From Marinosulfonomonas sp. (GTDB taxonomy: Bacteria > Pseudomonadota > Alphaproteobacteria > Rhodobacterales > Rhodobacteraceae): a stretch of DNA of 53,809 nt. This document shows, one piece after another, positions 1-53,809 of this stretch. Within the stretch, counting starts at the first letter, position 1. Every line of letters begins with the position of its first letter. The stretch spans positions 1 to 53,809 of the forward strand of contig JAHRVC010000202.1 of the NCBI GenBank assembly GCA_019090885.1. The letters run 5' to 3'. A model generated the notes under the pieces. The model did no database searches and was not told the DNA's origin. It saw nothing but the letters and a program-made list of their open reading frames with translations. The translations under genes were made by a program, and so were the position numbers.

Positions 1-28
1 CCGTTGTAGCAAAGAGAACCTTTTTCAT
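1..28 (-). CDS. 5' end of an unidentified gene running off the left edge (MKKVLFATT...)
   Basis: ATG at 28-26 is preceded by a GAGGGG Shine-Dalgarno-like motif (complement of 35-40). Only 9 codons are visible, so the product cannot be named. Confidence 0.3.
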
Positions 29-276
29 GGTCATCCCCTCATTTAAAATTAAAATTCATCCCAATCCAGATGAGCCAGACTGAGTATGATGTCGTTTCGC
101 ACTTACCCATGATAAAGGCAACAAAAGGGCGGATGGGTGCGACGCTTGATTGGAATTTTGGTGCAGCAATGTCACAGTGGTCTGTGCCGCCAAAGCGCTG
201 CAACCCGGTGCAAAACTTCTTGTTACCCAATGCAGGCTGATATAACTGGGAAAAAACGACCTGCGGTGGGGAAAAT

Positions 277-825
277 ATGATGAGGCAACAAAAACTCTAT
301 ACGACTGCAATTGTGGCCATTCTGACATTAATGCTGTCGGGATGCTCTGGCGGGGGTTTTTCGGGCGGGCCTTTTTCGGGTGGTTCCCTGTTTGGCGGTG
401 GTCCGCGCGCGGATTTGGATCCGGCAGCTCTTGAAAGACGGCAAGCCGCGATTGAACGCAACAAACCCAAGGTCGAAAAACGCAGCACAATCTGGGAATT
501 GTTTGAGCGTCCCGAAGACCCGAATACATCGGTAAAAGTCAGCAAGTATATTTGGGCGGCCTCGCTGGATGTCCTAAGCTTTCTTCCTGTTCAGTCCGCC
601 GACCCATTTACCGGCGTCATTGTTACCGGCTTTGGCACACCACCCGGCGGCGGGCGCGCATACCGCGCTACAATCTTTGTAAATGACCCGGCACTTGATG
701 CCCGTTCCCTTAAGGTTGCGTTACAAACCCGCAGCGGGCCAGCCAGCATCGCAACTGTTCGTGCTGTCGAAGATGCAATTCTGACCCGCGCGCGTCAGCT
801 ACGGATTGGCGACAGCCGTCTCTAG
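277..825 (+). CDS. small lipoprotein, DUF3576-like
   Basis: Signal peptide plus lipobox (LMLSGC) and a Gly-rich linker ([18 protein letters not shown]). It sits directly upstream of leuS, as remembered for this family in alphaproteobacteria. Confidence 0.7.
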
Positions 826-895
826 ACCGCAGACGCCGCTCGCAGTAATACAGCGCCGGGCACTGTCCGGCGTTTTCATGAATAAGGTCCAGATC

Positions 896-3439
896 ATGTC
901 CACCTACACTCCCGATCAAGTCGAAAAAAAGTGGCAAGACGTCTGGGAAAGCCAGTCAACGTTCACCGCAAAGCGCGATGAGGCGAAGCCAAAATACTAT
1001 GTGCTGGAAATGTTCCCCTATCCTTCGGGCCGGATTCACATGGGGCACGTGCGCAATTACACAATGGGCGATGTGGTGGCGCGCTACAAATCCGCGACCG
1101 GGCATAATGTTTTGCACCCAATGGGTTGGGATGCCTTTGGTATGCCCGCTGAAAATGCGGCGATGGCATCAGGTGGGCACCCCAAAGAATGGACCTATCA
1201 GAATATCGCCGACATGCGCGCGCAGATGAAACCAATGGGCTGGTCGCTGGACTGGAGCCGGGAATTTGCCACTTGCGATCCGGAATACTACGGCCAGCAG
1301 CAGGCATTGTTTATCGACTTCATGGAAAAAGGGTTGGTCTATCGCAAGAATGCGATCGTGAACTGGGACCCTGTCGACATGACGGTTCTGGCGAACGAAC
1401 AGGTGATCGACGGGCGCGGCTGGCGCTCGGACGCGCTGGTGGAACGGCGCGAGCTGACCCAGTGGTTTTTCAAAATCTCGGACTATTCCGAAGAATTGCT
1501 AAGCGCTTTGGACGGGCTGGATAACTGGCCTGCCAAGGTCAAGCTGATGCAAAGCAACTGGATCGGTAAATCGCGCGGGCTGCAATTTGGCTTTTCGCTG
1601 ATTGACGCACCGGCTGGTTTTGATGAGGTCGAGGTTTACACAACCCGCCCTGACACCCTGATGGGGGCGTCGTTTATTGGCATCTCTCCTGACCACCCTT
1701 TGGCCAAGGAACTTGAAAAAAATAGCGCTGAAGCCGCAGCATTCAATGCTGATTGCCGCAAAATGGCGACCACAGAAGAGGCGATGGAAAAGGCCGACAA
1801 GAAGGGTTTTGATACCGGGCTTCGGGTTCGCCATCCGCTCGATTCCTCTTGGGAGCTTCCGGTCTACATCGCGAATTTCATTTTGATGGACTATGGAACC
1901 GGCGCTGTTTTCGGTTGCCCGGCCCATGACCAGCGTGATTTTGATTTCGCCAAGAAATATGACCTACCGATCATTGATACCTTTGTTTCTATGGACGGCA
2001 GCCAATCGGCAAGTGACGAAGCATTTGTTCCCACAAAGAGCGAAAAGGTCCGCTGGACCAAGCAATATGCCTGGGACGAAGTGGCCACCGGCCAGCAGGC
2101 TGTTGACGCAGCAATCGCCCATTGTGAGGCCAATAATATTGGTCAGGGCGTCACCAAATTCCGCCTGCGCGACTGGGGGCTTAGCCGCCAGCGCTATTGG
2201 GGCTGCCCGATCCCGGTTGTGCATTGCGATGCCTGCGGCGTGGTTCCCGAAAACAAAGAAAACCTGCCCATCGCCCTGCCCGACGATGTAAGCTTTGATC
2301 AACCCGGCAACCCACTTGATCGCCACCCGACATGGCGCGACACACCCTGCCCGTCTTGTGGCAAGCCCGCGCGCCGCGAAACCGATACGATGGACACGTT
2401 TGTGGACAGCTCATGGTATTTTGCCCGATTCACAGCACCGCACTCCAAGACCCCGACGAACGCGGCCGACGCGGATTACTGGATGAACGTTGACCAGTAT
2501 ATCGGTGGCGTTGAACACGCGATTTTGCACCTGCTCTATTCGCGGTTTTTCAGCCGTGCGATGCACATTTGCGGTCATTTGCCAGAAAAGGCGATCGAGC
2601 CGTTTGATGCGCTTTTCACCCAAGGCATGGTCACGCATGAGATTTACCAGACCCGCGACGACAGCGGGCGCCCCGTTTATCATCTGCCTGAGGAAATCGA
2701 GAACGGCAAAGTGAAATCCAGCGGCGAAACAGCCGAGATTATCCCGTCCGCCAAAATGTCCAAGTCCAAACGGAACGTTGTCGACCCGGTCGATATTGTT
2801 CGCAGTTTTGGCGCCGACACGGCCCGTTGGTTTGTGTTGTCCGATTCGCCTCCGGAACGGGACGTGGAATGGACAGCCTCTGGCGCGGAAGCCGCGTTCA
2901 AGCACTTATCGCGGGTCTGGCGGCTGGCAACTGACATCGCCGTGGCATCGGGTGAAGGCAGCGGTGATCTGGAACTGACACGCGCAATGCACAAAACCAT
3001 CCACGACGTGACGATGGGCGTAGAGACCTTTGGCTTTAACGCCGCTATTGCCCACCTATACGCGTTCACCAACGTGCTGAATAAATCGCGCGCATCCGCC
3101 GAAACCAAGCTGGACGCGATGCGAACCCTTGCGCAATTAATGAACCCGGTCACGCCGCATTTTTGCGAAGAAGTCTGGGAAATGCTGGGCGGTGAGGGGC
3201 TGATAGCCGACGCGCCATGGCCAGTTGCAGACCCGGCGATGTTGGTCGAAGACCAAGTGACGCTGCCCATTCAGGTGAACGGCAAACGACGCTCGGAAAT
3301 CACCGTGGCGAAAGATTTGCCAAAAGAAGAGGTTGAAAAACTGGCACTGGCCGACAAAGCTGTGCAAAAGGCGCTGAACGGTAGCGCGCCGAAAAAACTG
3401 ATCGTAGTGCCGGGTCGGATTGTGAATGTCGTTATTTAA
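896..3439 (+). CDS. leuS: leucine--tRNA ligase
   Basis: Class-I aaRS motifs HMGH ([13 protein letters not shown]) and KMSKS ([12 protein letters not shown]). The N-terminus [17 protein letters not shown] is typical of LeuS. The ORF-track start at 806 overlaps the upstream gene and is judged a 5' extension. Confidence 0.96.
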
Positions 3440-3953
3440 GCCAAATCGCAGATTACTGATGCTGGCGCTTATTGCGCTGGCTGGCTGTGGCTATACCCCA
3501 GCGTTTGCACCATCCGGCCCTGCGGCGAACCTGCCGATCCAGATCAGTGTTGACGCTCCGGACAACCGCAATGAGTTTTTGTTCGTGCAACAGCTTGAAA
3601 AACGCGTTGGCCGCCCGATCCAGCCGCTCTACCGATTGTCTTACAAAATCGACACAACGCTGGACGGCATTGGCGTCACGCCGCGTCAGGAAATCTTTCG
3701 AAATAGTATTGTCGGCAAGGCAACCTTTAGTGTGATTGACACCTCGACAGACCAAATCATTACCCGCGGCAGCGTGGATACGTTTACCAGTTATACCGTG
3801 GCCTCGGTCGACCCATCAGCAATACCGCCAAGCACGAACGCAACGATTTCCAGTGACTCCGCCAAGCGGGATGCCTATGCGCGGCTGATGGTTATTCTTG
3901 CCGATAAGTTGGTTACCCGGCTGATCGTAACCGCCGGAACCTGGAGCAAATGA
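3426..3953 (+). CDS. lptE: LPS-assembly lipoprotein LptE (RlpB-like)
   Basis: Signal peptide with lipobox LAGC. It occupies the conserved leuS-lptE-holA position and overlaps the leuS stop by 14 nt. Confidence 0.75.
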
Positions 3954-4972
3954 AACTATCGCCGCGCGATGCAGGCGGCTATTTCGCCCGGCCTGACGCG
4001 GGTAGAACCGGGATTTTGATCTATGGGGTGGACGCAATGCGCGTTGCCCTGAAACGGCAGCAATTAATTGCATCTCTAATCGGGCCAGAGGGCGAAGAAG
4101 AAATGCGGCTGTCACGCATTCCAGCCTCGGATCTGCGCAAAGACCCGGCAGCGCTGGACGCTGCGGTTAAGTCCCAAGGCTTCTTTCCCGGTGCTCGTGT
4201 CGCCTTTGTCGAAGGCGCCACAGAAGCGACAGCAAAAACCCTGACTGCCGCGCTGGCCGACTGGCAGCCGGGCGATGCCCAGATCGTGGTCACTGCAGGA
4301 TCGCTGAATGCGCGTTCGGGGCTGCGTAAACTATTCGAAGCCCACAAAAATGCTTACGCCGTCGGTATCTATGATGATCCACCAAGCCGACAGGAAATCG
4401 AAGCCGAACTAAGCAAAGCCGGGCTTTCAAATATTGATTCGGCTGCCATGCAGGATATTCACGGATTGGCACGCATGCTTGATCCGGGCGATTTTCGCCA
4501 AACGATCGAAAAGCTATCGCTGTTCAAACTGGGCGACGCGACCCCCGTCAGCAGCCAAGATATTCTTGCGTGCAGCCCAGCCACAATAGAAGCCGCGCTG
4601 GACGATGTTCTGAACTGTGTCGCCGAGGCAAAAGAAGATCAGATCGGCCCGATTATGCGCACGCTTGGCGCACAAGGCATTCAAGCTGTTGGCCTGTGTA
4701 TCGGGGCCACACGTCATTTTCGCGTCCTGCACGCTGCAGCGTCTGATCCGGCTGGTGCGGCTGCGGGCATTGGCCGGGTTCGGCCGCCCGTTTTTGGCCC
4801 CAGACGCGATCGGATGAGCCGACAGGCCCAAGACTGGGGCCTGCGAAAGCTTGAGGTTGCCTTGCAAATGCTCACCGAAACCGACCTGACGCTGCGCTCG
4901 ACATCGCGCGCACCGCAGATGGCAGTCATCGAGCGCACGTTGATTCGATTGGCGATGCTGGGCAAACGTTAG
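3950..4972 (+). CDS. holA: DNA polymerase III delta subunit
   Basis: 340 aa with an ATGA start/stop overlap with lptE. It sits in the conserved position after lptE. Family recognition by eye is moderate. Confidence 0.8.
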   Translation: MKLSPRDAGGYFARPDAGRTGILIYGVDAMRVALKRQQLIASLIGPEGEEEMRLSRIPASDLRKDPAALDAAVKSQGFFPGARVAFVEGATEATAKTLTAALADWQPGDAQIVVTAGSLNARSGLRKLFEAHKNAYAVGIYDDPPSRQEIEAELSKAGLSNIDSAAMQDIHGLARMLDPGDFRQTIEKLSLFKLGDATPVSSQDILACSPATIEAALDDVLNCVAEAKEDQIGPIMRTLGAQGIQAVGLCIGATRHFRVLHAAASDPAGAAAGIGRVRPPVFGPRRDRMSRQAQDWGLRKLEVALQMLTETDLTLRSTSRAPQMAVIERTLIRLAMLGKR

Positions 4973-4977
4973 GACGC

Positions 4978-6192
4978 TCAGGCGTCGCTATTTGCGATCC
5001 ACTCGGCTGCCGATTTACCGGCCCACCGCCCCGTCGCCAGACATGCGGAAATAAGGTAGCCGCCTGTCGGGGCCTCCCAGTCCAGCATCTCTCCGGCGAC
5101 AAAAACACCGGGGATTTCTTTAAGCATTAACCCATCTGTCACAGCGGCTTCTGCGACGCCGCCCGCCACCGAAATCGCCTCATCAATCGGACGCAGACCA
5201 CTATGGCGTATTGGCAGATTCTTAATTGTCGCGGGCAGATTTTCATTCTCATTCAACGGCCCGCCAAATTCCATCAATAGCGCGATCTTGACCGGGTTCA
5301 GCCGCAAAACCCGGCGCAGATAATTCGGCCACGTCAGCTTGCCGCGCGGCTTCCCAAGCGCCTGTGCAACCCGATCCAACGGCCAGTCCGGCATCAGGTC
5401 GACCGATACAGTTGCACCCTCACGAACAGCTTTTGACAGCGCGTAAATGCCGCCGCCTTCCAACCCGCGATTGGAGATCACAAACTCGCCACGTGTCCGG
5501 CAATTGCCCGCCTGCAATGCGACGCCCTTTACCGGGCTGGCAAAATACCGGTGCATGTGGGGCGACCAGTTGACACTAAGACCGGCGTTTGCTGGTGCGA
5601 ACTTCGTTAATTCAACCCCGCGTGGTTTAAGCTGATCGACCCATTTTCCATCCGAGCCAAGGCGCGACCAACTGGCCCCACCAAGCGCCAGAATGGTTAC
5701 ATCCGGGGTCATCTGTTTTTGCCCATTAGGCGTATCAAAAACAACAGCATCACCCTGCCAGCCAAGCCATTTCCACCGGGTTTGAAACTGAACGCCAGCA
5801 TCCCCAAGGCGGCGTAGCCAACTGCGTAGTAGCGGCGAGGCCTTCATCGCTTTTGGAAACACCCGCCCGGAACTGCCGGTGAATACCTCTTGCCCCAGAT
5901 CGTGCGCCCAGTCCTGCACTGCCGTCCCGTCAAATCCCCTGATCATTGGCAGCAGCCACGGGGCCTGTTCCTCATATCTGGACATAAACAGATCGAAATC
6001 TTCGTCCTTGGTCAGGTTCAGCCCGGATCGCCCCGCCATCAGGAATTTCCGCCCAACGGTTGGCATTGCGTCGGCAACCACAACGCGCAAACCTGCCTGC
6101 GTAAGCATTTCCGCGGCCATCAACCCAGCTGGGCCGCCGCCGATAATCAGTGCTTGTTTCGGCTCTGGCCGGTCTGGTTCTGGGTTTGCCAT
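4978..6192 (-). CDS. NAD(P)/FAD-dependent oxidoreductase (HI0933/BaiN-like flavoprotein)
   Basis: N-terminal dinucleotide fold LIIGGGPAGLMAAE and a C-terminal GVFVAGEMLDWEAPTGGY motif typical of the HI0933-like family. Confidence 0.8.
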   Translation of the reverse strand: MANPEPDRPEPKQALIIGGGPAGLMAAEMLTQAGLRVVVADAMPTVGRKFLMAGRSGLNLTKDEDFDLFMSRYEEQAPWLLPMIRGFDGTAVQDWAHDLGQEVFTGSSGRVFPKAMKASPLLRSWLRRLGDAGVQFQTRWKWLGWQGDAVVFDTPNGQKQMTPDVTILALGGASWSRLGSDGKWVDQLKPRGVELTKFAPANAGLSVNWSPHMHRYFASPVKGVALQAGNCRTRGEFVISNRGLEGGGIYALSKAVREGATVSVDLMPDWPLDRVAQALGKPRGKLTWPNYLRRVLRLNPVKIALLMEFGGPLNENENLPATIKNLPIRHSGLRPIDEAISVAGGVAEAAVTDGLMLKEIPGVFVAGEMLDWEAPTGGYLISACLATGRWAGKSAAEWIANSDA

Positions 6193-6196
6193 CAGA

Positions 6197-6970
6197 TCAC
6201 TTCAAACGGGAAATCAGGCCAGAATGGACTGCCGCGGTCCCGGCCAGAATTCCCGGCAATTTCGGAACTGCATTGTTGAAAACTGGCGCGCCGCCGACCT
6301 TGTCCGTCACATACGCCCCGGCCTCCGATGCGATCAGCGCGCCCGCTGCAACATCCCATTCCCAAGTGTCGCGCAAGGTCATCATCGCATCAAACCGACC
6401 CTCCGCAACAAGGGCCAAACGATAGGCCAGCGACGGGCGGAAATGGCGCTTAACCGAAGGCACATCGCCCTGCCAGTATTGGGGCAGTAAACTGCCCTTG
6501 GCTGACAATAGCGATGCGCCGTCAATATGCTTCTGATCGGATTTCTCAATCGCCTTCCCGTTCAGCGATGCACCACCGCCGATGCTGGCAGTGTAGAGCT
6601 TATCCAGCAATGGAAGGTAAACGACGGCAGCGGTTACTTGGCCATTTTGCGAGATTGCCAGCGAATGCGCCCAGGTTTTTTCGCCCGCAATAAAAGATCT
6701 TGTGCCGTCAATCGGGTCGATGATCAGCACCTTTTCACGATCCAGGCGCGCCGCACTATCTTCGGATTCTTCGGACAGCCAGCCATAGTCTGGCCGCGCA
6801 CCTGCAAGCTGGTCATGCAGCAATTCGTTCACGGCCAAATCGGCCTCCGTGACCGGACCTGCGTCATCGCCCTTTTCCCACACTTCGGGTGACTTGTTCC
6901 AAAAGGAACTGGCAACATCGCCCGCCGCCACAGCAGCGTCGATCAGAAGCTGAAGATCATTCTCCGGCAA
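6197..6970 (-). CDS. inositol monophosphatase family protein (CysQ/SuhB-like)
   Basis: IMPase motifs WLSEESED, IIDPIDGTRSF and WEWDVAAG. Confidence 0.82.
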   Translation of the reverse strand: MPENDLQLLIDAAVAAGDVASSFWNKSPEVWEKGDDAGPVTEADLAVNELLHDQLAGARPDYGWLSEESEDSAARLDREKVLIIDPIDGTRSFIAGEKTWAHSLAISQNGQVTAAVVYLPLLDKLYTASIGGGASLNGKAIEKSDQKHIDGASLLSAKGSLLPQYWQGDVPSVKRHFRPSLAYRLALVAEGRFDAMMTLRDTWEWDVAAGALIASEAGAYVTDKVGGAPVFNNAVPKLPGILAGTAAVHSGLISRLK

Positions 6971-8303
6971 TTGTCAGACCGGAAACAAGCAGGGACGGAA
7001 CGACCCGCGACAGGTGCATTCGCGCATCATTGGCGGGCACAATCGACATCAGCATATCGCGCAAATTCCCAGCGATCGTGCATTCATTGACGGGATAGGC
7101 GATTTCCCCGCTTTCGATCCAGAACCCGGCTGCACCGCGCGAATAGTCGCCGGTCGTCGGATTGATTGAAGACCCGATCATCGACGTGACCAACAGCCCG
7201 GTGCCCATATCGCGCAACAGAGCTTGGTGGCTGTGCGCACCTTGTGTCAGTTCCACGTTGCTGATCGACGGCGACGGCGGAGATGAGGTTCCGCGTGCTG
7301 CATTTGCAGTCGATGCCATTCCCAGTTTGCGACCCGTTGACAGATCCAGTGTCCAGCCTGTCAGCACGCCGTCCTTCACAACGGAACGGCCATTGGTTGG
7401 CAAGCCCTCGCCATCAAACATCCGCGAGCCTGAAATACGTGGGCGATGCGGGTTTTCAACAACGGATAACCCCGTGGGCAAAACCTGTTGCCCCAGCAAG
7501 TCGCGTGCCCATGACGCGCCGCGAACAATCGAGCTGCCATTGATTGCTGCCAACAGATGACCGATCAGAGACGACGCGACACGTTCATCAAACAGCACCG
7601 GGAACGCGCCAGTTTTGGGCTTGCGCGCACCTGCACGTGCCACCGTGCGTTCCGCAGCAATCCGCCCGATATCTTCCGGGCTTGGCACATCAGCCTGAAA
7701 CACCCGGGATTCACCGCAATAGTCGCGCTCCATCCCGGTTCCTTCACCGGTAATGGCCACGCAGGACAGCGCCCGGTTAGTGCGGCCATAGCCAGCTGCA
7801 AAACCATTTGAGGCGGCCAGGAATATCTGGTCGCGCCCGTAACCCGCCGATGTCGCCTGAACCTGACTGACGCCCACATGATCTGCTGCGGCTGCCTCGG
7901 CCCGGCGGGCGTGATCCTCTAGCTCGTCCGGTGCCGGTTCGGGCGCGGGATCATTAAGCTCAAGCGCGGAACTGTCGGTGTCCCGGGCAAGCTGGGACGG
8001 ATCGGCAAGGCCAACGGTATCGTCCTCTGGTGCTTCACGCGCCATCGCGACCGCGCGCTCTGCCATGGTTGTGATTGTATCGGCCCGCGTGTCAGAGGCT
8101 GACACACATGCCTGACGCTGGCCGACCAGAACCCGCAGGCCAATCTCGACACCCTCGGCGCGTTCCGCATGTTCAAGTTTTCCACCCAGCACGTCGATAG
8201 ACAGGGACGTGCCCTTGACCGCCAATGCATCCGCTTTGTCCGCACCGGCTTTGGTGGCGGCAGATAGTAATGCGTCGGTAAGTTCGGAAAGTTTCTGGCT
8301 CAT
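6957..8303 (-). CDS. pmbA: TldD/PmbA family metalloprotease
   Basis: About 448 aa with PmbA/TldD-like sequence throughout. The start is moved to the ATG (MSQKLSELTD) because the GTG extension to 8387 would run through a strong terminator hairpin. Confidence 0.82.
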   Translation of the reverse strand: MSQKLSELTDALLSAATKAGADKADALAVKGTSLSIDVLGGKLEHAERAEGVEIGLRVLVGQRQACVSASDTRADTITTMAERAVAMAREAPEDDTVGLADPSQLARDTDSSALELNDPAPEPAPDELEDHARRAEAAAADHVGVSQVQATSAGYGRDQIFLAASNGFAAGYGRTNRALSCVAITGEGTGMERDYCGESRVFQADVPSPEDIGRIAAERTVARAGARKPKTGAFPVLFDERVASSLIGHLLAAINGSSIVRGASWARDLLGQQVLPTGLSVVENPHRPRISGSRMFDGEGLPTNGRSVVKDGVLTGWTLDLSTGRKLGMASTANAARGTSSPPSPSISNVELTQGAHSHQALLRDMGTGLLVTSMIGSSINPTTGDYSRGAAGFWIESGEIAYPVNECTIAGNLRDMLMSIVPANDARMHLSRVVPSLLVSGLTIAGE

Positions 8304-8372
8304 GGATTTGCCCTTTTGTTGCCAGACACGTAGTCCGACCCCAAAGGCTGTGCAAGTCTGTGGCGCAAAAGA

Positions 8373-8400
8373 AGGCCGCGCAAACACGGTTGCGCGGCCT
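8373..8400 (-). terminator. Rho-independent terminator downstream of the 503-aa gene
   Basis: Perfect 11-bp inverted repeat AGGCCGCGCAA/TTGCGCGGCCT with a 6-nt loop. On the minus strand it is followed by TCTTTTG. Confidence 0.6.
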
Positions 8401-8416
8401 AAATATCATCGAGTTT

Positions 8417-9928
8417 TTATTTAAGCTGCTGACCGTTGGCGAAAACCGAACCATCACCTTTGACTTCAATTTTCGAAGTCCATGTATCTTCGCCCTGACC
8501 CGGACGCGCAAACAGACCCATCATCATCCGCGCGCCCATCGCCTGTTCTTGTGGCAAAAGGCCCATTTTAACGAGCGTGTCCATCAGCCCGTTGATACCG
8601 GATAGATCAAGATCAATCGCGCCGGTTGGTGCCGGCATCCCGCCAAATGTTTCAAGGTCGGAATTGTCGAATACAAACTGCCCGGTTCCTTTCGCTTCTG
8701 CGCCGACAACCGAAATCGTCAAATCGTTAAGCGATAGTTCATAAAGTTCCGCGGGCATTTCGCCTTCAAACTTTTCTGCAAACTCCGGGTCAGAGATATC
8801 AACCAACCAGTTCATCTGGCCGCCAATATCAAAAATCACGGTGGCCGGATCGTGGGGCAGCGCACCTGTGGGGTCAACCATCCCCCAGATCATGTCGCTG
8901 ACTTCCAGTCCGATCATTTCGATCAGAAACCCAAACTCCGAAGGTTCATCCGATGGCGTCATTGGCATCAAAAGGTTGAAACCTGTTTCGGCCAGACCAA
9001 GCGTGATTTCCGGAATTGGCAACTGCGGTGATTTCAGACGGTAGTTCGTATCTTTTGCCGATCCACCATATTGGATAGAGCCATCTTTAAGTGCAATATT
9101 AAGTGCCGACGCGGATGACGTTCCATCTGCTGAAAAACTGTCGTTTCTGTCGGCAAAACTCATCGAGTAATTTGAGGCGCCAGCTTTAAAACCGCCCTCA
9201 ACCATCATTTCTTTGCTGTAAAACGTGGTCGGGTCTTCCATACTAAAATCAGGGGGAAATGATGCAGTTGAGCTACTGCTGACATCTTGGACGGTGCCTG
9301 ACATGTCCACCTGCCCGCCACTTTCTGGGTCAGCAAATTTCATCGCAAAATCCATTGCCGCCGCTGTCATTTGACTTGTGAGTGTATTCAGCTCGCCCTC
9401 TGACGACGCATACTGACCATCAACATCGCGCAGGGACAATTCGAATTCACCGTCAAGCTCTTCGCCATCGACGATAAACTTTTCGATCGCCATGCCTATT
9501 TCTGACGACACGTAGTCATAGGTGATATCGCCATCGCTGCCGGACGCCACTATGCTGGTTCCAGTTTGGCGAAGCATTATTGCCATATCAAGGGCTTCGC
9601 CAGAATCCGGCTCGGCTGACATGGTAAACGGAAAGTCTGGCGACATGGTAATCGCGACAGTCCCGTCGCCACGTTCACGCATTTCCAGAAATTCGAGCGT
9701 GCCCGCAACAGCACCTTCGGAAAATTCTGAACTAAATGTCACATCGTTCAGTGTCAGTGTGTCGCCGCGGGTCTTTTCTGAGCCAACGGTCACCGTTTGC
9801 CCAAATGTTTCTGCGTATGTCTTCCAGTTGTCCCAAACTTCATTTGCAGTGACATCGGCCAGTGCCATTCCTGGCACCATAAAAAGCGCGGCCGCGCTGG
9901 CCAACGATCTGGAAATTGAATTTTGCAT
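8417..9928 (-). CDS. secreted acidic protein of unknown function (possibly DUF2125-type)
   Basis: 503 aa with an N-terminal signal peptide (AALFMVPGMALA), a D/E/S/T-rich composition and no recognisable catalytic motif. The family name comes from memory only. Confidence 0.6.
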   Translation of the reverse strand: MQNSISRSLASAAALFMVPGMALADVTANEVWDNWKTYAETFGQTVTVGSEKTRGDTLTLNDVTFSSEFSEGAVAGTLEFLEMRERGDGTVAITMSPDFPFTMSAEPDSGEALDMAIMLRQTGTSIVASGSDGDITYDYVSSEIGMAIEKFIVDGEELDGEFELSLRDVDGQYASSEGELNTLTSQMTAAAMDFAMKFADPESGGQVDMSGTVQDVSSSSTASFPPDFSMEDPTTFYSKEMMVEGGFKAGASNYSMSFADRNDSFSADGTSSASALNIALKDGSIQYGGSAKDTNYRLKSPQLPIPEITLGLAETGFNLLMPMTPSDEPSEFGFLIEMIGLEVSDMIWGMVDPTGALPHDPATVIFDIGGQMNWLVDISDPEFAEKFEGEMPAELYELSLNDLTISVVGAEAKGTGQFVFDNSDLETFGGMPAPTGAIDLDLSGINGLMDTLVKMGLLPQEQAMGARMMMGLFARPGQGEDTWTSKIEVKGDGSVFANGQQLK

Positions 9929-10111
9929 AACTGGTCCTCTGTTTTACTATCCGTGGTCAGCATCCTTCTTCTATTTGATTTGGTCAAGATTAGGGCATCT
10001 CGACATTATTTATCCGGTTAGCCCCGCTTACACCCCAAAAACGGTTATCTGGTTGAAAACCCGGCTATAAATCCGGTAATTGGTCAAAATAGTGCATTTC
10101 AGGGGCCGCCA

Positions 10112-10738
10112 ATGATTGAAGTTTCACAGAACGGACACGTCCGGCGCATCACGCTTAACCGACCGGAAAAGGCAAACTCGCTGACTGCGGAAATGCTGGG
10201 TCAACTGATCGACGCAGTTGGTAAAACCGGAGCCGAGACAAAGGTGCTGGTCATCACCGGGCGCGGAAAGGTATTCAGTGCGGGCGCAAACCTTGAAGAA
10301 GCCAAAAAGGGCCTGGCCACCAGCGATCTTTGGGAAACGCTGTCGGGTGCGGTTGCCGCCTTACCTTGCATGACAATTGCCGCATTGAACGGAACGTTGG
10401 CAGGTGGTGCGTTTGGCATGGCGCTGGCCTGTGACATCAGGATCGCCGTTCCGAATGCGAAATTCTTTTACCCGGTTATAAAACTTGGGTTTCTTCCCCG
10501 CCCCTCTGATCCGCTGCGCCTTTCAGCCCTTATAGGCCCCTCACGCGCAAAGATGATCCTTGTCGCAAGTCAGAAAATTGGCAGCGCCGAAGCACTGTCG
10601 TGGGGTTTGATCGATCGCATCGTCGAGCCTGAGGATATGGAAATAGAAATCGCAACGCTCAGTCAGGCCCCGCTGAACGCCGAACTACAGCAGATATCTG
10701 GGATTAAACGTACAATACCGGATACAACCCACCGCTAG
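10112..10738 (+). CDS. short crotonase-fold (enoyl-CoA hydratase/isomerase family) protein
   Basis: Crotonase core (RITLNRPEKANSL, VFSAGANL, GGAFGMALACD). It is only 208 aa, and both catalytic Glu positions are substituted. Confidence 0.75.
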   Translation: MIEVSQNGHVRRITLNRPEKANSLTAEMLGQLIDAVGKTGAETKVLVITGRGKVFSAGANLEEAKKGLATSDLWETLSGAVAALPCMTIAALNGTLAGGAFGMALACDIRIAVPNAKFFYPVIKLGFLPRPSDPLRLSALIGPSRAKMILVASQKIGSAEALSWGLIDRIVEPEDMEIEIATLSQAPLNAELQQISGIKRTIPDTTHR

Positions 10739-10809
10739 TCATGGCTTGCTGAAACTGCGAAAAATGACGTAGATTACAATGATAACAACGATCCAATTTC
10801 GGAGGAATT

Positions 10810-11055
10810 ATGACGCAACGCCTGCACTTGGTATTCGGTGGTGAATTGGTCGCCCCCGAAAAAAGTACTTTCAAGGATGTATCCGAGATTCAAGTCGTGG
10901 GTATATTCCCCGACTATAAATCGGCCTATGATGCGTGGAAATCCGAAGCGCAGCGTACCGTAGACAACGCTCATATGCGCTTTTTCATTGCCCATCTACA
11001 TCGGCTTCGGGACGAAGGCACAGCAGCCTCGGCGACCGAGGAACTTGGAAACTGA
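10810..11055 (+). CDS. DUF4170-like small protein
   Basis: 81 aa (LHLVFGGEL...VVGIFPDYKSAYDAWK) with a GGAGG RBS upstream. It lies immediately upstream of waaA. Confidence 0.65.
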   Translation: MTQRLHLVFGGELVAPEKSTFKDVSEIQVVGIFPDYKSAYDAWKSEAQRTVDNAHMRFFIAHLHRLRDEGTAASATEELGN

Positions 11056-11066
11056 GCGTCTGACGG

Positions 11067-12293
11067 ATGGGGCTTCCGCTTGCATTTTACAATTTTGTCG
11101 CGCCGTTTAGGCCTCGGTTTCAGGTGCGGCCTAGCAGTGTAGAGTCTAAGCGATTGCGCCCCGCCGGACCGCTGGTTTGGTTGCATGCAGTTAATAGCGC
11201 CAACCGATTACTAATTTCCGAGATCGTGTCAAACCTATCAGATCAAATACCCGACTTGTGGGTGTTGGTTACGACAATTGATGGCGCGACTTTAGAATTA
11301 CCAGACAATTGCATCCAGCAAATCGTGTCCGAAGATTCGGTTCAGTCCGTTCAGGATTTCCTGCAGTTCTGGAAGCCTGATGTCGCTGTTTGGTTTTCGG
11401 GGAACCTGCGGCCAAATTTGATCTTTCAGACCGCGGAAAGAAGCACGCCCCTGTTTTTACTCGATACCGGCGTTGCCATTGAAGCCGCACATAGCTTGCG
11501 CAGATGGCCCGGCCTTAGGGCCGAAATTTTGGGCAAGTTCGACCACCTACTTGCTGGCGATGACACTACTGTACGAGCTTTGAAAAATGCCGGAGCAGTT
11601 GCCAATGCGGTCCGGAAAACCGGTGTTTTGGAACATGTTGGCGACGCCTTGCCATGCAGCCCCGCTGAACGGGACGATCTGGCTTCTTTGTTGGACACGC
11701 GTCCCGTGTGGCTGGCCGCCGACATTCATTTGTCCGAGCTTGAGGCGATAATCGCCGCTCATAAACAGGCCATGCGCCGCGCGCATCGTTTCCTGCTTAT
11801 CATTGCACCTGACGACCCGGATGAAGGAAAGGTCTACGCTGACCGTTTAAAAGCCGAAGGTCTGTCCATTGCACAGCGGTCGCTAGGTGAAGAACCTGAA
11901 AGCGAAACCCAAGTTTATCTTGCCGACACAGATGGAGAAATGGGGCTTTGGTATCGCCTCGCACCGATAAGTTTCATTGGGCAAACACTGGTTGATCGCC
12001 CCGGCATCGGACCAGACCCATTTAATGCGGCCGCTCTAGGATCAGTTGTTATTCATGGCCCATGCCTCGGTGATTATCAGAACTTGTTTCGCCGCCTTGG
12101 TCGCGCCAAAGCCGCCCGCCAAGTCGAGAATTCCAGCGAGCTGGCACAAACGCTTGAGGGACTTCTTGCCCCGACGTTGACGGCCGAGATGGCCCATGCT
12201 GCTTGGGAAACGACCACTGCCGGCGCAGTCGTATTGGAAACGGTCGTTGAATTGATATTGGGTGCGCTCGATGACAAGGGAACACCGGCATGA
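11067..12293 (+). CDS. waaA: 3-deoxy-D-manno-octulosonic acid (Kdo) transferase
   Basis: 408-aa glycosyltransferase-like protein with LVWLHAV near the N-terminus and an ATGA overlap with lpxK. This is the conserved waaA-lpxK pairing. Confidence 0.8.
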   Translation: MGLPLAFYNFVAPFRPRFQVRPSSVESKRLRPAGPLVWLHAVNSANRLLISEIVSNLSDQIPDLWVLVTTIDGATLELPDNCIQQIVSEDSVQSVQDFLQFWKPDVAVWFSGNLRPNLIFQTAERSTPLFLLDTGVAIEAAHSLRRWPGLRAEILGKFDHLLAGDDTTVRALKNAGAVANAVRKTGVLEHVGDALPCSPAERDDLASLLDTRPVWLAADIHLSELEAIIAAHKQAMRRAHRFLLIIAPDDPDEGKVYADRLKAEGLSIAQRSLGEEPESETQVYLADTDGEMGLWYRLAPISFIGQTLVDRPGIGPDPFNAAALGSVVIHGPCLGDYQNLFRRLGRAKAARQVENSSELAQTLEGLLAPTLTAEMAHAAWETTTAGAVVLETVVELILGALDDKGTPA

Positions 12294-13294
12294 GGGCGCC
12301 TGAATTTTGGGGAATGCCGCCCGACAATCCCGGATGGCGTGCGCATATATTGGCGCCAATTTCATATGCTGTTGCGGCGGCCACTCGCAATCGGGTTGGC
12401 CGCGCGGCTACATATAAACCTCGGGTTCCGGTTGTTTGTGTTGGCAATATCAATGTGGGTGGCACCGGCAAAACACCGACTGTAATTGCGCTGGCCCAAA
12501 GACTGGTTGAAACGGGGCAGACGCCACATATCGTATCGCGTGGTCATGGCGGGACGATCGCCGGGCCGGTGCAGGTAAACGAACGTCTGCATGCTGCTGC
12601 CGATGTGGGCGATGAGCCGCTTTTACTGGCCGCCTTTGCCCCCACATGGGTGTCGCGCGATCGCGCTGCCGGCGTGCGAAAGGCCGAACAAAACGGGGCC
12701 GGAATTATTCTGCTGGATGACGGGTTTCAAAACCCATCTGTCGCCAAAGATTATTCGATAATCGTGGTTAACGCCGGTTATGGTTTTGGCAACGCCCGCG
12801 TTATGCCCGCCGGTCCATTGCGCGAAACCCTATCCAACGGGCTGGCCCGCGCTGATGTTCTGCTGTCCATCGGGCCAGAACACGCACAGCAGAAGTTCCT
12901 TGATATTTGGCACAATAAAATAGATTGCCGCCATATCACCGGCGACCTCGTTCCACTTGCAACAGGAATGGACTGGAAGGGCCTAAAAGTGCTGGCCTTC
13001 GCAGGAATTGGGCACCCGGAAAAGTTCTTTCAGACGCTGAAAACCCTTGGGGCCAATATTGTTCAGGCAAACCCGCTGGACGATCACCAGCCCTTAACAA
13101 GTGGCTTGTTAAAACGGTTAGAATCCGAGGCACAGCGGCTTGGTGCGCAACTGGTGACGACCGAAAAGGACGCCACCCGCTTGCCGACAGAATACCGGCA
13201 AAAGGTTTTGACTTTGCCCGTCAGGCTGCAACTGAATGATTGGTCTGCGCTGGATGCCGACCTTGATCAGCTGACAGCGCAGAAACCAGATTAA
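12290..13294 (+). CDS. lpxK: tetraacyldisaccharide 4'-kinase
   Basis: P-loop VGNINVGGTGKTP and SRGHGG, typical of LpxK. Confidence 0.9.
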   Translation: MRAPEFWGMPPDNPGWRAHILAPISYAVAAATRNRVGRAATYKPRVPVVCVGNINVGGTGKTPTVIALAQRLVETGQTPHIVSRGHGGTIAGPVQVNERLHAAADVGDEPLLLAAFAPTWVSRDRAAGVRKAEQNGAGIILLDDGFQNPSVAKDYSIIVVNAGYGFGNARVMPAGPLRETLSNGLARADVLLSIGPEHAQQKFLDIWHNKIDCRHITGDLVPLATGMDWKGLKVLAFAGIGHPEKFFQTLKTLGANIVQANPLDDHQPLTSGLLKRLESEAQRLGAQLVTTEKDATRLPTEYRQKVLTLPVRLQLNDWSALDADLDQLTAQKPD

Positions 13295-13960
13295 TTACTC
13301 ACCAAGCTCTTCATCCAGAACGGCAGCGAATTCAGCATAGTTCATATTGCTGTATTTCTTGCCATTAATGATGAATGACGGGGTCGAGTTGATGTCGTCA
13401 GCCTGCGCGTTCTGCTGATAAAGGGCAACCATCGCCTGCGCCATATCGCCATCGTTCAAACAGGCGTCCAACTGCTCATCGTTCAGCCCCGCCGTTTTGC
13501 CAATTTTGCGAAGGTTATCAGCCACAATCGCCGGGTCGCCATCTGCAAGCCAGTCAGATTGCGCCTCATAAATCAGGTCCGAAATTCCAAAGTAACGCAG
13601 CGGTCCACCGCATCGTGCCACGACACCGGCCCACAATCCGAACCGATCAAAATAAACTTCGCGGTAGATAAAGTTGATTTTGCCGCTGTCGATATAATTG
13701 GCCTTCAGTTCGTCCAGCACCGACAGATGAAAGCTTCTGCAATGGGGGCAAGTGAACGAGGCATATTCGATGACCGTTACGGCGGCATCCGGGTTCCCGA
13801 TGGACATTTCCTTGACGATCGAAGTATCGATATCGGACTCTGCTGGCGCGTCTCGAACGACCTCGGTTGTGTCCGGTTTTTGCGAATTGGATGTGTACCA
13901 ATATGCGCCTGCGCCCAATACGGCGATCAGCGCAATGGCGATTGTTGTCGTGCGGTTCAT
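13295..13960 (-). CDS. DsbA family thiol:disulfide oxidoreductase
   Basis: N-terminal membrane anchor or signal sequence and a thioredoxin-fold CPHC active site (FTCPHCRSF). Confidence 0.85.
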   Translation of the reverse strand: MNRTTTIAIALIAVLGAGAYWYTSNSQKPDTTEVVRDAPAESDIDTSIVKEMSIGNPDAAVTVIEYASFTCPHCRSFHLSVLDELKANYIDSGKINFIYREVYFDRFGLWAGVVARCGGPLRYFGISDLIYEAQSDWLADGDPAIVADNLRKIGKTAGLNDEQLDACLNDGDMAQAMVALYQQNAQADDINSTPSFIINGKKYSNMNYAEFAAVLDEELGE

Positions 13961-13972
13961 ATAGTTGCCTCT

Positions 13973-14491
13973 TTACTTTTTTGGCCGGGATAGAACATTT
14001 TCACCAAGTGCTTCAAGTGCTGCGCGTAAACTGCCGTCGGCGACCCCGGCGACATCTTTTTTGACACGCGCTGATTTCTTCTTAGATACTTTTGTGGGTG
14101 GCTTAGGACTGGCACCCTCGAATGCAATCGCGCCCTCTGAAAATCCGGTGGCGGCGGTTTGAGTGATCCTAACTCTGGATATTGCCGCGTATCCGTAACA
14201 GGAATTCACCCGTTCCTGAATTTTCGGTAACTCCGCCTGCAGCAAAACTGCGTTGGCACCTTTGACCAGAATCGTAAGCGTCGCGCCAAGCCCGCCTTTG
14301 CTATAACCGACTTTGACGGGCACAGATATCCGGGCTGTTTCTTCGCCAACGATCTCTGCCCATTGGGTCAAAAGCCGGGAAACAGCAAATCCGCGCGACT
14401 CACCAGCTTGGCGAATCCGCGTTTGCAACAGCTGCGACGCCATTCGAAATCCATTCTTTCTGGCGAATCGTCCGTTTTTTCGTTGCGACAT
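13973..14491 (-). CDS. DUF721 / DciA-like protein
   Basis: 172 aa with WAEIVGEE...LTILVKGANAVLLQAELPKI, resembling DUF721. It is divergent from mutY, as in many alphaproteobacteria. Confidence 0.6.
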   Translation of the reverse strand: MSQRKNGRFARKNGFRMASQLLQTRIRQAGESRGFAVSRLLTQWAEIVGEETARISVPVKVGYSKGGLGATLTILVKGANAVLLQAELPKIQERVNSCYGYAAISRVRITQTAATGFSEGAIAFEGASPKPPTKVSKKKSARVKKDVAGVADGSLRAALEALGENVLSRPKK

Positions 14492-14573
14492 AGGTGGCGG
14501 TTCCTGTTTGTGCGCCTATTCTAGCGGACAGTCCGAACCTTGCCAGCCCAAAGAGGGAAATGAGTTATGAACA

Positions 14574-15584
14574 TTGCGTGAAAACCAGCTCAGCTCCCTA
14601 ATTCTGGATTGGTATGATGAAAACGCCCGCCAATTGCCATGGCGCGTGCCGCCCTATGAAGGAAAGCAGGGTAAAAGGGCAGACCCGTATTTCGTCTGGC
14701 TTTCAGAGGTCATGTTGCAGCAAACCACTGTTGCCGCCGTTAAAAGCTATTTTCGTGTATTCACCACCCGCTGGCCGTCGGTGCAATCGCTGGCCGCAGC
14801 GCAAGACGCCGATGTGATGGCCGCCTGGGCGGGGCTGGGATATTATGCGCGGGCGCGAAACTTATTGAAATGCGCGCGGATCGTCACCAGCCAACATCAG
14901 GGTAAATTTCCTGAAACGGTCGAAGAATTAATTCAGTTGCCGGGTATCGGCCCATACACGGCCGGGGCCATTGCGGCCATCGCTTTTGATAGTCCGGCGA
15001 CAGTCGTGGATGGAAATGTCGAACGCGTCATTGCGCGAATGTTTGATATTGCGAGCCCCCTGCCGTCCGCCAAACGCATACTTTCAGACTATGCTGCAAC
15101 CCTGACCCCCAACGAACGCCCCGGCGATTATGCGCAAGCAGTGATGGATATCGGCGCCACGATTTGTTCTGTGAAATCACCACAATGTGGAATTTGTCCG
15201 TGGCGACACGAATGTAAGGCCCGCGCGAACGGGACACAGGAAAAGCGCCCCGTTAAGTCACCAAAACCCAAAAAGCCAATCCGCTATGGAATGGCCTATG
15301 TCGCGCGACGAGCCGATGGCGCCCTGCTACTGGAACGCAGGCCCGACGCAGGGCTGTTGGGCGGAATGCTCGGCTGGCCGGGTTCGGATTGGGGCGATGT
15401 CCCGCTGGAAAATCCCCCCCTTGCCGCGAACTGGACGCAAGTAGGCGGCGAAGTGCGCCACACCTTCACGCATTTTCACCTGCGTCTGTCTGTTCACATT
15501 GCCGACGTGGAACATGGTGCAAACCCGCAAAGTGGTGAATTCGTCGCCGCATCAGAATTTCGGCCATCGGATCTGCAACATTGA
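14574..15584 (+). CDS. mutY: A/G-specific adenine DNA glycosylase
   Basis: HhH-GPD element LPGIGPYTAGAIAAIAF, Fe-S cluster loop C-x6-C-x2-C-x5-C (CSVKSPQCGICPWRHEC) and a NUDIX-like C-terminal domain. The TTG start is uncertain. Confidence 0.9.
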   Translation: MRENQLSSLILDWYDENARQLPWRVPPYEGKQGKRADPYFVWLSEVMLQQTTVAAVKSYFRVFTTRWPSVQSLAAAQDADVMAAWAGLGYYARARNLLKCARIVTSQHQGKFPETVEELIQLPGIGPYTAGAIAAIAFDSPATVVDGNVERVIARMFDIASPLPSAKRILSDYAATLTPNERPGDYAQAVMDIGATICSVKSPQCGICPWRHECKARANGTQEKRPVKSPKPKKPIRYGMAYVARRADGALLLERRPDAGLLGGMLGWPGSDWGDVPLENPPLAANWTQVGGEVRHTFTHFHLRLSVHIADVEHGANPQSGEFVAASEFRPSDLQH

Positions 15585-15662
15585 TGCGCAAAGTGTTTGA
15601 TCTGTCGTTAAATGCCGCCAGTTGATTTGAGAAATTTCCCGCTTGGGTGCTAGGATACGATC

Positions 15663-16796
15663 ATGAGCCCGGAACCAAAATACAGAAACCTGCCGAACGC
15701 TTTTCCGTTCTGGATATCTTTTGCGTTGGTGCCGGTGATAATTTTTGCGGCAATAGAAGGCGGCTGGGCTTTGGTTTTGCCGCCACTCGCGTCTTGGGTG
15801 GCCTTCAACGTGTTGGATATGGCTATCGGGTTAAACACCGACAGCGCGGACCCGGAAACCAAGGAAGATCAGTTATTCTGGCACAAGTTGATTACCAGCG
15901 TCTGGATGCCAGTTCAGTTTTTCCTTTTGTTTGGCCTGATCTGGTATGTCGGTGGCAGCGACCATCTTAGCGGCTGGGAAAAGGTTGCGCTGTTTTTTGG
16001 TGTCGGAATTCTGACCGGGACCGTTGGCATCAATTACAGCCATGAATTGATGCATCAGAAAAACCGTCAGGAACGCTGGTTCGCTGATCTACTGCTGGCG
16101 ATGGTGATGTATTCACATTTTCGATCCGAACATCTTTTGGTGCATCACCGCTATGTCGCCACGCCCCGTGATCCGGTGACGGCGTTATATAATGAAGGGT
16201 TCCATCGGTTTTTTCCACGCGTTCTGGTGCAATGCTGGAAATCATCCTTTGCCGCTGAAAAGGCGATGCTGGGGCGAAAAGGGCTGGCCGCATGGGATCG
16301 GGCAAACCCGTTTTGGCGTTACTGGGCCTTGCAGGCTAGCTTTTTATTGCTGGCCGTCCTTTTGGGCGGATGGGCCGGGCTGGGGCTATTCCTTTACCAA
16401 GCCTTTATCGCGATCTGGCAGCTGGAACTGGTCAATTACATTGAACACTATGGGCTGGTGCGCAAACACCTTGGCCAAGGGCGTTATGAAATCGCACAAC
16501 CCAGGCATTCCTGGAACGCGAACCAAAAAGCATCAAGCTGGCTGTTGATTAATCTACAGCGCCATTCGGATCACCATTTTAAACCGGATCGCCGTTTTCC
16601 GCTGCTTCAGACCTATACCAAAGCCGACGCCCCGCAGTTGCCGTTTGGTTACCCTTTTATGACATTCATTGCGATGTATCCGCCTGCATTCAGACGGATA
16701 ATGAACCCAAAGGTTCGCAAGTGGCGCGCTATGTTTTACCCGGAAATCACCGACTGGGCGCCTTACAAGAACGCAAGTAACTCAAGGCCGCGCTAA
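15663..16796 (+). CDS. alkB: alkane 1-monooxygenase-like integral-membrane di-iron hydroxylase
   Basis: All AlkB histidine boxes are present: HELMHQ, EHLLVHHRY, NYIEHYGL and LQRHSDHH. It also has N-terminal TM helices. Confidence 0.82.
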   Translation: MSPEPKYRNLPNAFPFWISFALVPVIIFAAIEGGWALVLPPLASWVAFNVLDMAIGLNTDSADPETKEDQLFWHKLITSVWMPVQFFLLFGLIWYVGGSDHLSGWEKVALFFGVGILTGTVGINYSHELMHQKNRQERWFADLLLAMVMYSHFRSEHLLVHHRYVATPRDPVTALYNEGFHRFFPRVLVQCWKSSFAAEKAMLGRKGLAAWDRANPFWRYWALQASFLLLAVLLGGWAGLGLFLYQAFIAIWQLELVNYIEHYGLVRKHLGQGRYEIAQPRHSWNANQKASSWLLINLQRHSDHHFKPDRRFPLLQTYTKADAPQLPFGYPFMTFIAMYPPAFRRIMNPKVRKWRAMFYPEITDWAPYKNASNSRPR

Positions 16797-16807
16797 GGGC
16801 CCGTGGC

Positions 16808-16840
16808 AAAAAAATGCCCCGCCAAATAAATGACGGGGCA
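16808..16840 (-). terminator. Rho-independent terminator downstream of ccrM
   Basis: 7-bp stem TGCCCCG/CGGGGCA (16815-16840). On the minus strand it is followed by a T7 run (A-run 16808-16814). Confidence 0.6.
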
Positions 16841-16895
16841 AGTAAGTGCTGTGGTGTCAGGCCACAGGCACCGGCGGTAATCTTTGAAATTTTTT

Positions 16896-18005
<1,110 letters not shown>

Positions 18006-18050
18006 TTATCCCCGCGCCGTTTTGGTGGCGTCGTTATTTAGGACAAAGAT

Positions 18051-18090
18051 GAGTCAAAGGTGATTCGCCGTCAATTTCTTTTTTCGAATC
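18051..18090. promoter_or_regulatory. cluster of three GANTC (CcrM target) sites in the rnhB-ccrM spacer
   Basis: GAGTC at 18051-18055, GATTC at 18062-18066 and GAATC at 18086-18090, all within the 92-bp region upstream of the ccrM start. Confidence 0.45.
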
Positions 18091-18727
18091 AATCACTTAA
18101 AGATTTATCTTGATACAACATATTGTGGACGGGTTTGAACGAACGTCTATGATGTGGGGTCACACCAAGATTTTGCAGTGCGGTCAGGTGTTCTTTTGTT
18201 GGATAGCCCGCGTTTTTGGCCCAGCCATACCCCGGATGCTGTTGCGCTAAATCCACCATCAGCTGATCGCGCCAGGTTTTTGCTACAATTGACGCCGCTG
18301 AAATCGACAGTGATCTGGCGTCACCTTTCACGATCGCTGTTGCCCGCCCCATAAGACCGGGCGGTATCCGGTTTCCATCGACCAGCACATGATCTGCATT
18401 TCCCTTTAGCCCGGCAACAGCGCGTTCCATTGCCAGCATCGAGGCGTGGAGAATGTTCATCTCATCAATTTCACTGACTGAGGCCTGCCCAATCGAGACA
18501 TCGGCAACTTGCCAGATTTGCTGTGTCAGACTTTCCCGCACAGCGGGGCGGATAACCTTAGAATCATTCAGCCCCGGCGGAATGTTCGCCGGATCCAGTC
18601 GAACAGCACCGGCCACTACCGGGCCAGCCAGTGGGCCGCGGCCGACCTCATCGACACCGGCCACATAGACTGCCCCGCGCGCCATCGCTGTATTTTCATA
18701 TTCAAAGTCAGGAAATGTTTTTGCCAT
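18089..18727 (-). CDS. rnhB: ribonuclease HII
   Basis: Active-site region VAGVDEVGRGPLAGPVV. The start is set at MAKTFPDFEYE because the ORF-track extension to 18766 overlaps the upstream terminator T-tract. Confidence 0.92.
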   Translation of the reverse strand: MAKTFPDFEYENTAMARGAVYVAGVDEVGRGPLAGPVVAGAVRLDPANIPPGLNDSKVIRPAVRESLTQQIWQVADVSIGQASVSEIDEMNILHASMLAMERAVAGLKGNADHVLVDGNRIPPGLMGRATAIVKGDARSLSISAASIVAKTWRDQLMVDLAQQHPGYGWAKNAGYPTKEHLTALQNLGVTPHHRRSFKPVHNMLYQDKSLSD

Positions 18728-18764
18728 GACGTCTGATGACAGAGGGGGCACAAGATACGCAAAC

Positions 18765-18799
18765 AAAAAAAGGGGCGGGGGTCATTTGACCACCCGCCC
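18765..18799 (-). terminator. Rho-independent terminator downstream of the 155-aa gene
   Basis: GC-rich 11-bp stem with one bulge (18773-18799). On the minus strand it is followed by TTTTTTTGTTT. Confidence 0.75.
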
Positions 18800-18865
18800 A
18801 AGGAACCGTCGCGGAAAGCTGGGGAGACCACGCCGGGTATTCTATTTCATTTCATCGTGTTCAGT

Positions 18866-19333
18866 TCATCGTGCGTAGCGGGCCACCTGATAGCCCCGCT
18901 CGCGCAGGCATTTTGCGTCATAGACGTCCGCGCGACGGCCATACCGAACCCGAATCCGATCCTGACAGTCCGACGGCAATCTATTCACAAAGCTTGTGGT
19001 TTCTTTCAGACATAAGGTGCCAAACACCGCGCGCTCGCCGTTTCTAGTGCGAATGTTGAAAAGACATTCACCCGGCAATGAATATCGCAGACGTTTCATG
19101 CGCGCGGGCCCCGGAAGCGGTGCGGGACGGTTTTGATGTCGCGAGACATCAGCCCGGGCCACTGTCTGGCGGCTTCTTTTGTTGTCCGCGATCACTTTGG
19201 CAATAATGGCCAAGGTCAGGGCACCCGCCAGAATACGACCGACATCTTTGTTGCTCGCTTGTGCTGGGCTGGTGGACAAACTGCCAAGAACAATGCTGGC
19301 AGCAAGAATTGACGATGTAATAAATCTGGTCAT
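18866..19333 (-). CDS. hypothetical secreted protein with four Cys
   Basis: Signal peptide MTRFITSSILAASIVLGSLSTSPAQA and a basic C-terminal region with 4 Cys. It has its own terminator. No family recognised. Confidence 0.6.
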   Translation of the reverse strand: MTRFITSSILAASIVLGSLSTSPAQASNKDVGRILAGALTLAIIAKVIADNKRSRQTVARADVSRHQNRPAPLPGPARMKRLRYSLPGECLFNIRTRNGERAVFGTLCLKETTSFVNRLPSDCQDRIRVRYGRRADVYDAKCLRERGYQVARYAR

Positions 19334-19493
19334 GGACGTTCCTTTCAGTGCATTGCGGCAGAGACACCGACGATGAAATGAACATGGCGCCGACCTGTTC
19401 GGTTAAACAATAACGGGCCGGAGTTATCGGATAACATCGGGTAGTTGGGCCTTGGTTATTGAATATCAAACAGGTAGCAGGCATGTTTTACCC

Positions 19494-19790
19494 ATGAAAA
19501 AACTCATGCAAACTGCGCTTATTGCGCTCGCACTTTCGCTCGTGGCCGGCACCTCATCCGCTGCGTGTTATGCAGATTACAAAGCAAAGCAGGACAACCC
19601 GCTGCGATTACACTACGGTGTCATAAAACTGCCGGACACTGCGTGTCGCGATCAGGATCGGGCCGCCGCTTTGGTGGCCAAAAAGATTGGATCGGCGTCG
19701 TGGAAATTGTTAAGCATAATCTCGCTGTTTGATGAAAGCGGATTGGATCAAAGGAAAACGAGTGCCGGGCAGTTCTTCCTACGCTTCTAA
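19494..19790 (+). CDS. hypothetical small secreted protein
   Basis: Signal peptide MKKLMQTALIALALSLVAGTSSAA and a mature part with 2 Cys (CYADYKAK...DTAC). The start is chosen at MKK rather than the TTG at 19452. Confidence 0.55.
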   Translation: MKKLMQTALIALALSLVAGTSSAACYADYKAKQDNPLRLHYGVIKLPDTACRDQDRAAALVAKKIGSASWKLLSIISLFDESGLDQRKTSAGQFFLRF

Positions 19791-20466
19791 CAAGAGAATT
19801 TCCGGGGAACGCGTCGTCGCGCTGGGCGTCGCAGCAATCGTTGCGATCCTGTTCATTGCTGCCGTTTTGCTGTTTACGAATCTTCCTGACGCAAATGCTT
19901 TCAACGAACGTGTCGAACAGATTTTTGTCCAAAACGACAATCTGACATCGGGCGCCGAGATCAAGCTGCTCGAAATTCTAGCCCAGTCGGGAACCTCTTT
20001 TTCCGAGGTCCTGGCCAGCTATCGCACCGTGATCTTCGTATTGCTGATTTTCGCGACGTCCCTGCTGATTGCAGCACTTGTCTTTCTGGTGACAATCATC
20101 GCGCTGAACCGGCGCATGGGCGAGATTGAGCGCGCCGGAATTCAGGTGAATTCGCTTTTGATAAGCCGGGCCGAACGAACGGTGTTCCTTAACAACATGG
20201 AATTCAAGCTGACCGAAGCGGCGATAGAAACCTTGTCCGTCCTTGCCGAGGCCCGGATGGATGAGGACATTTTGTCGGGGATCGAAATCGAAGCAGTGAT
20301 TTCCGGCAAGTCGAGTGCCGATTGCGATGAAGCCGCCGGTGCGACCCGCATCAAACGGCTGCGCGACACTTTGGGCAACCAGATGGTCAGCGAGCTGTTG
20401 ATAAAGAACGTGGCCCGCCGGGGATATATGCTGGCAATCGACAAAGATGTCATTCGCATGATCTGA
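19729..20466 (+). CDS. membrane-anchored OmpR/PhoB-type winged-helix DNA-binding protein (no receiver domain)
   Basis: Two predicted TM helices (VVALGVAAIVAILFIAAVLLF; VIFVLLIFATSLLIAALVFLVTIIAL). The C-terminal region (FKLTEAAIETLSVLA...ATRIKRLRDTLG...VARRGYML) matches the trans_reg_C pattern. Confidence 0.6.
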   Translation: MMKADWIKGKRVPGSSSYASNKRISGERVVALGVAAIVAILFIAAVLLFTNLPDANAFNERVEQIFVQNDNLTSGAEIKLLEILAQSGTSFSEVLASYRTVIFVLLIFATSLLIAALVFLVTIIALNRRMGEIERAGIQVNSLLISRAERTVFLNNMEFKLTEAAIETLSVLAEARMDEDILSGIEIEAVISGKSSADCDEAAGATRIKRLRDTLGNQMVSELLIKNVARRGYMLAIDKDVIRMI

Positions 20467-20537
20467 TAACCTTTTGACCGAGCTGGATTTACGGTATTGG
20501 TTGGGTTCACCGAATCTAAAAAGGATCGTGGGGGAGC

Positions 20538-21845
20538 ATGAATTCACCGGTAGCAGACCAGCGCTCGGGCAATATGCAGGCGCGAATTGCATCCAAACGC
20601 GATGACCTGATTTCCCTTACTCAGGAATTAATCCGTATTCCGACGCTGAACCCGCCGGGGCTGCATTACCGCGATATTTGCGAAATGCTGCAATCGCGAC
20701 TTTCTAAAAGCGGTTTTGAAACTCAGTTGGTTCGCGCCGAGGGGACCCCCGGCGACAGCGATAAATACCCTCGCTGGAACATCGTTGCACGCCGCGAAGG
20801 CGGCCGTGCGGGCGAATGCGTGCATTTCAATTCACATACTGATGTCGTCGAGGTTGGGCTTGGCTGGACGGTTGACCCGTTTGGTGGCGAGCTGATCGAC
20901 GGTAAGATATTCGGGCGCGGGGCTTGCGACATGAAGGGCGGACTGGCGGCGTCAATCATCGCAGCCGAGGCGTTCATTGAGGAATTTCCTGATTTTTCCG
21001 GCGCAATCGAGATTTCTGGGACAGCCGATGAAGAATCCGGTGGCTATGGCGGTGTCGCCTATCTGGCCGAAAAAGGGTTCTTTTCGCCCGACCGGGTGCA
21101 GCATGTCATCATTCCAGAGCCTTTGAACAAAGACAGGATTTGTCTTGGCCACCGCGGCGGCTGGTGGGCCGAGATCGAGACATTTGGCGAAATAGCCCAC
21201 GGGTCCATGCCTTTTCTGGGCGATTGCGCCGTTCGCCATATGGGCGCGGTGCTGGAGGAAATGGAAAACACGCTCTACCCGGCAATGGCCGCGCGCCACA
21301 CCGAGATGCCCGTCGTGCCCGAAGGTGCACGCCAATCCACGATGAACATCAACTCGATCCATGGTGGGCAACCCGAACCGGACCCGGATTATACTGGCCT
21401 GCCGTCTCATTGCGTGCCGGACCGGTGCCGCATCACCATTGATCGGCGTTATCTGGTAGAAGAAAACCATGAACAGGTGCTGGGTGAAATCACGGACCTG
21501 CTGGAAGGTATCAAGTCGCGCCGCGCCAACTTTGAATATGAATTGCGCGAACTGAACCACGTGGCCCCCAGCATGACGGCCAAGAATGCGCCAATTGTCG
21601 AAACCCTGTCGCATTCAATTCAGGATGTTCTGGGTAAAACGCCTGAACTGGTGGCCTCGCCCGGCACCTATGACCAAAAGCATATCGACCGGATAGGCAA
21701 ACTGAAGAACTGCGTCGCATACGGACCGGGCATTCTGGAGCTGGCCCACAAACCGGACGAATATGTTGGCGTTGACGATATGCTCGACAGCGCCAACGTC
21801 ATGGCAAACACGCTGCAACGGCTGCTCGCAGCATCATCGGACTAA
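20538..21845 (+). CDS. M20 family metallo-deacylase (ArgE/DapE/ACY1-like)
   Basis: Metal-binding motifs HFNSHTDVV, GRGACDMKGG and GTADEESGG. A GGGGGAG RBS lies upstream. Confidence 0.85.
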   Translation: MNSPVADQRSGNMQARIASKRDDLISLTQELIRIPTLNPPGLHYRDICEMLQSRLSKSGFETQLVRAEGTPGDSDKYPRWNIVARREGGRAGECVHFNSHTDVVEVGLGWTVDPFGGELIDGKIFGRGACDMKGGLAASIIAAEAFIEEFPDFSGAIEISGTADEESGGYGGVAYLAEKGFFSPDRVQHVIIPEPLNKDRICLGHRGGWWAEIETFGEIAHGSMPFLGDCAVRHMGAVLEEMENTLYPAMAARHTEMPVVPEGARQSTMNINSIHGGQPEPDPDYTGLPSHCVPDRCRITIDRRYLVEENHEQVLGEITDLLEGIKSRRANFEYELRELNHVAPSMTAKNAPIVETLSHSIQDVLGKTPELVASPGTYDQKHIDRIGKLKNCVAYGPGILELAHKPDEYVGVDDMLDSANVMANTLQRLLAASSD

Positions 21846-21869
21846 GCAGAACCAATAGGGAGATACTTC

Positions 21870-23357
21870 ATGTCTAATTTCAAAACCAAACTGGCGGTGG
21901 CTAGCGTGGCGGCCCTGATATCAGGGCTCGGCGTTGCCAATGCTGCCAATTCCGACCTCACACTCGCGATGCAGCTTGAACCGCCGCATCTGGACCCCAC
22001 CAGCGCCGCTGCGGGCGCCATCGACAGCGTGGTCTATTCCAACATTTTTGAAGGCCTGACCCGTTTCATGGCCGATGGATCTGTGGTTCCGGGGCTTGCC
22101 GCGTCTTGGAACATTTCGGGCGACGGGCTGACCTATACTTTCAGTCTGCAAGACGGCGTGAAATTTCACGACGGCACTGGCATGGACGCCAGCGATGTTG
22201 CATTCTCGCTGGATCGTGCCCGCGCCGAAGAATCCACAAACGCCCAAAAAGCGTTGTTCGCCGGAATTGCAGATGTCGCAGTTGTCGATCCACTTACGGT
22301 CAAGATCACGCTGTCCGAACCCAATGGCAGCTTCCTGTTCAATCTGGCTTGGGGTGACGCGGTTATTGTAGCGCCTGAGAGCATTAAGAACATCAAAACC
22401 AACCCCGTCGGAACTGGTGCGTTCACCTTCGTTGACTGGGTTCAGGGCGACAAGATCGAGATCGCGAGAAACCCCGACTATTGGGGGGAGCCTGCCAAGC
22501 TGGAATCTGCGACCTTCAAATTCATCTCTGATCCAACGGCCGCCTTTGCCGCCGTGATGGCCGAGGACGTCGATGCATTTGCCGGTTTTCCAGCACCGGA
22601 AAACCTGCCTCAGTTTGCGGCCGATCCTCGTTTTCAGGTTATCGTCGGCTCGACCGAGGGTGAGACGATCCTGTCCACCAACAACAAAATGCCGCCATTG
22701 GACAATGTCAAAGTGCGTCAGGCGATTGCCCACGCGATTGACCGTCAGGCAATTATTGACGGCGCCATGTTTGGCCTTGGCACCCCGATCGGCACCCATT
22801 TTGCACCGCACAATCCAGCCTATGTGGACCTGACCGGCAATTCGAACTACGACCCGGCGAAAGCCAAAGCGCTTCTGGCCGAGGCAGGATTTGCTGATGG
22901 GTTCACCACAACATTGAAATTGCCACCACCTTCCTATGCGCGTCGCGGTGGAGAGATCATCGCCGCTCAATTGCGCGCCGTTGGTATCAAAACCGAGATC
23001 AGCAATTTGGAGTGGGCGCAATGGTTGGAACAGGTGTTCCGGGGTAAGGATTTCGGTCTGACGATCGTGTCCCATACTGAGCCGATGGATATCGGGATCT
23101 ACGCCCGCCCGGAATATTATTTCCAATATGATAATCCGGATTTTCAGGCGCTGATGAAGACATTGAATGCCACCACTGATGCAGGCGAACGCACGAAGTT
23201 GCTGCAAAAGGCGCAAACGATAATTTCTGAGGATTATGTGAATGGCTACCTGTTCGAACTGGCATACCCAACGGTGGCGAATGCCAAGATTGTAGGCCTT
23301 TGGGAAAATGCACCTACACAGGCTAATGATCTGACAGCCGTTTATTGGAAAGACTAA
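21870..23357 (+). CDS. ABC transporter substrate-binding protein (family 5, peptide/opine/nickel type)
   Basis: Signal peptide and a 495-aa protein with DppA/OppA-like sequence. Followed by DppBC-type permeases. Confidence 0.9.
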   Translation: MSNFKTKLAVASVAALISGLGVANAANSDLTLAMQLEPPHLDPTSAAAGAIDSVVYSNIFEGLTRFMADGSVVPGLAASWNISGDGLTYTFSLQDGVKFHDGTGMDASDVAFSLDRARAEESTNAQKALFAGIADVAVVDPLTVKITLSEPNGSFLFNLAWGDAVIVAPESIKNIKTNPVGTGAFTFVDWVQGDKIEIARNPDYWGEPAKLESATFKFISDPTAAFAAVMAEDVDAFAGFPAPENLPQFAADPRFQVIVGSTEGETILSTNNKMPPLDNVKVRQAIAHAIDRQAIIDGAMFGLGTPIGTHFAPHNPAYVDLTGNSNYDPAKAKALLAEAGFADGFTTTLKLPPPSYARRGGEIIAAQLRAVGIKTEISNLEWAQWLEQVFRGKDFGLTIVSHTEPMDIGIYARPEYYFQYDNPDFQALMKTLNATTDAGERTKLLQKAQTIISEDYVNGYLFELAYPTVANAKIVGLWENAPTQANDLTAVYWKD

Positions 23358-23364
23358 AGGTAAG

Positions 23365-23392
23365 GGTTCCGGCGGCAATCGTCGCCGGAACC
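23365..23392 (+). other. intercistronic hairpin after the SBP gene
   Basis: Perfect 10-bp stem GGTTCCGGCG/CGCCGGAACC, extendable to 12 bp. It lies 8 nt after the stop codon and has no T-tract. Confidence 0.5.
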
Positions 23393-23402
23393 GATCAGCA
23401 AA

Positions 23403-24350
23403 ATGCTCCGATACACCCTGAAACGTGCGCTATCGCTAATCATAAGTCTGGCCGTCGCCAGCCTTGTGATTTTCTTTGTGATTGAGGTCGCACCGGGCGA
23501 CCCTGCGTCGTATATGCTTGGCATCAATGCCCAACCCGATACCATCGCTGCCCTGCGCACCGAACTGGGTCTCGATGTGTCCAAAACGCAGCGCTACTTA
23601 AATTGGGTTGGCGGCATGCTGCATGGGGATTTTGGGACATCCTACACCTACCGCACCCCGATTTCCGAAATGGTTGCAGACCGGATGTGGGTGTCGTTAC
23701 CGCTGGCGGCTTTTGCACTGGTCCTATCCACGGTCATTGCCTTCCCGGCAGGCATTTATGCTGCAAGCCGGCGCGGCAAGGCGGGTGATGTCGTGTTGAT
23801 GGGCGCAACGCAACTGGGCGTCGCGATCCCCAATTTCTGGTTCGCCATGATGATGGTTTTGATCTTTGCGATTAACCTGCGCTGGTTTTCGGCTGGTGGT
23901 TTTCCCGGCTGGGACGAAGGGTTCTGGCTGGGAATAAAATCCCTGACCCTGCCCGCTATTTCACTGGCACTGCCACAGGCCGCAATTTTGGCGCGGGTCA
24001 TGCGATCATCGCTGTTGGACATGCTGGGCGAAGATTTCATGCGTAGCGCACGGGCCAAGGGCCTTAGCCGCCGTCAGGCGCTTTGGCGACACGCGCTGCG
24101 AAACGCGTTGATCCCGGTATTAACCATCATCGGCCTGCAATTTTCGTTCCTTCTGGCAGGCGGCATCATAATTGAGCAGGTCTTTTTCCTGCCCGGCCTT
24201 GGCAGGCTGGTTTTTCAAAGTATCTCGCAACGTGATCTGATCGTGGTGGAAAGCGTTGTCATGTTGCTGGTGTTTTCGGTCATCGTTGTGAACTTCGCGG
24301 TCGATCTTGCCTATGCAGCGGTCGATCCCCGTTTGCGGAGCCGTAGTTGA
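23403..24350 (+). CDS. ABC transporter permease (DppB-like)
   Basis: 315 aa with multiple TM helices and an EAA-type loop (MRSARAKGLSRRQALWRHALRNAL). Confidence 0.9.
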   Translation: MLRYTLKRALSLIISLAVASLVIFFVIEVAPGDPASYMLGINAQPDTIAALRTELGLDVSKTQRYLNWVGGMLHGDFGTSYTYRTPISEMVADRMWVSLPLAAFALVLSTVIAFPAGIYAASRRGKAGDVVLMGATQLGVAIPNFWFAMMMVLIFAINLRWFSAGGFPGWDEGFWLGIKSLTLPAISLALPQAAILARVMRSSLLDMLGEDFMRSARAKGLSRRQALWRHALRNALIPVLTIIGLQFSFLLAGGIIIEQVFFLPGLGRLVFQSISQRDLIVVESVVMLLVFSVIVVNFAVDLAYAAVDPRLRSRS

Positions 24351-25198
24351 TGGAACGAACCTCTGCCATCGTGACGGCCTTGCGATCCCGCAATTTCGTG
24401 ATTGGCGGCGCGTTAAGCCTGATATTTGTCTTTCTTGCGCTGCTGTCATTTATCTGGACGCCCTATGATGTGACCACGCTGGACATCGCCCATAAATTGC
24501 AACGTCCGAACCTGTCGCACTGGTTTGGGACCGACCATTTTGGACGCGATATATTCTCAATGATCATGGTTGGCGCGCGCACGTCGATTGCCGTGGCACT
24601 ACTTGCCGTGGGCATGGGAATGGGTCTTGGTATTCCGCTTGGTCTGGCCGCGGCTGCATCGCAGGGTCGCTGGCTGGACGAGTTTATAATGCGCGGGAAT
24701 GACCTGATCTTTGCGTTTCCATCGTTGGTCATTGCGATCCTGATTACGGCTGTGTTTGGTGCAAGCGCTGTAAACGCGATCGTCGCAATTGGCATTTTCA
24801 ACATCCCGGTTTTTGCCCGTGTCACCCGTGGTGCGGCACTTAGCCTGTGGTCGCGCGAATTCATTCTGGCCGCCCGGGTGGCGGGTAAGAACACCGCGCG
24901 CATATCGCTGGAGCATATCCTGCCCAACGTGGCGAACCTGCTGATCGTTCAGGGGACGATCCAGTTTTCACTGGGTATTCTTGCCGAAGCGGGGCTGAGC
25001 TATGTTGGTCTTGGCGCACAGCCGCCAACCCCCAGTTGGGGGCGTATGCTGGCCGATGCGCAAACAATGGTCAGCTTTGCACCGCATCTTGCCCTGATCC
25101 CGGGCATGGCAATTATTCTGACGGTTCTGGGCCTTAACCTGATGGGCGACGGGCTGCGTGACCTGTTGGATCCCCGCATCCGGAATGCGCGCTCATGA
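24347..25198 (+). CDS. ABC transporter permease (DppC-like)
   Basis: 283 aa with TM helices. Start/stop overlaps with both neighbours. Confidence 0.9.
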   Translation: MMERTSAIVTALRSRNFVIGGALSLIFVFLALLSFIWTPYDVTTLDIAHKLQRPNLSHWFGTDHFGRDIFSMIMVGARTSIAVALLAVGMGMGLGIPLGLAAAASQGRWLDEFIMRGNDLIFAFPSLVIAILITAVFGASAVNAIVAIGIFNIPVFARVTRGAALSLWSREFILAARVAGKNTARISLEHILPNVANLLIVQGTIQFSLGILAEAGLSYVGLGAQPPTPSWGRMLADAQTMVSFAPHLALIPGMAIILTVLGLNLMGDGLRDLLDPRIRNARS

Positions 25199-26820
25199 GC
25201 TTGCTGGCGATCAAAAATCTGTCCGTAGAAATACACGGCAACCCGATCCTGCGGGATGTGTCGTTGGATGTGGCCCCCGGTGAAATCGTTGCCGTTACCG
25301 GCGAGAGCGGTTCCGGCAAATCAATGACCGCGCTGGCAATCATGCAATTGTTGCCCCAAGGCTCCGAGATGTCGGGGGCAGTGATGCTCGATGGCAAGGA
25401 CCTTGGCCAAACCAGCGAAGCAGAGATGTGCGCCATTCGCGGCAACGATGTGGGGATGATTTTTCAGGAACCGATGACAGCGCTGAACCCGGTTCAGACG
25501 ATTGGCGATCAGGTTGCCGAAACCATCCTGATCCACGAAGACCTGCCGCGCGCGCAGGCGCTTTCGCGCGCCCGCGACATGTTAGATCGGGTCGGGCTGG
25601 ACGCTGAAAATTTCCCGCTGTCGCGATACCCGCATGAACTGTCGGGCGGTCAAAGGCAGCGCGTTGTTATCGCAATGGCAATTGTGCTGCGCCCAAAACT
25701 GCTGATCGCCGACGAGCCGACAACGGCGCTGGATGTCACCACCCAAGCAACCATTCTGGACCTGTTGAAAGAGTTGGTCAGCGAGTTTGGCATGGGCCTG
25801 CTGATGATTACCCATGACCTTGCGGTGGTCGCCGGGATGGCCGACCGAATTGTCGTTATGCGCACCGGCGAAGTTGTGGAAACCGGGCCGACACAATCGT
25901 TGTTTCAGAACATGCAGCACCCTTATACACGGATGCTGATGGAGGCATCCGACCATAAAGCCACCCTGCCCCCGCACGCCAACAAAGACCCTGAACCACT
26001 TTTGCAGGTCGTTAACGTCAGCCGGGACTACCGTCTGCCCCGGACTAGCGTTATCGCGCGTCAAAAGATGTTTCGCGCGGTTGATGATGTTTCGTTCACC
26101 CTTAAAAAGGGTGCGCGTGCTGGCTTGGTCGGGGAAAGCGGATGCGGTAAGTCCACGCTGACACGGGCGATTTTGGGGTTGGAGGACATTCAGGAAGGGC
26201 AGATACTGCTGGACGGCGAACCGGTTTTTTCCGGCAACAAGGCCAACCTGTTGGTGCGGCGAAAAATGCAGGTCGTGTTTCAGGATCCGTTCGGCTCTTT
26301 CAATCCCAGACATCGTGTCGATCGTCTGGTATCGGAGCCGTTGCACTTGTTGTCCGAACGCCCCTCGCAATCCGAGCGCACCAGCGCGATTGCCGAGGCA
26401 TTGATCGCCGTCGGTCTGCAACCAGAAGACGCCCAAAAATATATCCACGAGTTTTCCGGCGGTCAGCGACAGCGCGTCGCCATTGCGCGGGCGCTGATTA
26501 TCAAACCGGACCTGATTGTATTTGATGAGGCCGTTTCGGCGCTAGATGTGTCGATCCGCGCGCAGATACTCGATCTGCTGGCCGAGCTTTGCGAGCAATA
26601 TTCGCTAACTTATCTGTTCATATCACATGATTTGTCGGTGGTGCGTTCAATCACTGAACAGGTCTTTGTCATGCAATCAGGCAAGATCGTCGAGCAGGGA
26701 GAAACCGAAACGGTTTTCACCAATCCGAGCCACCCTTATACTCAACAGTTAATCGCTGCGGCACCAAAATTGCCGGAAATCGGCGCGCAGCAAAAAGGAC
26801 CCAAGAATGTCGCATCTTGA
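25195..26820 (+). CDS. ABC transporter ATP-binding protein, duplicated ATPase (DppD/DppF fused)
   Basis: Two Walker A motifs (GESGSGKS; GESGCGKS), two LSGGQRQR signatures and two Walker B motifs (LLIADEPT; LIVFDEAV). Confidence 0.93.
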   Translation: MSLLAIKNLSVEIHGNPILRDVSLDVAPGEIVAVTGESGSGKSMTALAIMQLLPQGSEMSGAVMLDGKDLGQTSEAEMCAIRGNDVGMIFQEPMTALNPVQTIGDQVAETILIHEDLPRAQALSRARDMLDRVGLDAENFPLSRYPHELSGGQRQRVVIAMAIVLRPKLLIADEPTTALDVTTQATILDLLKELVSEFGMGLLMITHDLAVVAGMADRIVVMRTGEVVETGPTQSLFQNMQHPYTRMLMEASDHKATLPPHANKDPEPLLQVVNVSRDYRLPRTSVIARQKMFRAVDDVSFTLKKGARAGLVGESGCGKSTLTRAILGLEDIQEGQILLDGEPVFSGNKANLLVRRKMQVVFQDPFGSFNPRHRVDRLVSEPLHLLSERPSQSERTSAIAEALIAVGLQPEDAQKYIHEFSGGQRQRVAIARALIIKPDLIVFDEAVSALDVSIRAQILDLLAELCEQYSLTYLFISHDLSVVRSITEQVFVMQSGKIVEQGETETVFTNPSHPYTQQLIAAAPKLPEIGAQQKGPKNVAS

Positions 26821-28261
26821 TTTGTCATTTGATCCCGCAAACTGCCTGATAGGCGGAAAATGGGTGCGCCCTGCGAGCGGCGAAATGTTACCGCTGTATG
26901 ACCCGTCCTATGGCACCGAGATTTGCCATATCGCGCGCGGCTCATCCGACGATATCGATGCAGCGGTGGCCGCGGCGCGCACCGCACTGGATGGCGAATG
27001 GGGGCGCATGACAGCCGCTGAACGGGGCCGGATACTGGCCCGGATTGGCCAGCTGGTTCTTGAAAATGCTGATCATCTGGCGTGCCTCGAAGCTGCCGAT
27101 GTGGGCAAACCCCTGAAACAGGCAAAAGCGGATGCAATCGCGCTGGCCCGTTATCTGGAATTTTACGGCGGAGCAGCCGACAAGATACATGGCGAGACGA
27201 TCCCCTATCTGGACGGCTACACGGTTTATACGCTGCGCGAGCCGCATGGTGTCACCGGCCATATCGTGCCGTGGAACTATCCGATGCAAATCATCGGTCG
27301 CTCTGTCACCGCCGCGCTGACCATGGGCAATGCCTGTGTGCTGAAACCAGCCGAAGAAGCCTGTCTGACGGCCCTTATGTTCGGTGAGTTATCCCGCCAA
27401 GCCGGGCTGCCCGACGGGGCGCTGAACATCGTGCCCGGCCTTGGCGCCGAGGCCGGGGCCGCCTTGTCGCAGCATCCCGGGATCGATCATGTTTCTTTCA
27501 CCGGATCGGTTGGCGTTGGCAAACAAATCCAAATCGCAGCTGGGCAGAACCTTGTGCCGGTGACGCTGGAGCTTGGCGGCAAATCACCCCAACTGGTTTT
27601 TGACGACGCCGACCTTGACGCAGCCCTGCCGTTCCTTGTGAATGCGGGCATTCAGAACGCCGGGCAAACCTGTTCTGCATCCTCACGCATCCTTGTGCAG
27701 CGTGGCGTTTATGATCAGGTCTGCGCGGGAATGGCAAAATCCTACGAGGCATTGCAGGTCGGGCCTGCGATAGATGATTTTGATATCGGGCCGCTGATTT
27801 CCCGACGCCAGAAAGCAATCGTTGACGGATTTGTAGATAAGGGGTCTGACCTTAATCTGATCGCAAAAGGCCAGTTGTCCGCAGAGGCATCCGACGGCGG
27901 AAATTTCGTCGTTCCCCGGCTATTTGCTGATGTTGATCCGCACCATACCTTGGCTCAGGATGAAATCTTTGGCCCGGTTCAGGTGATAATCCCCTTTGAC
28001 GACGAGGCTCAGGCAATCGAGATTGCCAATGGCACCGATTATGGGCTGGTTGCCTCGGTCTGGACACGCGACGGGGCGCGTCAGATGCGATTGGCCAAAG
28101 CGCTGGATTCCGGACAGGTGTTTCTAAACAACTACGGCGCGGGCGGCGGTGTGGAACTGCCGTTCGGTGGTTCCGGAAAATCCGGTCATGGCCGCGAGAA
28201 GGGGTTTGAAGCGCTCTACAGCTTTTCCCGGTTAAAAACGGTCGCTGCGTATCACGGGTAA
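26807..28261 (+). CDS. NAD(P)-dependent aldehyde dehydrogenase
   Basis: ELGGKSP and catalytic Cys motif GQTCSASSR. 484 aa, overlapping the ATPase gene by 14 nt. Confidence 0.92.
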   Translation: MSHLDLSFDPANCLIGGKWVRPASGEMLPLYDPSYGTEICHIARGSSDDIDAAVAAARTALDGEWGRMTAAERGRILARIGQLVLENADHLACLEAADVGKPLKQAKADAIALARYLEFYGGAADKIHGETIPYLDGYTVYTLREPHGVTGHIVPWNYPMQIIGRSVTAALTMGNACVLKPAEEACLTALMFGELSRQAGLPDGALNIVPGLGAEAGAALSQHPGIDHVSFTGSVGVGKQIQIAAGQNLVPVTLELGGKSPQLVFDDADLDAALPFLVNAGIQNAGQTCSASSRILVQRGVYDQVCAGMAKSYEALQVGPAIDDFDIGPLISRRQKAIVDGFVDKGSDLNLIAKGQLSAEASDGGNFVVPRLFADVDPHHTLAQDEIFGPVQVIIPFDDEAQAIEIANGTDYGLVASVWTRDGARQMRLAKALDSGQVFLNNYGAGGGVELPFGGSGKSGHGREKGFEALYSFSRLKTVAAYHG

Positions 28262-28283
28262 GCACGTTGGGAATTTAATTATC

Positions 28284-28360
28284 TGGTGACCCCGGGTGGA
28301 TTCGAACCACCGGCCTACCGCTTAGGAGGCGGTCGCTCTATCCGGCTGAGCTACGGGGCC
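28284..28360 (-). tRNA. tRNA-Arg (anticodon CCU)
   Basis: The reverse complement GGCCCCGTAGCTCAGCCGGATAGAGCGACCGCCTCCTAAGCGGTAGGCCGGTGGTTCGAATCCACCCGGGGTCACCA folds as a cloverleaf. Anticodon loop is CUCCUAA, the T-loop is GGTTCGAATCC and CCA is encoded. Confidence 0.93.
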
Positions 28361-28501
28361 AACACATGTCTTTTCGCGGTATCGACCTGACAAGGCAAGT
28401 ATAGTTTCCGCCCAAGCATAGGTTTCCAACCACCGCAAACCTTGAACAAACCCGGAAATTACGGCAACAAGAATTAGACTTCTTTTATATGGGTAGAAAA
28501 A

Positions 28502-29536
28502 TTGTCAGGATCGTCTAAGGCAACGCCACCGCGCACCTTAACGCTGCGCGATGTATCAGAGGCCTCGGGTGTCAGCGAGATGACCGTTTCCCGGGTTCTG
28601 CGGAATCGAGGCGACGTTTCGGAACCAACTCGCCTGAAGGTTCTGAAAGTCGCCAAGGAACTAGGCTATGTCCCCAATAAGATCGCCGGGGCGCTTGCGT
28701 CGCAGCGCGTAAATCTGGTTGGCGTTATCATTCCTTCGCTGTCAAACATGGTCTTTCCCGAGGTCATGACAGGCATTTCCGAAGTGTTGGATGATACGGC
28801 CCTTCAACCGGTTTTTGGCGTGACCAATTATAAACCCGAACGCGAAGAAAAAGTTCTGTATGAAATGCTGTCATGGCGTCCATCCGGGGTTATCATTGCC
28901 GGGCTGGAACACAGCGATGCCAGTCGGGCGATGCTGAAAGCCGCGGACATTCCGGTTGTCGAGATTATGGACACTGACGGCGACCCGATTGATGCAGTGG
29001 TCGGTATTTCACACCGCCGCGCAGGGCGCGAGATTGCCCACGAGATTGTCCAAAGCGGTTACAAGAAAATCGCTTTTCTTGGCACCAAAATGCCGCTCGA
29101 CCACCGGGCACGAAAACGCTTTGAAGGGTTTACAGAAGTTCTTGCAAAGGCTGGGCTAGAGGTCGCGGATCAAGAGTTTTATTCTGGTGGCTCTTCGCTG
29201 TCCAAAGGGCGAGAGATGACTGAGGCTATTTTGAAACGCAGCCCCGATCTTGATTTCATCTATTATTCGAATGACATGATTGGCGCGGGCGGTTTGCTTT
29301 ACTGCCTCGATGCCGGAATTCCGGTGCCCAAACAGATCGGCCTTGCCGGTTTTAACGGTGTTGAATTGCTGGATGGCCTCCCACGGCAACTGGCGACAAT
29401 GGATGCTTGCCGGGCAGTGGTTGGTCGCACTGCGGCCAAGATTATCGCCGACCGGGTATCCGGCGTGTCCGAGAAAAGCGGCGAAAAAATCGTGCTGACG
29501 CCGCAGTTATCACTTGGACAGACTTTGCGTCGCTGA
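28502..29536 (+). CDS. LacI family transcriptional regulator
   Basis: N-terminal HTH TLRDVSEASGVSEMTVSRVLRN plus a periplasmic-binding-protein-like effector domain. The TTG start is uncertain. Confidence 0.88.
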   Translation: MSGSSKATPPRTLTLRDVSEASGVSEMTVSRVLRNRGDVSEPTRLKVLKVAKELGYVPNKIAGALASQRVNLVGVIIPSLSNMVFPEVMTGISEVLDDTALQPVFGVTNYKPEREEKVLYEMLSWRPSGVIIAGLEHSDASRAMLKAADIPVVEIMDTDGDPIDAVVGISHRRAGREIAHEIVQSGYKKIAFLGTKMPLDHRARKRFEGFTEVLAKAGLEVADQEFYSGGSSLSKGREMTEAILKRSPDLDFIYYSNDMIGAGGLLYCLDAGIPVPKQIGLAGFNGVELLDGLPRQLATMDACRAVVGRTAAKIIADRVSGVSEKSGEKIVLTPQLSLGQTLRR

Positions 29537-29553
29537 ACGGTTCGCCAATCTGT

Positions 29554-30879
29554 TTAATCTTCGAACACACTCGCAAATGCCTGACCCAGTTTTTCGACGA
29601 TCTCTTCTATGTGGTCATCTGAAAGGATGAACGGCGGCGCGAGCAAGATATGATCGCCTTTGCGCCCGTCGACAGTGCCGCCCATTGGATAGCATATCAG
29701 ACCGGCCTCAAAGCTTGCCGCCTTAAGCTTTTTGTGGATTCCAAGTGCCGGGTCAAAGGGTTCTTTTGTTTCTCGGCTTTCGACAATTTCCAACCCCTGA
29801 AACAAGCCCCGTCCACGGATATCGCCAACATACTGATGCTGACCAAAACGGTCCATCAGCGCCTGTTGCAATTTTTTCCCCAACTCGCCGCTGTGCTGCG
29901 CCAACCCACCATCGGTTAGTTTGCACACGACAGCCAAAGCCGCCGCGCAAGCCGTTGGATGCCCGATATATGTATGCCCATGCTGAAAACTTCCGGTCCC
30001 ATCCTTAATTGCCGCATAGATTTTCTGACTGCATAGCATCGCGCCGATTGGCTGATACCCGGCACCTAGCCCCTTTGCGATAGTCAAAATATCGGGCGAA
30101 ATCCCGTCTTGCTCGCATGCAAACATACTGCCGGTGCGCCCCATGCCACACATAACTTCGTCAAGGATCAACAGCACGCCGTAGCGGTCGCAAATTTCAC
30201 GTATCCGTTTGAAGTATCCCTGCACCGCCGGAACCGCACCAAGGGTTGCCCCGACAACCGGCTCGGCGACAAAGGCCATCACAGTGTCCGGCCCCAACCG
30301 CAGAATTTCTGTTTCAAGCTCGCCAGCGGCTCGTTCCCCGTAGGCTTGCGCAGTCTCGCCGGGTTGCCGGTCGCGGTATTCGTAACAGGGCGAAATATGG
30401 GTCGTTCCAAGCATCAGCGGCTCAAAAGGCGCGCGGCGCCACATGTTTCCGCCCGTCGCCAGGGCCGCCAGCGTATTGCCATGATAACTTTGGCGGCGGG
30501 CGATTACCCGATGTCGGGTATCCTGCCCGATCTCTACAAAATATTGCCGCGCAAGCTTTAATGCCGCTTCGACGGCTTCAGATCCGCCAGAGACAAAATA
30601 GACTCGTTCCAGTCCTTCAGGCGCGTGTTCGATCAGTTTATCGGCCAGCTCTTCGGCCGGTTCGGACGTGAAAAACCCGGTGTGTGCAAATGCAACTTTG
30701 TCCAATTGCGCCTTGATCGCACCAGTAACGTCCGCATCCCCATGACCTAGGCACGAAACAGCGGCCCCGCCGGATCCATCAAAATACTGTTTTCCGGTTT
30801 GGTCGTAGAGATAGACACCTTCGCCTCGGTCAATAATAGGAATTGGCGTCTTAGTTTGGCGTGGAAAAACATGCGACAT
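29554..30879 (-). CDS. class-III (omega) aminotransferase
   Basis: PLP-lysine region PDILTIAKGLGAGYQPIG and LILDEVMCGMGRTG. The ATG at 30879 has a GGAG 6 nt upstream; the alternative start is 30891. Confidence 0.9.
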   Translation of the reverse strand: MSHVFPRQTKTPIPIIDRGEGVYLYDQTGKQYFDGSGGAAVSCLGHGDADVTGAIKAQLDKVAFAHTGFFTSEPAEELADKLIEHAPEGLERVYFVSGGSEAVEAALKLARQYFVEIGQDTRHRVIARRQSYHGNTLAALATGGNMWRRAPFEPLMLGTTHISPCYEYRDRQPGETAQAYGERAAGELETEILRLGPDTVMAFVAEPVVGATLGAVPAVQGYFKRIREICDRYGVLLILDEVMCGMGRTGSMFACEQDGISPDILTIAKGLGAGYQPIGAMLCSQKIYAAIKDGTGSFQHGHTYIGHPTACAAALAVVCKLTDGGLAQHSGELGKKLQQALMDRFGQHQYVGDIRGRGLFQGLEIVESRETKEPFDPALGIHKKLKAASFEAGLICYPMGGTVDGRKGDHILLAPPFILSDDHIEEIVEKLGQAFASVFED

Positions 30880-31204
30880 GTTCAGCTCCATTCTGAAAAA
30901 TTCCGAGTCGGCCTATATACTTACTAGAGAAGATCGCAAGAAGGCGATCAAGGTATGAGAGCGACAAAACCGATTTTCGGAATTTTTCTTGCAAGTATTC
31001 CCCCCAAACCCTCACCGCGTTTAAGGCTGTTGTTTAGAAAACCCTCTGACCTAAACCTTTGTTACCGCGAACAAATTATTCACTCAAAAAGTATGCCCTT
31101 CCGGAATTTATCAGTCTGAGGGGAAAAATTACCGAAAACAACCCTTGCCAAACGGCTTAAATTCTAATTCCGTCAACACACTGTTGGGTTGTCCTGTGGT
31201 GGAC

Positions 31205-31236
31205 AAACTTCTGCGGTTAGGAAATTACAGAAGTTT
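31205..31236 (+). other. stem-loop in the long aminotransferase/TAXI intergenic region
   Basis: 9-bp inverted repeat AAACTTCTG/CAGAAGTTT with a 14-nt loop. Function unknown. Confidence 0.3.
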
Positions 31237-31361
31237 CCATCACCGAACTGGGGCGTAAACAAAATCAAGTAAAACCACGCAGCTAACGTGTTGCGTAACG
31301 CGTTCCGGATCGATGCGGATAACGACAGAGAAGATTAATACTAATTGAATGGGAGTTCCAA

Positions 31362-32330
31362 ATGTTTGGAAATATCAAAACGACAGTAGCCGCTCTTGCG
31401 GTTGGGGTTGCGATGGCGCCTGCGGCATTCGCCGAAGAGTTCATCACAATCGGCACCGGTGGCGTTACTGGGGTCTACTATCCAACTGGCGGCGCAATCT
31501 GCCGTCTGGTTAACAAAGGCCGCAAAGAACATGGTGTTCGCTGCTCGGTCGAATCCACGGGTGGTTCGGTCTATAACATCAACACCATCCGCGAAGGTGA
31601 ACTGGAATTCGGTGTGGCCCAGTCTGACTGGCAGTACCATGCTTTCCACGGCACATCGAAGTTTAAAGATCAGGGCGCATTTCCTGAACTGCGCGCCGTG
31701 TTTTCCGTTCACGCAGAGCCGTTCACAGTTGTGGCGCGTGCTGATGCAGGCATCGCCAACTTTGACGATCTCAAAGGCAAACGCGTGAACATCGGGAACC
31801 CCGGTTCCGGTCAGCGCGGCACAATGGAAGTGCTGCTTGAAGCCAAAGGTTGGACAACTGGTGATCTTGCGCTGGCATCCGAACTGAAAGCATCCGAGCA
31901 GTCTGCTGCTCTGTGTGACAATCAGATCGACGCGATGGTTTACACTGTTGGCCACCCTTCCGGATCAATTCAGGAAGCAACAACTGCCTGTGATTCTGTT
32001 CTTGTGACAGTTGACGGGGCTGCAGTTGAATCACTGATTGGTGACAACGATTACTACCGCGCGGCGACTATTCCGGGCGGCATGTATCGTGGCAACGACG
32101 CTGATACCCAGACATTTGGTGTTGGCGCAACATTCGTATCGTCCAGCGCAGTTTCCGAAGAAACCGTCTATGTGTTGGTTAAATCGGTATTTGAAGACCT
32201 CGACGCATTCAGAAAGCTGCACCCTGCCTTTGCGCACCTGCAGCCAGAAGAAATGGCGACCGCTGGTCTTTCAGCGCCTCTGCACGCTGGCGCTGCAAAG
32301 TATTACAAAGAGCAAGGCTGGATTAAGTAA
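31362..32330 (+). CDS. TAXI-family TRAP transporter solute-binding protein
   Basis: Signal peptide and the TAXI-type motif IGTGGVTGVYYPTGGAICRLVN. GGGAG RBS upstream. Confidence 0.88.
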   Translation: MFGNIKTTVAALAVGVAMAPAAFAEEFITIGTGGVTGVYYPTGGAICRLVNKGRKEHGVRCSVESTGGSVYNINTIREGELEFGVAQSDWQYHAFHGTSKFKDQGAFPELRAVFSVHAEPFTVVARADAGIANFDDLKGKRVNIGNPGSGQRGTMEVLLEAKGWTTGDLALASELKASEQSAALCDNQIDAMVYTVGHPSGSIQEATTACDSVLVTVDGAAVESLIGDNDYYRAATIPGGMYRGNDADTQTFGVGATFVSSSAVSEETVYVLVKSVFEDLDAFRKLHPAFAHLQPEEMATAGLSAPLHAGAAKYYKEQGWIK

Positions 32331-32350
32331 TCTGAGCTGAACAAACTTAA

Positions 32351-32374
32351 GGAAGAGCAGGCGACTGCTCTTCC
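32351..32374 (+). other. intercistronic hairpin after the TAXI SBP gene
   Basis: Perfect 10-bp stem GGAAGAGCAG/CTGCTCTTCC with a GCGA tetraloop, 20 nt after the stop. A second 5-bp hairpin lies at 32380-32393. Confidence 0.55.
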
Positions 32375-32460
32375 TGACACCGCGAAAACGCGGGTCAACG
32401 ACCAACAATATTAACGAATAGTGCTGGCACAGTATGCAGCGCGGACAGGGAGCTAGTGAT

Positions 32461-35070
32461 ATGTCGGACAACACGTCTTCAGGACGGCCGCTAACGGAAG
32501 AAGAACTGCAGGATCTCGTTTCTGCATCAGACGCCGGTGCGCGTGATCCAATTGGCCCGGTCGGCACCTTTCTGGCCGTAGTGGCAGTGATCTGGGCTAT
32601 CTTTCAGGTTGTTCTTGCCTCGCCCCTGTCTAATCAGCTTCTGCCCGGCAGTCTGATAAACAACTCTCGCCAAATTCATCTGGCATTTGCAATTTTTCTG
32701 GCCTTCATGGCCTATCCGGCGCTGAAGTCCAGCCCACGCCACGTCATCCCTATTCAGGATTGGGTGATGGGTATCGTGGCTGCCTTTATCGCCCTTTACG
32801 GATACATATTTTACGACAAAGTCGTGAATAGCGGTGGTCTGGCTGATGACGTTGACAAGTGGTTCGCACTTGCCGGGTTGCTTTTGTTGTTTGAGGCAGC
32901 GCGTCGTGCGCTTGGCCCGGCAATGGCGATCATCGCAACGATCTTTTTGGCCTATGTCTTTTTTGGGTCAGCCCCTTGGGTGCCTGAAGTCATCCAATGG
33001 AAGGGTGCCTCGCTGAAGAAAGCGATGAGCCATATGTGGATCACCTCGGAAGGCGTGTTCGGCATCGCTTTGGGTGTCTCGACTAAATTCGTGTTCCTAT
33101 TCGTTCTGTTCGGCGCATTGCTGGATAAGGCCGGTGCAGGCAACTATTTCATCAAGATGGCGTTTGGTGCACTCGGCCACCTACGCGGTGGCCCGGCCAA
33201 GGCCGCCGTTGTCGGCTCTGCTGCCACTGGCCTTATCTCTGGTTCATCAATCGCTAACGTTGTGACGACCGGTACATTCACCATCCCGCTGATGAAGCGT
33301 GTTGGGTTTAGTTCTGAACAGGCGGGCGCGGTCGAAGTGGCGTCATCTGTCAACGGCCAGATAATGCCGCCTGTGATGGGCGCGGCAGCATTCCTGATGG
33401 TGGAGTATGTCGGCATTTCCTATGTCGAGGTTATCACCCACGCGTTCTTACCGGCGATCATTTCCTACATCGCGCTGGTCTATATCGTGCATCTGGAAGC
33501 AGTTAAGCGGAACATGCCGACGATTGGCAACAAGGTTGTGAACCTTGGCCGCACGATCGCCGGAATGTTCATTTTCTTCGCAGGCTTCGCAGCGCTTTGT
33601 TACGGCGTTCAATACCCCGTTGGCTGGGTTACATCGCTTGTGCCATCTGGTTCCGGCTGGCTGCTGGCGGTTCTGGTCTTTGCGGCCTATACGGCGTTGC
33701 TTTGGCTGGCGGCCCAAACCGAAGACCTGCTGCCGGATGATCCAAATTCACCCGACATCGAGTTGCCGGATGTGGCCAAGATTTACAAATCCGGCCTTTA
33801 TTATCTGCTGCCAATCATCGTGCTGGTATATTTCCTGATGATTGAACAGAAATCGCCGGGCCTGTCGGCGTTCTGGGCGACGATGCTGTTGTTCGCGATT
33901 TTGCTGACGCAACGTCCGCTTAAGTCGATATTTCGCGGCGAAAACGATACTGCGAATGCAATGATGACGGGCCTTCGTGAACTTAATCAGGGCCTGATCG
34001 ACGGTGCGCGCAATATGATCGGTATTGGCCTTGCAACGGCCACTGCCGGGGTCATCGTTGGCACAGTGACGCTGACCGGTATTGGTCAGGTCATGGCTGA
34101 TCTGGTCGAGCTTGTGTCAGGCGGCAATCTGGTTTTGATGCTGATCTTTGTTGGCATCCTGTCGCTGATCCTTGGTATGGGGCTGCCCACAACTGCGAAC
34201 TATATTGTTGTGTCGTCTCTGATGGCCGGTGTTGTCGTCGAACTTGGCGCGCAAAGCGGACTGATTGTTCCCCTGATCGCAGTGCATCTGTTTGTGTTTT
34301 ACTTCGGGATCATGGCCGATGTGACGCCCCCGGTTGGGCTGGCCAGTTTTGCCGCTGCTGCAGTTTCAGGTGGCGATGCGATCAAGACCGGCTTTATCGC
34401 GTTCTTCTACAGCCTGCGCACCGTCGCACTGCCATTCGTGTTTATCTTTAACACCGACCTGTTGCTGATCGACGTGACCTGGATGCAGGGGATACTTGTG
34501 TTCTTTACGGCAACGATCGCCATCCTGATCTTTACCGCCGGGACAATGGGGTATTTTCTTACCCGCAGCAAAATTTGGGAAAGCGTCGCGCTGGTGCTGA
34601 TCGCATTCGTGCTATTCCGGCCAGATTTCGTGATGAACCGGCTGCAACCACCGTTCGAAAACATAGAACCTGCGGCCTTTGTGACGGCGGTTGGTGAGGC
34701 CGCCGAGGGCGATGAACTTCGGGTTGTTGTGTCGGGTCCCGATTTTGACACCGGTAGGACCAAGGATACCACCATGGTCCTAAGCGCCGGTGGCGAAAGC
34801 GGCGGTGACGCGCGCCTGTCGGCTGTCGGACTGACCGTTTTGGCAGAGAATGGCCTTCTAAAGCTGGACGAACCATTCCCCGGCACGCCTTACTTTAAGA
34901 CTCTGGGCTCGTTTGATTTTTACGGTGACGACCCGGTTGTGATAAAATCAGTGCAGGCAAAAGCCGACCAAATGCCAAAGGAATTGATATTCATTCCGGG
35001 ATTGTTGGCACTGGCATTTATCGTCTTCATTCAATTGGGGCGCATGCGTCGCCTAGGAGAAAAACTATGA
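32461..35070 (+). CDS. TAXI-type TRAP transporter fused permease (DctQ/DctM fusion with C-terminal extension)
   Basis: About 870 aa with many TM helices and DctM-like sequence. The ATG at 32461 follows GGGAG; the ORF-track start at 32434 lacks an RBS. Confidence 0.9.
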   Translation: MSDNTSSGRPLTEEELQDLVSASDAGARDPIGPVGTFLAVVAVIWAIFQVVLASPLSNQLLPGSLINNSRQIHLAFAIFLAFMAYPALKSSPRHVIPIQDWVMGIVAAFIALYGYIFYDKVVNSGGLADDVDKWFALAGLLLLFEAARRALGPAMAIIATIFLAYVFFGSAPWVPEVIQWKGASLKKAMSHMWITSEGVFGIALGVSTKFVFLFVLFGALLDKAGAGNYFIKMAFGALGHLRGGPAKAAVVGSAATGLISGSSIANVVTTGTFTIPLMKRVGFSSEQAGAVEVASSVNGQIMPPVMGAAAFLMVEYVGISYVEVITHAFLPAIISYIALVYIVHLEAVKRNMPTIGNKVVNLGRTIAGMFIFFAGFAALCYGVQYPVGWVTSLVPSGSGWLLAVLVFAAYTALLWLAAQTEDLLPDDPNSPDIELPDVAKIYKSGLYYLLPIIVLVYFLMIEQKSPGLSAFWATMLLFAILLTQRPLKSIFRGENDTANAMMTGLRELNQGLIDGARNMIGIGLATATAGVIVGTVTLTGIGQVMADLVELVSGGNLVLMLIFVGILSLILGMGLPTTANYIVVSSLMAGVVVELGAQSGLIVPLIAVHLFVFYFGIMADVTPPVGLASFAAAAVSGGDAIKTGFIAFFYSLRTVALPFVFIFNTDLLLIDVTWMQGILVFFTATIAILIFTAGTMGYFLTRSKIWESVALVLIAFVLFRPDFVMNRLQPPFENIEPAAFVTAVGEAAEGDELRVVVSGPDFDTGRTKDTTMVLSAGGESGGDARLSAVGLTVLAENGLLKLDEPFPGTPYFKTLGSFDFYGDDPVVIKSVQAKADQMPKELIFIPGLLALAFIVFIQLGRMRRLGEKL

Positions 35071-35498
35071 GCACATCAATCCTTTGTGCGGTCGACATTA
35101 GTCAGCCGGAAATAAACAATAGCGTTCTTGAAACCGCTGCCAAACTGGCCGCGCTTGATGGCGCCCGGCTGGATGTCATCACCGTTGTTCCGGACTTTGG
35201 TATGAGCATCGTCGGCAGCTACTTTCAGCAATCGCATCACGACGAAGCAGTTAAAGAAGCTGGTAAAACGTTAAATGCCTTAGTTGAGTCTGCCCTTGGA
35301 AAAGACGTTAACAAGAACGTGCGCCATGTGGTGGCTACCGGATCTGCCTATGAACAAATCCTGAATACCGCCAAGAAGGTAAAGGCGGATTTGATCGTGG
35401 TTGGCTCGCACAAGCCCGAACTTGCGGACTATCTGTTAGGGCCGAACGCCGCACGCGTGGTGCGCCATTCTACCTGTTCGGTCTACGTGGTGCGCTGA
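35067..35498 (+). CDS. universal stress protein (UspA family)
   Basis: 143 aa with the C-terminal ATP-binding-type motif VVGSHKPELADYLLGPNAARVVRHSTCSVYVV. ATGA overlap with the permease gene. Confidence 0.85.
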   Translation: MSTSILCAVDISQPEINNSVLETAAKLAALDGARLDVITVVPDFGMSIVGSYFQQSHHDEAVKEAGKTLNALVESALGKDVNKNVRHVVATGSAYEQILNTAKKVKADLIVVGSHKPELADYLLGPNAARVVRHSTCSVYVVR

Positions 35499-35511
35499 AA
35501 TCTTTGGGGGT

Positions 35512-36264
35512 TTAAATGCCCCGCAGGATCATGCTGATCCCCATGAGAAACAGGATCGACAATAGTATCCGGCGAAAAACAACGTCGTTAACATTGCGGA
35601 TTAACCGTCTGCCAACCTCAAGCCCCAGCAAGGCGGGAATAACCGACAAGGATGACGCAACGACATCCGCCGGCAGCATGGCCCCATGATAGACTAGGCC
35701 CACTGCATATGGCACGGCTGCGAACAGGTAGATCACCGCAATTGCCGTTATAAATTCGTCTTTGCTTACTTTCAGGCTGGCCAGAAACAACACCACGGGC
35801 ATACCAAACAGCGAACTGACACCGCCCAGAACCCCGGCTGCCACACCCACGAAAATACTGACCCATCGTTCATGGCGCGCGGGCAATTGATATTTGCCGC
35901 CAATGCTCATGAAGAAAACCGAAATCACCAACGCACCGCCTGCTGTCAAAAGTAGCAGCGTCTCGTCCAGCGTGACCATCCACCGGGATGAAAAGGCCAA
36001 GGTAATTGCAACAACAATCTGCAACCGCCAAAACCGCTTCACCACGTTCCAGGCGCCGCCATTTTTCAAAGCTTGCCGGATATTTGTCACGATGATCGGG
36101 ATTGAAATCAGGGCCACTGATTGCGGCACGGAAAATCCGAACGATAGTATTGGCAGCGCCGCAAGGGGCATTCCAATCCCGGACAGGCCTTTTACAAGAC
36201 CGCCGCCCAGAAACGCCAATATGATAATCAGGATCGCACTCGGTTCTGCGAATTGCGCAAGCAT
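35512..36264 (-). CDS. TauE/SafE family sulfite/anion exporter
   Basis: 250 aa and very hydrophobic with about 7-8 TM helices. The internal-repeat-like G-rich helices are typical of TauE/SafE (DUF81). Confidence 0.82.
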   Translation of the reverse strand: MLAQFAEPSAILIIILAFLGGGLVKGLSGIGMPLAALPILSFGFSVPQSVALISIPIIVTNIRQALKNGGAWNVVKRFWRLQIVVAITLAFSSRWMVTLDETLLLLTAGGALVISVFFMSIGGKYQLPARHERWVSIFVGVAAGVLGGVSSLFGMPVVLFLASLKVSKDEFITAIAVIYLFAAVPYAVGLVYHGAMLPADVVASSLSVIPALLGLEVGRRLIRNVNDVVFRRILLSILFLMGISMILRGI

Positions 36265-36339
36265 TATGTGCGGCTTTGCGCGTTAAGTACCGACAGGAAA
36301 TTGTTCACTGGTCCGTTGCCTCCACCTGTCGGTATCTCG

Positions 36340-37122
36340 TTATTCTCCGGTGAATTTAGCTTTGCGCTTTTCTAAGAAAGCGCCGATACCTTCACGCCGG
36401 TCCTTCGTTTCATAAATGGTCGAAACGATGAAGGACTCATAGTCCAAAGCTGACGTAAGGTCCATCTGCATTCCGGTGTGAACCGTGTGCTTGATATAGG
36501 ACAGGCTTTGGGGTGCGCGGGTAGCGTAATGTTCAACCCGCTCCTTGGCGACTTCCAGCGCGCGCCCTTTGGGGACCAGCCGGTTAATCAGGCCCATACG
36601 ATAAGCATTATCCGCATCAACCGGGTCCGCATCAAACATCATTTCCAGTGCGTTTGCCGGACCAACAATGCGTGGCAGACGCTGTGTGCCGCCTGCGCCA
36701 GCAACCGTTCCGATCCGTGCGCTTGTAATCGCATAGCTAGATCCTTCGGCGCCAATACGCACATCAAGCGCCAGCATGAACTCACATCCACCGGTCATGC
36801 AGAACCCCTCGATCGCGGCGATCGTTGGCAGGTTGTTTTCCTCAAACGCGCGGCAGGTGCGGTGCCATTTGCGCAAATAAGTGAGCGTTTGTGCGGGCGA
36901 GCTAAGCGCCTGCGCGTCATTCAAATCCGCCCCGGCCGAGAAAAACTCTTGCCCGCCGGTCACGATGATCCCGCGCATATCCGGATCGGCCTCGGCCTCG
37001 GCGGCAGCGGCAACCAATTCGTCCATCACCTCGGTGCTGATTGCGTTGCGCACCTTTGGACGGTTAAAAGTGATGATAAAGGCGTGACCGGATTTCTCGG
37101 TCTTAATCAGTTTATAGTCCAC
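36340..37122 (-). CDS. enoyl-CoA hydratase/isomerase family protein (single catalytic Glu)
   Basis: Crotonase core FSAGADL and TGGCEFMLALD, with GAGGTQRLPR. The second catalytic Glu position is Ser. Confidence 0.88.
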   Translation of the reverse strand: MDYKLIKTEKSGHAFIITFNRPKVRNAISTEVMDELVAAAAEAEADPDMRGIIVTGGQEFFSAGADLNDAQALSSPAQTLTYLRKWHRTCRAFEENNLPTIAAIEGFCMTGGCEFMLALDVRIGAEGSSYAITSARIGTVAGAGGTQRLPRIVGPANALEMMFDADPVDADNAYRMGLINRLVPKGRALEVAKERVEHYATRAPQSLSYIKHTVHTGMQMDLTSALDYESFIVSTIYETKDRREGIGAFLEKRKAKFTGE

Positions 37123-37158
37123 GCTTTCGCTCCTACTTATTCATGTGTCAGCTTTTAT

Positions 37159-38346
37159 TCAGAACGCGCTTGGCATTCCCAGATCATTCACCGCGATATC
37201 GGTCAGCAGCGAATTGGTGCCCTGTGGCGTCATCTGCATAACCCGGGCATCGCGCCATTTACGTTCGATGTCGTATTCGCGCGCAAAGGCAAAACCACCA
37301 TGGGTGGTAAAACAGGCATCTGCCATCAGCCATGCGGCCTCACACGCCATATGTTTGGCCATACTGGCAAGTGGCCCCGGCATTTGGCCTGCGTCATAGA
37401 CAGCAGCCGCCTTGTTGCCGATTAGCTTGGCACCCTGCACCTCAATATAGGCCTTTGAGATTGGAAACTGGATGCCCTGATTATAGGCAATCGGGCGGCC
37501 AAACACGACGCGCTCTTTGGCGTAATTTACCGCGCGCTCAGAAAAGAACGCGGAATCGCCCGAGGCACAGGCGGCATACAGAATACACTCGACCTGAGCC
37601 AGATCGCGGTAATACTCATAGCCCTTCCCAACCTCGCCAATTACCGCATCCAGCGGCAATTCCAACCCGTCAAATACAAGGTTCGTGGCCCCGTCGTTGT
37701 TCATTGCGTCAATTGCATCACCCGACAGACCGCTTTTCAGCGCCGTCTTCATATCGACCAGAAACGCGGTTAGGCCATCGGTAGGGTTATCTGCGGTGCC
37801 GGGTGATGTGCGCGCAAGAAGCAGCATCAAATCGCTGTGCAGCGCACAATTGACCCATTGCTTTGATCCGTTGATCACATACCCGCCGCCGCGTTTTTGC
37901 GCCGTTGTCGCCATTTCTGCAAGGTCACTGCCTGTCTCCGTCTCGGTGATTGCCGAGGTCAGAAAGCGGACCTCGCCAGCAGCGATGCCGGGCAGGTATT
38001 TCTTTTTTTGCGCATCCGAGCCATGACGCACCAGAATATCAGACAGATACATCTGCCCAATCGCCGCCCCTGCATTGCAGGAGGTCGAGTGGATGGTCTC
38101 GAGTATCACCGCAGCGATGCGCAGCGACAGGCCCGCGCCGTCAAATTCCTCGGGGATGAGCGCGCCCAGAAAGCCGGACGCAATCAACGCATCGACAAAT
38201 TCCGCCGGATACCTTTGATCGGCGGGCTTGTCTTCCAACGCGCGCCAGTAAGCGCCGGGAAACCCCTCGCAGAGCGCCTTTAGCGGATCACGGAATTCGT
38301 CATAATCGTCGTCGTCAATCCGCATCATCAATAGTGCATCAGTCAT
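37159..38346 (-). CDS. acyl-CoA dehydrogenase family protein
   Basis: 395 aa with ACAD architecture (TETETGSD, GSKQWV, REYDIERKWRDARV). It ends in ...LGMPSAF. Confidence 0.9.
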   Translation of the reverse strand: MTDALLMMRIDDDDYDEFRDPLKALCEGFPGAYWRALEDKPADQRYPAEFVDALIASGFLGALIPEEFDGAGLSLRIAAVILETIHSTSCNAGAAIGQMYLSDILVRHGSDAQKKKYLPGIAAGEVRFLTSAITETETGSDLAEMATTAQKRGGGYVINGSKQWVNCALHSDLMLLLARTSPGTADNPTDGLTAFLVDMKTALKSGLSGDAIDAMNNDGATNLVFDGLELPLDAVIGEVGKGYEYYRDLAQVECILYAACASGDSAFFSERAVNYAKERVVFGRPIAYNQGIQFPISKAYIEVQGAKLIGNKAAAVYDAGQMPGPLASMAKHMACEAAWLMADACFTTHGGFAFAREYDIERKWRDARVMQMTPQGTNSLLTDIAVNDLGMPSAF

Positions 38347-38367
38347 CGGATAAACCCTTTGTATTCT

Positions 38368-39555
38368 TTAATAAGAGCGCGGCAGGCCCAGAACATGCTG
38401 GCCCACAAAGTTCAACACCATATTGGGTGAAATCGGCGAATTGCGCGCCGTGCGCGATTCACGCCATTTGCGTTGAATGGATGACGATTTGGCCATCCCG
38501 GATTCGCCAAACACGCTCAGCGCCACCTGTGCGCAGGCCCAGACGGCTTCGCCCGACAGGATCTTGCTCATGTTCGCCTCAGCCCCACATTTCATCCCTG
38601 CATCAAACATCGCCGCAGTCTTGCGCACCATCAGGTCGGCCGTTTCAAGCTGCGCATAGGCCTGTGCGATTGAAAACTGAACCGACTGAGTGGCTGACAT
38701 CGGGCGGCCAAACCGTTTATTTTCATTGGCGAACTTCATCGACTCGCGCAGAAAGTAGCGCCCGTTGCCGATAGTTTCGCTTGAGACTAGACAACGTTCG
38801 GCGTTCATCCCGTCAAGAATGTAACGAAAACCGCGTCCCTCTTGGCCCACAAGGCTATCTTCGGGGATAAACACATCGTCAAAGAAAATCTCGGTTGTGT
38901 TGTGGTTGATCATCGCATCAATCGGCGTGATGACCATGCCGTTTTCCTTGGCAACGCGCATGTCCACAAGAAAGGTCGACACGCCATGCGCGCGTTTTTC
39001 GACTTTGTCAGCCGGGGTTGTCCGCGCCAAAAGCAACATCAGGTCCGAATGACCTGCGCGGCTGATCCACACCTTCTGCCCGTTCAGCATGTAACCGCCG
39101 TCAACCTTGTCGGCCCGCGTTTTCAGCTGGGTCGTGTCTGATCCGGTGGTCGGTTCGGTAACGCCAAACGCTTGCAGCCGCAGTTCGCCCTTGGCGATTT
39201 TCGGCAGGTATTTATCTTTTTGCGCATCACTGCCGTGGCGCAATATCGTGCCCATTGTATACATCTGGGCGTGGCACGGCCCGGCGGTGCAGCCAGACGC
39301 GTGAATGGTTTCCAAAATCGCGGCACCACCACGCACAGGCAGGCCAAGACCGCCGTATTCAGCCGGGATCAACGCCGACAGAAAACCCGTTTTCGTCAGC
39401 GCCTCGACAAATTTGGTCGGATAGCTGCCCGAGGGTGGCTGATTTTCAAGGTATTCCCAATATGACGGCGGGTAATCCTCGCAGACTTTGGCGACCTCGC
39501 GGCGATATTCAGAATAATCTTCGCCCAGTGCAAACTCGACTGTTTGTTCGCTCAT
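38368..39555 (-). CDS. acyl-CoA dehydrogenase family protein (paralogue of the downstream gene)
   Basis: 395 aa with TEPTTGSD and GQKVWIS. It ends in ...LGLPRSY. Confidence 0.9.
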   Translation of the reverse strand: MSEQTVEFALGEDYSEYRREVAKVCEDYPPSYWEYLENQPPSGSYPTKFVEALTKTGFLSALIPAEYGGLGLPVRGGAAILETIHASGCTAGPCHAQMYTMGTILRHGSDAQKDKYLPKIAKGELRLQAFGVTEPTTGSDTTQLKTRADKVDGGYMLNGQKVWISRAGHSDLMLLLARTTPADKVEKRAHGVSTFLVDMRVAKENGMVITPIDAMINHNTTEIFFDDVFIPEDSLVGQEGRGFRYILDGMNAERCLVSSETIGNGRYFLRESMKFANENKRFGRPMSATQSVQFSIAQAYAQLETADLMVRKTAAMFDAGMKCGAEANMSKILSGEAVWACAQVALSVFGESGMAKSSSIQRKWRESRTARNSPISPNMVLNFVGQHVLGLPRSY

Positions 39556-39558
39556 ACC

Positions 39559-40518
39559 TTAATCCTGTATTGAAGCGGTTGACGAATTCCAGGGAAACCC
39601 CTTTGGGGCTCCGGCTTTCGCATAGGTGCCGTGAAGGGGTTCATCAGGCAGGTTTGTCGCAATAATCTCGCGGATCGGCAGCAGTTTTTCGACGTCGATA
39701 CCGGTGTTCAACCCGGCGCCTTCAAGCAAAAATACCAGATCTTCCATCACGATATTTCCGGTCGCATTTGGCGCGAAAGGGCAGCCACCCAGCCCGGCGA
39801 GCGAGGCATCAAAACGGCGACACCCGGCCTCAAGTGCGGCATATACATTGGCAAGGCCAAGGCCGCGTGTATCGTGGAAATGCGCACCCACCATCACGTC
39901 GTCGCCAAAGTTTTCGATCACTTTGGTAAACAGTTCCTTAACCTCGCGCGGGTTGCCGTAGCCGACGGTGTCGGCAATCACCACCTCATCCACACCGGCC
40001 TTAACGAAATTTTCGACCGATTGCAGCACTGCATTATGGGGCACATGGCCTTCGAACGAACAGCCGAAAGATGTCGCAAAACCACCGGCCAATTTGAAAC
40101 GCTTGCCCTCAGGCAGGCTGTCGCGCAGCTCGACGACGCGCTTGAATTCGGCCAAAGCCTCGGCGGTTGAACGTCTGCCGTTGGATTGCGAATGCGTCTC
40201 GGATACCGAATTCATGAAATCAATCTCATGCACGCCGATCGCCTGCGCCGTCTGCGCGCCGCGCAGATTGGGGGTTAGCGCCGACACCCAAAGCCCGTCT
40301 TGTTCAAGCGCGGCCAAGGCCACATCTGGCGCATCAGAAAACTGCGGCAGCAGTTTGGGTGGCACGAAGGAACACACCTGCATGTTGGGCATGCCAGCGG
40401 CAACTTCTTCGCGAATCCAGCGAATTTTTTCGTCCGTAGGAACGAACGTCTTGACGATCTGGATGCCATCGCGCAGCCCAACTTCGCGGCATTCGACATC
40501 TATATTTTTGTTGGACAT
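39559..40518 (-). CDS. hydroxymethylglutaryl-CoA lyase family protein
   Basis: HMGL-like motifs EVGLRDGIQ, CSFVPPKLLPQF, HFHDTRGLGLANV and AGLGGCPFAP. Confidence 0.9.
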   Translation of the reverse strand: MSNKNIDVECREVGLRDGIQIVKTFVPTDEKIRWIREEVAAGMPNMQVCSFVPPKLLPQFSDAPDVALAALEQDGLWVSALTPNLRGAQTAQAIGVHEIDFMNSVSETHSQSNGRRSTAEALAEFKRVVELRDSLPEGKRFKLAGGFATSFGCSFEGHVPHNAVLQSVENFVKAGVDEVVIADTVGYGNPREVKELFTKVIENFGDDVMVGAHFHDTRGLGLANVYAALEAGCRRFDASLAGLGGCPFAPNATGNIVMEDLVFLLEGAGLNTGIDVEKLLPIREIIATNLPDEPLHGTYAKAGAPKGFPWNSSTASIQD

Positions 40519-40524
40519 GATACC

Positions 40525-41337
40525 CTATTTACCCTTGAAGGCCGGTTTGCGCTTTTCGTTAAAGGCGCGGACACCTTCCAGACGGTCCTCGGTAGGCACC
40601 AGCCGGTTATAGGCTTCGATTTCAAAGGCATAACCGTTTTTCAGGTCAACCTGCGTGGCCACATTCATCGACTTCTTGGCCTGATAAATAGCAAGCGGTG
40701 CGTTGTTGCAGATCGTGCGCGCGGTTTCCAAGACTTCTTCCATCAGCTTGTCGTCGTCACAAACCTTGTTGACCACGCCCCACTCACACGCCTGTTCGGC
40801 CGAAAATGGTTTGCCGGTCAGAATGATTTCTTTGGCGCGGCGAACACCAACTGCGCGGGGCAGGTTTTGCGTGCCCATGCCGCCGGGCATGATACCGATT
40901 TTGATCTCAGTCAGCGCAAAACGCGCGCGCCGCGCTGCATAAGCGAAATCACAGGTCACCACGGTTTCCATACCGCCGCCATAGGCAGCCCCATTCACTG
41001 CCGCAATGATCGGTATCGGGCAATCGAGTAACGCCATGCGGCACTTTTCGAACAGCGCATGCTGCTGCTGCCACTGCTCATCGGTCATGTTGTTGCGTTC
41101 TTTAAGGTCACCGCCCGCGTTGAAAATCTTTTCGCCCGCACCGGTCAGAACGATGCAGCGGATACCCTGTTGGTCGATGTAAAGGCTTGTCCACAACTCA
41201 AACAGTTCTCGGCCCATTTGCGTGTTCGTCGAGTTGCCTGCTTTCGGTCGGTCAAACGTGACGACCAGCAGGTGATCTTCGACCTCTTCGACCTTTACGG
41301 TTTCAAATGGGAATGGGGTTTTGAATTTATTTGTCAT
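40525..41337 (-). CDS. enoyl-CoA hydratase (methylglutaconyl-CoA hydratase-like, both catalytic Glu present)
   Basis: GGGMETVVTCD and FALTEIKIGIMPGGMGTQNL, comparable to the AUH/LiuC-type motif. 270 aa. Confidence 0.9.
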   Translation of the reverse strand: MTNKFKTPFPFETVKVEEVEDHLLVVTFDRPKAGNSTNTQMGRELFELWTSLYIDQQGIRCIVLTGAGEKIFNAGGDLKERNNMTDEQWQQQHALFEKCRMALLDCPIPIIAAVNGAAYGGGMETVVTCDFAYAARRARFALTEIKIGIMPGGMGTQNLPRAVGVRRAKEIILTGKPFSAEQACEWGVVNKVCDDDKLMEEVLETARTICNNAPLAIYQAKKSMNVATQVDLKNGYAFEIEAYNRLVPTEDRLEGVRAFNEKRKPAFKGK

Positions 41338-41500
41338 CGCTCTTCACTTCGCTTGTGCGGTCCAAACTATTGGCCTGATGCCGTTGCATGCGATCCAATA
41401 CGACGTAACGCCGTCCGATTGTTTTTGTGGTTCAAAAAAAGCGGCAACATGCAATTTGGGCAAAGTTATCAGCTAGAACCGGGCAAGTCTATGTGTTTTC

Positions 41501-41516
41501 GAAACGCATTCCAAAA
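41501..41516. promoter_or_regulatory. candidate regulator-binding motif GAAACGCATTCCAAAA upstream of the hydratase-lyase-ACAD operon
   Basis: 15 of 16 positions are identical to 46665-46680. It lies in the 217-nt gap between the iclR stop and the operon start. Confidence 0.4.
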
Positions 41517-41554
41517 ACGAAACTCGTCGAAATGAACGTTGCCAGCTGTTATAC

Positions 41555-42280
41555 TCAAATTACGTCAGAATATCCGAAAATCCGTGATATTCGTTTGGTG
41601 CTCGCAACCAAATGCACTGCCAGCTCTTCGCGTCGTCCTGTTATCCGGGGCTCGGGCCCGGCGATCGAAATGCAGTAGGTGCACGCGCCTTTCAGGTCGT
41701 AAATCGGGGCGGCCATGCCAGCAGCACCAACAAGACGATCCCCGGCTGAACAGGCATAACCTTGCTCACGAATTTCAGCCAGTTCGCTATCAAGTGTCAC
41801 CGGCACATTCCCATTTTTGAAAATTGCGCCTACCAAATCGTCAGACTGGAACGCCATAAAGACGCGCCCGACCGCACCTGCATCCAATGAAACAACCTCT
41901 CCAACGCGAACGATGGAGCGCAACCTTGAAGGGCTTTCGACCACATCAAGCACCACCCGTTCTGTTCCTTCCAGGATGCTCAAGGAAACTGTTTCGCCGG
42001 TTAGTTCCCCCAGCAAGCGCAATTCGGATTTGGCAGCATCGCGGATGTCGAGTGTTGAGGGAATAAGGTTGGCCAGTCGAAGCACTTTGAACGAAATACA
42101 GTAACTTTGATCCTCAAGATGATTAAGGTAACCAATTTCAACGAGTGTGTTAAGCAGCCTGAATACGGTTGATTTTGGCAGGTCAAGCTTTTGGCAAATC
42201 TCGTGCAGAGTCAGGCGCTGAGCATCCGAACTGAAGCAGTCAAAAATAGCAAATGCTCTGACAACGGATCTAATTTGCAT
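41555..42280 (-). CDS. IclR family transcriptional regulator
   Basis: N-terminal wHTH LTLHEICQKLDLPKSTVFRLLNTLVEIGYL plus an IclR-type effector domain. Confidence 0.9.
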   Translation of the reverse strand: MQIRSVVRAFAIFDCFSSDAQRLTLHEICQKLDLPKSTVFRLLNTLVEIGYLNHLEDQSYCISFKVLRLANLIPSTLDIRDAAKSELRLLGELTGETVSLSILEGTERVVLDVVESPSRLRSIVRVGEVVSLDAGAVGRVFMAFQSDDLVGAIFKNGNVPVTLDSELAEIREQGYACSAGDRLVGAAGMAAPIYDLKGACTYCISIAGPEPRITGRREELAVHLVASTKRISRIFGYSDVI

Positions 42281-42321
42281 CTGTTCAGCCCCTCCCTTGA
42301 TACTCTGCGGTCAAACCATCT

Positions 42322-43539
42322 TTATGAGTTTTGAAATGACACCCTTACAGCCATTGCAGCTGCGATCAACGCTGTGACACAGAGAAACGTAAAAACATAC
42401 CGGTAGTTTCCGCTCACCTGCAAGATCACTGCTCCAATGCTCGGCCCTACCCAGGCCCCCGAGAACATAAAGCCCAATGCGCCGCCGACCGTTTCTGCAA
42501 TCTTGTCGGGATCGGCCCGGCTGGCAATATTTGCCATGACGATCCCAGACCAGCCAAAGGTGGCCATTCCAAAACAACTGAGAACGCTGAAAATCATCCA
42601 ACTTGGCCATTCTGGGTTGGCGAATGAAAACACCGCAATCACGACCGCCGTGACGATCCCCATTGTCGAGACCACTACGAGTGAATTTTTCAGAAGGTCA
42701 GCGCGCCACCCCCAGAACATCCGACTGCTGGCGCCCAGAATATTTATCAGCGACAGCGCCATGCCGCCTTCAGCCAGACTAAAGCCAACCTCTTCAGCCA
42801 AAAACAGCACCAAAAATGCCAGCACCCCGACCTGAACAGCGCTGAAGCCGAACCCTACAAAACACAACATGAACAGCGACTTGTTGGAAATTATGATCCG
42901 CACACCGGCCCACGGGGCCGAAATTGGAAAACTTCGGTCCGCTAGATCATCCCAATATGGGCGCAATCCATTTATCGCGATGGTTAAGAACAATCCCAAC
43001 GCCGCGACGGCGTAAAACGCCCCCTGCCAACCCCAAAGTATCGCGATGAACGGACCAATCAGACCGGCGACAACGGCACCGAGCGCCGTGCTGGCCTGAC
43101 GGAAGGAATAAAGGAAGTTTAAACGCTCTGGCTTGCCAAACCGGGACAAAAGCACAGACGCGGCCGGGTAGGTCATTCCATAACTGCAGCCAAGAACGAT
43201 CGAACCAAAAGTAAGAACAACAAGATTGGAAGCGGTATATAAAAGGCAGCCAGCGGCGCCTACCACTAAGGCTGCCTGCAGGACTCGGCAGGGGCCGAAG
43301 CGGCCAACATATCCACCCGATATCAGCGACGAAACGCCGCCAAAACCAAACACCAAGGTCACCTGATAGCCAATGAAAGCAGCATCAACCCCAAGGGCCT
43401 GTTTGGTGGCAATTGCCAGAGCCGGAACCATGTAACCGCCGGTCGCAACCACGGCCCCCAAAAAGGTTGTCGCAATAAGAACAAACGTAATTGCTGTGTG
43501 CCATGTTCCGCGACCAGAAACATCAGAACTATTCATCAT
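42322..43539 (-). CDS. MFS transporter
   Basis: 405 aa with about 12 TM helices and an MFS-like loop GGYVGRFGPCR. Confidence 0.85.
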   Translation of the reverse strand: MMNSSDVSGRGTWHTAITFVLIATTFLGAVVATGGYMVPALAIATKQALGVDAAFIGYQVTLVFGFGGVSSLISGGYVGRFGPCRVLQAALVVGAAGCLLYTASNLVVLTFGSIVLGCSYGMTYPAASVLLSRFGKPERLNFLYSFRQASTALGAVVAGLIGPFIAILWGWQGAFYAVAALGLFLTIAINGLRPYWDDLADRSFPISAPWAGVRIIISNKSLFMLCFVGFGFSAVQVGVLAFLVLFLAEEVGFSLAEGGMALSLINILGASSRMFWGWRADLLKNSLVVVSTMGIVTAVVIAVFSFANPEWPSWMIFSVLSCFGMATFGWSGIVMANIASRADPDKIAETVGGALGFMFSGAWVGPSIGAVILQVSGNYRYVFTFLCVTALIAAAMAVRVSFQNS

Positions 43540-43637
43540 TGAACTAATTCCCAGCGGGCATCATTCAACCGAACTATTGCGGCATCCGGGCATCGCCTAA
43601 TTGCTACCCGGACACAGTGAGCTTCAGTCATGTGACC

Positions 43638-44909
43638 TCAGAATTTATAGGGCAAATACAACGCCAGATCAGGGAAAAAGTAGAGCACAACAACTGTAAA
43701 GAGCATGATTATGATAAACGGCCAGACACCTCTGGAAACTTCCCACAGGGTAGCGTTTCCGACCGCCTGCACCACAAATAAGTTGAGCCCAACCGGCGGC
43801 GTAATCAGCGCGCATTCGACCATAATCACAAATACAATTCCGAACCAGACCGGGTCGATACCCATGGTTTGTAGTGTCGGGTAAAGCACCGGCACCATGA
43901 TCAGAAGCATGCTGAGGGACTCGATAAACAAACCCATGACTAACAGAATCGCGCACACGACAATTAGGAACATTCCGGCTTCAGTGAAATTATTTGTCAC
44001 TAGTTGGGTCACGTCCTGGGGAATTCTGTAAAGTGTGATCGCCTTAGAGAATATCTTGGCACCAGCAATTATCAGGAAGATCGTAACTGTCGTCTGCATC
44101 GCCTCGGTAGCCGCCTCGACTATCTGAGCGACCGTTATCGAACGTCTGCCGATGGTGATTATCAACGCAATGACAAAACCTACGCCTGCCGCCTCGGTCG
44201 GCGTGAACACACCAAAGTAGATGCCCAACACGATAACAGAAGCCAAAAACAAGACCGGAAACGCGCGAATAGATGCAGTCCAGCGCTCGGACCAGCTTGC
44301 GCGGGGCAGAACTTCAAGTTGGCCTTTGTTGCGTGCGTAAAATATCGAATAGACCGAGAAAAGGAATGCCAAGAATATTCCGGGGCCAACGCCTGCCATA
44401 AACAGGCTGATGATGCTTTCCTCGGTAATGACGCCGTAGATGATTAGAATGATTGATGGCGGGATCAGAATTCCCAGCGTTCCGCCAGCAGCCAAAAGAC
44501 CCAGAACAAAACTTTTCTCATATCCGCGTTTGGTCATCTCGGGGATTGCCACGGTTCCGACCGTCGCCGCCGTTGCAACCGACGATCCGGAAATTGCCGA
44601 GAACAGCGCACACGACATAATTGTTGCCACGCCCAAACCGCCCGGCCAGTGACCGACCCAGCTTTGCGCGGCTGCAAACAGATCTTTGCCGACCCCGCCC
44701 TTCAGAAGGATATTTGACATCAAAAGAAACAGGGGAACTGCGAGCAGAATGAAGTTATCAATACTCGAATACAAACCCTGCGGGATCATCACAGGATTGA
44801 AACCCTCCAGAAGTAACAGGAACAGCCCCAGGCCGCCCATCACAAAAGCGATTGGGATGCCCAGAACAAGGAAAAATAGTAGTGCGCCGAGGATTAGAAA
44901 TGCGGTCAA
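43638..44909 (-). CDS. dctM: TRAP transporter large permease
   Basis: 423 aa with DctM-like sequence. It follows dctQ with an 11-nt gap. Confidence 0.92.
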   Translation of the reverse strand: MTAFLILGALLFFLVLGIPIAFVMGGLGLFLLLLEGFNPVMIPQGLYSSIDNFILLAVPLFLLMSNILLKGGVGKDLFAAAQSWVGHWPGGLGVATIMSCALFSAISGSSVATAATVGTVAIPEMTKRGYEKSFVLGLLAAGGTLGILIPPSIILIIYGVITEESIISLFMAGVGPGIFLAFLFSVYSIFYARNKGQLEVLPRASWSERWTASIRAFPVLFLASVIVLGIYFGVFTPTEAAGVGFVIALIITIGRRSITVAQIVEAATEAMQTTVTIFLIIAGAKIFSKAITLYRIPQDVTQLVTNNFTEAGMFLIVVCAILLVMGLFIESLSMLLIMVPVLYPTLQTMGIDPVWFGIVFVIMVECALITPPVGLNLFVVQAVGNATLWEVSRGVWPFIIIMLFTVVVLYFFPDLALYLPYKF

Positions 44910-44920
44910 CTTATTGTTCC

Positions 44921-45430
44921 TTAGATAGACAAATCTGGGGTGTGTTCGCCAAGGTCGCCTTCGTTGCGGATCTGGCGCCAGATTTGTGCCAGCGCCTGAA
45001 GGATCAGGATGAAAAACCCGATAGGAATTGCGGATTCGGTCCAGAATTTGGGAACTTGGTTCATCGTCGCCGTGGCGCGCCCAACTTCGATGCTTTCAAG
45101 GACCACCTCGATGCCAAGCCAAAATGCAAAACAGCAGAATACCAGAATCCAGACCAGCGACAGGATTTCCAGATACCTGCGACCAGTGGCCCCGATCATT
45201 TCAGTCAAGACCGTAATTCGGATTAATCCGTTGCGGCGCAGAACATAGCCCATTGCAAGGTAGGTCGCCCATAATTGCAGCAACCGCGCGCCTTCTTCGG
45301 CCCATGTTGTGGGGGCAAAAAACACATAGCGTGCGACCACCTCATACGAGATCATCAAACCGATAATGAAAAACAAACCAGTCGCAATCTGGCCGAATTT
45401 CTCGGAAATACCGTCAATGAATCGAAGCAT
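44921..45430 (-). CDS. dctQ: TRAP transporter small permease
   Basis: 169 aa with 4 TM helices, positioned between dctP and dctM. Confidence 0.85.
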   Translation of the reverse strand: MLRFIDGISEKFGQIATGLFFIIGLMISYEVVARYVFFAPTTWAEEGARLLQLWATYLAMGYVLRRNGLIRITVLTEMIGATGRRYLEILSLVWILVFCCFAFWLGIEVVLESIEVGRATATMNQVPKFWTESAIPIGFFILILQALAQIWRQIRNEGDLGEHTPDLSI

Positions 45431-45466
45431 CAGACACCAGAAGATTATTTGAATTTACTAGATGGA

Positions 45467-45497
45467 AGTCTGGCGGATCGATATGATCCGCCAGACT
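45467..45497 (-). other. intercistronic hairpin between dctP and dctQ
   Basis: Perfect 12-13-bp stem (A)GTCTGGCGGATC/GATCCGCCAGAC(T) with a 5-nt loop, about 25 nt after the dctP stop. Confidence 0.55.
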
Positions 45498-45521
45498 GAT
45501 GTTATATTCTCGAAAGCTGAA

Positions 45522-46526
45522 CTACTTAGCGATTGCTGCAATAACTTTCTGACCAAGCTCACCAGAGCTGGCAAGATACGCGTCAACCACTGGCTGCGCG
45601 GCGGCTTTCCATGCAGCACGGTTTTCATCGGTCATCTCGATTACTTCTTTACCATATGTTAGCGTATCCGCTGCGGCATCGGTTTCGACCTGTGCGATCG
45701 AAGCGCGCAGATTTGCCTCTGAGATTTGACCACATTCGGTCATTGTAGCCTGCTCATCGCCAGACAATGTGCCCCAGACTTTGTCGTTGATCAGCATCAG
45801 GAATTCGATTTTCGCGTGCTCAGAACGGGTCACAACGTCCATGACTTCATAAAGTTTGCGCGAAATAACCGATCCGATGCCGGTCATGCCAGCGTCAACT
45901 GTTCCACGCTGATATGCGAGAAACTGTTCTGAACCAGACATCAACGTCGGTGCACCGCCAAGAGCAGTCACAAAATCACCAAGTGTTTTTCCGAACACCC
46001 GGACTTTCATGCCTTCAACGTCTGCGGGTACGCGAATTGGGTTGTCCTTCTTGGACAGGAACACGGCTGTGCCATAGTCCATCCAATAAATCGGACGCGC
46101 GCCAGTTTCAGTCAGCGCATCATCAAGCAATGTGCGCAATTCAGCACCCGGTGCCAGCATTCCGACAATCTTATCACGTGAACCCATAGCAAATGGCACA
46201 TAAAGAATCTCGATCGCAGGAATGGTTCCGGCGAAACGTGCCGTTGTGGTCATGCCCATATCAATAGCGCCGGAAGAAACCGCCTGCGGAACTTCTTTGT
46301 CACGATAAAGCTGGGCCGAGTCATAAACTTCGATAGTGATGTCTGACTTTTCACCGACACATTGCGCAAACTCAACAGCATTCAATGTTGCAAAGTTTTT
46401 AGCTGGCAGCTGTGTAGTAAACCGCAATGTGCGTTCCGCAGCCGATGCAGACACACCCATTGTAAGTGCAAGTGCGCAGGCGCCGATTGAAGTCAGCAGA
46501 CCCTTATTCAATTTCGTTGTGGACAT
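45522..46526 (-). CDS. dctP: TRAP transporter substrate-binding protein (DctP family)
   Basis: The start is set at MSTTKLNKGLL (signal peptide, GGGAGGA RBS). The ORF-track extension to 46685 is AT-rich leader. Confidence 0.9.
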   Translation of the reverse strand: MSTTKLNKGLLTSIGACALALTMGVSASAAERTLRFTTQLPAKNFATLNAVEFAQCVGEKSDITIEVYDSAQLYRDKEVPQAVSSGAIDMGMTTTARFAGTIPAIEILYVPFAMGSRDKIVGMLAPGAELRTLLDDALTETGARPIYWMDYGTAVFLSKKDNPIRVPADVEGMKVRVFGKTLGDFVTALGGAPTLMSGSEQFLAYQRGTVDAGMTGIGSVISRKLYEVMDVVTRSEHAKIEFLMLINDKVWGTLSGDEQATMTECGQISEANLRASIAQVETDAAADTLTYGKEVIEMTDENRAAWKAAAQPVVDAYLASSGELGQKVIAAIAK

Positions 46527-46663
46527 TCGTATTCCTCCCAAAAATTTCGTTGTACGGTGGGGAATGTTGGCATTGGAACAATTGTATTCGAATCCCAATG
46601 CGCCACCCCTCCCAAGTTGACACCCATCCAAATAGCATGAACAAACAAACGCGTCCACAATTA

Positions 46664-46680
46664 TGAAACGCATTTCAAAA
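46664..46680. promoter_or_regulatory. candidate IclR-type operator TGAAACGCATTTCA(AAA) in the dctP/tauD-like divergent promoter region
   Basis: Inverted repeat TGAAA-N4-TTTCA. The 16-mer GAAACGCATTTCAAAA recurs at 41501-41516 with one mismatch. Confidence 0.4.
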
Positions 46681-46883
46681 TTCAATTATTCGAACACGGA
46701 TGTGCGATATTCACGCCGCTGAACAGCCCGACCCAATACCAGTTTGACTATAAAAACCGAATGGCAGAACCAAGGTATGCCGGGTGAGCCCGCGTCAATT
46801 GGGCCAAGCCAAAACTGGCTGAATCGTGCTAGCGTTGGAATTAGCGTCGCGTTACGTCAAAAAACCGAAGGAAGGTCTGAGAA

Positions 46884-47723
46884 ATGGCAAATGATACATT
46901 CACGATAGCACCGATGTCCGGGGCAATCGGCGCGGAAATCCTTGGGATAGATTTGTCAGCGCCAATCAGCGACCAGACAATCGCCGAAATCCGCAAAGCG
47001 CAGAATGACCATCTAGTTATATTTTTCCGCGATCAGGATATCACCCCCGCACAGCATCTGGATTTCGCTCAACGATTTGGTGAGGTAGTTGAATACCCGC
47101 TGGTCAAAGGGCTTGATGATTACCCACAGATCGCACCTGTCATAAAGCTAAAGCACGAGACCGTTAATTTCGGCGGCGTCTGGCATTCGGACACGGCCTA
47201 TTTGCCTGCCCCGCCCAAAAGCACAATGCTTGTTGCGCGCGAGCTTCCGCCATTCGGCGGCGACACGTTATTTTCGAATATGTATATGGCCTATGAGACA
47301 TTGTCCGATGGCATGAAATCCCTGTTGGGCGGCTTGCTAGCGATCAATTCAACCCAGAAAGCGGATGCCTCTGCTACTAGAGAGGACCGGTTGAAGACCG
47401 GGGCAAAAGAGGGTTCGGATGATGAGATTGCTTCCGCCCATCCGGTTGTCCGCACCCATCCCGAAACGGGACGGAAGCTCCTTTATGTCAACGCCGGGCA
47501 CACGACCCGGTTTGAAAATATGACAGAAGAAGAAAGTGCGCCAATTCTCGACTACCTGTTCGCACATCAAATTCGTCCGGAATTCACCTGCCGATTCCGC
47601 TGGCAACCCGGCTCGATAGCATTTTGGGATAACCGTGCAGCACAGCACAACCCGATCAACGACTATCACGGACACCAAAGGGTTATGCACAGAATCACAC
47701 TTGCGGGCGAAGTTCCCAGCTAG
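46884..47723 (+). CDS. taurine dioxygenase-like Fe(II)/2-oxoglutarate dioxygenase (TauD/TfdA family)
   Basis: HxD facial-triad motif WHSDTAY, GGDTLF, HPVVRTHP and WDNRAAQH...MHR. It looks collinear with E. coli TauD as I remember that sequence. Confidence 0.88.
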   Translation: MANDTFTIAPMSGAIGAEILGIDLSAPISDQTIAEIRKAQNDHLVIFFRDQDITPAQHLDFAQRFGEVVEYPLVKGLDDYPQIAPVIKLKHETVNFGGVWHSDTAYLPAPPKSTMLVARELPPFGGDTLFSNMYMAYETLSDGMKSLLGGLLAINSTQKADASATREDRLKTGAKEGSDDEIASAHPVVRTHPETGRKLLYVNAGHTTRFENMTEEESAPILDYLFAHQIRPEFTCRFRWQPGSIAFWDNRAAQHNPINDYHGHQRVMHRITLAGEVPS

Positions 47724-47737
47724 GCGACTTTTGGCTT

Positions 47738-49912
47738 TTACCTGTCGATCTTCAGGCGTGCGCGCATGTCTGCATCGACGGGTTGGGGCTGGCCAATCAC
47801 ATCGCCGATCGCCAATTTGAGGTTGGAAAACACCATTGGCGAACCGATCAACGGCCAATGCAGGCCGTCCGGTCCATCGTGCATTTGCATAAGCGACCGC
47901 GCCTTGGTTTGCGGGTGATCCAGCATATCTGCAATTGATTGAACAGGAACCGCAATCAGCCCGGCAATTGTGAGCTGCTCAATCGCCTGTACTCTAGTCA
48001 AATCTTTCCACTGATCCTGTGGAATTTTCGCTCGTAGATCATCGGGCGCGCCAGCAACGCAAACATACCCGTCTGTGCATTCCAACATCTGGTTTTGACG
48101 CACCGCGTCTGGTTCATCATTCCAAAGCGAGGCCGTCATCCACACGGCGATATCCTGCATGGACAGATCCAGATAATCACCTTTCCCGGTCCGCTCTCGG
48201 TTTCGCAAGGCAGCGAGCACAAAGAACAGGCCGACTTCACCGCCCATAAAATCACAGGCAGAAACGCCGGCTTTCAACGGGGTGCCATCCCAGGAATTCG
48301 CGTTCATCAAACCAGCCATCGCCTGAACCACCGTGTCAAAGGCCGGTCGTTCTTCATAGGCTGAATCCGCGCCAAACCCGGAAATTGCGCAATAGATCAG
48401 GCGGGGGTTGATCGACGACATTTTCTGCCAGTCAAATCCACGCCGCGCCAGTGATCCGGGTTTCAGGTTTTCCAGAAATATGTCGGCGCTTTCCAGTAAT
48501 TTCGTGAAAATTTCCTGACCTTCATCGCTTTGAAGATCGACGGCGATGCTGGTTTTCCCAGCATTACTCATGACAAAAAAGTAGCTCAAATCACCATTGT
48601 GCGGCAACCATTCACGCGCGGCGTCGCCTGTGGGTGGCTCAATCTTGATGACCTCAGCACCCAGTGTCGCCAGATGTTTGGTCGACAGCGGCGCGGTCGT
48701 GTATTGACCGATCTCAAGGACGCGAATGCCTTGCAACGGCAGGGCCAAATCGCCGCCGCCCTGCCCGTCCGCTTTAAAGTCGGGTTTTTTGGCAATAAAA
48801 TCCTTGGCTAAGGCACATGCTTCGTCGCGATCAGGAATGTGGTCCGGCACGCGCCCGTCGCCGGTGACCGCTTTTAAAATTGCACCGGGAATACGCATGT
48901 CGCCGGTTTCGGAATGATCCGGAACATGGCGGATCATCGAGCGGTGGCGCAGGTTTGGATCCTGATCGCCGTCCTCCATTCGCAGGATCGGCCCGCAGGC
49001 AATATCTGCGGCCATCAGGATCTCGACGGCCTGCGTAACACTGTGACGACCGACCCAGTCTTGCACAATCTGGTTCACCTCATCCCGGTTTTCCATCCGG
49101 CCCGGCAGGTCGGCATATTTGGGATCGTCGCCAAACTGCGGCACACCCATCACATTGCAAAGCCGTTGCCACGGCGGATTGGAGGCCGAGCACAAAAGAA
49201 GCCAGCCGTCGGACGCCTGAAACGCATTCCAAGGCGCGCACATTGCATGTTGGTTGCCCACCCGCATCGGGGCTTTGCCGCCGAAATGGGCTGGCAGGAA
49301 GGTGGCTAGGGAATTAACCCCAGCGTCATAGAGCGCCATGTCGATGGTCTGGTTGTGGCCAGTCTGGTCGCGCGCGCTCAAGGCCGCAACGATCGCAGCG
49401 GCCCCATAGGTCCCGGTCGAATATTCAAGCAATGGAACCTGCAGCGTCACCGGCGGCCCGTCTGCAAAACCCGTGGTGTGGGCAACCCCGGACATCGCCT
49501 GAACCAGCGCGTCATCATAGGGTTTCCCAGCCAAAGGGCCGTCTTTGCCAAAAGCCGTAAAATCGCAAACTATAGCGGCTTCCTGACAGTCATCGACAAT
49601 GCTCTGCCATGCAGCCGGATCAACATCGCCCGACACCAAAACCACATCGGCAGTTTGGATCAGGCGGGTGAGCATTTCCACGTCAGACTTGTCGTCGGGG
49701 TCCGCAAGGATGGCGTGCTTGCCGGATGCATAAAGCTTGCGGTTTTCCCATTTGTTGCTGGTAGCGGTTTTGCGCGGCTCAACAAAGAACACATCCGCGC
49801 CCGCCTCTGCCAACAAGGATCCGCAGACGCCCACTGAAATTCGGCTGCCGATCTCGACCACACTAATGGCGGCCAGATATTCGGTTGCGGGGCGTGTGTT
49901 GATCTGGCTCAT
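47738..49912 (-). CDS. fused double-module family-III (CaiB/BaiF) CoA-transferase
   Basis: 724 aa. The C-terminal module has the canonical GIRVLEIGQYTTAPLSTKHLATLGAEVIKIEPPTGD. The N-terminal module has a degenerate version (ISVVEIGSRISVGVCGSLLAEAGADVFFVEP). Confidence 0.85.
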   Translation of the reverse strand: MSQINTRPATEYLAAISVVEIGSRISVGVCGSLLAEAGADVFFVEPRKTATSNKWENRKLYASGKHAILADPDDKSDVEMLTRLIQTADVVLVSGDVDPAAWQSIVDDCQEAAIVCDFTAFGKDGPLAGKPYDDALVQAMSGVAHTTGFADGPPVTLQVPLLEYSTGTYGAAAIVAALSARDQTGHNQTIDMALYDAGVNSLATFLPAHFGGKAPMRVGNQHAMCAPWNAFQASDGWLLLCSASNPPWQRLCNVMGVPQFGDDPKYADLPGRMENRDEVNQIVQDWVGRHSVTQAVEILMAADIACGPILRMEDGDQDPNLRHRSMIRHVPDHSETGDMRIPGAILKAVTGDGRVPDHIPDRDEACALAKDFIAKKPDFKADGQGGGDLALPLQGIRVLEIGQYTTAPLSTKHLATLGAEVIKIEPPTGDAAREWLPHNGDLSYFFVMSNAGKTSIAVDLQSDEGQEIFTKLLESADIFLENLKPGSLARRGFDWQKMSSINPRLIYCAISGFGADSAYEERPAFDTVVQAMAGLMNANSWDGTPLKAGVSACDFMGGEVGLFFVLAALRNRERTGKGDYLDLSMQDIAVWMTASLWNDEPDAVRQNQMLECTDGYVCVAGAPDDLRAKIPQDQWKDLTRVQAIEQLTIAGLIAVPVQSIADMLDHPQTKARSLMQMHDGPDGLHWPLIGSPMVFSNLKLAIGDVIGQPQPVDADMRARLKIDR

Positions 49913-49924
49913 TCAAATGCTCAT

Positions 49925-51955
49925 TCAGTTTGCGTCGGCTGCGCGCGCACCCGTCAGTTCCAGATTATCGGCACCAATTTCGGGAACGATACAGGGTTTC
50001 AATGTTGGCGTCCGGCTAAAAGAATAGGGCGCCGATATGATGGCATTGCCGCCCCTGTTTTCCTTTTCAAAGATCAACAGACCGTTGCGCTTGGCGACGT
50101 TCAGATCGTAAACCTCATCCAGCTCCAGCATTCTTGTCGCCCGGATATCTTTGCCGGACAGCTTTTCAACAACCACGTTGCCGGGTTGCGTTTTGGCCCA
50201 GCTCAGGTCCAGATTAGCGGCCGCACACAAGGCAACAACCCAACCATCTGCGGTTTGCACGATTGTATTGGGCGGTAATACCTGATCCCCGTCGGGCCAG
50301 CTAAGTTCACCCATCCACGCGACCGTGTCATACATCGCGATATCCAGAACGACGCCCGCGCCGGTCCGGCGAACCTGACGTAGTGCTGCGATAATTTCCA
50401 ACGGCGCTATATGAGCAGCGGCAAGATCGGCGATCGAAAAACCGCCCTTGATAGGGCCGCTGTCCGAGGCGATGCGGGAAATAACCCCTGCCTCGGCCTG
50501 AATGACAGTATCCAAAGCGGGCCGGTCAGACCCATTGAAACCGTATCCCGAAATGCCACAATAGATCAGGCGGGGATTGATTTTTAACAGGTCACCCGCG
50601 CCCAGCCCCATCCGATCCAGCGCACCCGCCTTTAGATTGAACAGCAGGGCGTCGGCGGTTTTGACCAGTTCCAGAAACGCCGCTTTGCCTTGCTCAGACC
50701 GCAGATCCAGAACAACCGATTTTTTACCAGCGTTGTAGTTGGCAAAGTAGCAGCTGACGCCATCCACCAGCGGTTGCCACAGACGAGAATCTTCGCCGCC
50801 AGTGCCCTCGACCTTTATCATTTCGGCGCCAAGGTTGCCCAAGAAACGCCCAGCGAGGGGCCCGGCTGTATATGGCCCTACCTCAAGAATTTTGACACCG
50901 GCACAAGGCTGGGTTGGCGTTTCAAAACGGGGCTGCGGTTGCGGGGCCTTGGCGGCTGCCCCGGCGCTGCGACGGCACGGAATTGCTTTGCCCATTTGCG
51001 CCACGGACGTCGTTTCGGCCACCGTGCCACAGGGAATACCGCGTTCGCGTAGCTTGGCCAGCGCATCGTCGGTCGTTTCGGTCTTAGTCCAGTCACCAAC
51101 CAGTTCATCGACCTTCTGCACATTGGCAATGCGCGACGCCGCCAGTGCGTAGTCGGGATCATCGGCTAGTTCCGGGCGGCCCATGATGGTTGTCAGGTCC
51201 AGCCAGTTCCCATTGCTCGTGGTGCAAATAATAACGCGGCCGTCACGCGTCTGATAGGCATTCCAAGGGGAAACCAAAGGGTGCCTGCACCCGTTGCGAA
51301 AACCACGGGTTTTGCCAGACAAAACCTTACCAAGAAATGTTCCGGTCAGGGTAAAGCAGGTATCAAACACCGCCATATCCAGCAGTTGTCCACACCCAGA
51401 GGTTTCTTGCACTCGCAGGGCCGCAACGCTTGCCGTGGCGGCATTAACGCCCGTGAAAACCTCTAGGATCGGCAGATCAACGATGGCCGGGATGCCATTG
51501 ATATCGCCGGTCGTGGCCAGCAAGCCGCTGATTGCCTGCATTTCAACCTCGCCCGGATCAACAAGCGGTGGGTCGGCGACGTCCAGCCCAAATGGCGACA
51601 TGGCGCAAACGATCAGGCGGTCGGTATCAAGACCCGTCAACATCGCATCGGCCTGCGCCTTGCCATCAACCGCAATCGGCGGGGTCACGATGACGATCGC
51701 AGCCGTATCGACCAGCGCCGCCCATTGCCCGGCAAAATCATCAGACGTGCCGTCCAGCTCTAACTGCTCGCCTTTGACCTCGGTAAAGGGATGATCGCGC
51801 CACTTGGTTGGTTCGTTTGGCAATGGATCATCGGATACAACCACACGAATGACTTGGGCGCCCAGATCCTCCAACCGGCCAGCACAAACGCTACCGGCCA
51901 GACGGCCGACACGTTCGATGACTTTCACACCGGCAAGTGATCCTTCTTGCGCCAA
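49925..51955 (-). CDS. fused double-module family-III (CaiB/BaiF) CoA-transferase, paralogue
   Basis: 676 aa. The C-terminal module has GVKILEVGPYTAGPLAGRFLGNLGAEMIKVEGTGGED. The N-terminal module is degenerate (VKVIERVGRLAGSVCAGRLEDLGAQVIRVV). It is 12 nt upstream of the paralogue. Confidence 0.85.
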   Translation of the reverse strand: MAQEGSLAGVKVIERVGRLAGSVCAGRLEDLGAQVIRVVVSDDPLPNEPTKWRDHPFTEVKGEQLELDGTSDDFAGQWAALVDTAAIVIVTPPIAVDGKAQADAMLTGLDTDRLIVCAMSPFGLDVADPPLVDPGEVEMQAISGLLATTGDINGIPAIVDLPILEVFTGVNAATASVAALRVQETSGCGQLLDMAVFDTCFTLTGTFLGKVLSGKTRGFRNGCRHPLVSPWNAYQTRDGRVIICTTSNGNWLDLTTIMGRPELADDPDYALAASRIANVQKVDELVGDWTKTETTDDALAKLRERGIPCGTVAETTSVAQMGKAIPCRRSAGAAAKAPQPQPRFETPTQPCAGVKILEVGPYTAGPLAGRFLGNLGAEMIKVEGTGGEDSRLWQPLVDGVSCYFANYNAGKKSVVLDLRSEQGKAAFLELVKTADALLFNLKAGALDRMGLGAGDLLKINPRLIYCGISGYGFNGSDRPALDTVIQAEAGVISRIASDSGPIKGGFSIADLAAAHIAPLEIIAALRQVRRTGAGVVLDIAMYDTVAWMGELSWPDGDQVLPPNTIVQTADGWVVALCAAANLDLSWAKTQPGNVVVEKLSGKDIRATRMLELDEVYDLNVAKRNGLLIFEKENRGGNAIISAPYSFSRTPTLKPCIVPEIGADNLELTGARAADAN

Positions 51956-51975
51956 TGCTATCCCCCCATCAGACC

Positions 51976-53130
51976 CTAGCGAAACGCGTCGATACCAGCC
52001 AGTTCACGTCCCTGAATTAGGGCCAGAATACCGTTCGCGCCATCCGGAATTGGCAGCATGCGAACATCGCGATAAAGCTGCTCCAGCCCGGTTTCTTCGG
52101 CCACACCCATCGCACCATGCACCTGCATGGCTTCGGAAATCGCGGTCTCGCAGGCCGTTGTCGCATAGCGCTTGGCCATCGCCGAGGTGCCATTTGCCCG
52201 CTCACCGTGATCCATTGCATTCAGTGCGGAATAACAAAGCAGGCGGCTGGTGACGATTGCCGTTTCAATGTCGGCCAGTTGCTTTTGCACCAGCTGATGG
52301 CCGCCGATAAATTTACCGAACTGTTTGCGCACACCGGCATATTCGACCGCCGCCTCAAACGCTTTTTGCGCCAGATGAACGGCCGCAAGCCCAACCAACG
52401 GCCGGTTGCCGTTCCATGTGACGGTCAACAGACGTGCGGCATCGCCCGATGCGCCAAGCGAGTTGATCTTTGGCACCCGGCAATTGTCGTAAAGTATCTC
52501 ACCCAGATGCCCCTGACGCAGACCGAGACATGGGATTTCGCGCGTTTGGACACCAGCAGTTTCGCGTTCAACAACGATGCGACGCAGTTTGGAATTGCCG
52601 CGCTCGTCCTTGCCTTCAGAACAGGTCGTGTTGAAAATATCGGCGATCCCGGCATTGGTGATCCAGATCTTAGCGCCATTGATCACCAGTTCATCACCGT
52701 CTTCTTTAACGGTCGTCCGCACCTCACGCGGGTTTGAGCCGACGTTCGGCTCGGTCGTTCCGGTGCAACAAATTTTCGTGCCAGCCAGAATGCCCGGCAG
52801 GAACATTTCTTTTTGCTCAGGTGAGCTTTCGGCAAAGATGCGCGCGGCGGTGCATTCCTGTGCCAAAATAGACATCGAAATCACCGGCGGCAGAATTTCG
52901 AACATAAAACCATAGTCGAGCATTTTCAGCCCGGCACCACCGTCTTTTTCAGGCAGGCGCGGCGCCATCAGGCCCATCTGCGCCAGCGATTTATAAATCT
53001 CCAGCATCGCCTCTTTGGGCAATGGTTTGGATGCATCATGTTTGGCAAGAATTGGGTCTACGTCCCGCTCGACCATCGTTTTGGTCGCGTCGCGAATAAG
53101 TTCTTGCTCAGAAGTGAATTTGAAATCCAT
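51976..53130 (-). CDS. acyl-CoA dehydrogenase family protein (Asp at the catalytic-base position)
   Basis: 384 aa with TEPNVGSN, GAKIWITN and LYRDVRMLPIPDGANGIL. Confidence 0.9.
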   Translation of the reverse strand: MDFKFTSEQELIRDATKTMVERDVDPILAKHDASKPLPKEAMLEIYKSLAQMGLMAPRLPEKDGGAGLKMLDYGFMFEILPPVISMSILAQECTAARIFAESSPEQKEMFLPGILAGTKICCTGTTEPNVGSNPREVRTTVKEDGDELVINGAKIWITNAGIADIFNTTCSEGKDERGNSKLRRIVVERETAGVQTREIPCLGLRQGHLGEILYDNCRVPKINSLGASGDAARLLTVTWNGNRPLVGLAAVHLAQKAFEAAVEYAGVRKQFGKFIGGHQLVQKQLADIETAIVTSRLLCYSALNAMDHGERANGTSAMAKRYATTACETAISEAMQVHGAMGVAEETGLEQLYRDVRMLPIPDGANGILALIQGRELAGIDAFR

Positions 53131-53143
53131 TACGCTTTTGTCC

Positions 53144-53809
53144 TCATGGCATTACAAAGCCGCCGTTAACGCTAAAGACCTGTCCGGTCACCCAGGATGC
53201 CTGGTCGCTGGCGAGATAAGTGATCATGTTGGCATGATCTTGTGGCAGTCCGATACGGCGCGCCGGATACATTCGCAGAACCTTTTTGGTCCGCGCAGCG
53301 TAGCGTTCTTCGCCAATCGCTTCTTTTGTCTGAATTTCTCGCGCCTGACGCAGCTCGGTATCGGTTGCACCCGGCGAAACAACGTTCAGCGTCACACCGT
53401 CCGGGCCAACTTCTTGGGCGACAGATTTGATCAGGGCGATCACGCCACCTTTGGCGGCCGCATAGTAAGACAGACGGGCCTGCCCAACACGCGCAGAATC
53501 CGACGCCATGCAGATGATGCGGCCAAATTTCCGCTCGACCATTCCCGGCAGAACTGTGTGCATCACGTTCAGCGGGCCGTAAAGGCACACATCAATGATG
53601 CGTTTCCAATCTTTCGGGCCGGAATCAAGGAACAGTTTGTCGTCAAGCAATGCGGCCGAAACGATCACAATATCCGGCGCACCAAGATGATCGGTGACAG
53701 ACTGAATCATCGCCTCGACGCTTTCCAACGAACTTATGTCCGCCTGCACGCCAAGTTTCTGACTATCATCGCCGGCAAGACGGTCGGCAGCGGCAAGCGC
53801 GGCCTCGCC
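53144..53809 (-). CDS. short-chain dehydrogenase/reductase (SDR), 5'-truncated by the window edge
   Basis: YxxxK active site (YYAAAKGG) and NVVSPG. The reading frame stays open upstream of the GTG at 53749 to the window end, and the Rossmann N-terminus is missing. Confidence 0.88.
   Translation of the reverse strand, partial: GEAALAAADRLAGDDSQKLGVQADISSLESVEAMIQSVTDHLGAPDIVIVSAALLDDKLFLDSGPKDWKRIIDVCLYGPLNVMHTVLPGMVERKFGRIICMASDSARVGQARLSYYAAAKGGVIALIKSVAQEVGPDGVTLNVVSPGATDTELRQAREIQTKEAIGEERYAARTKKVLRMYPARRIGLPQDHANMITYLASDQASWVTGQVFSVNGGFVMP

Follow-up and report, generated by a model that had tools for sequence, protein, structure and literature searches.

A widely conserved and uncharacterised bacterial gene cluster occupies the last 18 kb (35512-53809) of the 53,809-nucleotide stretch of Marinosulfonomonas sp. 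DNA that we analysed, hereafter the window. The cluster is real and most likely serves to import an organic di-acid, branched or substituted, and to degrade it as CoA esters. The region is best explained as most of a conserved catabolic supercluster that measures about 25 kb. Taken as a whole, the reading that this supercluster handles a di- or tricarboxylic acid with branches or substituents, with CoA thioesters throughout, builds on homology and synteny, and we hold it to be slightly better than even (about 0.55). A previous sequence-only reading had listed the gene content of the region, and Pfam searches found every family it named in place:

35512..36264, minus strand: TauE/SafE-family membrane protein, 250 aa, final gene of the left operon (PF01925, E=8e-22)
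36340..37122, minus strand: ECH2, crotonase-family protein, 260 aa (PF00378, E=1.6e-59)
37159..38346, minus strand: ACADb, less conserved paralogue of ACADa (ACAD N, M and C domains)
38368..39555, minus strand: ACADa, PA0879-like, methylsuccinyl-C4-CoA-dehydrogenase family (alignment to PA0879, sequence motifs)
39559..40518, minus strand: HMGL, HMG-CoA-lyase-family (DRE-TIM) lyase (PF00682, E=1e-44)
40525..41337, minus strand: ECH1, crotonase-family enoyl-CoA hydratase (PF00378, E=4e-67)
41555..42280, minus strand: IclR-family transcriptional regulator (PF09339 and PF01614)
42322..43539, minus strand: MFS transporter (PF07690, E=4e-37)
43638-44909, minus strand: DctM, TRAP membrane subunit (PF06808, E=1e-107)
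44921-45430, minus strand: DctQ, TRAP membrane subunit (PF04290, E=2e-29)
45467..45497, no strand: perfect palindromic hairpin in the dctP-dctQ spacer, 14-bp stem, 3-nt loop
45522..46685, minus strand: DctP-type TRAP solute-binding protein (PF03480, E=1.7e-47, residues 91-370)
46884..47723, plus strand: TauD/RdpA-family Fe(II)/2-oxoglutarate dioxygenase (PF02668, E=2e-65)
47738..49912, minus strand: CoAT2A, tandem-domain family III CoA-transferase, 724 aa (PF02515 matched twice)
49925..51955, minus strand: CoAT2B, second tandem-domain family III CoA-transferase, 676 aa (PF02515 matched twice)
51976..53130, minus strand: ACADc, acyl-CoA dehydrogenase (ACAD domains)
53144..53809, minus strand: SDR, N-terminus cut by the window end (PF13561 and PF00106)

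The left block consists of eleven co-directional genes on the minus strand, from TauE/SafE (35512) through DctP (46685). The TauD gene is divergent from dctP and convergent with the right operon, which comprises the two CoA_transf_3 genes, ACADc and SDR on the minus strand. The SDR frame is open to the final base of the window, so that gene and cluster are both truncated there. The closest relative (locus L009) is collinear with the window from 45215 to its last base, 53809, where the two share about 82% nucleotide identity, and continues with genes for a CoA-transferase, an MmgE/PrpD protein, an OYE reductase, a BadI-like hydrolase and an RraA-like protein. From relatives at this level of identity we infer that the BadI-like, PrpD, OYE and RraA-like genes also lie off-window in the present genome.

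Co-conservation in other genomes, which the sequence-only reading had named as its own test, was found: Rhodobacterales, Hyphomicrobiales and Rhodospirillales all have members that carry both operons. They stand together in a Rhodobacterales assembly (L001), in Rhodobacteraceae (L007, L010, L063) and in Hyphomicrobiaceae (L011), in a compact ten-gene form in Rhodospirillales (L014-L017), and with ETF genes on conjugative plasmid 2 of Pseudorhizobium flavum YW14. The arrangement is not due to chance, since this set of genes reappears as a group in independent lineages. A minimal operon of CoA-transferase, ECH1, HMGL and ACADa stands alone in many genomes, including marine Alphaproteobacteria and a Pontibrevibacter plasmid, with MmgE/PrpD and IclR genes adjacent.

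The claim that the region matches no known pathway was too strong. ACADa and ACADb align over nearly their full length with PA0879, a characterised (RS)-methylsuccinyl-C4-CoA dehydrogenase of an itaconate/methylsuccinate cluster (PMC12290011), at about 50% (179/358, frameshift-tolerant alignment) and about 47% identity; the PA0879 gene text behind both figures was OCR-damaged, each alignment containing 19-24 damaged codons. Because of this likeness the left operon is best read as a variant of the methylsuccinate route, a pathway solved only recently. The substrate of ACADa/b is not fixed by 50% identity to PA0879. The candidate catalytic glutamate of ACADa lies in an MNAER motif, which we take, from IVD, to be the IVD-type base position; the C-terminal YEG glutamate is absent. 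Homologues of ACADa number 8000 at E<=1e-30, with more than 600 metagenome matches. ACADb is 41% identical to ACADa, 44-48% conserved where ACADa reaches 68-70%, and missing from minimal modules; it probably forms a heteromeric acyl-CoA dehydrogenase with ACADa, as the second subunit.

A derivation of the left operon from the lower leucine (Liu) pathway, to which the region had been likened, was set aside on the match of ACADa/b to PA0879. The accompanying remark that the window holds no biotin carboxylase was borne out: neither a biotin carboxylase nor a carboxyltransferase domain occurs in the 29 other window ORFs scanned, and in relatives the genes flanking the block include no biotin carboxylase. 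Methylcrotonyl-CoA carboxylase was likewise found neither in the window nor just outside the block in relatives. The substrate class proposed earlier, a branched dicarboxylate, is judged right. Within it 3-methylglutarate is possible, and has no advantage over a methylsuccinate-type substrate. Gene neighbourhoods point the same way as PA0879: of 20 ACADa loci whose flanks were adequate, 12 have PrpD, 12 ECH1 and 11 a CoA-transferase, and the pairing of PrpD with ACADa parallels a published rule by which a methylsuccinate isomerase gene is always found beside an Mcd gene. HMGL, at only 4 of these 20 loci, speaks against the reading. In the minimal modules PrpD retains both bases, His and Tyr, that mark methylsuccinate isomerase and IDS epimerase, whereas that of the composite cluster (L009 type) is without the epimerase tyrosine.

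The order of ACAD, hydratase and HMG-CoA-lyase-type cleavage, already proposed from the sequence, is backed by the minimal operon. The PA0879-like ACAD, probably an a/b heteromer, would desaturate a dicarboxyl-CoA that is 3-substituted in the manner of methylsuccinyl-C4-CoA, and ECH1 would hydrate the product to a tertiary alcohol. HMGL would then split the tertiary 3-hydroxyacyl-CoA by retro-aldol cleavage into acetyl-CoA and an oxo-acid, namely pyruvate if the intermediate is of the citramalyl-CoA type, or acetoacetate if it is of the HMG-CoA type. No enzyme of the block is as well conserved as ECH1 (75-94% identity across orders), which keeps both catalytic glutamates (motifs GGGME and LTEIKIG); its best NCBIfam match, PRK07657, scores 260, below the cut-off of 363. 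HMGL keeps the catalytic motifs R-D-G-x-Q, H-F-H-D and G-G-C-P, has HMG-CoA lyases as best solved relatives and exceeds the cut-off of the HMG-CoA lyase subfamily model PRK05692 (269.6 over 246). This was the sole model passed, and since no protein reached an equivalog cut-off, enzyme specificities are not fixed. Of the two glutamates canonical for hydratases, ECH2 keeps just the first (TGGCE, then ITSARIG at the position of the second) and may therefore be no simple hydratase.

The region had been read as one pathway. We find instead that the right operon forms a module of its own, far more widespread without the left one and mostly found apart from it. Taken with ECH2 and, off-window, the BadI-like hydrolase, it resembles the β-oxidation logic of bad-ali or Bbs, with hydrolysis in place of thiolysis. 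At 50 fused-CoA-transferase loci with adequate flanks, OYE was found 28 times, ECH2 27, ACADc 25, SDR 25, PrpD 22 and single-domain CoA-transferase 20. The description "fused CoA-transferases" holds for the two tandem family III domains in each polypeptide; the two genes are not fused together. Activation by CoA transfer, as proposed, agrees with the likeness of the CoA-transferases to the dicarboxylate-specific YfdE and SUGCT, the closest solved relatives of CoAT2A. In alignments to YfdE and 4ed9, the C-terminal half of CoAT2A carries the nucleophile Asp554, while the N-terminal half has Glu163 there and a GNxH loop (G219-N-Q-H222); the halves map onto Asp173 and the GNxH loop of YfdE, in which the roles of Asp173 and His233 have been described (PMC3720670). 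CoAT2B is 31% identical to CoAT2A by pairwise comparison and dispensable, some relatives (L007, L008, L012, L174) doing without it. ACADc has the Asp of a PDG motif in place of the usual YEG glutamate, is 31% identical to PA0879 and reaches no equivalog. SDR is a candidate BadH-like 3-hydroxyacyl-CoA dehydrogenase, BadH being its best hit and also the best NCBIfam match of the full-length L009 orthologue (207.6 against a cut-off of 431). In relatives, ECH3 matches the BadI model with 407-420 bits, versus 321-327 for the best MenB model. Thiolases were absent from the genes called in L001-L008, from the P. flavum cluster as annotated and from those recurring neighbour families that were scanned with Pfam.

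In the right module, pseudo-heterodimeric tandem family III transferases would transfer CoA; dehydrogenation, hydration and alcohol oxidation would give a β-ketoacyl-CoA, and the BadI-like enzyme would cleave its C-C bond hydrolytically without a thiolase. Likely partners are ECH2 and, off-window, the single-domain CoA-transferase, MmgE/PrpD, OYE reductase, BadI-like hydrolase and RraA-like protein. The module may open a ring or remove a side chain from a larger precursor and, as co-occurrence suggests, supply the branched dicarboxylate to the left operon.

Uptake of the acid would be controlled by IclR and proceed via the MFS transporter, the TRAP transporter or both. IclR adjoins ECH1 in L001, L007, L010, L011, L014, L063 and L174, and MFS adjoins IclR in L001 and L011, both without TRAP genes; MFS is the importer tied most consistently to the IclR-ECH1 unit (Rhodobacterales, Hyphomicrobiaceae). 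DctM/DctQ occur only in a Rhodobacterales subset (L007, L008, L010, L012, L063, L094). The DctP ORF, 387 aa from a TTG start against 332-364 aa in relatives, is probably over-extended, its true start lying downstream of the TTG at 46685. Its solved relatives are distant, the best being an isethionate-binding protein (E=1e-24). From its stem length and position, the dctP-dctQ hairpin is possibly an intra-operon attenuator or mRNA stabiliser; overall, terminator-like sites show no enrichment (26 versus 23.4 expected in shuffles). The TauD protein stays under the taurine dioxygenase equivalog (262, cut-off 313), has the (R)-phenoxypropionate dioxygenase RdpA as best solved relative (243 bits), and its gene is absent from L001, L011, L014-17, L063 and L174. 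TauE/SafE, a putative accessory anion exporter or permease without an NCBIfam match, follows ECH2 in no other locus; ECH3 takes that spot in L001, L011, L095 and L174. TauD, TRAP and TauE are thus peripheral additions in the present lineage and weak guides to the substrate, including the DctP-type binding protein from which an organic acid had been deduced.

The known methylsuccinate pathway uses a MaoC hydratase and a CitE-like lyase, whereas the left operon has a crotonase and an HMG-CoA-lyase-family enzyme. Members of the ACAD family of about 50% identity sit with CoA-transferase, MaoC and CitE-like lyase, which shows that the hydratase/lyase pair interchanges. CitE-like lyases act on (S)-citramalyl-CoA and (R)-HMG-CoA, the HMGL-family PA2011 on (S)-HMG-CoA. 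By our own reasoning, (S)-HMG-CoA is spatially equivalent to (R)-citramalyl-CoA, and Chloroflexus offers a precedent in an HMGL-family (R)-citramalyl-CoA lyase. ECH1 and HMGL would be expected to use the opposite alcohol configuration, that of (S)-HMG-CoA, to the MaoC and CitE-like pair. As judged from sequence, the left operon would represent a non-orthologous and probably stereo-complementary variant of the methylsuccinate pathway for branched short-chain dicarboxylates.

An ORF listing and Pfam scans of the window bore out the gene layout of the sequence-only reading:

45522-46685, minus strand: dctP, first gene of an eleven-gene run (dctP, dctQ, dctM, MFS, iclR, ECH1, HMGL, ACADa, ACADb, ECH2, TauE/SafE)
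35512-36264, minus strand: TauE/SafE, last gene of this run
46884-47723, plus strand: TauD-family gene, divergent from dctP and converging on the right operon
Minus strand: right operon of two CoA-transferases of ~700 aa, ACADc and SDR

ECH1, HMGL, ACADa and ACADb are referred to as the left module, and SDR, ACADc, CoAT2B and CoAT2A as the right module; ECH1 and ECH2 are crotonase-family proteins. The CoA-transferases had been described as fused. By Pfam, each consists of two tandem family III domains (PF02515 twice in both CoAT2A and CoAT2B), which corrects the original wording. The dctP ORF is probably over-extended at a TTG start. The absence of carboxylase subunits was confirmed, as a Pfam scan including 29 further ORFs revealed no biotin carboxylase or carboxyltransferase domain in the window. 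The SDR frame is open through the final base of the window, and the cluster is therefore truncated.

The cluster is not a genomic island in the strict sense, since the window contains no integrase, transposase or adjacent tRNA. Its only tRNA, a tRNA-Arg, lies 7 kb from the cluster, and base composition along the window shows no sharp boundary. No inverted repeats were found as IclR operator candidates in the three intergenic regions examined, and a promoter and terminator scan gave no enrichment over shuffles. The spacer between dctP and dctQ harbours a perfect palindrome (45467-45497, 14-bp stem, 3-nt loop), which may act as an intra-operon attenuator or mRNA stabiliser raising expression of the binding protein over that of the membrane subunits. 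A ligand of DctP could not be inferred, as its solved relatives are only distant.

The stretch directly upstream of the cluster encodes a third uptake system (31362-35498): a TAXI-type TRAP binding protein (NMT1_3, 31362-32330), a DctQM fusion permease that includes DUF3394 (32434-35070) and, at 35067-35498, a universal stress protein. In a related locus (L089) the minimal ACADa module is likewise flanked by a TAXI-TRAP system. The rest of the window carries housekeeping and unrelated transport genes. Among them is a putative peptide-utilisation unit (20538-28360), in which an Opp/Dpp-type ABC transporter (SBP_bac_5, two permeases, double ATPase) is joined by an M20 peptidase and an aldehyde dehydrogenase; the tRNA-Arg(CCT) (28284-28360), a LacI regulator and a class III aminotransferase come next. 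An N6/N4 DNA methyltransferase (16896-17996) has a C-terminal RAMA domain, an architecture typical of alphaproteobacterial CcrM, and fits the assignment to Rhodobacteraceae. A crotonase-family ORF of 208 aa (10112-10738), isolated among housekeeping genes, covers only positions 3-188 of the 251 of the profile and may be a truncated or degenerate copy.

The window stems from a metagenomic contig. Exact-sequence lookup found no identical record for its ACADc, and genomic context was therefore drawn from homologues. The closest named relative is a Marinosulfonomonas sp. MAG (L009, Rhodobacteraceae), which is collinear with 45215-53809 at ~82% nucleotide identity up to the last base of the window. 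Past this point L009 encodes:

SDR start
Divergent single-domain family III CoA-transferase, 424 aa
MmgE/PrpD protein, 452 aa
OYE-family flavin reductase, 370 aa
ECH3, a third crotonase, 278 aa
RraA-like protein

A Roseovarius MAG (L010) has at the same position a CoA-transferase, a PrpD, a mesaconyl-CoA-hydratase-like MaoC protein, a second PrpD and an ACAD. The cluster is thus larger and more modular than the sequence-only reading described. That reading had also considered methylcrotonyl-CoA carboxylase genes just outside the window; the flanks of L009 and L010 hold no carboxylase, and in these relatives the scenario fails.

Related loci were collected by scanning genomes with the tandem CoA-transferase as seed and were compared in a tblastn matrix of the cluster genes. 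The block proved to be co-conserved, as the sequence-only reading had required. Both operons occur together in Rhodobacterales (L001, L007, L010, L063), in a Hyphomicrobiaceae MAG (L011) and in Rhodospirillales MAGs (L014). Three loci (L015-17) show the compact form SDR-ACADc-CoAT2B-CoAT2A / IclR / ECH1-HMGL-ACADa-ACADb-ECH2. In the cultured Pseudorhizobium flavum YW14 the block resides on the conjugative plasmid 2 (L174), with a single tandem CoA-transferase. There it is followed by ECH3, an Mct-like CoA-transferase, a Liv-type ABC transporter, MaoC, a Ccl-like lyase and ETF genes. Three further genes close the P. flavum cluster (L174, 16047-17267 and 22187-23841): the CoA-transferase, with mesaconyl-CoA C1-C4 isomerase as its sole NCBIfam match (381.6 bits vs a cut-off of 725), the MaoC dehydratase and the RipC/Ccl-like lyase. 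By its Mct-like, MaoC and Ccl-like genes, C5-branched dicarboxylate chemistry adjoins the composite cluster in this strain.

The genes between the operons vary: TauD and TRAP in the window, L007 and L010, TRAP alone in L063, a TPP enzyme with RraA and ECH3 in L001, and none in Rhodospirillales. TauE was seen in the window only, among the loci compared. The conserved core accordingly consists of the two enzyme modules and IclR, plus MFS in marine lineages, and TauD, TRAP and TauE are accessories. CoAT2B is absent from L007, L008, L012 and L174, with a gap of ~357 bp between ACADc and CoAT2A in the first three, which marks CoAT2B as dispensable or redundant. Both modules are mobile, as seen from transposon flanks and plasmid location in other lineages than that of the window. 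In Roseovarius and metagenome contigs (L002-L005) a PrpD-CoAT / SDR-ACADc-CoAT2B-CoAT2A unit, which comes without the left module, lies between Tn3-family transposase/resolvase genes and IS66 elements. A minimal left module is found beside an IS3 element on a Pontibrevibacter plasmid (L175).

The ACADa family is very large and strongly conserved (8000 matches at E<=1e-30, the best 120 all at least 64% identical), and more than 600 metagenome stretches match. In marine Alphaproteobacteria the minimal operon comprises a single-domain CoA-transferase, ECH1, HMGL and ACADa, flanked by IclR and MmgE/PrpD and sometimes by a TAXI-TRAP or TRAP transporter. Among 20 metagenomic ACADa loci with adequate flanks, PrpD and ECH1 were each present in 12, a CoA-transferase in 11 and HMGL in 4. 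ACADa relatives of ~50% identity are encoded with a CoA-transferase, a MaoC hydratase and a CitE-like lyase (Ralstonia megaplasmid, Pseudosulfitobacter); this arrangement is the itaconate/methylsuccinate cluster. A Cupriavidus plasmid match (H44) was also checked as an itaconate cluster and is not one.

The sequence-only reading saw no textbook pathway for the block. Its enzyme logic and substrate class were reasonable, but a pathway has already been assigned to close homologues of the key dehydrogenase. PA0879 is an (RS)-methylsuccinyl-C4-CoA dehydrogenase (Mcd), and the MmgE/PrpD protein PA0881 is an (S)-(R)-methylsuccinate isomerase acting via His102 and Tyr148, the isomerase genes always adjoining dehydrogenase genes (Gonner et al., PMC12290011). 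ACADa is 50% (179/358), ACADb 47% and ACADc 31% identical to PA0879 in frameshift-tolerant alignments spanning ~380 residues of an OCR-damaged reference, the gene text in the supplement of PMC12290011. Plain tblastn against the damaged PA0879 and PA0881 texts gave a misleading ~27% owing to frameshifts and was replaced by the frameshift-tolerant dynamic-programming alignment. ACADb shares 41% identity with ACADa, and its conservation between lineages is much lower (44-48% vs 68-70% for ACADa), which suggests that the two may form an a/b heteromer in composite clusters.

A candidate catalytic Glu of ACADa lies in an 'MNAER' motif, presumably the IVD-type base position. ECH1 keeps both crotonase glutamates (best equivalog 260 vs a cut-off of 363, NCBIfam). 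HMGL scores 269.6 against a cut-off of 246 on the HMG-CoA lyase subfamily model PRK05692, a match at family level only; in alignments with solved HMG-CoA lyases its catalytic motifs (Arg-Asp, His-x-His, Cys) are intact. In the minimal modules (L089, L092) PrpD shares 32-39% identity with the isomerases and retains the 'SHY' Tyr and the catalytic His. The window itself has no PrpD, and the Tyr of the epimerases is missing from the L009 type, which accompanies the composite cluster.

In its predicted chemistry the left module resembles the Pseudomonas aeruginosa PA0878-PA0886 / Cupriavidus necator cluster (Ict, Ich, Ccl, Mcd, Msi). A succinyl-CoA-dependent family III CoA-transferase would activate a branched dicarboxylate, an ACAD probably of one family with PA0879 would act on it, and hydration to a tertiary alcohol would precede a lyase step yielding acetyl-CoA and an oxo-acid; in related loci an MmgE/PrpD gene is linked to the ACAD. 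P. aeruginosa likewise has a transporter for branched short-chain dicarboxylates, a TRAP system. The canonical itaconate/methylsuccinate cluster was nevertheless rejected, as its hydratase and lyase are of different families: MaoC (Ich) and CitE-like (Ccl) there, a crotonase and an HMG-CoA-lyase-family protein here. In relatives MaoC genes are peripheral only (L010, L015-17, L174), whereas the operon itself encodes crotonases (PF00378); CitE-like genes were found solely in further loci of the ACADa family and where the P. flavum cluster ends, whereas the operon lyase is PF00682. The ACAD a/b pair, the tandem-domain CoA-transferases, the composite-cluster PrpD without the epimerase Tyr and the attachment of a second, large module are further differences.

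The choice of lyase family bears on stereochemistry. According to the literature, the CitE-like PA0883 and Rv2498c take (S)-citramalyl-CoA and (R)-HMG-CoA, and the HMGL-family PA2011 takes (S)-HMG-CoA. Because the CIP priority of the carboxyl- and CoA-bearing arms swaps, we infer that (S)-HMG-CoA is spatially equivalent to (R)-citramalyl-CoA. With an HMGL-family lyase, not a CitE-like one, the opposite alcohol configuration would be expected. An HMGL-family (R)-citramalyl-CoA lyase was reportedly described from Chloroflexus in 2007. Judged from the protein families, the crotonase and HMGL are best read as a putative stereo-complementary, non-orthologous replacement of MaoC and the CitE-like lyase. 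As substrates of the left module we rank a methylsuccinate-type (2-alkylsuccinate) intermediate first, 3-methylglutarate second and ring-bearing or 3-carboxy analogues third.

Among solved structures the tandem CoA-transferases are closest to YfdE and SUGCT, which act on dicarboxylates. An active site of YfdE draws its nucleophile Asp173 from one subunit and His233 of the GNxH loop from the other. In the tandem CoA-transferases (47738-51955) a nucleophile Asp is present in the C-half only and a GNxH loop in the N-half only, with an invariant Glu at the N-half Asp position. The C-half of CoAT2A has Asp554 at the position of YfdE Asp173 and Frc Asp169 and aligns poorly beyond about its 200th residue. 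In the N-half, Glu163 takes the nucleophile position and the loop G219-N-Q-H222 is kept. CoAT2B follows the same pattern with the loop G-C-R-H. By these residues we infer a likely single-polypeptide pseudo-heterodimer with one canonical active site. DddD likewise has two tandem CaiB-type family III domains, with the catalytic Asp in the C-terminal domain, an architecture reportedly described in 2014. Compared by architecture only, the proteins studied here share the two CaiB domains in one polypeptide but are ~100 residues shorter, and no ddd-type neighbours were seen among the Pfam-scanned genes. The DddD/CaiB literature offered only general remarks on SAR202.

Around the tandem CoA-transferase a recurrent set of neighbours was found in 50 loci with flanks: OYE reductase (28/50), ECH2-type crotonase (27/50), ACADc and SDR (25/50 each), MmgE/PrpD (22/50), single-domain CoA-transferase (20/50), IclR and ADP-forming acyl-CoA synthetase (16/50 each) and TctC binding proteins (14/50). 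Left-module genes were present in only 4-5 of the 50. No thiolase was found among the genes called for L001-L008, in the P. flavum cluster as annotated or among the Pfam-scanned recurrent neighbour families, and the cluster has no AMP-ligase, CoA-transferases taking its place. On the BadI model ECH3 reaches 407-420 bits against a cut-off of 467.6 (L009, L001, L174), well above MenB. ECH3 adjoins ECH2 in L001, L011, L095 and L174 and lies upstream of OYE in L009. The best model for SDR is BadH (207.6 vs 431), and ACADc scores 155 vs 575 on the cyclohexanecarboxyl-CoA dehydrogenase (AliB) model. ECH2 lacks the second catalytic Glu and may therefore be something other than a simple hydratase. The right module would activate, dehydrogenate, hydrate and oxidise its substrate and hydrolyse the resulting β-ketoacyl-CoA; the bond hydrolysed could belong either to a ring, as in bad-ali, or to an acyl-succinyl-type side chain, as in Bbs but with a hydrolase in place of the thiolase.

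The Bbs route, the β-oxidation of benzylsuccinate (BbsEF, BbsG, BbsH, BbsCD, BbsAB), treats a substituted succinate with a family III CoA-transferase of two different halves together with ACAD, crotonase and SDR; a thiolase acts last, and the CoA donor succinyl-CoA is formed anew. The block differs in its candidate BadI-like hydrolase, and similarity to BbsEF is weak (83-103 bits). With the cyclohexanecarboxylate (bad-ali) pathway of Rhodopseudomonas palustris and Aromatoleum sp. CIB it shares activation, an ACAD, a crotonase, an SDR and a candidate MenB/BadI-type C-C hydrolase, which in the relatives scores close to the equivalog level of BadI; C-C cleavage would need no thiolase. In bad-ali these five functions are enough to turn cyclohexanecarboxylate into pimelyl-CoA, with or without oxygen (PMC9795900). 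The bad-ali pathway itself was rejected, as the cluster has no ligase and no equivalogs: a CoA-transferase replaces the ligase, no equivalog cut-off is reached and the hydrolase gene lies off-window. Furthermore, PrpD and OYE partners are added, and a downstream lyase stands here in place of the aab/pim β-oxidation with its thiolase. A published analogue for joining the logics of the left and right modules may be the thn pathway of anaerobic naphthalene degradation, in which the CoA-transferase ThnP, the ACAD ThnO and a hydratase lead to a tertiary alcohol and a novel ring-opening lyase is postulated (PMC11659651). The likeness is one of logic only (CoA onto a dicarboxylate, dehydrogenation, hydration to a tertiary alcohol, a lyase instead of a thiolase), as ThnP is of family I, the thn lyase is only postulated and thn organisms are strict anaerobes. 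The carriers of the right module are Alpha- and Betaproteobacteria of mostly oxic habitats.

No cluster protein meets an NCBIfam equivalog cut-off, and a literature search on the combined enzyme names returned nothing specific to this cluster. It works like a mosaic of the Liu, itaconate/methylsuccinate and bad-ali pathways. One tentative reading, with a probability of roughly one in five, is that the composite cluster of ~25 kb encodes an undescribed thiolase-free, ATP-independent pathway for a substituted succinate or a carboxyl-rich alicyclic acid (alkyl- or carboxyalkyl-succinate, cycloalkane polycarboxylate). In such a pathway the single-polypeptide pseudo-heterodimeric family III CoA-transferases would shuttle CoA between carboxyl groups, and a BadI-type hydrolase would replace the thiolase. 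The branched dicarboxyl-CoA would be finished via an (R)-citramalyl-CoA/(S)-HMG-CoA-type intermediate by the crotonase and HMG-CoA-lyase pair, as a mirror of the (S)-citramalyl-CoA route.

Degradation of a substituted alicyclic carboxylic acid (naphthenic-type, terpenoid-derived or carboxyl-rich) by the whole block is likewise a tentative reading. The right module would open the ring in the bad-ali manner, and ACADa/b, ECH1 and HMGL would cleave at a tertiary ring or branch carbon, as proposed for naphthalene. It is favoured by the ECH3 and SDR matches to BadI and BadH, a functional correspondence of 5/5 with aliA/aliB/badK/badH/badI, the strong linkage of OYE, activation of cyclohexanecarboxylate by a CoA-transferase in Geobacter, and the thn order of CoA-transferase, ACAD, tertiary-OH hydratase and postulated lyase. 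However, the BadI, BadH and AliB cut-offs are all missed, ThnP is not of family III, and retro-Claisen hydrolysis of BadI type fits an acyclic β-ketoacyl-CoA equally well. ACADa/b probably belong to the methylsuccinyl-C4-CoA dehydrogenase family, and the occurrence of the left module alone with an epimerase-type PrpD points to small acyclic acids. Rather unlikely is the specific idea of the sequence-only reading, a lower Liu pathway that bypasses the carboxylase, in which the left operon would convert 3-methylglutarate or HMG-type acids via 3-methylglutaryl-CoA, 3-methylglutaconyl-CoA and (S)-HMG-CoA to acetyl-CoA and acetoacetate. HMGL passes its cut-off with intact motifs, ECH1 is a two-Glu crotonase like methylglutaconyl-CoA hydratases, the Glu of ACADa is at the presumed IVD-type base position, and SUGCT is among the closest solved CoA-transferases. 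Yet the closest characterised ACAD is a C5 methylsuccinyl-C4-CoA dehydrogenase, ECH1 misses its equivalog cut-off, and the partners elsewhere (PrpD, MaoC/mesaconyl-CoA hydratase, Mct-like, Ccl-like) all belong to C5-branched dicarboxylate chemistry. We know of no natural source of 3-methylglutarate.

The Liu pathway proper (LiuA, LiuBD, LiuC, LiuE) likewise encodes an ACAD, a crotonase-type hydratase and an HMG-CoA-lyase-family enzyme together, but the ACAD here is not an IVD orthologue and no ACAD reaches an equivalog. With a carboxylase hidden elsewhere Liu is highly improbable and was rejected, since no carboxylase is present: neither in the 54-kb window nor beside the block in L001, L009, L010, L014-17, L095 and L174, and of the syntenic loci only L067 and, in an unlinked gene, L006 gave a match to a carboxyltransferase query. 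Activation by a dicarboxylate-type CoA-transferase, the resemblance of ACADa to PA0879, and PrpD, OYE, tandem CoA-transferases and the BadI-like hydrolase are also foreign to Liu. Catabolism of organosulfur compounds would assign desulfonation to TauD, 3-sulfinopropionate-type acids to an ACAD-like desulfinase with a CoA-transferase, or DMSP-type compounds to a DddD-like activity of the tandem CoA-transferases, and sulfite export to TauE. It accounts for the TauD-family and TauE/SafE genes, for the tandem CaiB architecture reminiscent of DddD and for a desulfinase model among the top ACAD matches. Nevertheless, TauD and TauE are missing from most syntenic clusters, TauD scores 262 bits against a taurine dioxygenase cut-off of 313 with the ether-cleaving RdpA as best solved relative, and all three ACADs score only 157-171 bits against a cut-off of 600 on the desulfinase model. 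ACADa keeps the candidate catalytic Glu, and no dddB/dddC/dddT-type neighbours were seen. On these scores and the absence of TauD/TauE in relatives, sulfonate or sulfinate catabolism was rejected as a very remote prospect. Crotonobetainyl-CoA and glutaryl-CoA dehydrogenase models were also far below threshold. Finally, two or three unrelated operons with different substrates could lie side by side by chance. Most right-module loci do without the left module, many genomes have the minimal left module alone, and the intervening genes vary (TauD and TRAP vs TPP enzyme and RraA). Chance is quite improbable, since at least four orders and a conjugative plasmid have the operons next to each other, with the same gene set in differing gene orders; ECH2, elsewhere associated with the right module, here lies inside the left operon, and ECH3 directly follows ECH2 in L095 and L174.

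C5/C6 branched dicarboxylates such as itaconate and methylsuccinate play a part in immunometabolism and soil carbon turnover and are of use for bio-based polymers. It took until 2025 to solve the methylsuccinate route, whose isomerase was found mainly in Beta- and Gammaproteobacteria. The left operon points to a second, non-orthologous solution built on the crotonase and HMG-CoA-lyase families, with expected opposite stereochemistry, and this solution is abundant in marine, freshwater and soil metagenomes (>600 loci matching the dehydrogenase). The right operon represents a very common gene set of Alpha- and Betaproteobacteria (tandem-domain CoA-transferase, ACAD, SDR, crotonase, OYE, PrpD, BadI-like hydrolase), whose substrate may be a substituted succinate or an alicyclic acid. 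Owing to cultured carriers, Pseudorhizobium flavum YW14 with its plasmid 2 and Pontibrevibacter nitratireducens, the pathway is directly testable.

What the first reader, a model, noticed from the sequence alone, without database searches (positions are those of the whole stretch)
47738..51955. Two tandem genes each encode a fused double family-III CoA-transferase with the same Glu/Asp active-site asymmetry
Characterised family-III CoA-transferases (formyl-CoA transferase Frc, CaiB, BaiF) are single-module proteins of about 400 aa. They form interlocked homodimers and use a catalytic Asp (Asp169 in Frc). Here two adjacent ORFs of 724 aa and 676 aa, 12 nt apart, each contain two such modules. 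In both proteins the C-terminal module keeps the canonical N-terminal signature and has an Asp about 155 residues downstream: SACDFMGG (D554, codon about 48251-48253) and FSIADLAAA (D510, about 50426-50428). In both proteins the N-terminal module has a degenerate signature and carries Glu at the aligned position: LLEYSTG (E163, about 49424-49426) and ILEVFTG (E165, about 51461-51463). That Glu is still followed by the conserved xAAL...TG...DxA/SxxD stretch. Because both paralogues repeat the asymmetry, it looks selected rather than decayed. It suggests a covalently linked pseudo-heterodimer with one canonical and one altered or regulatory site. Since the native fold is interlocked, a single-chain version is also structurally interesting.
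Basis: partly seen in the sequence, partly recalled or inferred. Interest (0 to 1): 0.75.

Follow-up and report, generated by a model that had tools for sequence, protein, structure and literature searches.

The report
Two fused double CoA-transferase genes
Two neighbouring genes each encode a single-chain "double" class III CoA-transferase that most likely has one working active site built from both halves; the sequence observation is correct, but this fused enzyme type is already known (DddD, PtmU4), so these are new, uncharacterised members of a known class.

Summary
Observation confirmed in full. ORFs 47738..49912(-) (724 aa, A) and 49925..51955(-) (676 aa, B) are 12 nt apart. Each has two CoA_transf_3 modules. 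E163/E165 align with the catalytic Asp column in the N-modules, and D554/D510 are the canonical Asp in the C-modules. The asymmetry is inherited rather than arising twice: A and B are 31% identical and colinear, so the fusion predates their duplication. It is still under selection, with Glu/Asp in 121/121 close relatives. Across the wider two-module superfamily the C-site Asp is nearly universal, while the N-site varies (E, D, A, S, T, R...), which suggests one catalytic Asp per chain. The canonical large domain (C-module) and the canonical small-domain RxGNxH loop (N-module) lie in different modules, as expected for one composite active site in an intramolecular pseudo-dimer. AlphaFold2 models are compact (pTM 0.95 for both). 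[quoted passage not shown] The genes sit in a conserved SDR-ACAD-B-A cassette linked to β-oxidation and HMG-CoA-lyase-like genes. The substrate is unknown. Verdict: a new member of a known kind, of moderate interest. No structure of any two-module enzyme was found in the PDB.

The parts
47738..49912 (-). Gene A: two-module class III CoA-transferase, 724 aa
   Evidence: ORF; Pfam PF02515 3e-148, 3 stretches; full-length homologues of 615-792 aa; AF2 pLDDT 93.3, pTM 0.95
48878..49876 (-). A, N-module (residues ~13-345): diverged large domain plus well-preserved small domain
   Evidence: Pfam on fragments: 119 bits (profile 1-200) and 101 bits (profile 209-361); aligns to 4ed9 residues 12-341
49424..49426 (-). 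A, E163 codon: Glu at the catalytic-Asp-equivalent position of the N-module
   Evidence: Glu in 121/121 close homologues; third residue of helix 161-184 in the model
49247..49264 (-). A, R217-V-G-N-Q-H222: GNxH-type loop of the N-module small domain, the predicted partner of D554 in the composite active site
   Evidence: R217 and H222 invariant in 121/121 and 98/98, G219/N220 nearly so; in YfdE the His233 of the GNxH loop comes from the partner subunit, opposite Asp173 (PMC3720670)
48737..48877 (-). A, inter-module linker (residues 346-392), poorly conserved
   Evidence: only 2% of positions are at least 80% conserved; lower pLDDT around residues 380-390
47741..48736 (-). A, C-module (residues 393-724): canonical large domain, reduced small domain without a GNxH loop
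   Evidence: Pfam 244 bits for residues 393-597 against 25 bits for the remainder, with profile positions ~203-291 unmatched; about 15 residues where the N-module has a ~35-residue loop
48251..48253 (-). A, D554 codon: canonical catalytic Asp
   Evidence: Asp in 121/121 and 96/96
49925..51955 (-). Gene B: paralogous two-module class III CoA-transferase, 676 aa (or 667 aa from the GTG at 51928)
   Evidence: ORF; Pfam 1e-110; 31% identical and colinear with A; AF2 pLDDT 94.3, pTM 0.95; homologues of 666-701 aa
51461..51463 (-). B, E165 codon: Glu at the N-module site
   Evidence: Glu in 15/15 B-like genes next to A-like genes
51281..51298 (-). B, R220-N-G-C-R-H225: small-domain loop of the N-module (variant of RxGNxH)
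   Evidence: R220 invariant and H225 at least 90% conserved in alignment A2
50426..50428 (-). B, D510 codon: canonical catalytic Asp of the C-module
   Evidence: invariant in A2
51976..53130 (-). Acyl-CoA dehydrogenase, directly upstream in the same operon
   Evidence: Pfam ACAD N/M/C domains; orthologues at 51-97% identity lie next to A-like genes in many genomes; 68% identity in L086
53144..53809 (-). Short-chain dehydrogenase/reductase, first gene of the cassette; its start is cut off by the window end
   Evidence: Pfam adh_short_C2 5e-44; homologues are 261 aa; conserved synteny
46884..47723 (+). TauD/TfdA-family Fe(II)/2-oxoglutarate dioxygenase, convergent with A; adjacency conserved in Rhodobacteraceae relatives
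   Evidence: Pfam TauD 1.9e-65; NCBIfam taurine dioxygenase 262 bits, below the 313-bit cutoff; 74-94% identity in L005, L006, L008
43638..46685 (-). TRAP transporter genes DctP, DctQ and DctM; a plausible importer of the carboxylate substrate (inferred)
   Evidence: Pfam DctP and DctM, DctQ
36340..42280 (-). IclR regulator, enoyl-CoA hydratase, HMG-CoA-lyase-like protein, two ACADs and a second enoyl-CoA hydratase; contiguous with the SDR-ACAD-CoA-transferase unit in a Pseudorhizobium plasmid
   Evidence: Pfam; orthologues at 38-71% identity in L086, directly next to the two-module gene

Best explanation
A and B are paralogous members of the known class of two-domain (tandem) type III CoA-transferases. 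Each chain most likely folds into an intramolecular copy of the class III dimer and has one canonical active site built from both halves. The C-module large (Rossmann-type) domain binds the acyl-CoA and carries the nucleophilic Asp (D554 in A, D510 in B). That Asp forms the acyl-aspartyl anhydride and aspartyl-CoA thioester intermediates typical of the family. The N-module small domain contributes the RxGNxH substrate loop (H222 in A, H225 in B) that faces this Asp. The reciprocal site, made of the N-module large domain with Glu and the reduced C-module small domain, has lost the ENxxPG and PPxGD..R motifs and has no partner GNxH loop. It is most likely not a CoA-transfer centre. Its Glu is probably a structural or ancillary residue conserved in this clade. 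The two genes are co-transcribed with an SDR and an acyl-CoA dehydrogenase. They probably activate an imported carboxylic acid (identity unknown, possibly a dicarboxylate) to its CoA thioester, using a CoA donor such as succinyl- or acetyl-CoA, ahead of a β-oxidation-like pathway with an HMG-CoA-lyase-type step. Shown here: the architecture, the residue identities, the conservation and the synteny. Inferred: interlocking, a single active site, the direction of transfer and the substrate.
For: Each protein has two PF02515 modules. The Glu and Asp positions were verified against solved structures. The C-site Asp is invariant and nearly universal among 150 divergent representatives, whereas the N-site is E, D or non-acidic. 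Four proteins show the opposite polarity, which points to one Asp per chain. Divergence is complementary: C-large scores 244/209 bits against N-large 119/61, and N-small scores 101/76 bits against the C remainder at 25/21. The RxGNxH...PW loop of the N-module small domain is invariant, and the C-module lacks it. [quoted passage not shown] AF2 gives pLDDT 93-94 and pTM 0.95 for both proteins. Foldseek matches only single-chain class III enzymes, with TM-scores up to 0.84 relative to the target over about 385 columns. PtmU4 is a monomer, and its D430A/E/N mutants are 125-400-fold less active. The SDR-ACAD-B-A synteny and the link to the ECH/HMGL/ACAD genes are conserved. The operon has gaps of 13, 20 and 12 nt.
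Against: Within the A/B clade the Glu is very strongly conserved (121/121; 90/96 with the other 6 being Asp), and the N-module large domain keeps many canonical motifs under purifying selection (R24, LGA, GKxS, QAxSG..TG). That is more than a purely vestigial site would need. DddD, the best-known relative, carries out a second (lyase) reaction, so a second chemistry cannot be excluded. No biochemical data exist for this subfamily, and the substrate is unknown.
Confidence: 0.7

Rival explanations
1. Both sites are catalytic. The Glu pocket of the N-module is a second, non-canonical active site, acting for example as a general base for a lyase, hydratase or isomerase step on the CoA thioester made at the Asp site. 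That would resemble the CoA-transferase/lyase DddD and would make A and B bifunctional.
For: Glu is invariant in 121/121 close relatives, and the position is always acidic in 96/96 genome homologues. The N-module large domain keeps many motifs under purifying selection. DddD performs two reactions (PMC8163506).
Against: The same position is A/S/T/R/L/N/Q/H/P in many other two-module proteins. The pocket lacks a partner GNxH loop and the ENxxPG motif. Asp-to-Glu at the catalytic position cripples PtmU4. The operon already encodes separate ACAD, SDR and hydratase enzymes.
Confidence: 0.15
2. A and B work only as a hetero-complex (A·B), analogous to the heteromeric class III enzymes BbsEF or SmtAB, rather than as two independent enzymes.
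For: B-A adjacency with very short spacing is conserved in 16 of 80 species-level loci across Rhodobacteraceae, Rhodospirillales and Hyphomicrobiales, even though A and B have diverged to 35-85% identity from their counterparts there. The 12-nt spacer suggests translational coupling.
Against: Most genomes carry an A-like gene with the orthologous ACAD and/or SDR but no B. This includes a close relative (L008, 63% identity) and the Pseudorhizobium plasmid. Each chain already models as a self-contained pseudo-dimer with pTM 0.95. PtmU4 is monomeric.
Confidence: 0.15
3. The N-module is a regulatory (allosteric) CoA- or acyl-CoA-binding module that tunes the C-module site.
For: Rossmann-type elements are retained in the N-module large domain (R24, G38-A39, K65), and the Glu is conserved in the clade.
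Against: There is no direct evidence. The pantetheine- and phosphate-binding ENxxPG and GD..R motifs are replaced (consensus). The N-module small domain appears to be needed for catalysis itself, not for regulation.
Confidence: 0.08
4. The double-length ORFs are an artefact: a frameshift or assembly fusion of adjacent single-module genes.
For: None beyond the unusual length.
Against: Hundreds of full-length colinear homologues occur in independent genomes and metagenomes. The linker is in frame, and both whole-chain models are confident.
Confidence: 0.01

Closest known systems
[quoted passage not shown]
   Same: Two tandem class III modules in one chain. The conserved catalytic Asp is in the C-terminal module (D430). 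The linker is poorly conserved and the Frc-type glycine loop is absent. PtmU4 is monomeric in solution. An OCR copy of the paper's alignment suggests an acidic residue (E in PtmU4, D in YtkF) at the N-module site; this is tentative.
   Different: PtmU4 is shorter (about 65 kDa) with a truncated N-domain of about 280 aa that lacks the Rossmann part. It transfers sulfur to an acyl-CoA to make a thiocarboxylic acid, and it is paired with an acyl-CoA synthetase and sulfur-carrier proteins. None of these partner genes flank A or B, whose immediate neighbours are an ACAD, an SDR, a TauD-family gene and TRAP transporter genes. The sequences could not be compared directly.
DddD, the DMSP CoA-transferase/lyase (Todd 2007; Alcolombri 2014, cited in PMC6006322 and PMC8163506)
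   Same: A fused double CaiB-like class III CoA-transferase from marine Proteobacteria. It uses an acyl-CoA donor (acetyl-CoA) and acts on a small carboxylate.
   Different: DddD is larger: the Endozoicomonas homologue has two full-length CaiB domains at 1-416 and 439-821 (PMC7174347). It lies in dddT/B/C/R clusters with a BCCT transporter, and it is an outgroup to the other two-domain enzymes in the published tree. A and B are 724 and 676 aa with a reduced C-module small domain and a different gene context. The 800+ aa two-module proteins sampled here have a variable N-site. No confirmed DddD sequence was available for a direct alignment.
YfdE/ACOCT, SUGCT, 4ed9 and Brucella 'formyl-CoA transferase' 10uh: single-module class III homodimers
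   Same: These are the best sequence and fold matches for both modules. The C-module large domain shares their motifs (PPxGD..R, NxGKxS, ENxxPG, SGFG, QAMSG, xADxxGG). The N-module small domain shares the GNxH loop of the YfdE clade.
   Different: These enzymes are chains of about 375-456 aa that form interlocked homodimers with two identical active sites. Here the two halves are fused and have diverged in complementary ways, leaving one canonical site.
BbsEF (9fn0/9fol) and SmtAB: heteromeric class III CoA-transferases
   Same: They are built from two different class III polypeptides, so they are the unfused analogue of a pseudo-heterodimer. Both BbsE and BbsF match the models by fold.
   Different: The subunits are separate genes and are not fused. 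Whether only one BbsEF site is active was not checked here; only the PDB titles were seen.

Membership tests
Class III (family III) CoA-transferase, Pfam PF02515 | Significant match to the CoA_transf_3 profile | tested here: met
   A 3e-148, B 1e-110; each half matches on its own
Class III (family III) CoA-transferase, Pfam PF02515 | Catalytic Asp at the start of the central helix (Frc D169, YfdE D173) | tested here: met
   Met in the C-modules (D554, D510). Not met in the N-modules, which carry Glu (E163, E165).
Class III (family III) CoA-transferase, Pfam PF02515 | Fold with a large Rossmann-type domain plus a small domain | tested here: met
   AF2 models with pLDDT 93-94. Foldseek TM-scores relative to the target are up to 0.84 against YfdE, SUGCT, 4ed9, Rv3272, Frc, CaiB and BbsEF.
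Class III (family III) CoA-transferase, Pfam PF02515 | Interlocked (threaded) dimer, here expected between the two modules of one chain | not testable with these tools
   Model coordinates are not exposed. The support is indirect: pTM 0.95 for the whole chain, and both modules keep the C-terminal segment that returns to the large domain (profile positions 292-361 matched).
Class III (family III) CoA-transferase, Pfam PF02515 | CoA transfer through an aspartyl anhydride and thioester | not testable with these tools
   Requires an enzyme assay
Two-domain (tandem) type III CoA-transferases (PMC6006322) | [quoted passage not shown] | tested here: met
   in linker 346-392 only 2% of positions are at least 80% conserved
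Two-domain (tandem) type III CoA-transferases (PMC6006322) | Conserved catalytic Asp in the C-terminal module | tested here: met
   D554/D510 invariant
Two-domain (tandem) type III CoA-transferases (PMC6006322) | Monomeric in solution (shown for PtmU4) | not testable with these tools
   Needs SEC-MALS of the purified protein. The models are consistent with a self-contained chain.
DddD (DMSP CoA-transferase/lyase) | About 820-840 aa with two full-length CaiB domains, in a ddd cluster (BCCT transporter DddT, DddB, DddC, LysR-type DddR) | tested here: not met
   A and B are 724 and 676 aa with a reduced C-module small domain. Their immediate neighbours are an ACAD, an SDR, a TauD-family gene, TRAP and MFS transporters and an IclR regulator.
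PtmU4-type thioacid cassette | Adjacent acyl-CoA synthetase (PtmA3 homologue) and a truncated N-domain | tested here: not met
   No adenylate-forming ligase among the flanking genes between 35512 and 53809 that were scanned. The N-module is full length with its Rossmann part.
YfdE/ACOCT-like GNxH clade of class III enzymes | GNxH loop in the small domain in place of the Frc glycine-rich loop | tested here: met
   A has RVGNQH (217-222) and the family consensus is RxGNRH. B has RNGCRH with the His conserved. The loop is present only in the N-modules.

The most novel reading that the evidence does not exclude
In this 660-750 aa subfamily the strictly conserved Glu pocket of the N-module is a second functional site with its own chemistry or ligand. 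It might act as a general base in a lyase- or isomerase-type step, or serve as a dedicated binding site for the free-acid partner. A and B, kept as a pair, would then run two linked CoA transfers as a substrate-product CoA shuttle in an unrecognised marine carboxylate or sulfonate catabolic pathway.
Probability: 0.15. Interest if true: 0.6.

Novelty: new member of a known kind. Interest (0 to 1): 0.35.

Why it matters
The fused class is known, but only two members (DddD and PtmU4) have been characterised, and those two are atypical. No two-module chain was found in the PDB by sequence or by fold. The A/B-type subfamily is large: 833 representatives at the 50%-identity cluster level match the N-module at E ≤ 1e-30, and 398 relatives were found among species-representative genomes. 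It is annotated only as "CoA transferase". This analysis gives a simple, testable rule for these proteins: one catalytic Asp per chain, paired with the GNxH loop of the other module. That should help annotation and mutant design. It also offers a natural single-chain version of an interlocked dimer for folding studies. The conserved SDR-ACAD-CoA-transferase cassette marks an uncharacterised catabolic pathway in marine Rhodobacteraceae and soil Proteobacteria.

Tried and rejected
1. A direct comparison with DddD and PtmU4 sequences was not possible. The primary DddD paper (PMID 25140443) is not held. Only an OCR copy of the PtmU4 alignment was readable, and I treat it as tentative.

2. P0182 (831 aa) was examined as a possible DddD. 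Its gene context is not a DMSP locus, so it was rejected.

4. The plasmid tblastn search mostly returned single-module genes that match both halves of the query, so it was of little use for counting fused forms. It did yield the annotated Pseudorhizobium locus.

5. Literature searches for D169E data on Frc, for BbsEF asymmetry, and for PF02515 or fused family III enzymes found nothing usable.

6. The promoter and terminator scan gave no more matches than shuffled sequence.

7. The idea that the Glu is a hallmark of all two-domain enzymes was rejected.

8. The idea that the double-length ORFs are an assembly or frameshift artefact was rejected.

Full report
OBSERVATION. A is 47738..49912 on the minus strand (ATG start, 724 aa). 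B is 49925..51955 on the minus strand (TTG start, 676 aa). They are separated by 12 nt. All four residues and their codon coordinates are correct: E163 (49424-49426) and D554 (48251-48253) in A, and E165 (51461-51463) and D510 (50426-50428) in B. Pfam CoA_transf_3 matches A at 3e-148 in three stretches and B at 1e-110 in two stretches. NCBIfam gives only sub-threshold matches to single-module equivalogs such as succinate-glutarate, succinyl-CoA:mesaconate and CoA:oxalate transferases. HMMER alignments to solved class III enzymes put E163 and E165 in the catalytic Asp column, and D554 and D510 in the same column for the C-modules. The start of B is ambiguous: either the TTG at 51955, which has a G-rich stretch 7-13 nt upstream, or the GTG at 51928 that a gene caller chose.

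IS THE ASYMMETRY SELECTED? A and B are 31% identical and colinear over their full length. They are therefore paralogues of an ancestor that was already fused, and the shared pattern is inherited rather than arising twice. Selection shows up in the wider family. In 121 sequences (A, B and 119 homologues down to 41% identity) the N-site is Glu and the C-site is Asp in every case. In two-module genes taken from one-genome-per-species contigs, A-like proteins have E in 75 and D in 6, B-like proteins have E in 15 of 15, and the C-site is Asp in all 96. An exhaustive search with the N-module alone found 833 representatives (50%-identity clusters) at E ≤ 1e-30, and nearly all of the best 150 are two-module proteins of 650-850 aa. 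In that more divergent set the C-site Asp stays nearly universal, but the N-site is E, D, or a non-acidic residue (A, S, T, R, L, N, Q, H, P). Four proteins show the opposite polarity, with Asp in the N-module and E, C or S in the C-module. The alignment register was checked by eye against the QAxxG..TG..PP..G.P..X..AAL..R motif. The general rule is one catalytic Asp per chain. Glu is the conserved state in the 660-750 aa A/B-type subfamily only.

ANATOMY. I scored each half-module against Pfam. In A, the N-module large domain gives 119 bits, the N-module small domain 101 bits, the C-module large domain 244 bits, and the rest of the C-module 25 bits, with profile positions ~203-291 unmatched. 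In B the values are 61, 76, 209 and 21 bits. The C-module large domain carries all the canonical motifs (PPxGD..R, NxGKxS, ENxxPG, SGFG, QAMSG, xADxxGG; consensus). In the N-module large domain, ENxxPG is replaced by SSDxD and the PPxGD..R motif is gone. It still retains R24, LGA, GKxS and QAxSG..TG under strong conservation. The N-module small domain has an invariant R217-x-G-N-x-H222...P227-W228 loop. The C-module has only about 15 residues where that ~35-residue loop would be. The linker (residues 346-392) is almost unconserved.

HOW IT MOST LIKELY WORKS. Published structures show that a class III active site is composite. [quoted passage not shown] In YfdE, the catalytic Asp173 and the His233 of the GNxH loop come from different subunits (PMC3720670). 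Mapped onto A and B, the two most canonical parts combine: the C-module large domain with its Asp, and the N-module small domain with its GNxH loop. Together they would make one complete YfdE-like site. The reciprocal site, formed by the N-module large domain with Glu and the reduced C-module small domain, lacks both the partner loop and the pantetheine/phosphate-binding motifs. AlphaFold2 models of A (pLDDT 93.3, pTM 0.95) and B (pLDDT 94.3, pTM 0.95) are single compact bodies. E163 and D554 each sit at the third residue of a long central helix. Foldseek finds only single-chain class III enzymes, each covering about half of the model, with TM-scores relative to the target up to 0.84. No two-module chain turned up in the PDB by sequence or by fold. 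I could not test interlocking directly because coordinates are not exposed, so it remains an inference. That inference rests on the high pTM, on both modules keeping the C-terminal segment that returns to the large domain, and on the published finding that PtmU4 is monomeric.

[quoted passage not shown] It cited DddD as the only member characterised before that study (Todd 2007; Alcolombri 2014). It also characterised PtmU4 and showed that the conserved Asp lies in the C-terminal domain: the D430A, D430E and D430N mutants are 125-400-fold less active. DddD uses acetyl-CoA to form DMSP-CoA and then cleaves it (PMC8163506). The Endozoicomonas DddD homologue has two full-length CaiB domains, at 1-416 and 439-821 (PMC7174347). 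A and B are neither DddD, by size, C-module anatomy and gene context, nor PtmU4-type, since they have a full-length N-module and no synthetase or sulfur-carrier neighbours. They belong to the large uncharacterised remainder of the class, which databases annotate only as "CoA transferase" or "CaiB-like". None of the papers I could read mentions the N-site Glu or the composite-site logic. I could not read the primary DddD paper.

CONTEXT. The closest genome is a Marinosulfonomonas MAG in the Rhodobacteraceae (85% identity), and the family spans Alpha- and Betaproteobacteria. The cassette SDR-ACAD-B-A is conserved in 16 of 80 species-level loci, often with a divergently transcribed single-module CoA-transferase upstream. 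Roughly 30 further loci have an A-like gene with the orthologous ACAD and/or SDR but no B. In Roseovarius-like contigs the cassette is flanked by transposase genes. In a Pseudorhizobium flavum plasmid, SDR-ACAD-two-module transferase is directly followed by IclR, an enoyl-CoA hydratase, an HMG-CoA lyase, two ACADs and another hydratase. These are orthologous at 38-71% identity to window genes 36340..42280. In the window, the two parts are separated by a TauD-family dioxygenase, a DctPQM TRAP transporter and an MFS transporter. The gaps between SDR, ACAD, B and A are 13, 20 and 12 nt, and promoter and terminator matches do not exceed the shuffle expectation, so the four genes are probably one operon. 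This fits a CoA-transferase that activates an imported carboxylate for a β-oxidation-like pathway ending in an HMG-CoA-lyase-type cleavage. The substrate is unknown. The TauD neighbour, which is conserved in Rhodobacteraceae relatives, and a TauE/SafE gene 12 kb away hint at a sulfonated compound, but I did not test this.

RIVALS. A second catalytic role for the Glu pocket cannot be excluded, because the Glu and much of the N-module large domain are strongly conserved within the clade. It is disfavoured by the non-acidic substitutions elsewhere in the superfamily, by the missing partner loop, and by the poor performance of Glu at the catalytic position in PtmU4. An obligate A·B complex is possible, given the conserved adjacency. 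It is not required, since many genomes have only the A type and each chain models as self-contained. An assembly artefact is excluded.

VERDICT. These genes are new, uncharacterised members of a known class. The value added here is the one-Asp-per-chain, composite-site rule, the absence of any solved two-module structure in the PDB, and a conserved catabolic cassette of unknown substrate. Interest is 0.35.

Noticed in passing
window 49907..49927 (minus strand): A 9-nt direct repeat, TGAATGAGC, covers the stop codon of B and the start codon of A (49927..49919 and 49915..49907). The 12-nt spacer therefore reads as a mini-ORF, ATG AGC ATT TGA. This may be a trace of translational coupling or of a small duplication.
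   Followed up: no
window 36340..42280 and 42322..47723; L086 1..18028: The IclR-ECH-HMG-CoA-lyase-ACAD-ACAD-ECH genes of the window are orthologous (38-71% identity) to genes that sit directly next to the SDR-ACAD-two-module transferase unit in a Pseudorhizobium flavum plasmid. In the window, the TauD, TRAP (DctPQM) and MFS genes lie between the two parts, as if added to or inserted into a conserved catabolic cluster.
   Followed up: partly
window 46884..47723 (+) and 35512..36264 (-): A TauD/TfdA-family dioxygenase lies convergent with gene A, and this adjacency is conserved in the Rhodobacteraceae relatives L005, L006 and L008 (74-94% identity). It scores 262 bits on the NCBIfam taurine dioxygenase model, below the 313-bit cutoff. 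A TauE/SafE sulfite-exporter-family gene lies 12 kb away. Together these hint that the pathway substrate may be sulfonated.
   Followed up: no
L001 10486..15386 and 145..696 (same in L002): In Roseovarius-like contigs the SDR-ACAD-B-A cassette is flanked by Tn3-family, IS66-family and Transposase_20 genes plus a resolvase, which suggests that the cassette is mobile.
   Followed up: no
proteins P0296, P0306, P0359, P0373: Some ~780-820 aa two-module proteins have the opposite polarity: Asp at the N-module site and E, C or S at the C-module site. Either module can therefore be the catalytic one in this superfamily.
   Followed up: partly
proteins P0271, P0278, P0286, P0314, P0321 and other short hits: There are short proteins (270-445 aa) that resemble the N-module and carry the Glu. 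They may be fragments from contig ends, or genuine free-standing Glu-type subunits, which would be an unfused form of the pseudo-heterodimer.
   Followed up: no
window 51928..51955: The start of gene B is ambiguous. The longest ORF begins at the TTG at 51955, which has GGGGGGA 7-13 nt upstream. A public gene call for the identical protein starts at the GTG at 51928 (667 aa, P0121).
   Followed up: partly
window 53144..53809: The SDR gene at the head of the cassette is cut by the window end, since homologues are 261 aa. The single-module CoA-transferase and MmgE/PrpD genes that lie divergently upstream in relatives (L001, L003, L005, L006) would fall beyond the window.
   Followed up: partly
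window 31362..35070 (+): There is a TAXI-type TRAP system: an NMT1_3 solute-binding protein (31362..32330) and a fused DctM/DUF3394 permease of 878 aa (32434..35070). It is separate from the DctPQM system next to the finding.
   Followed up: no
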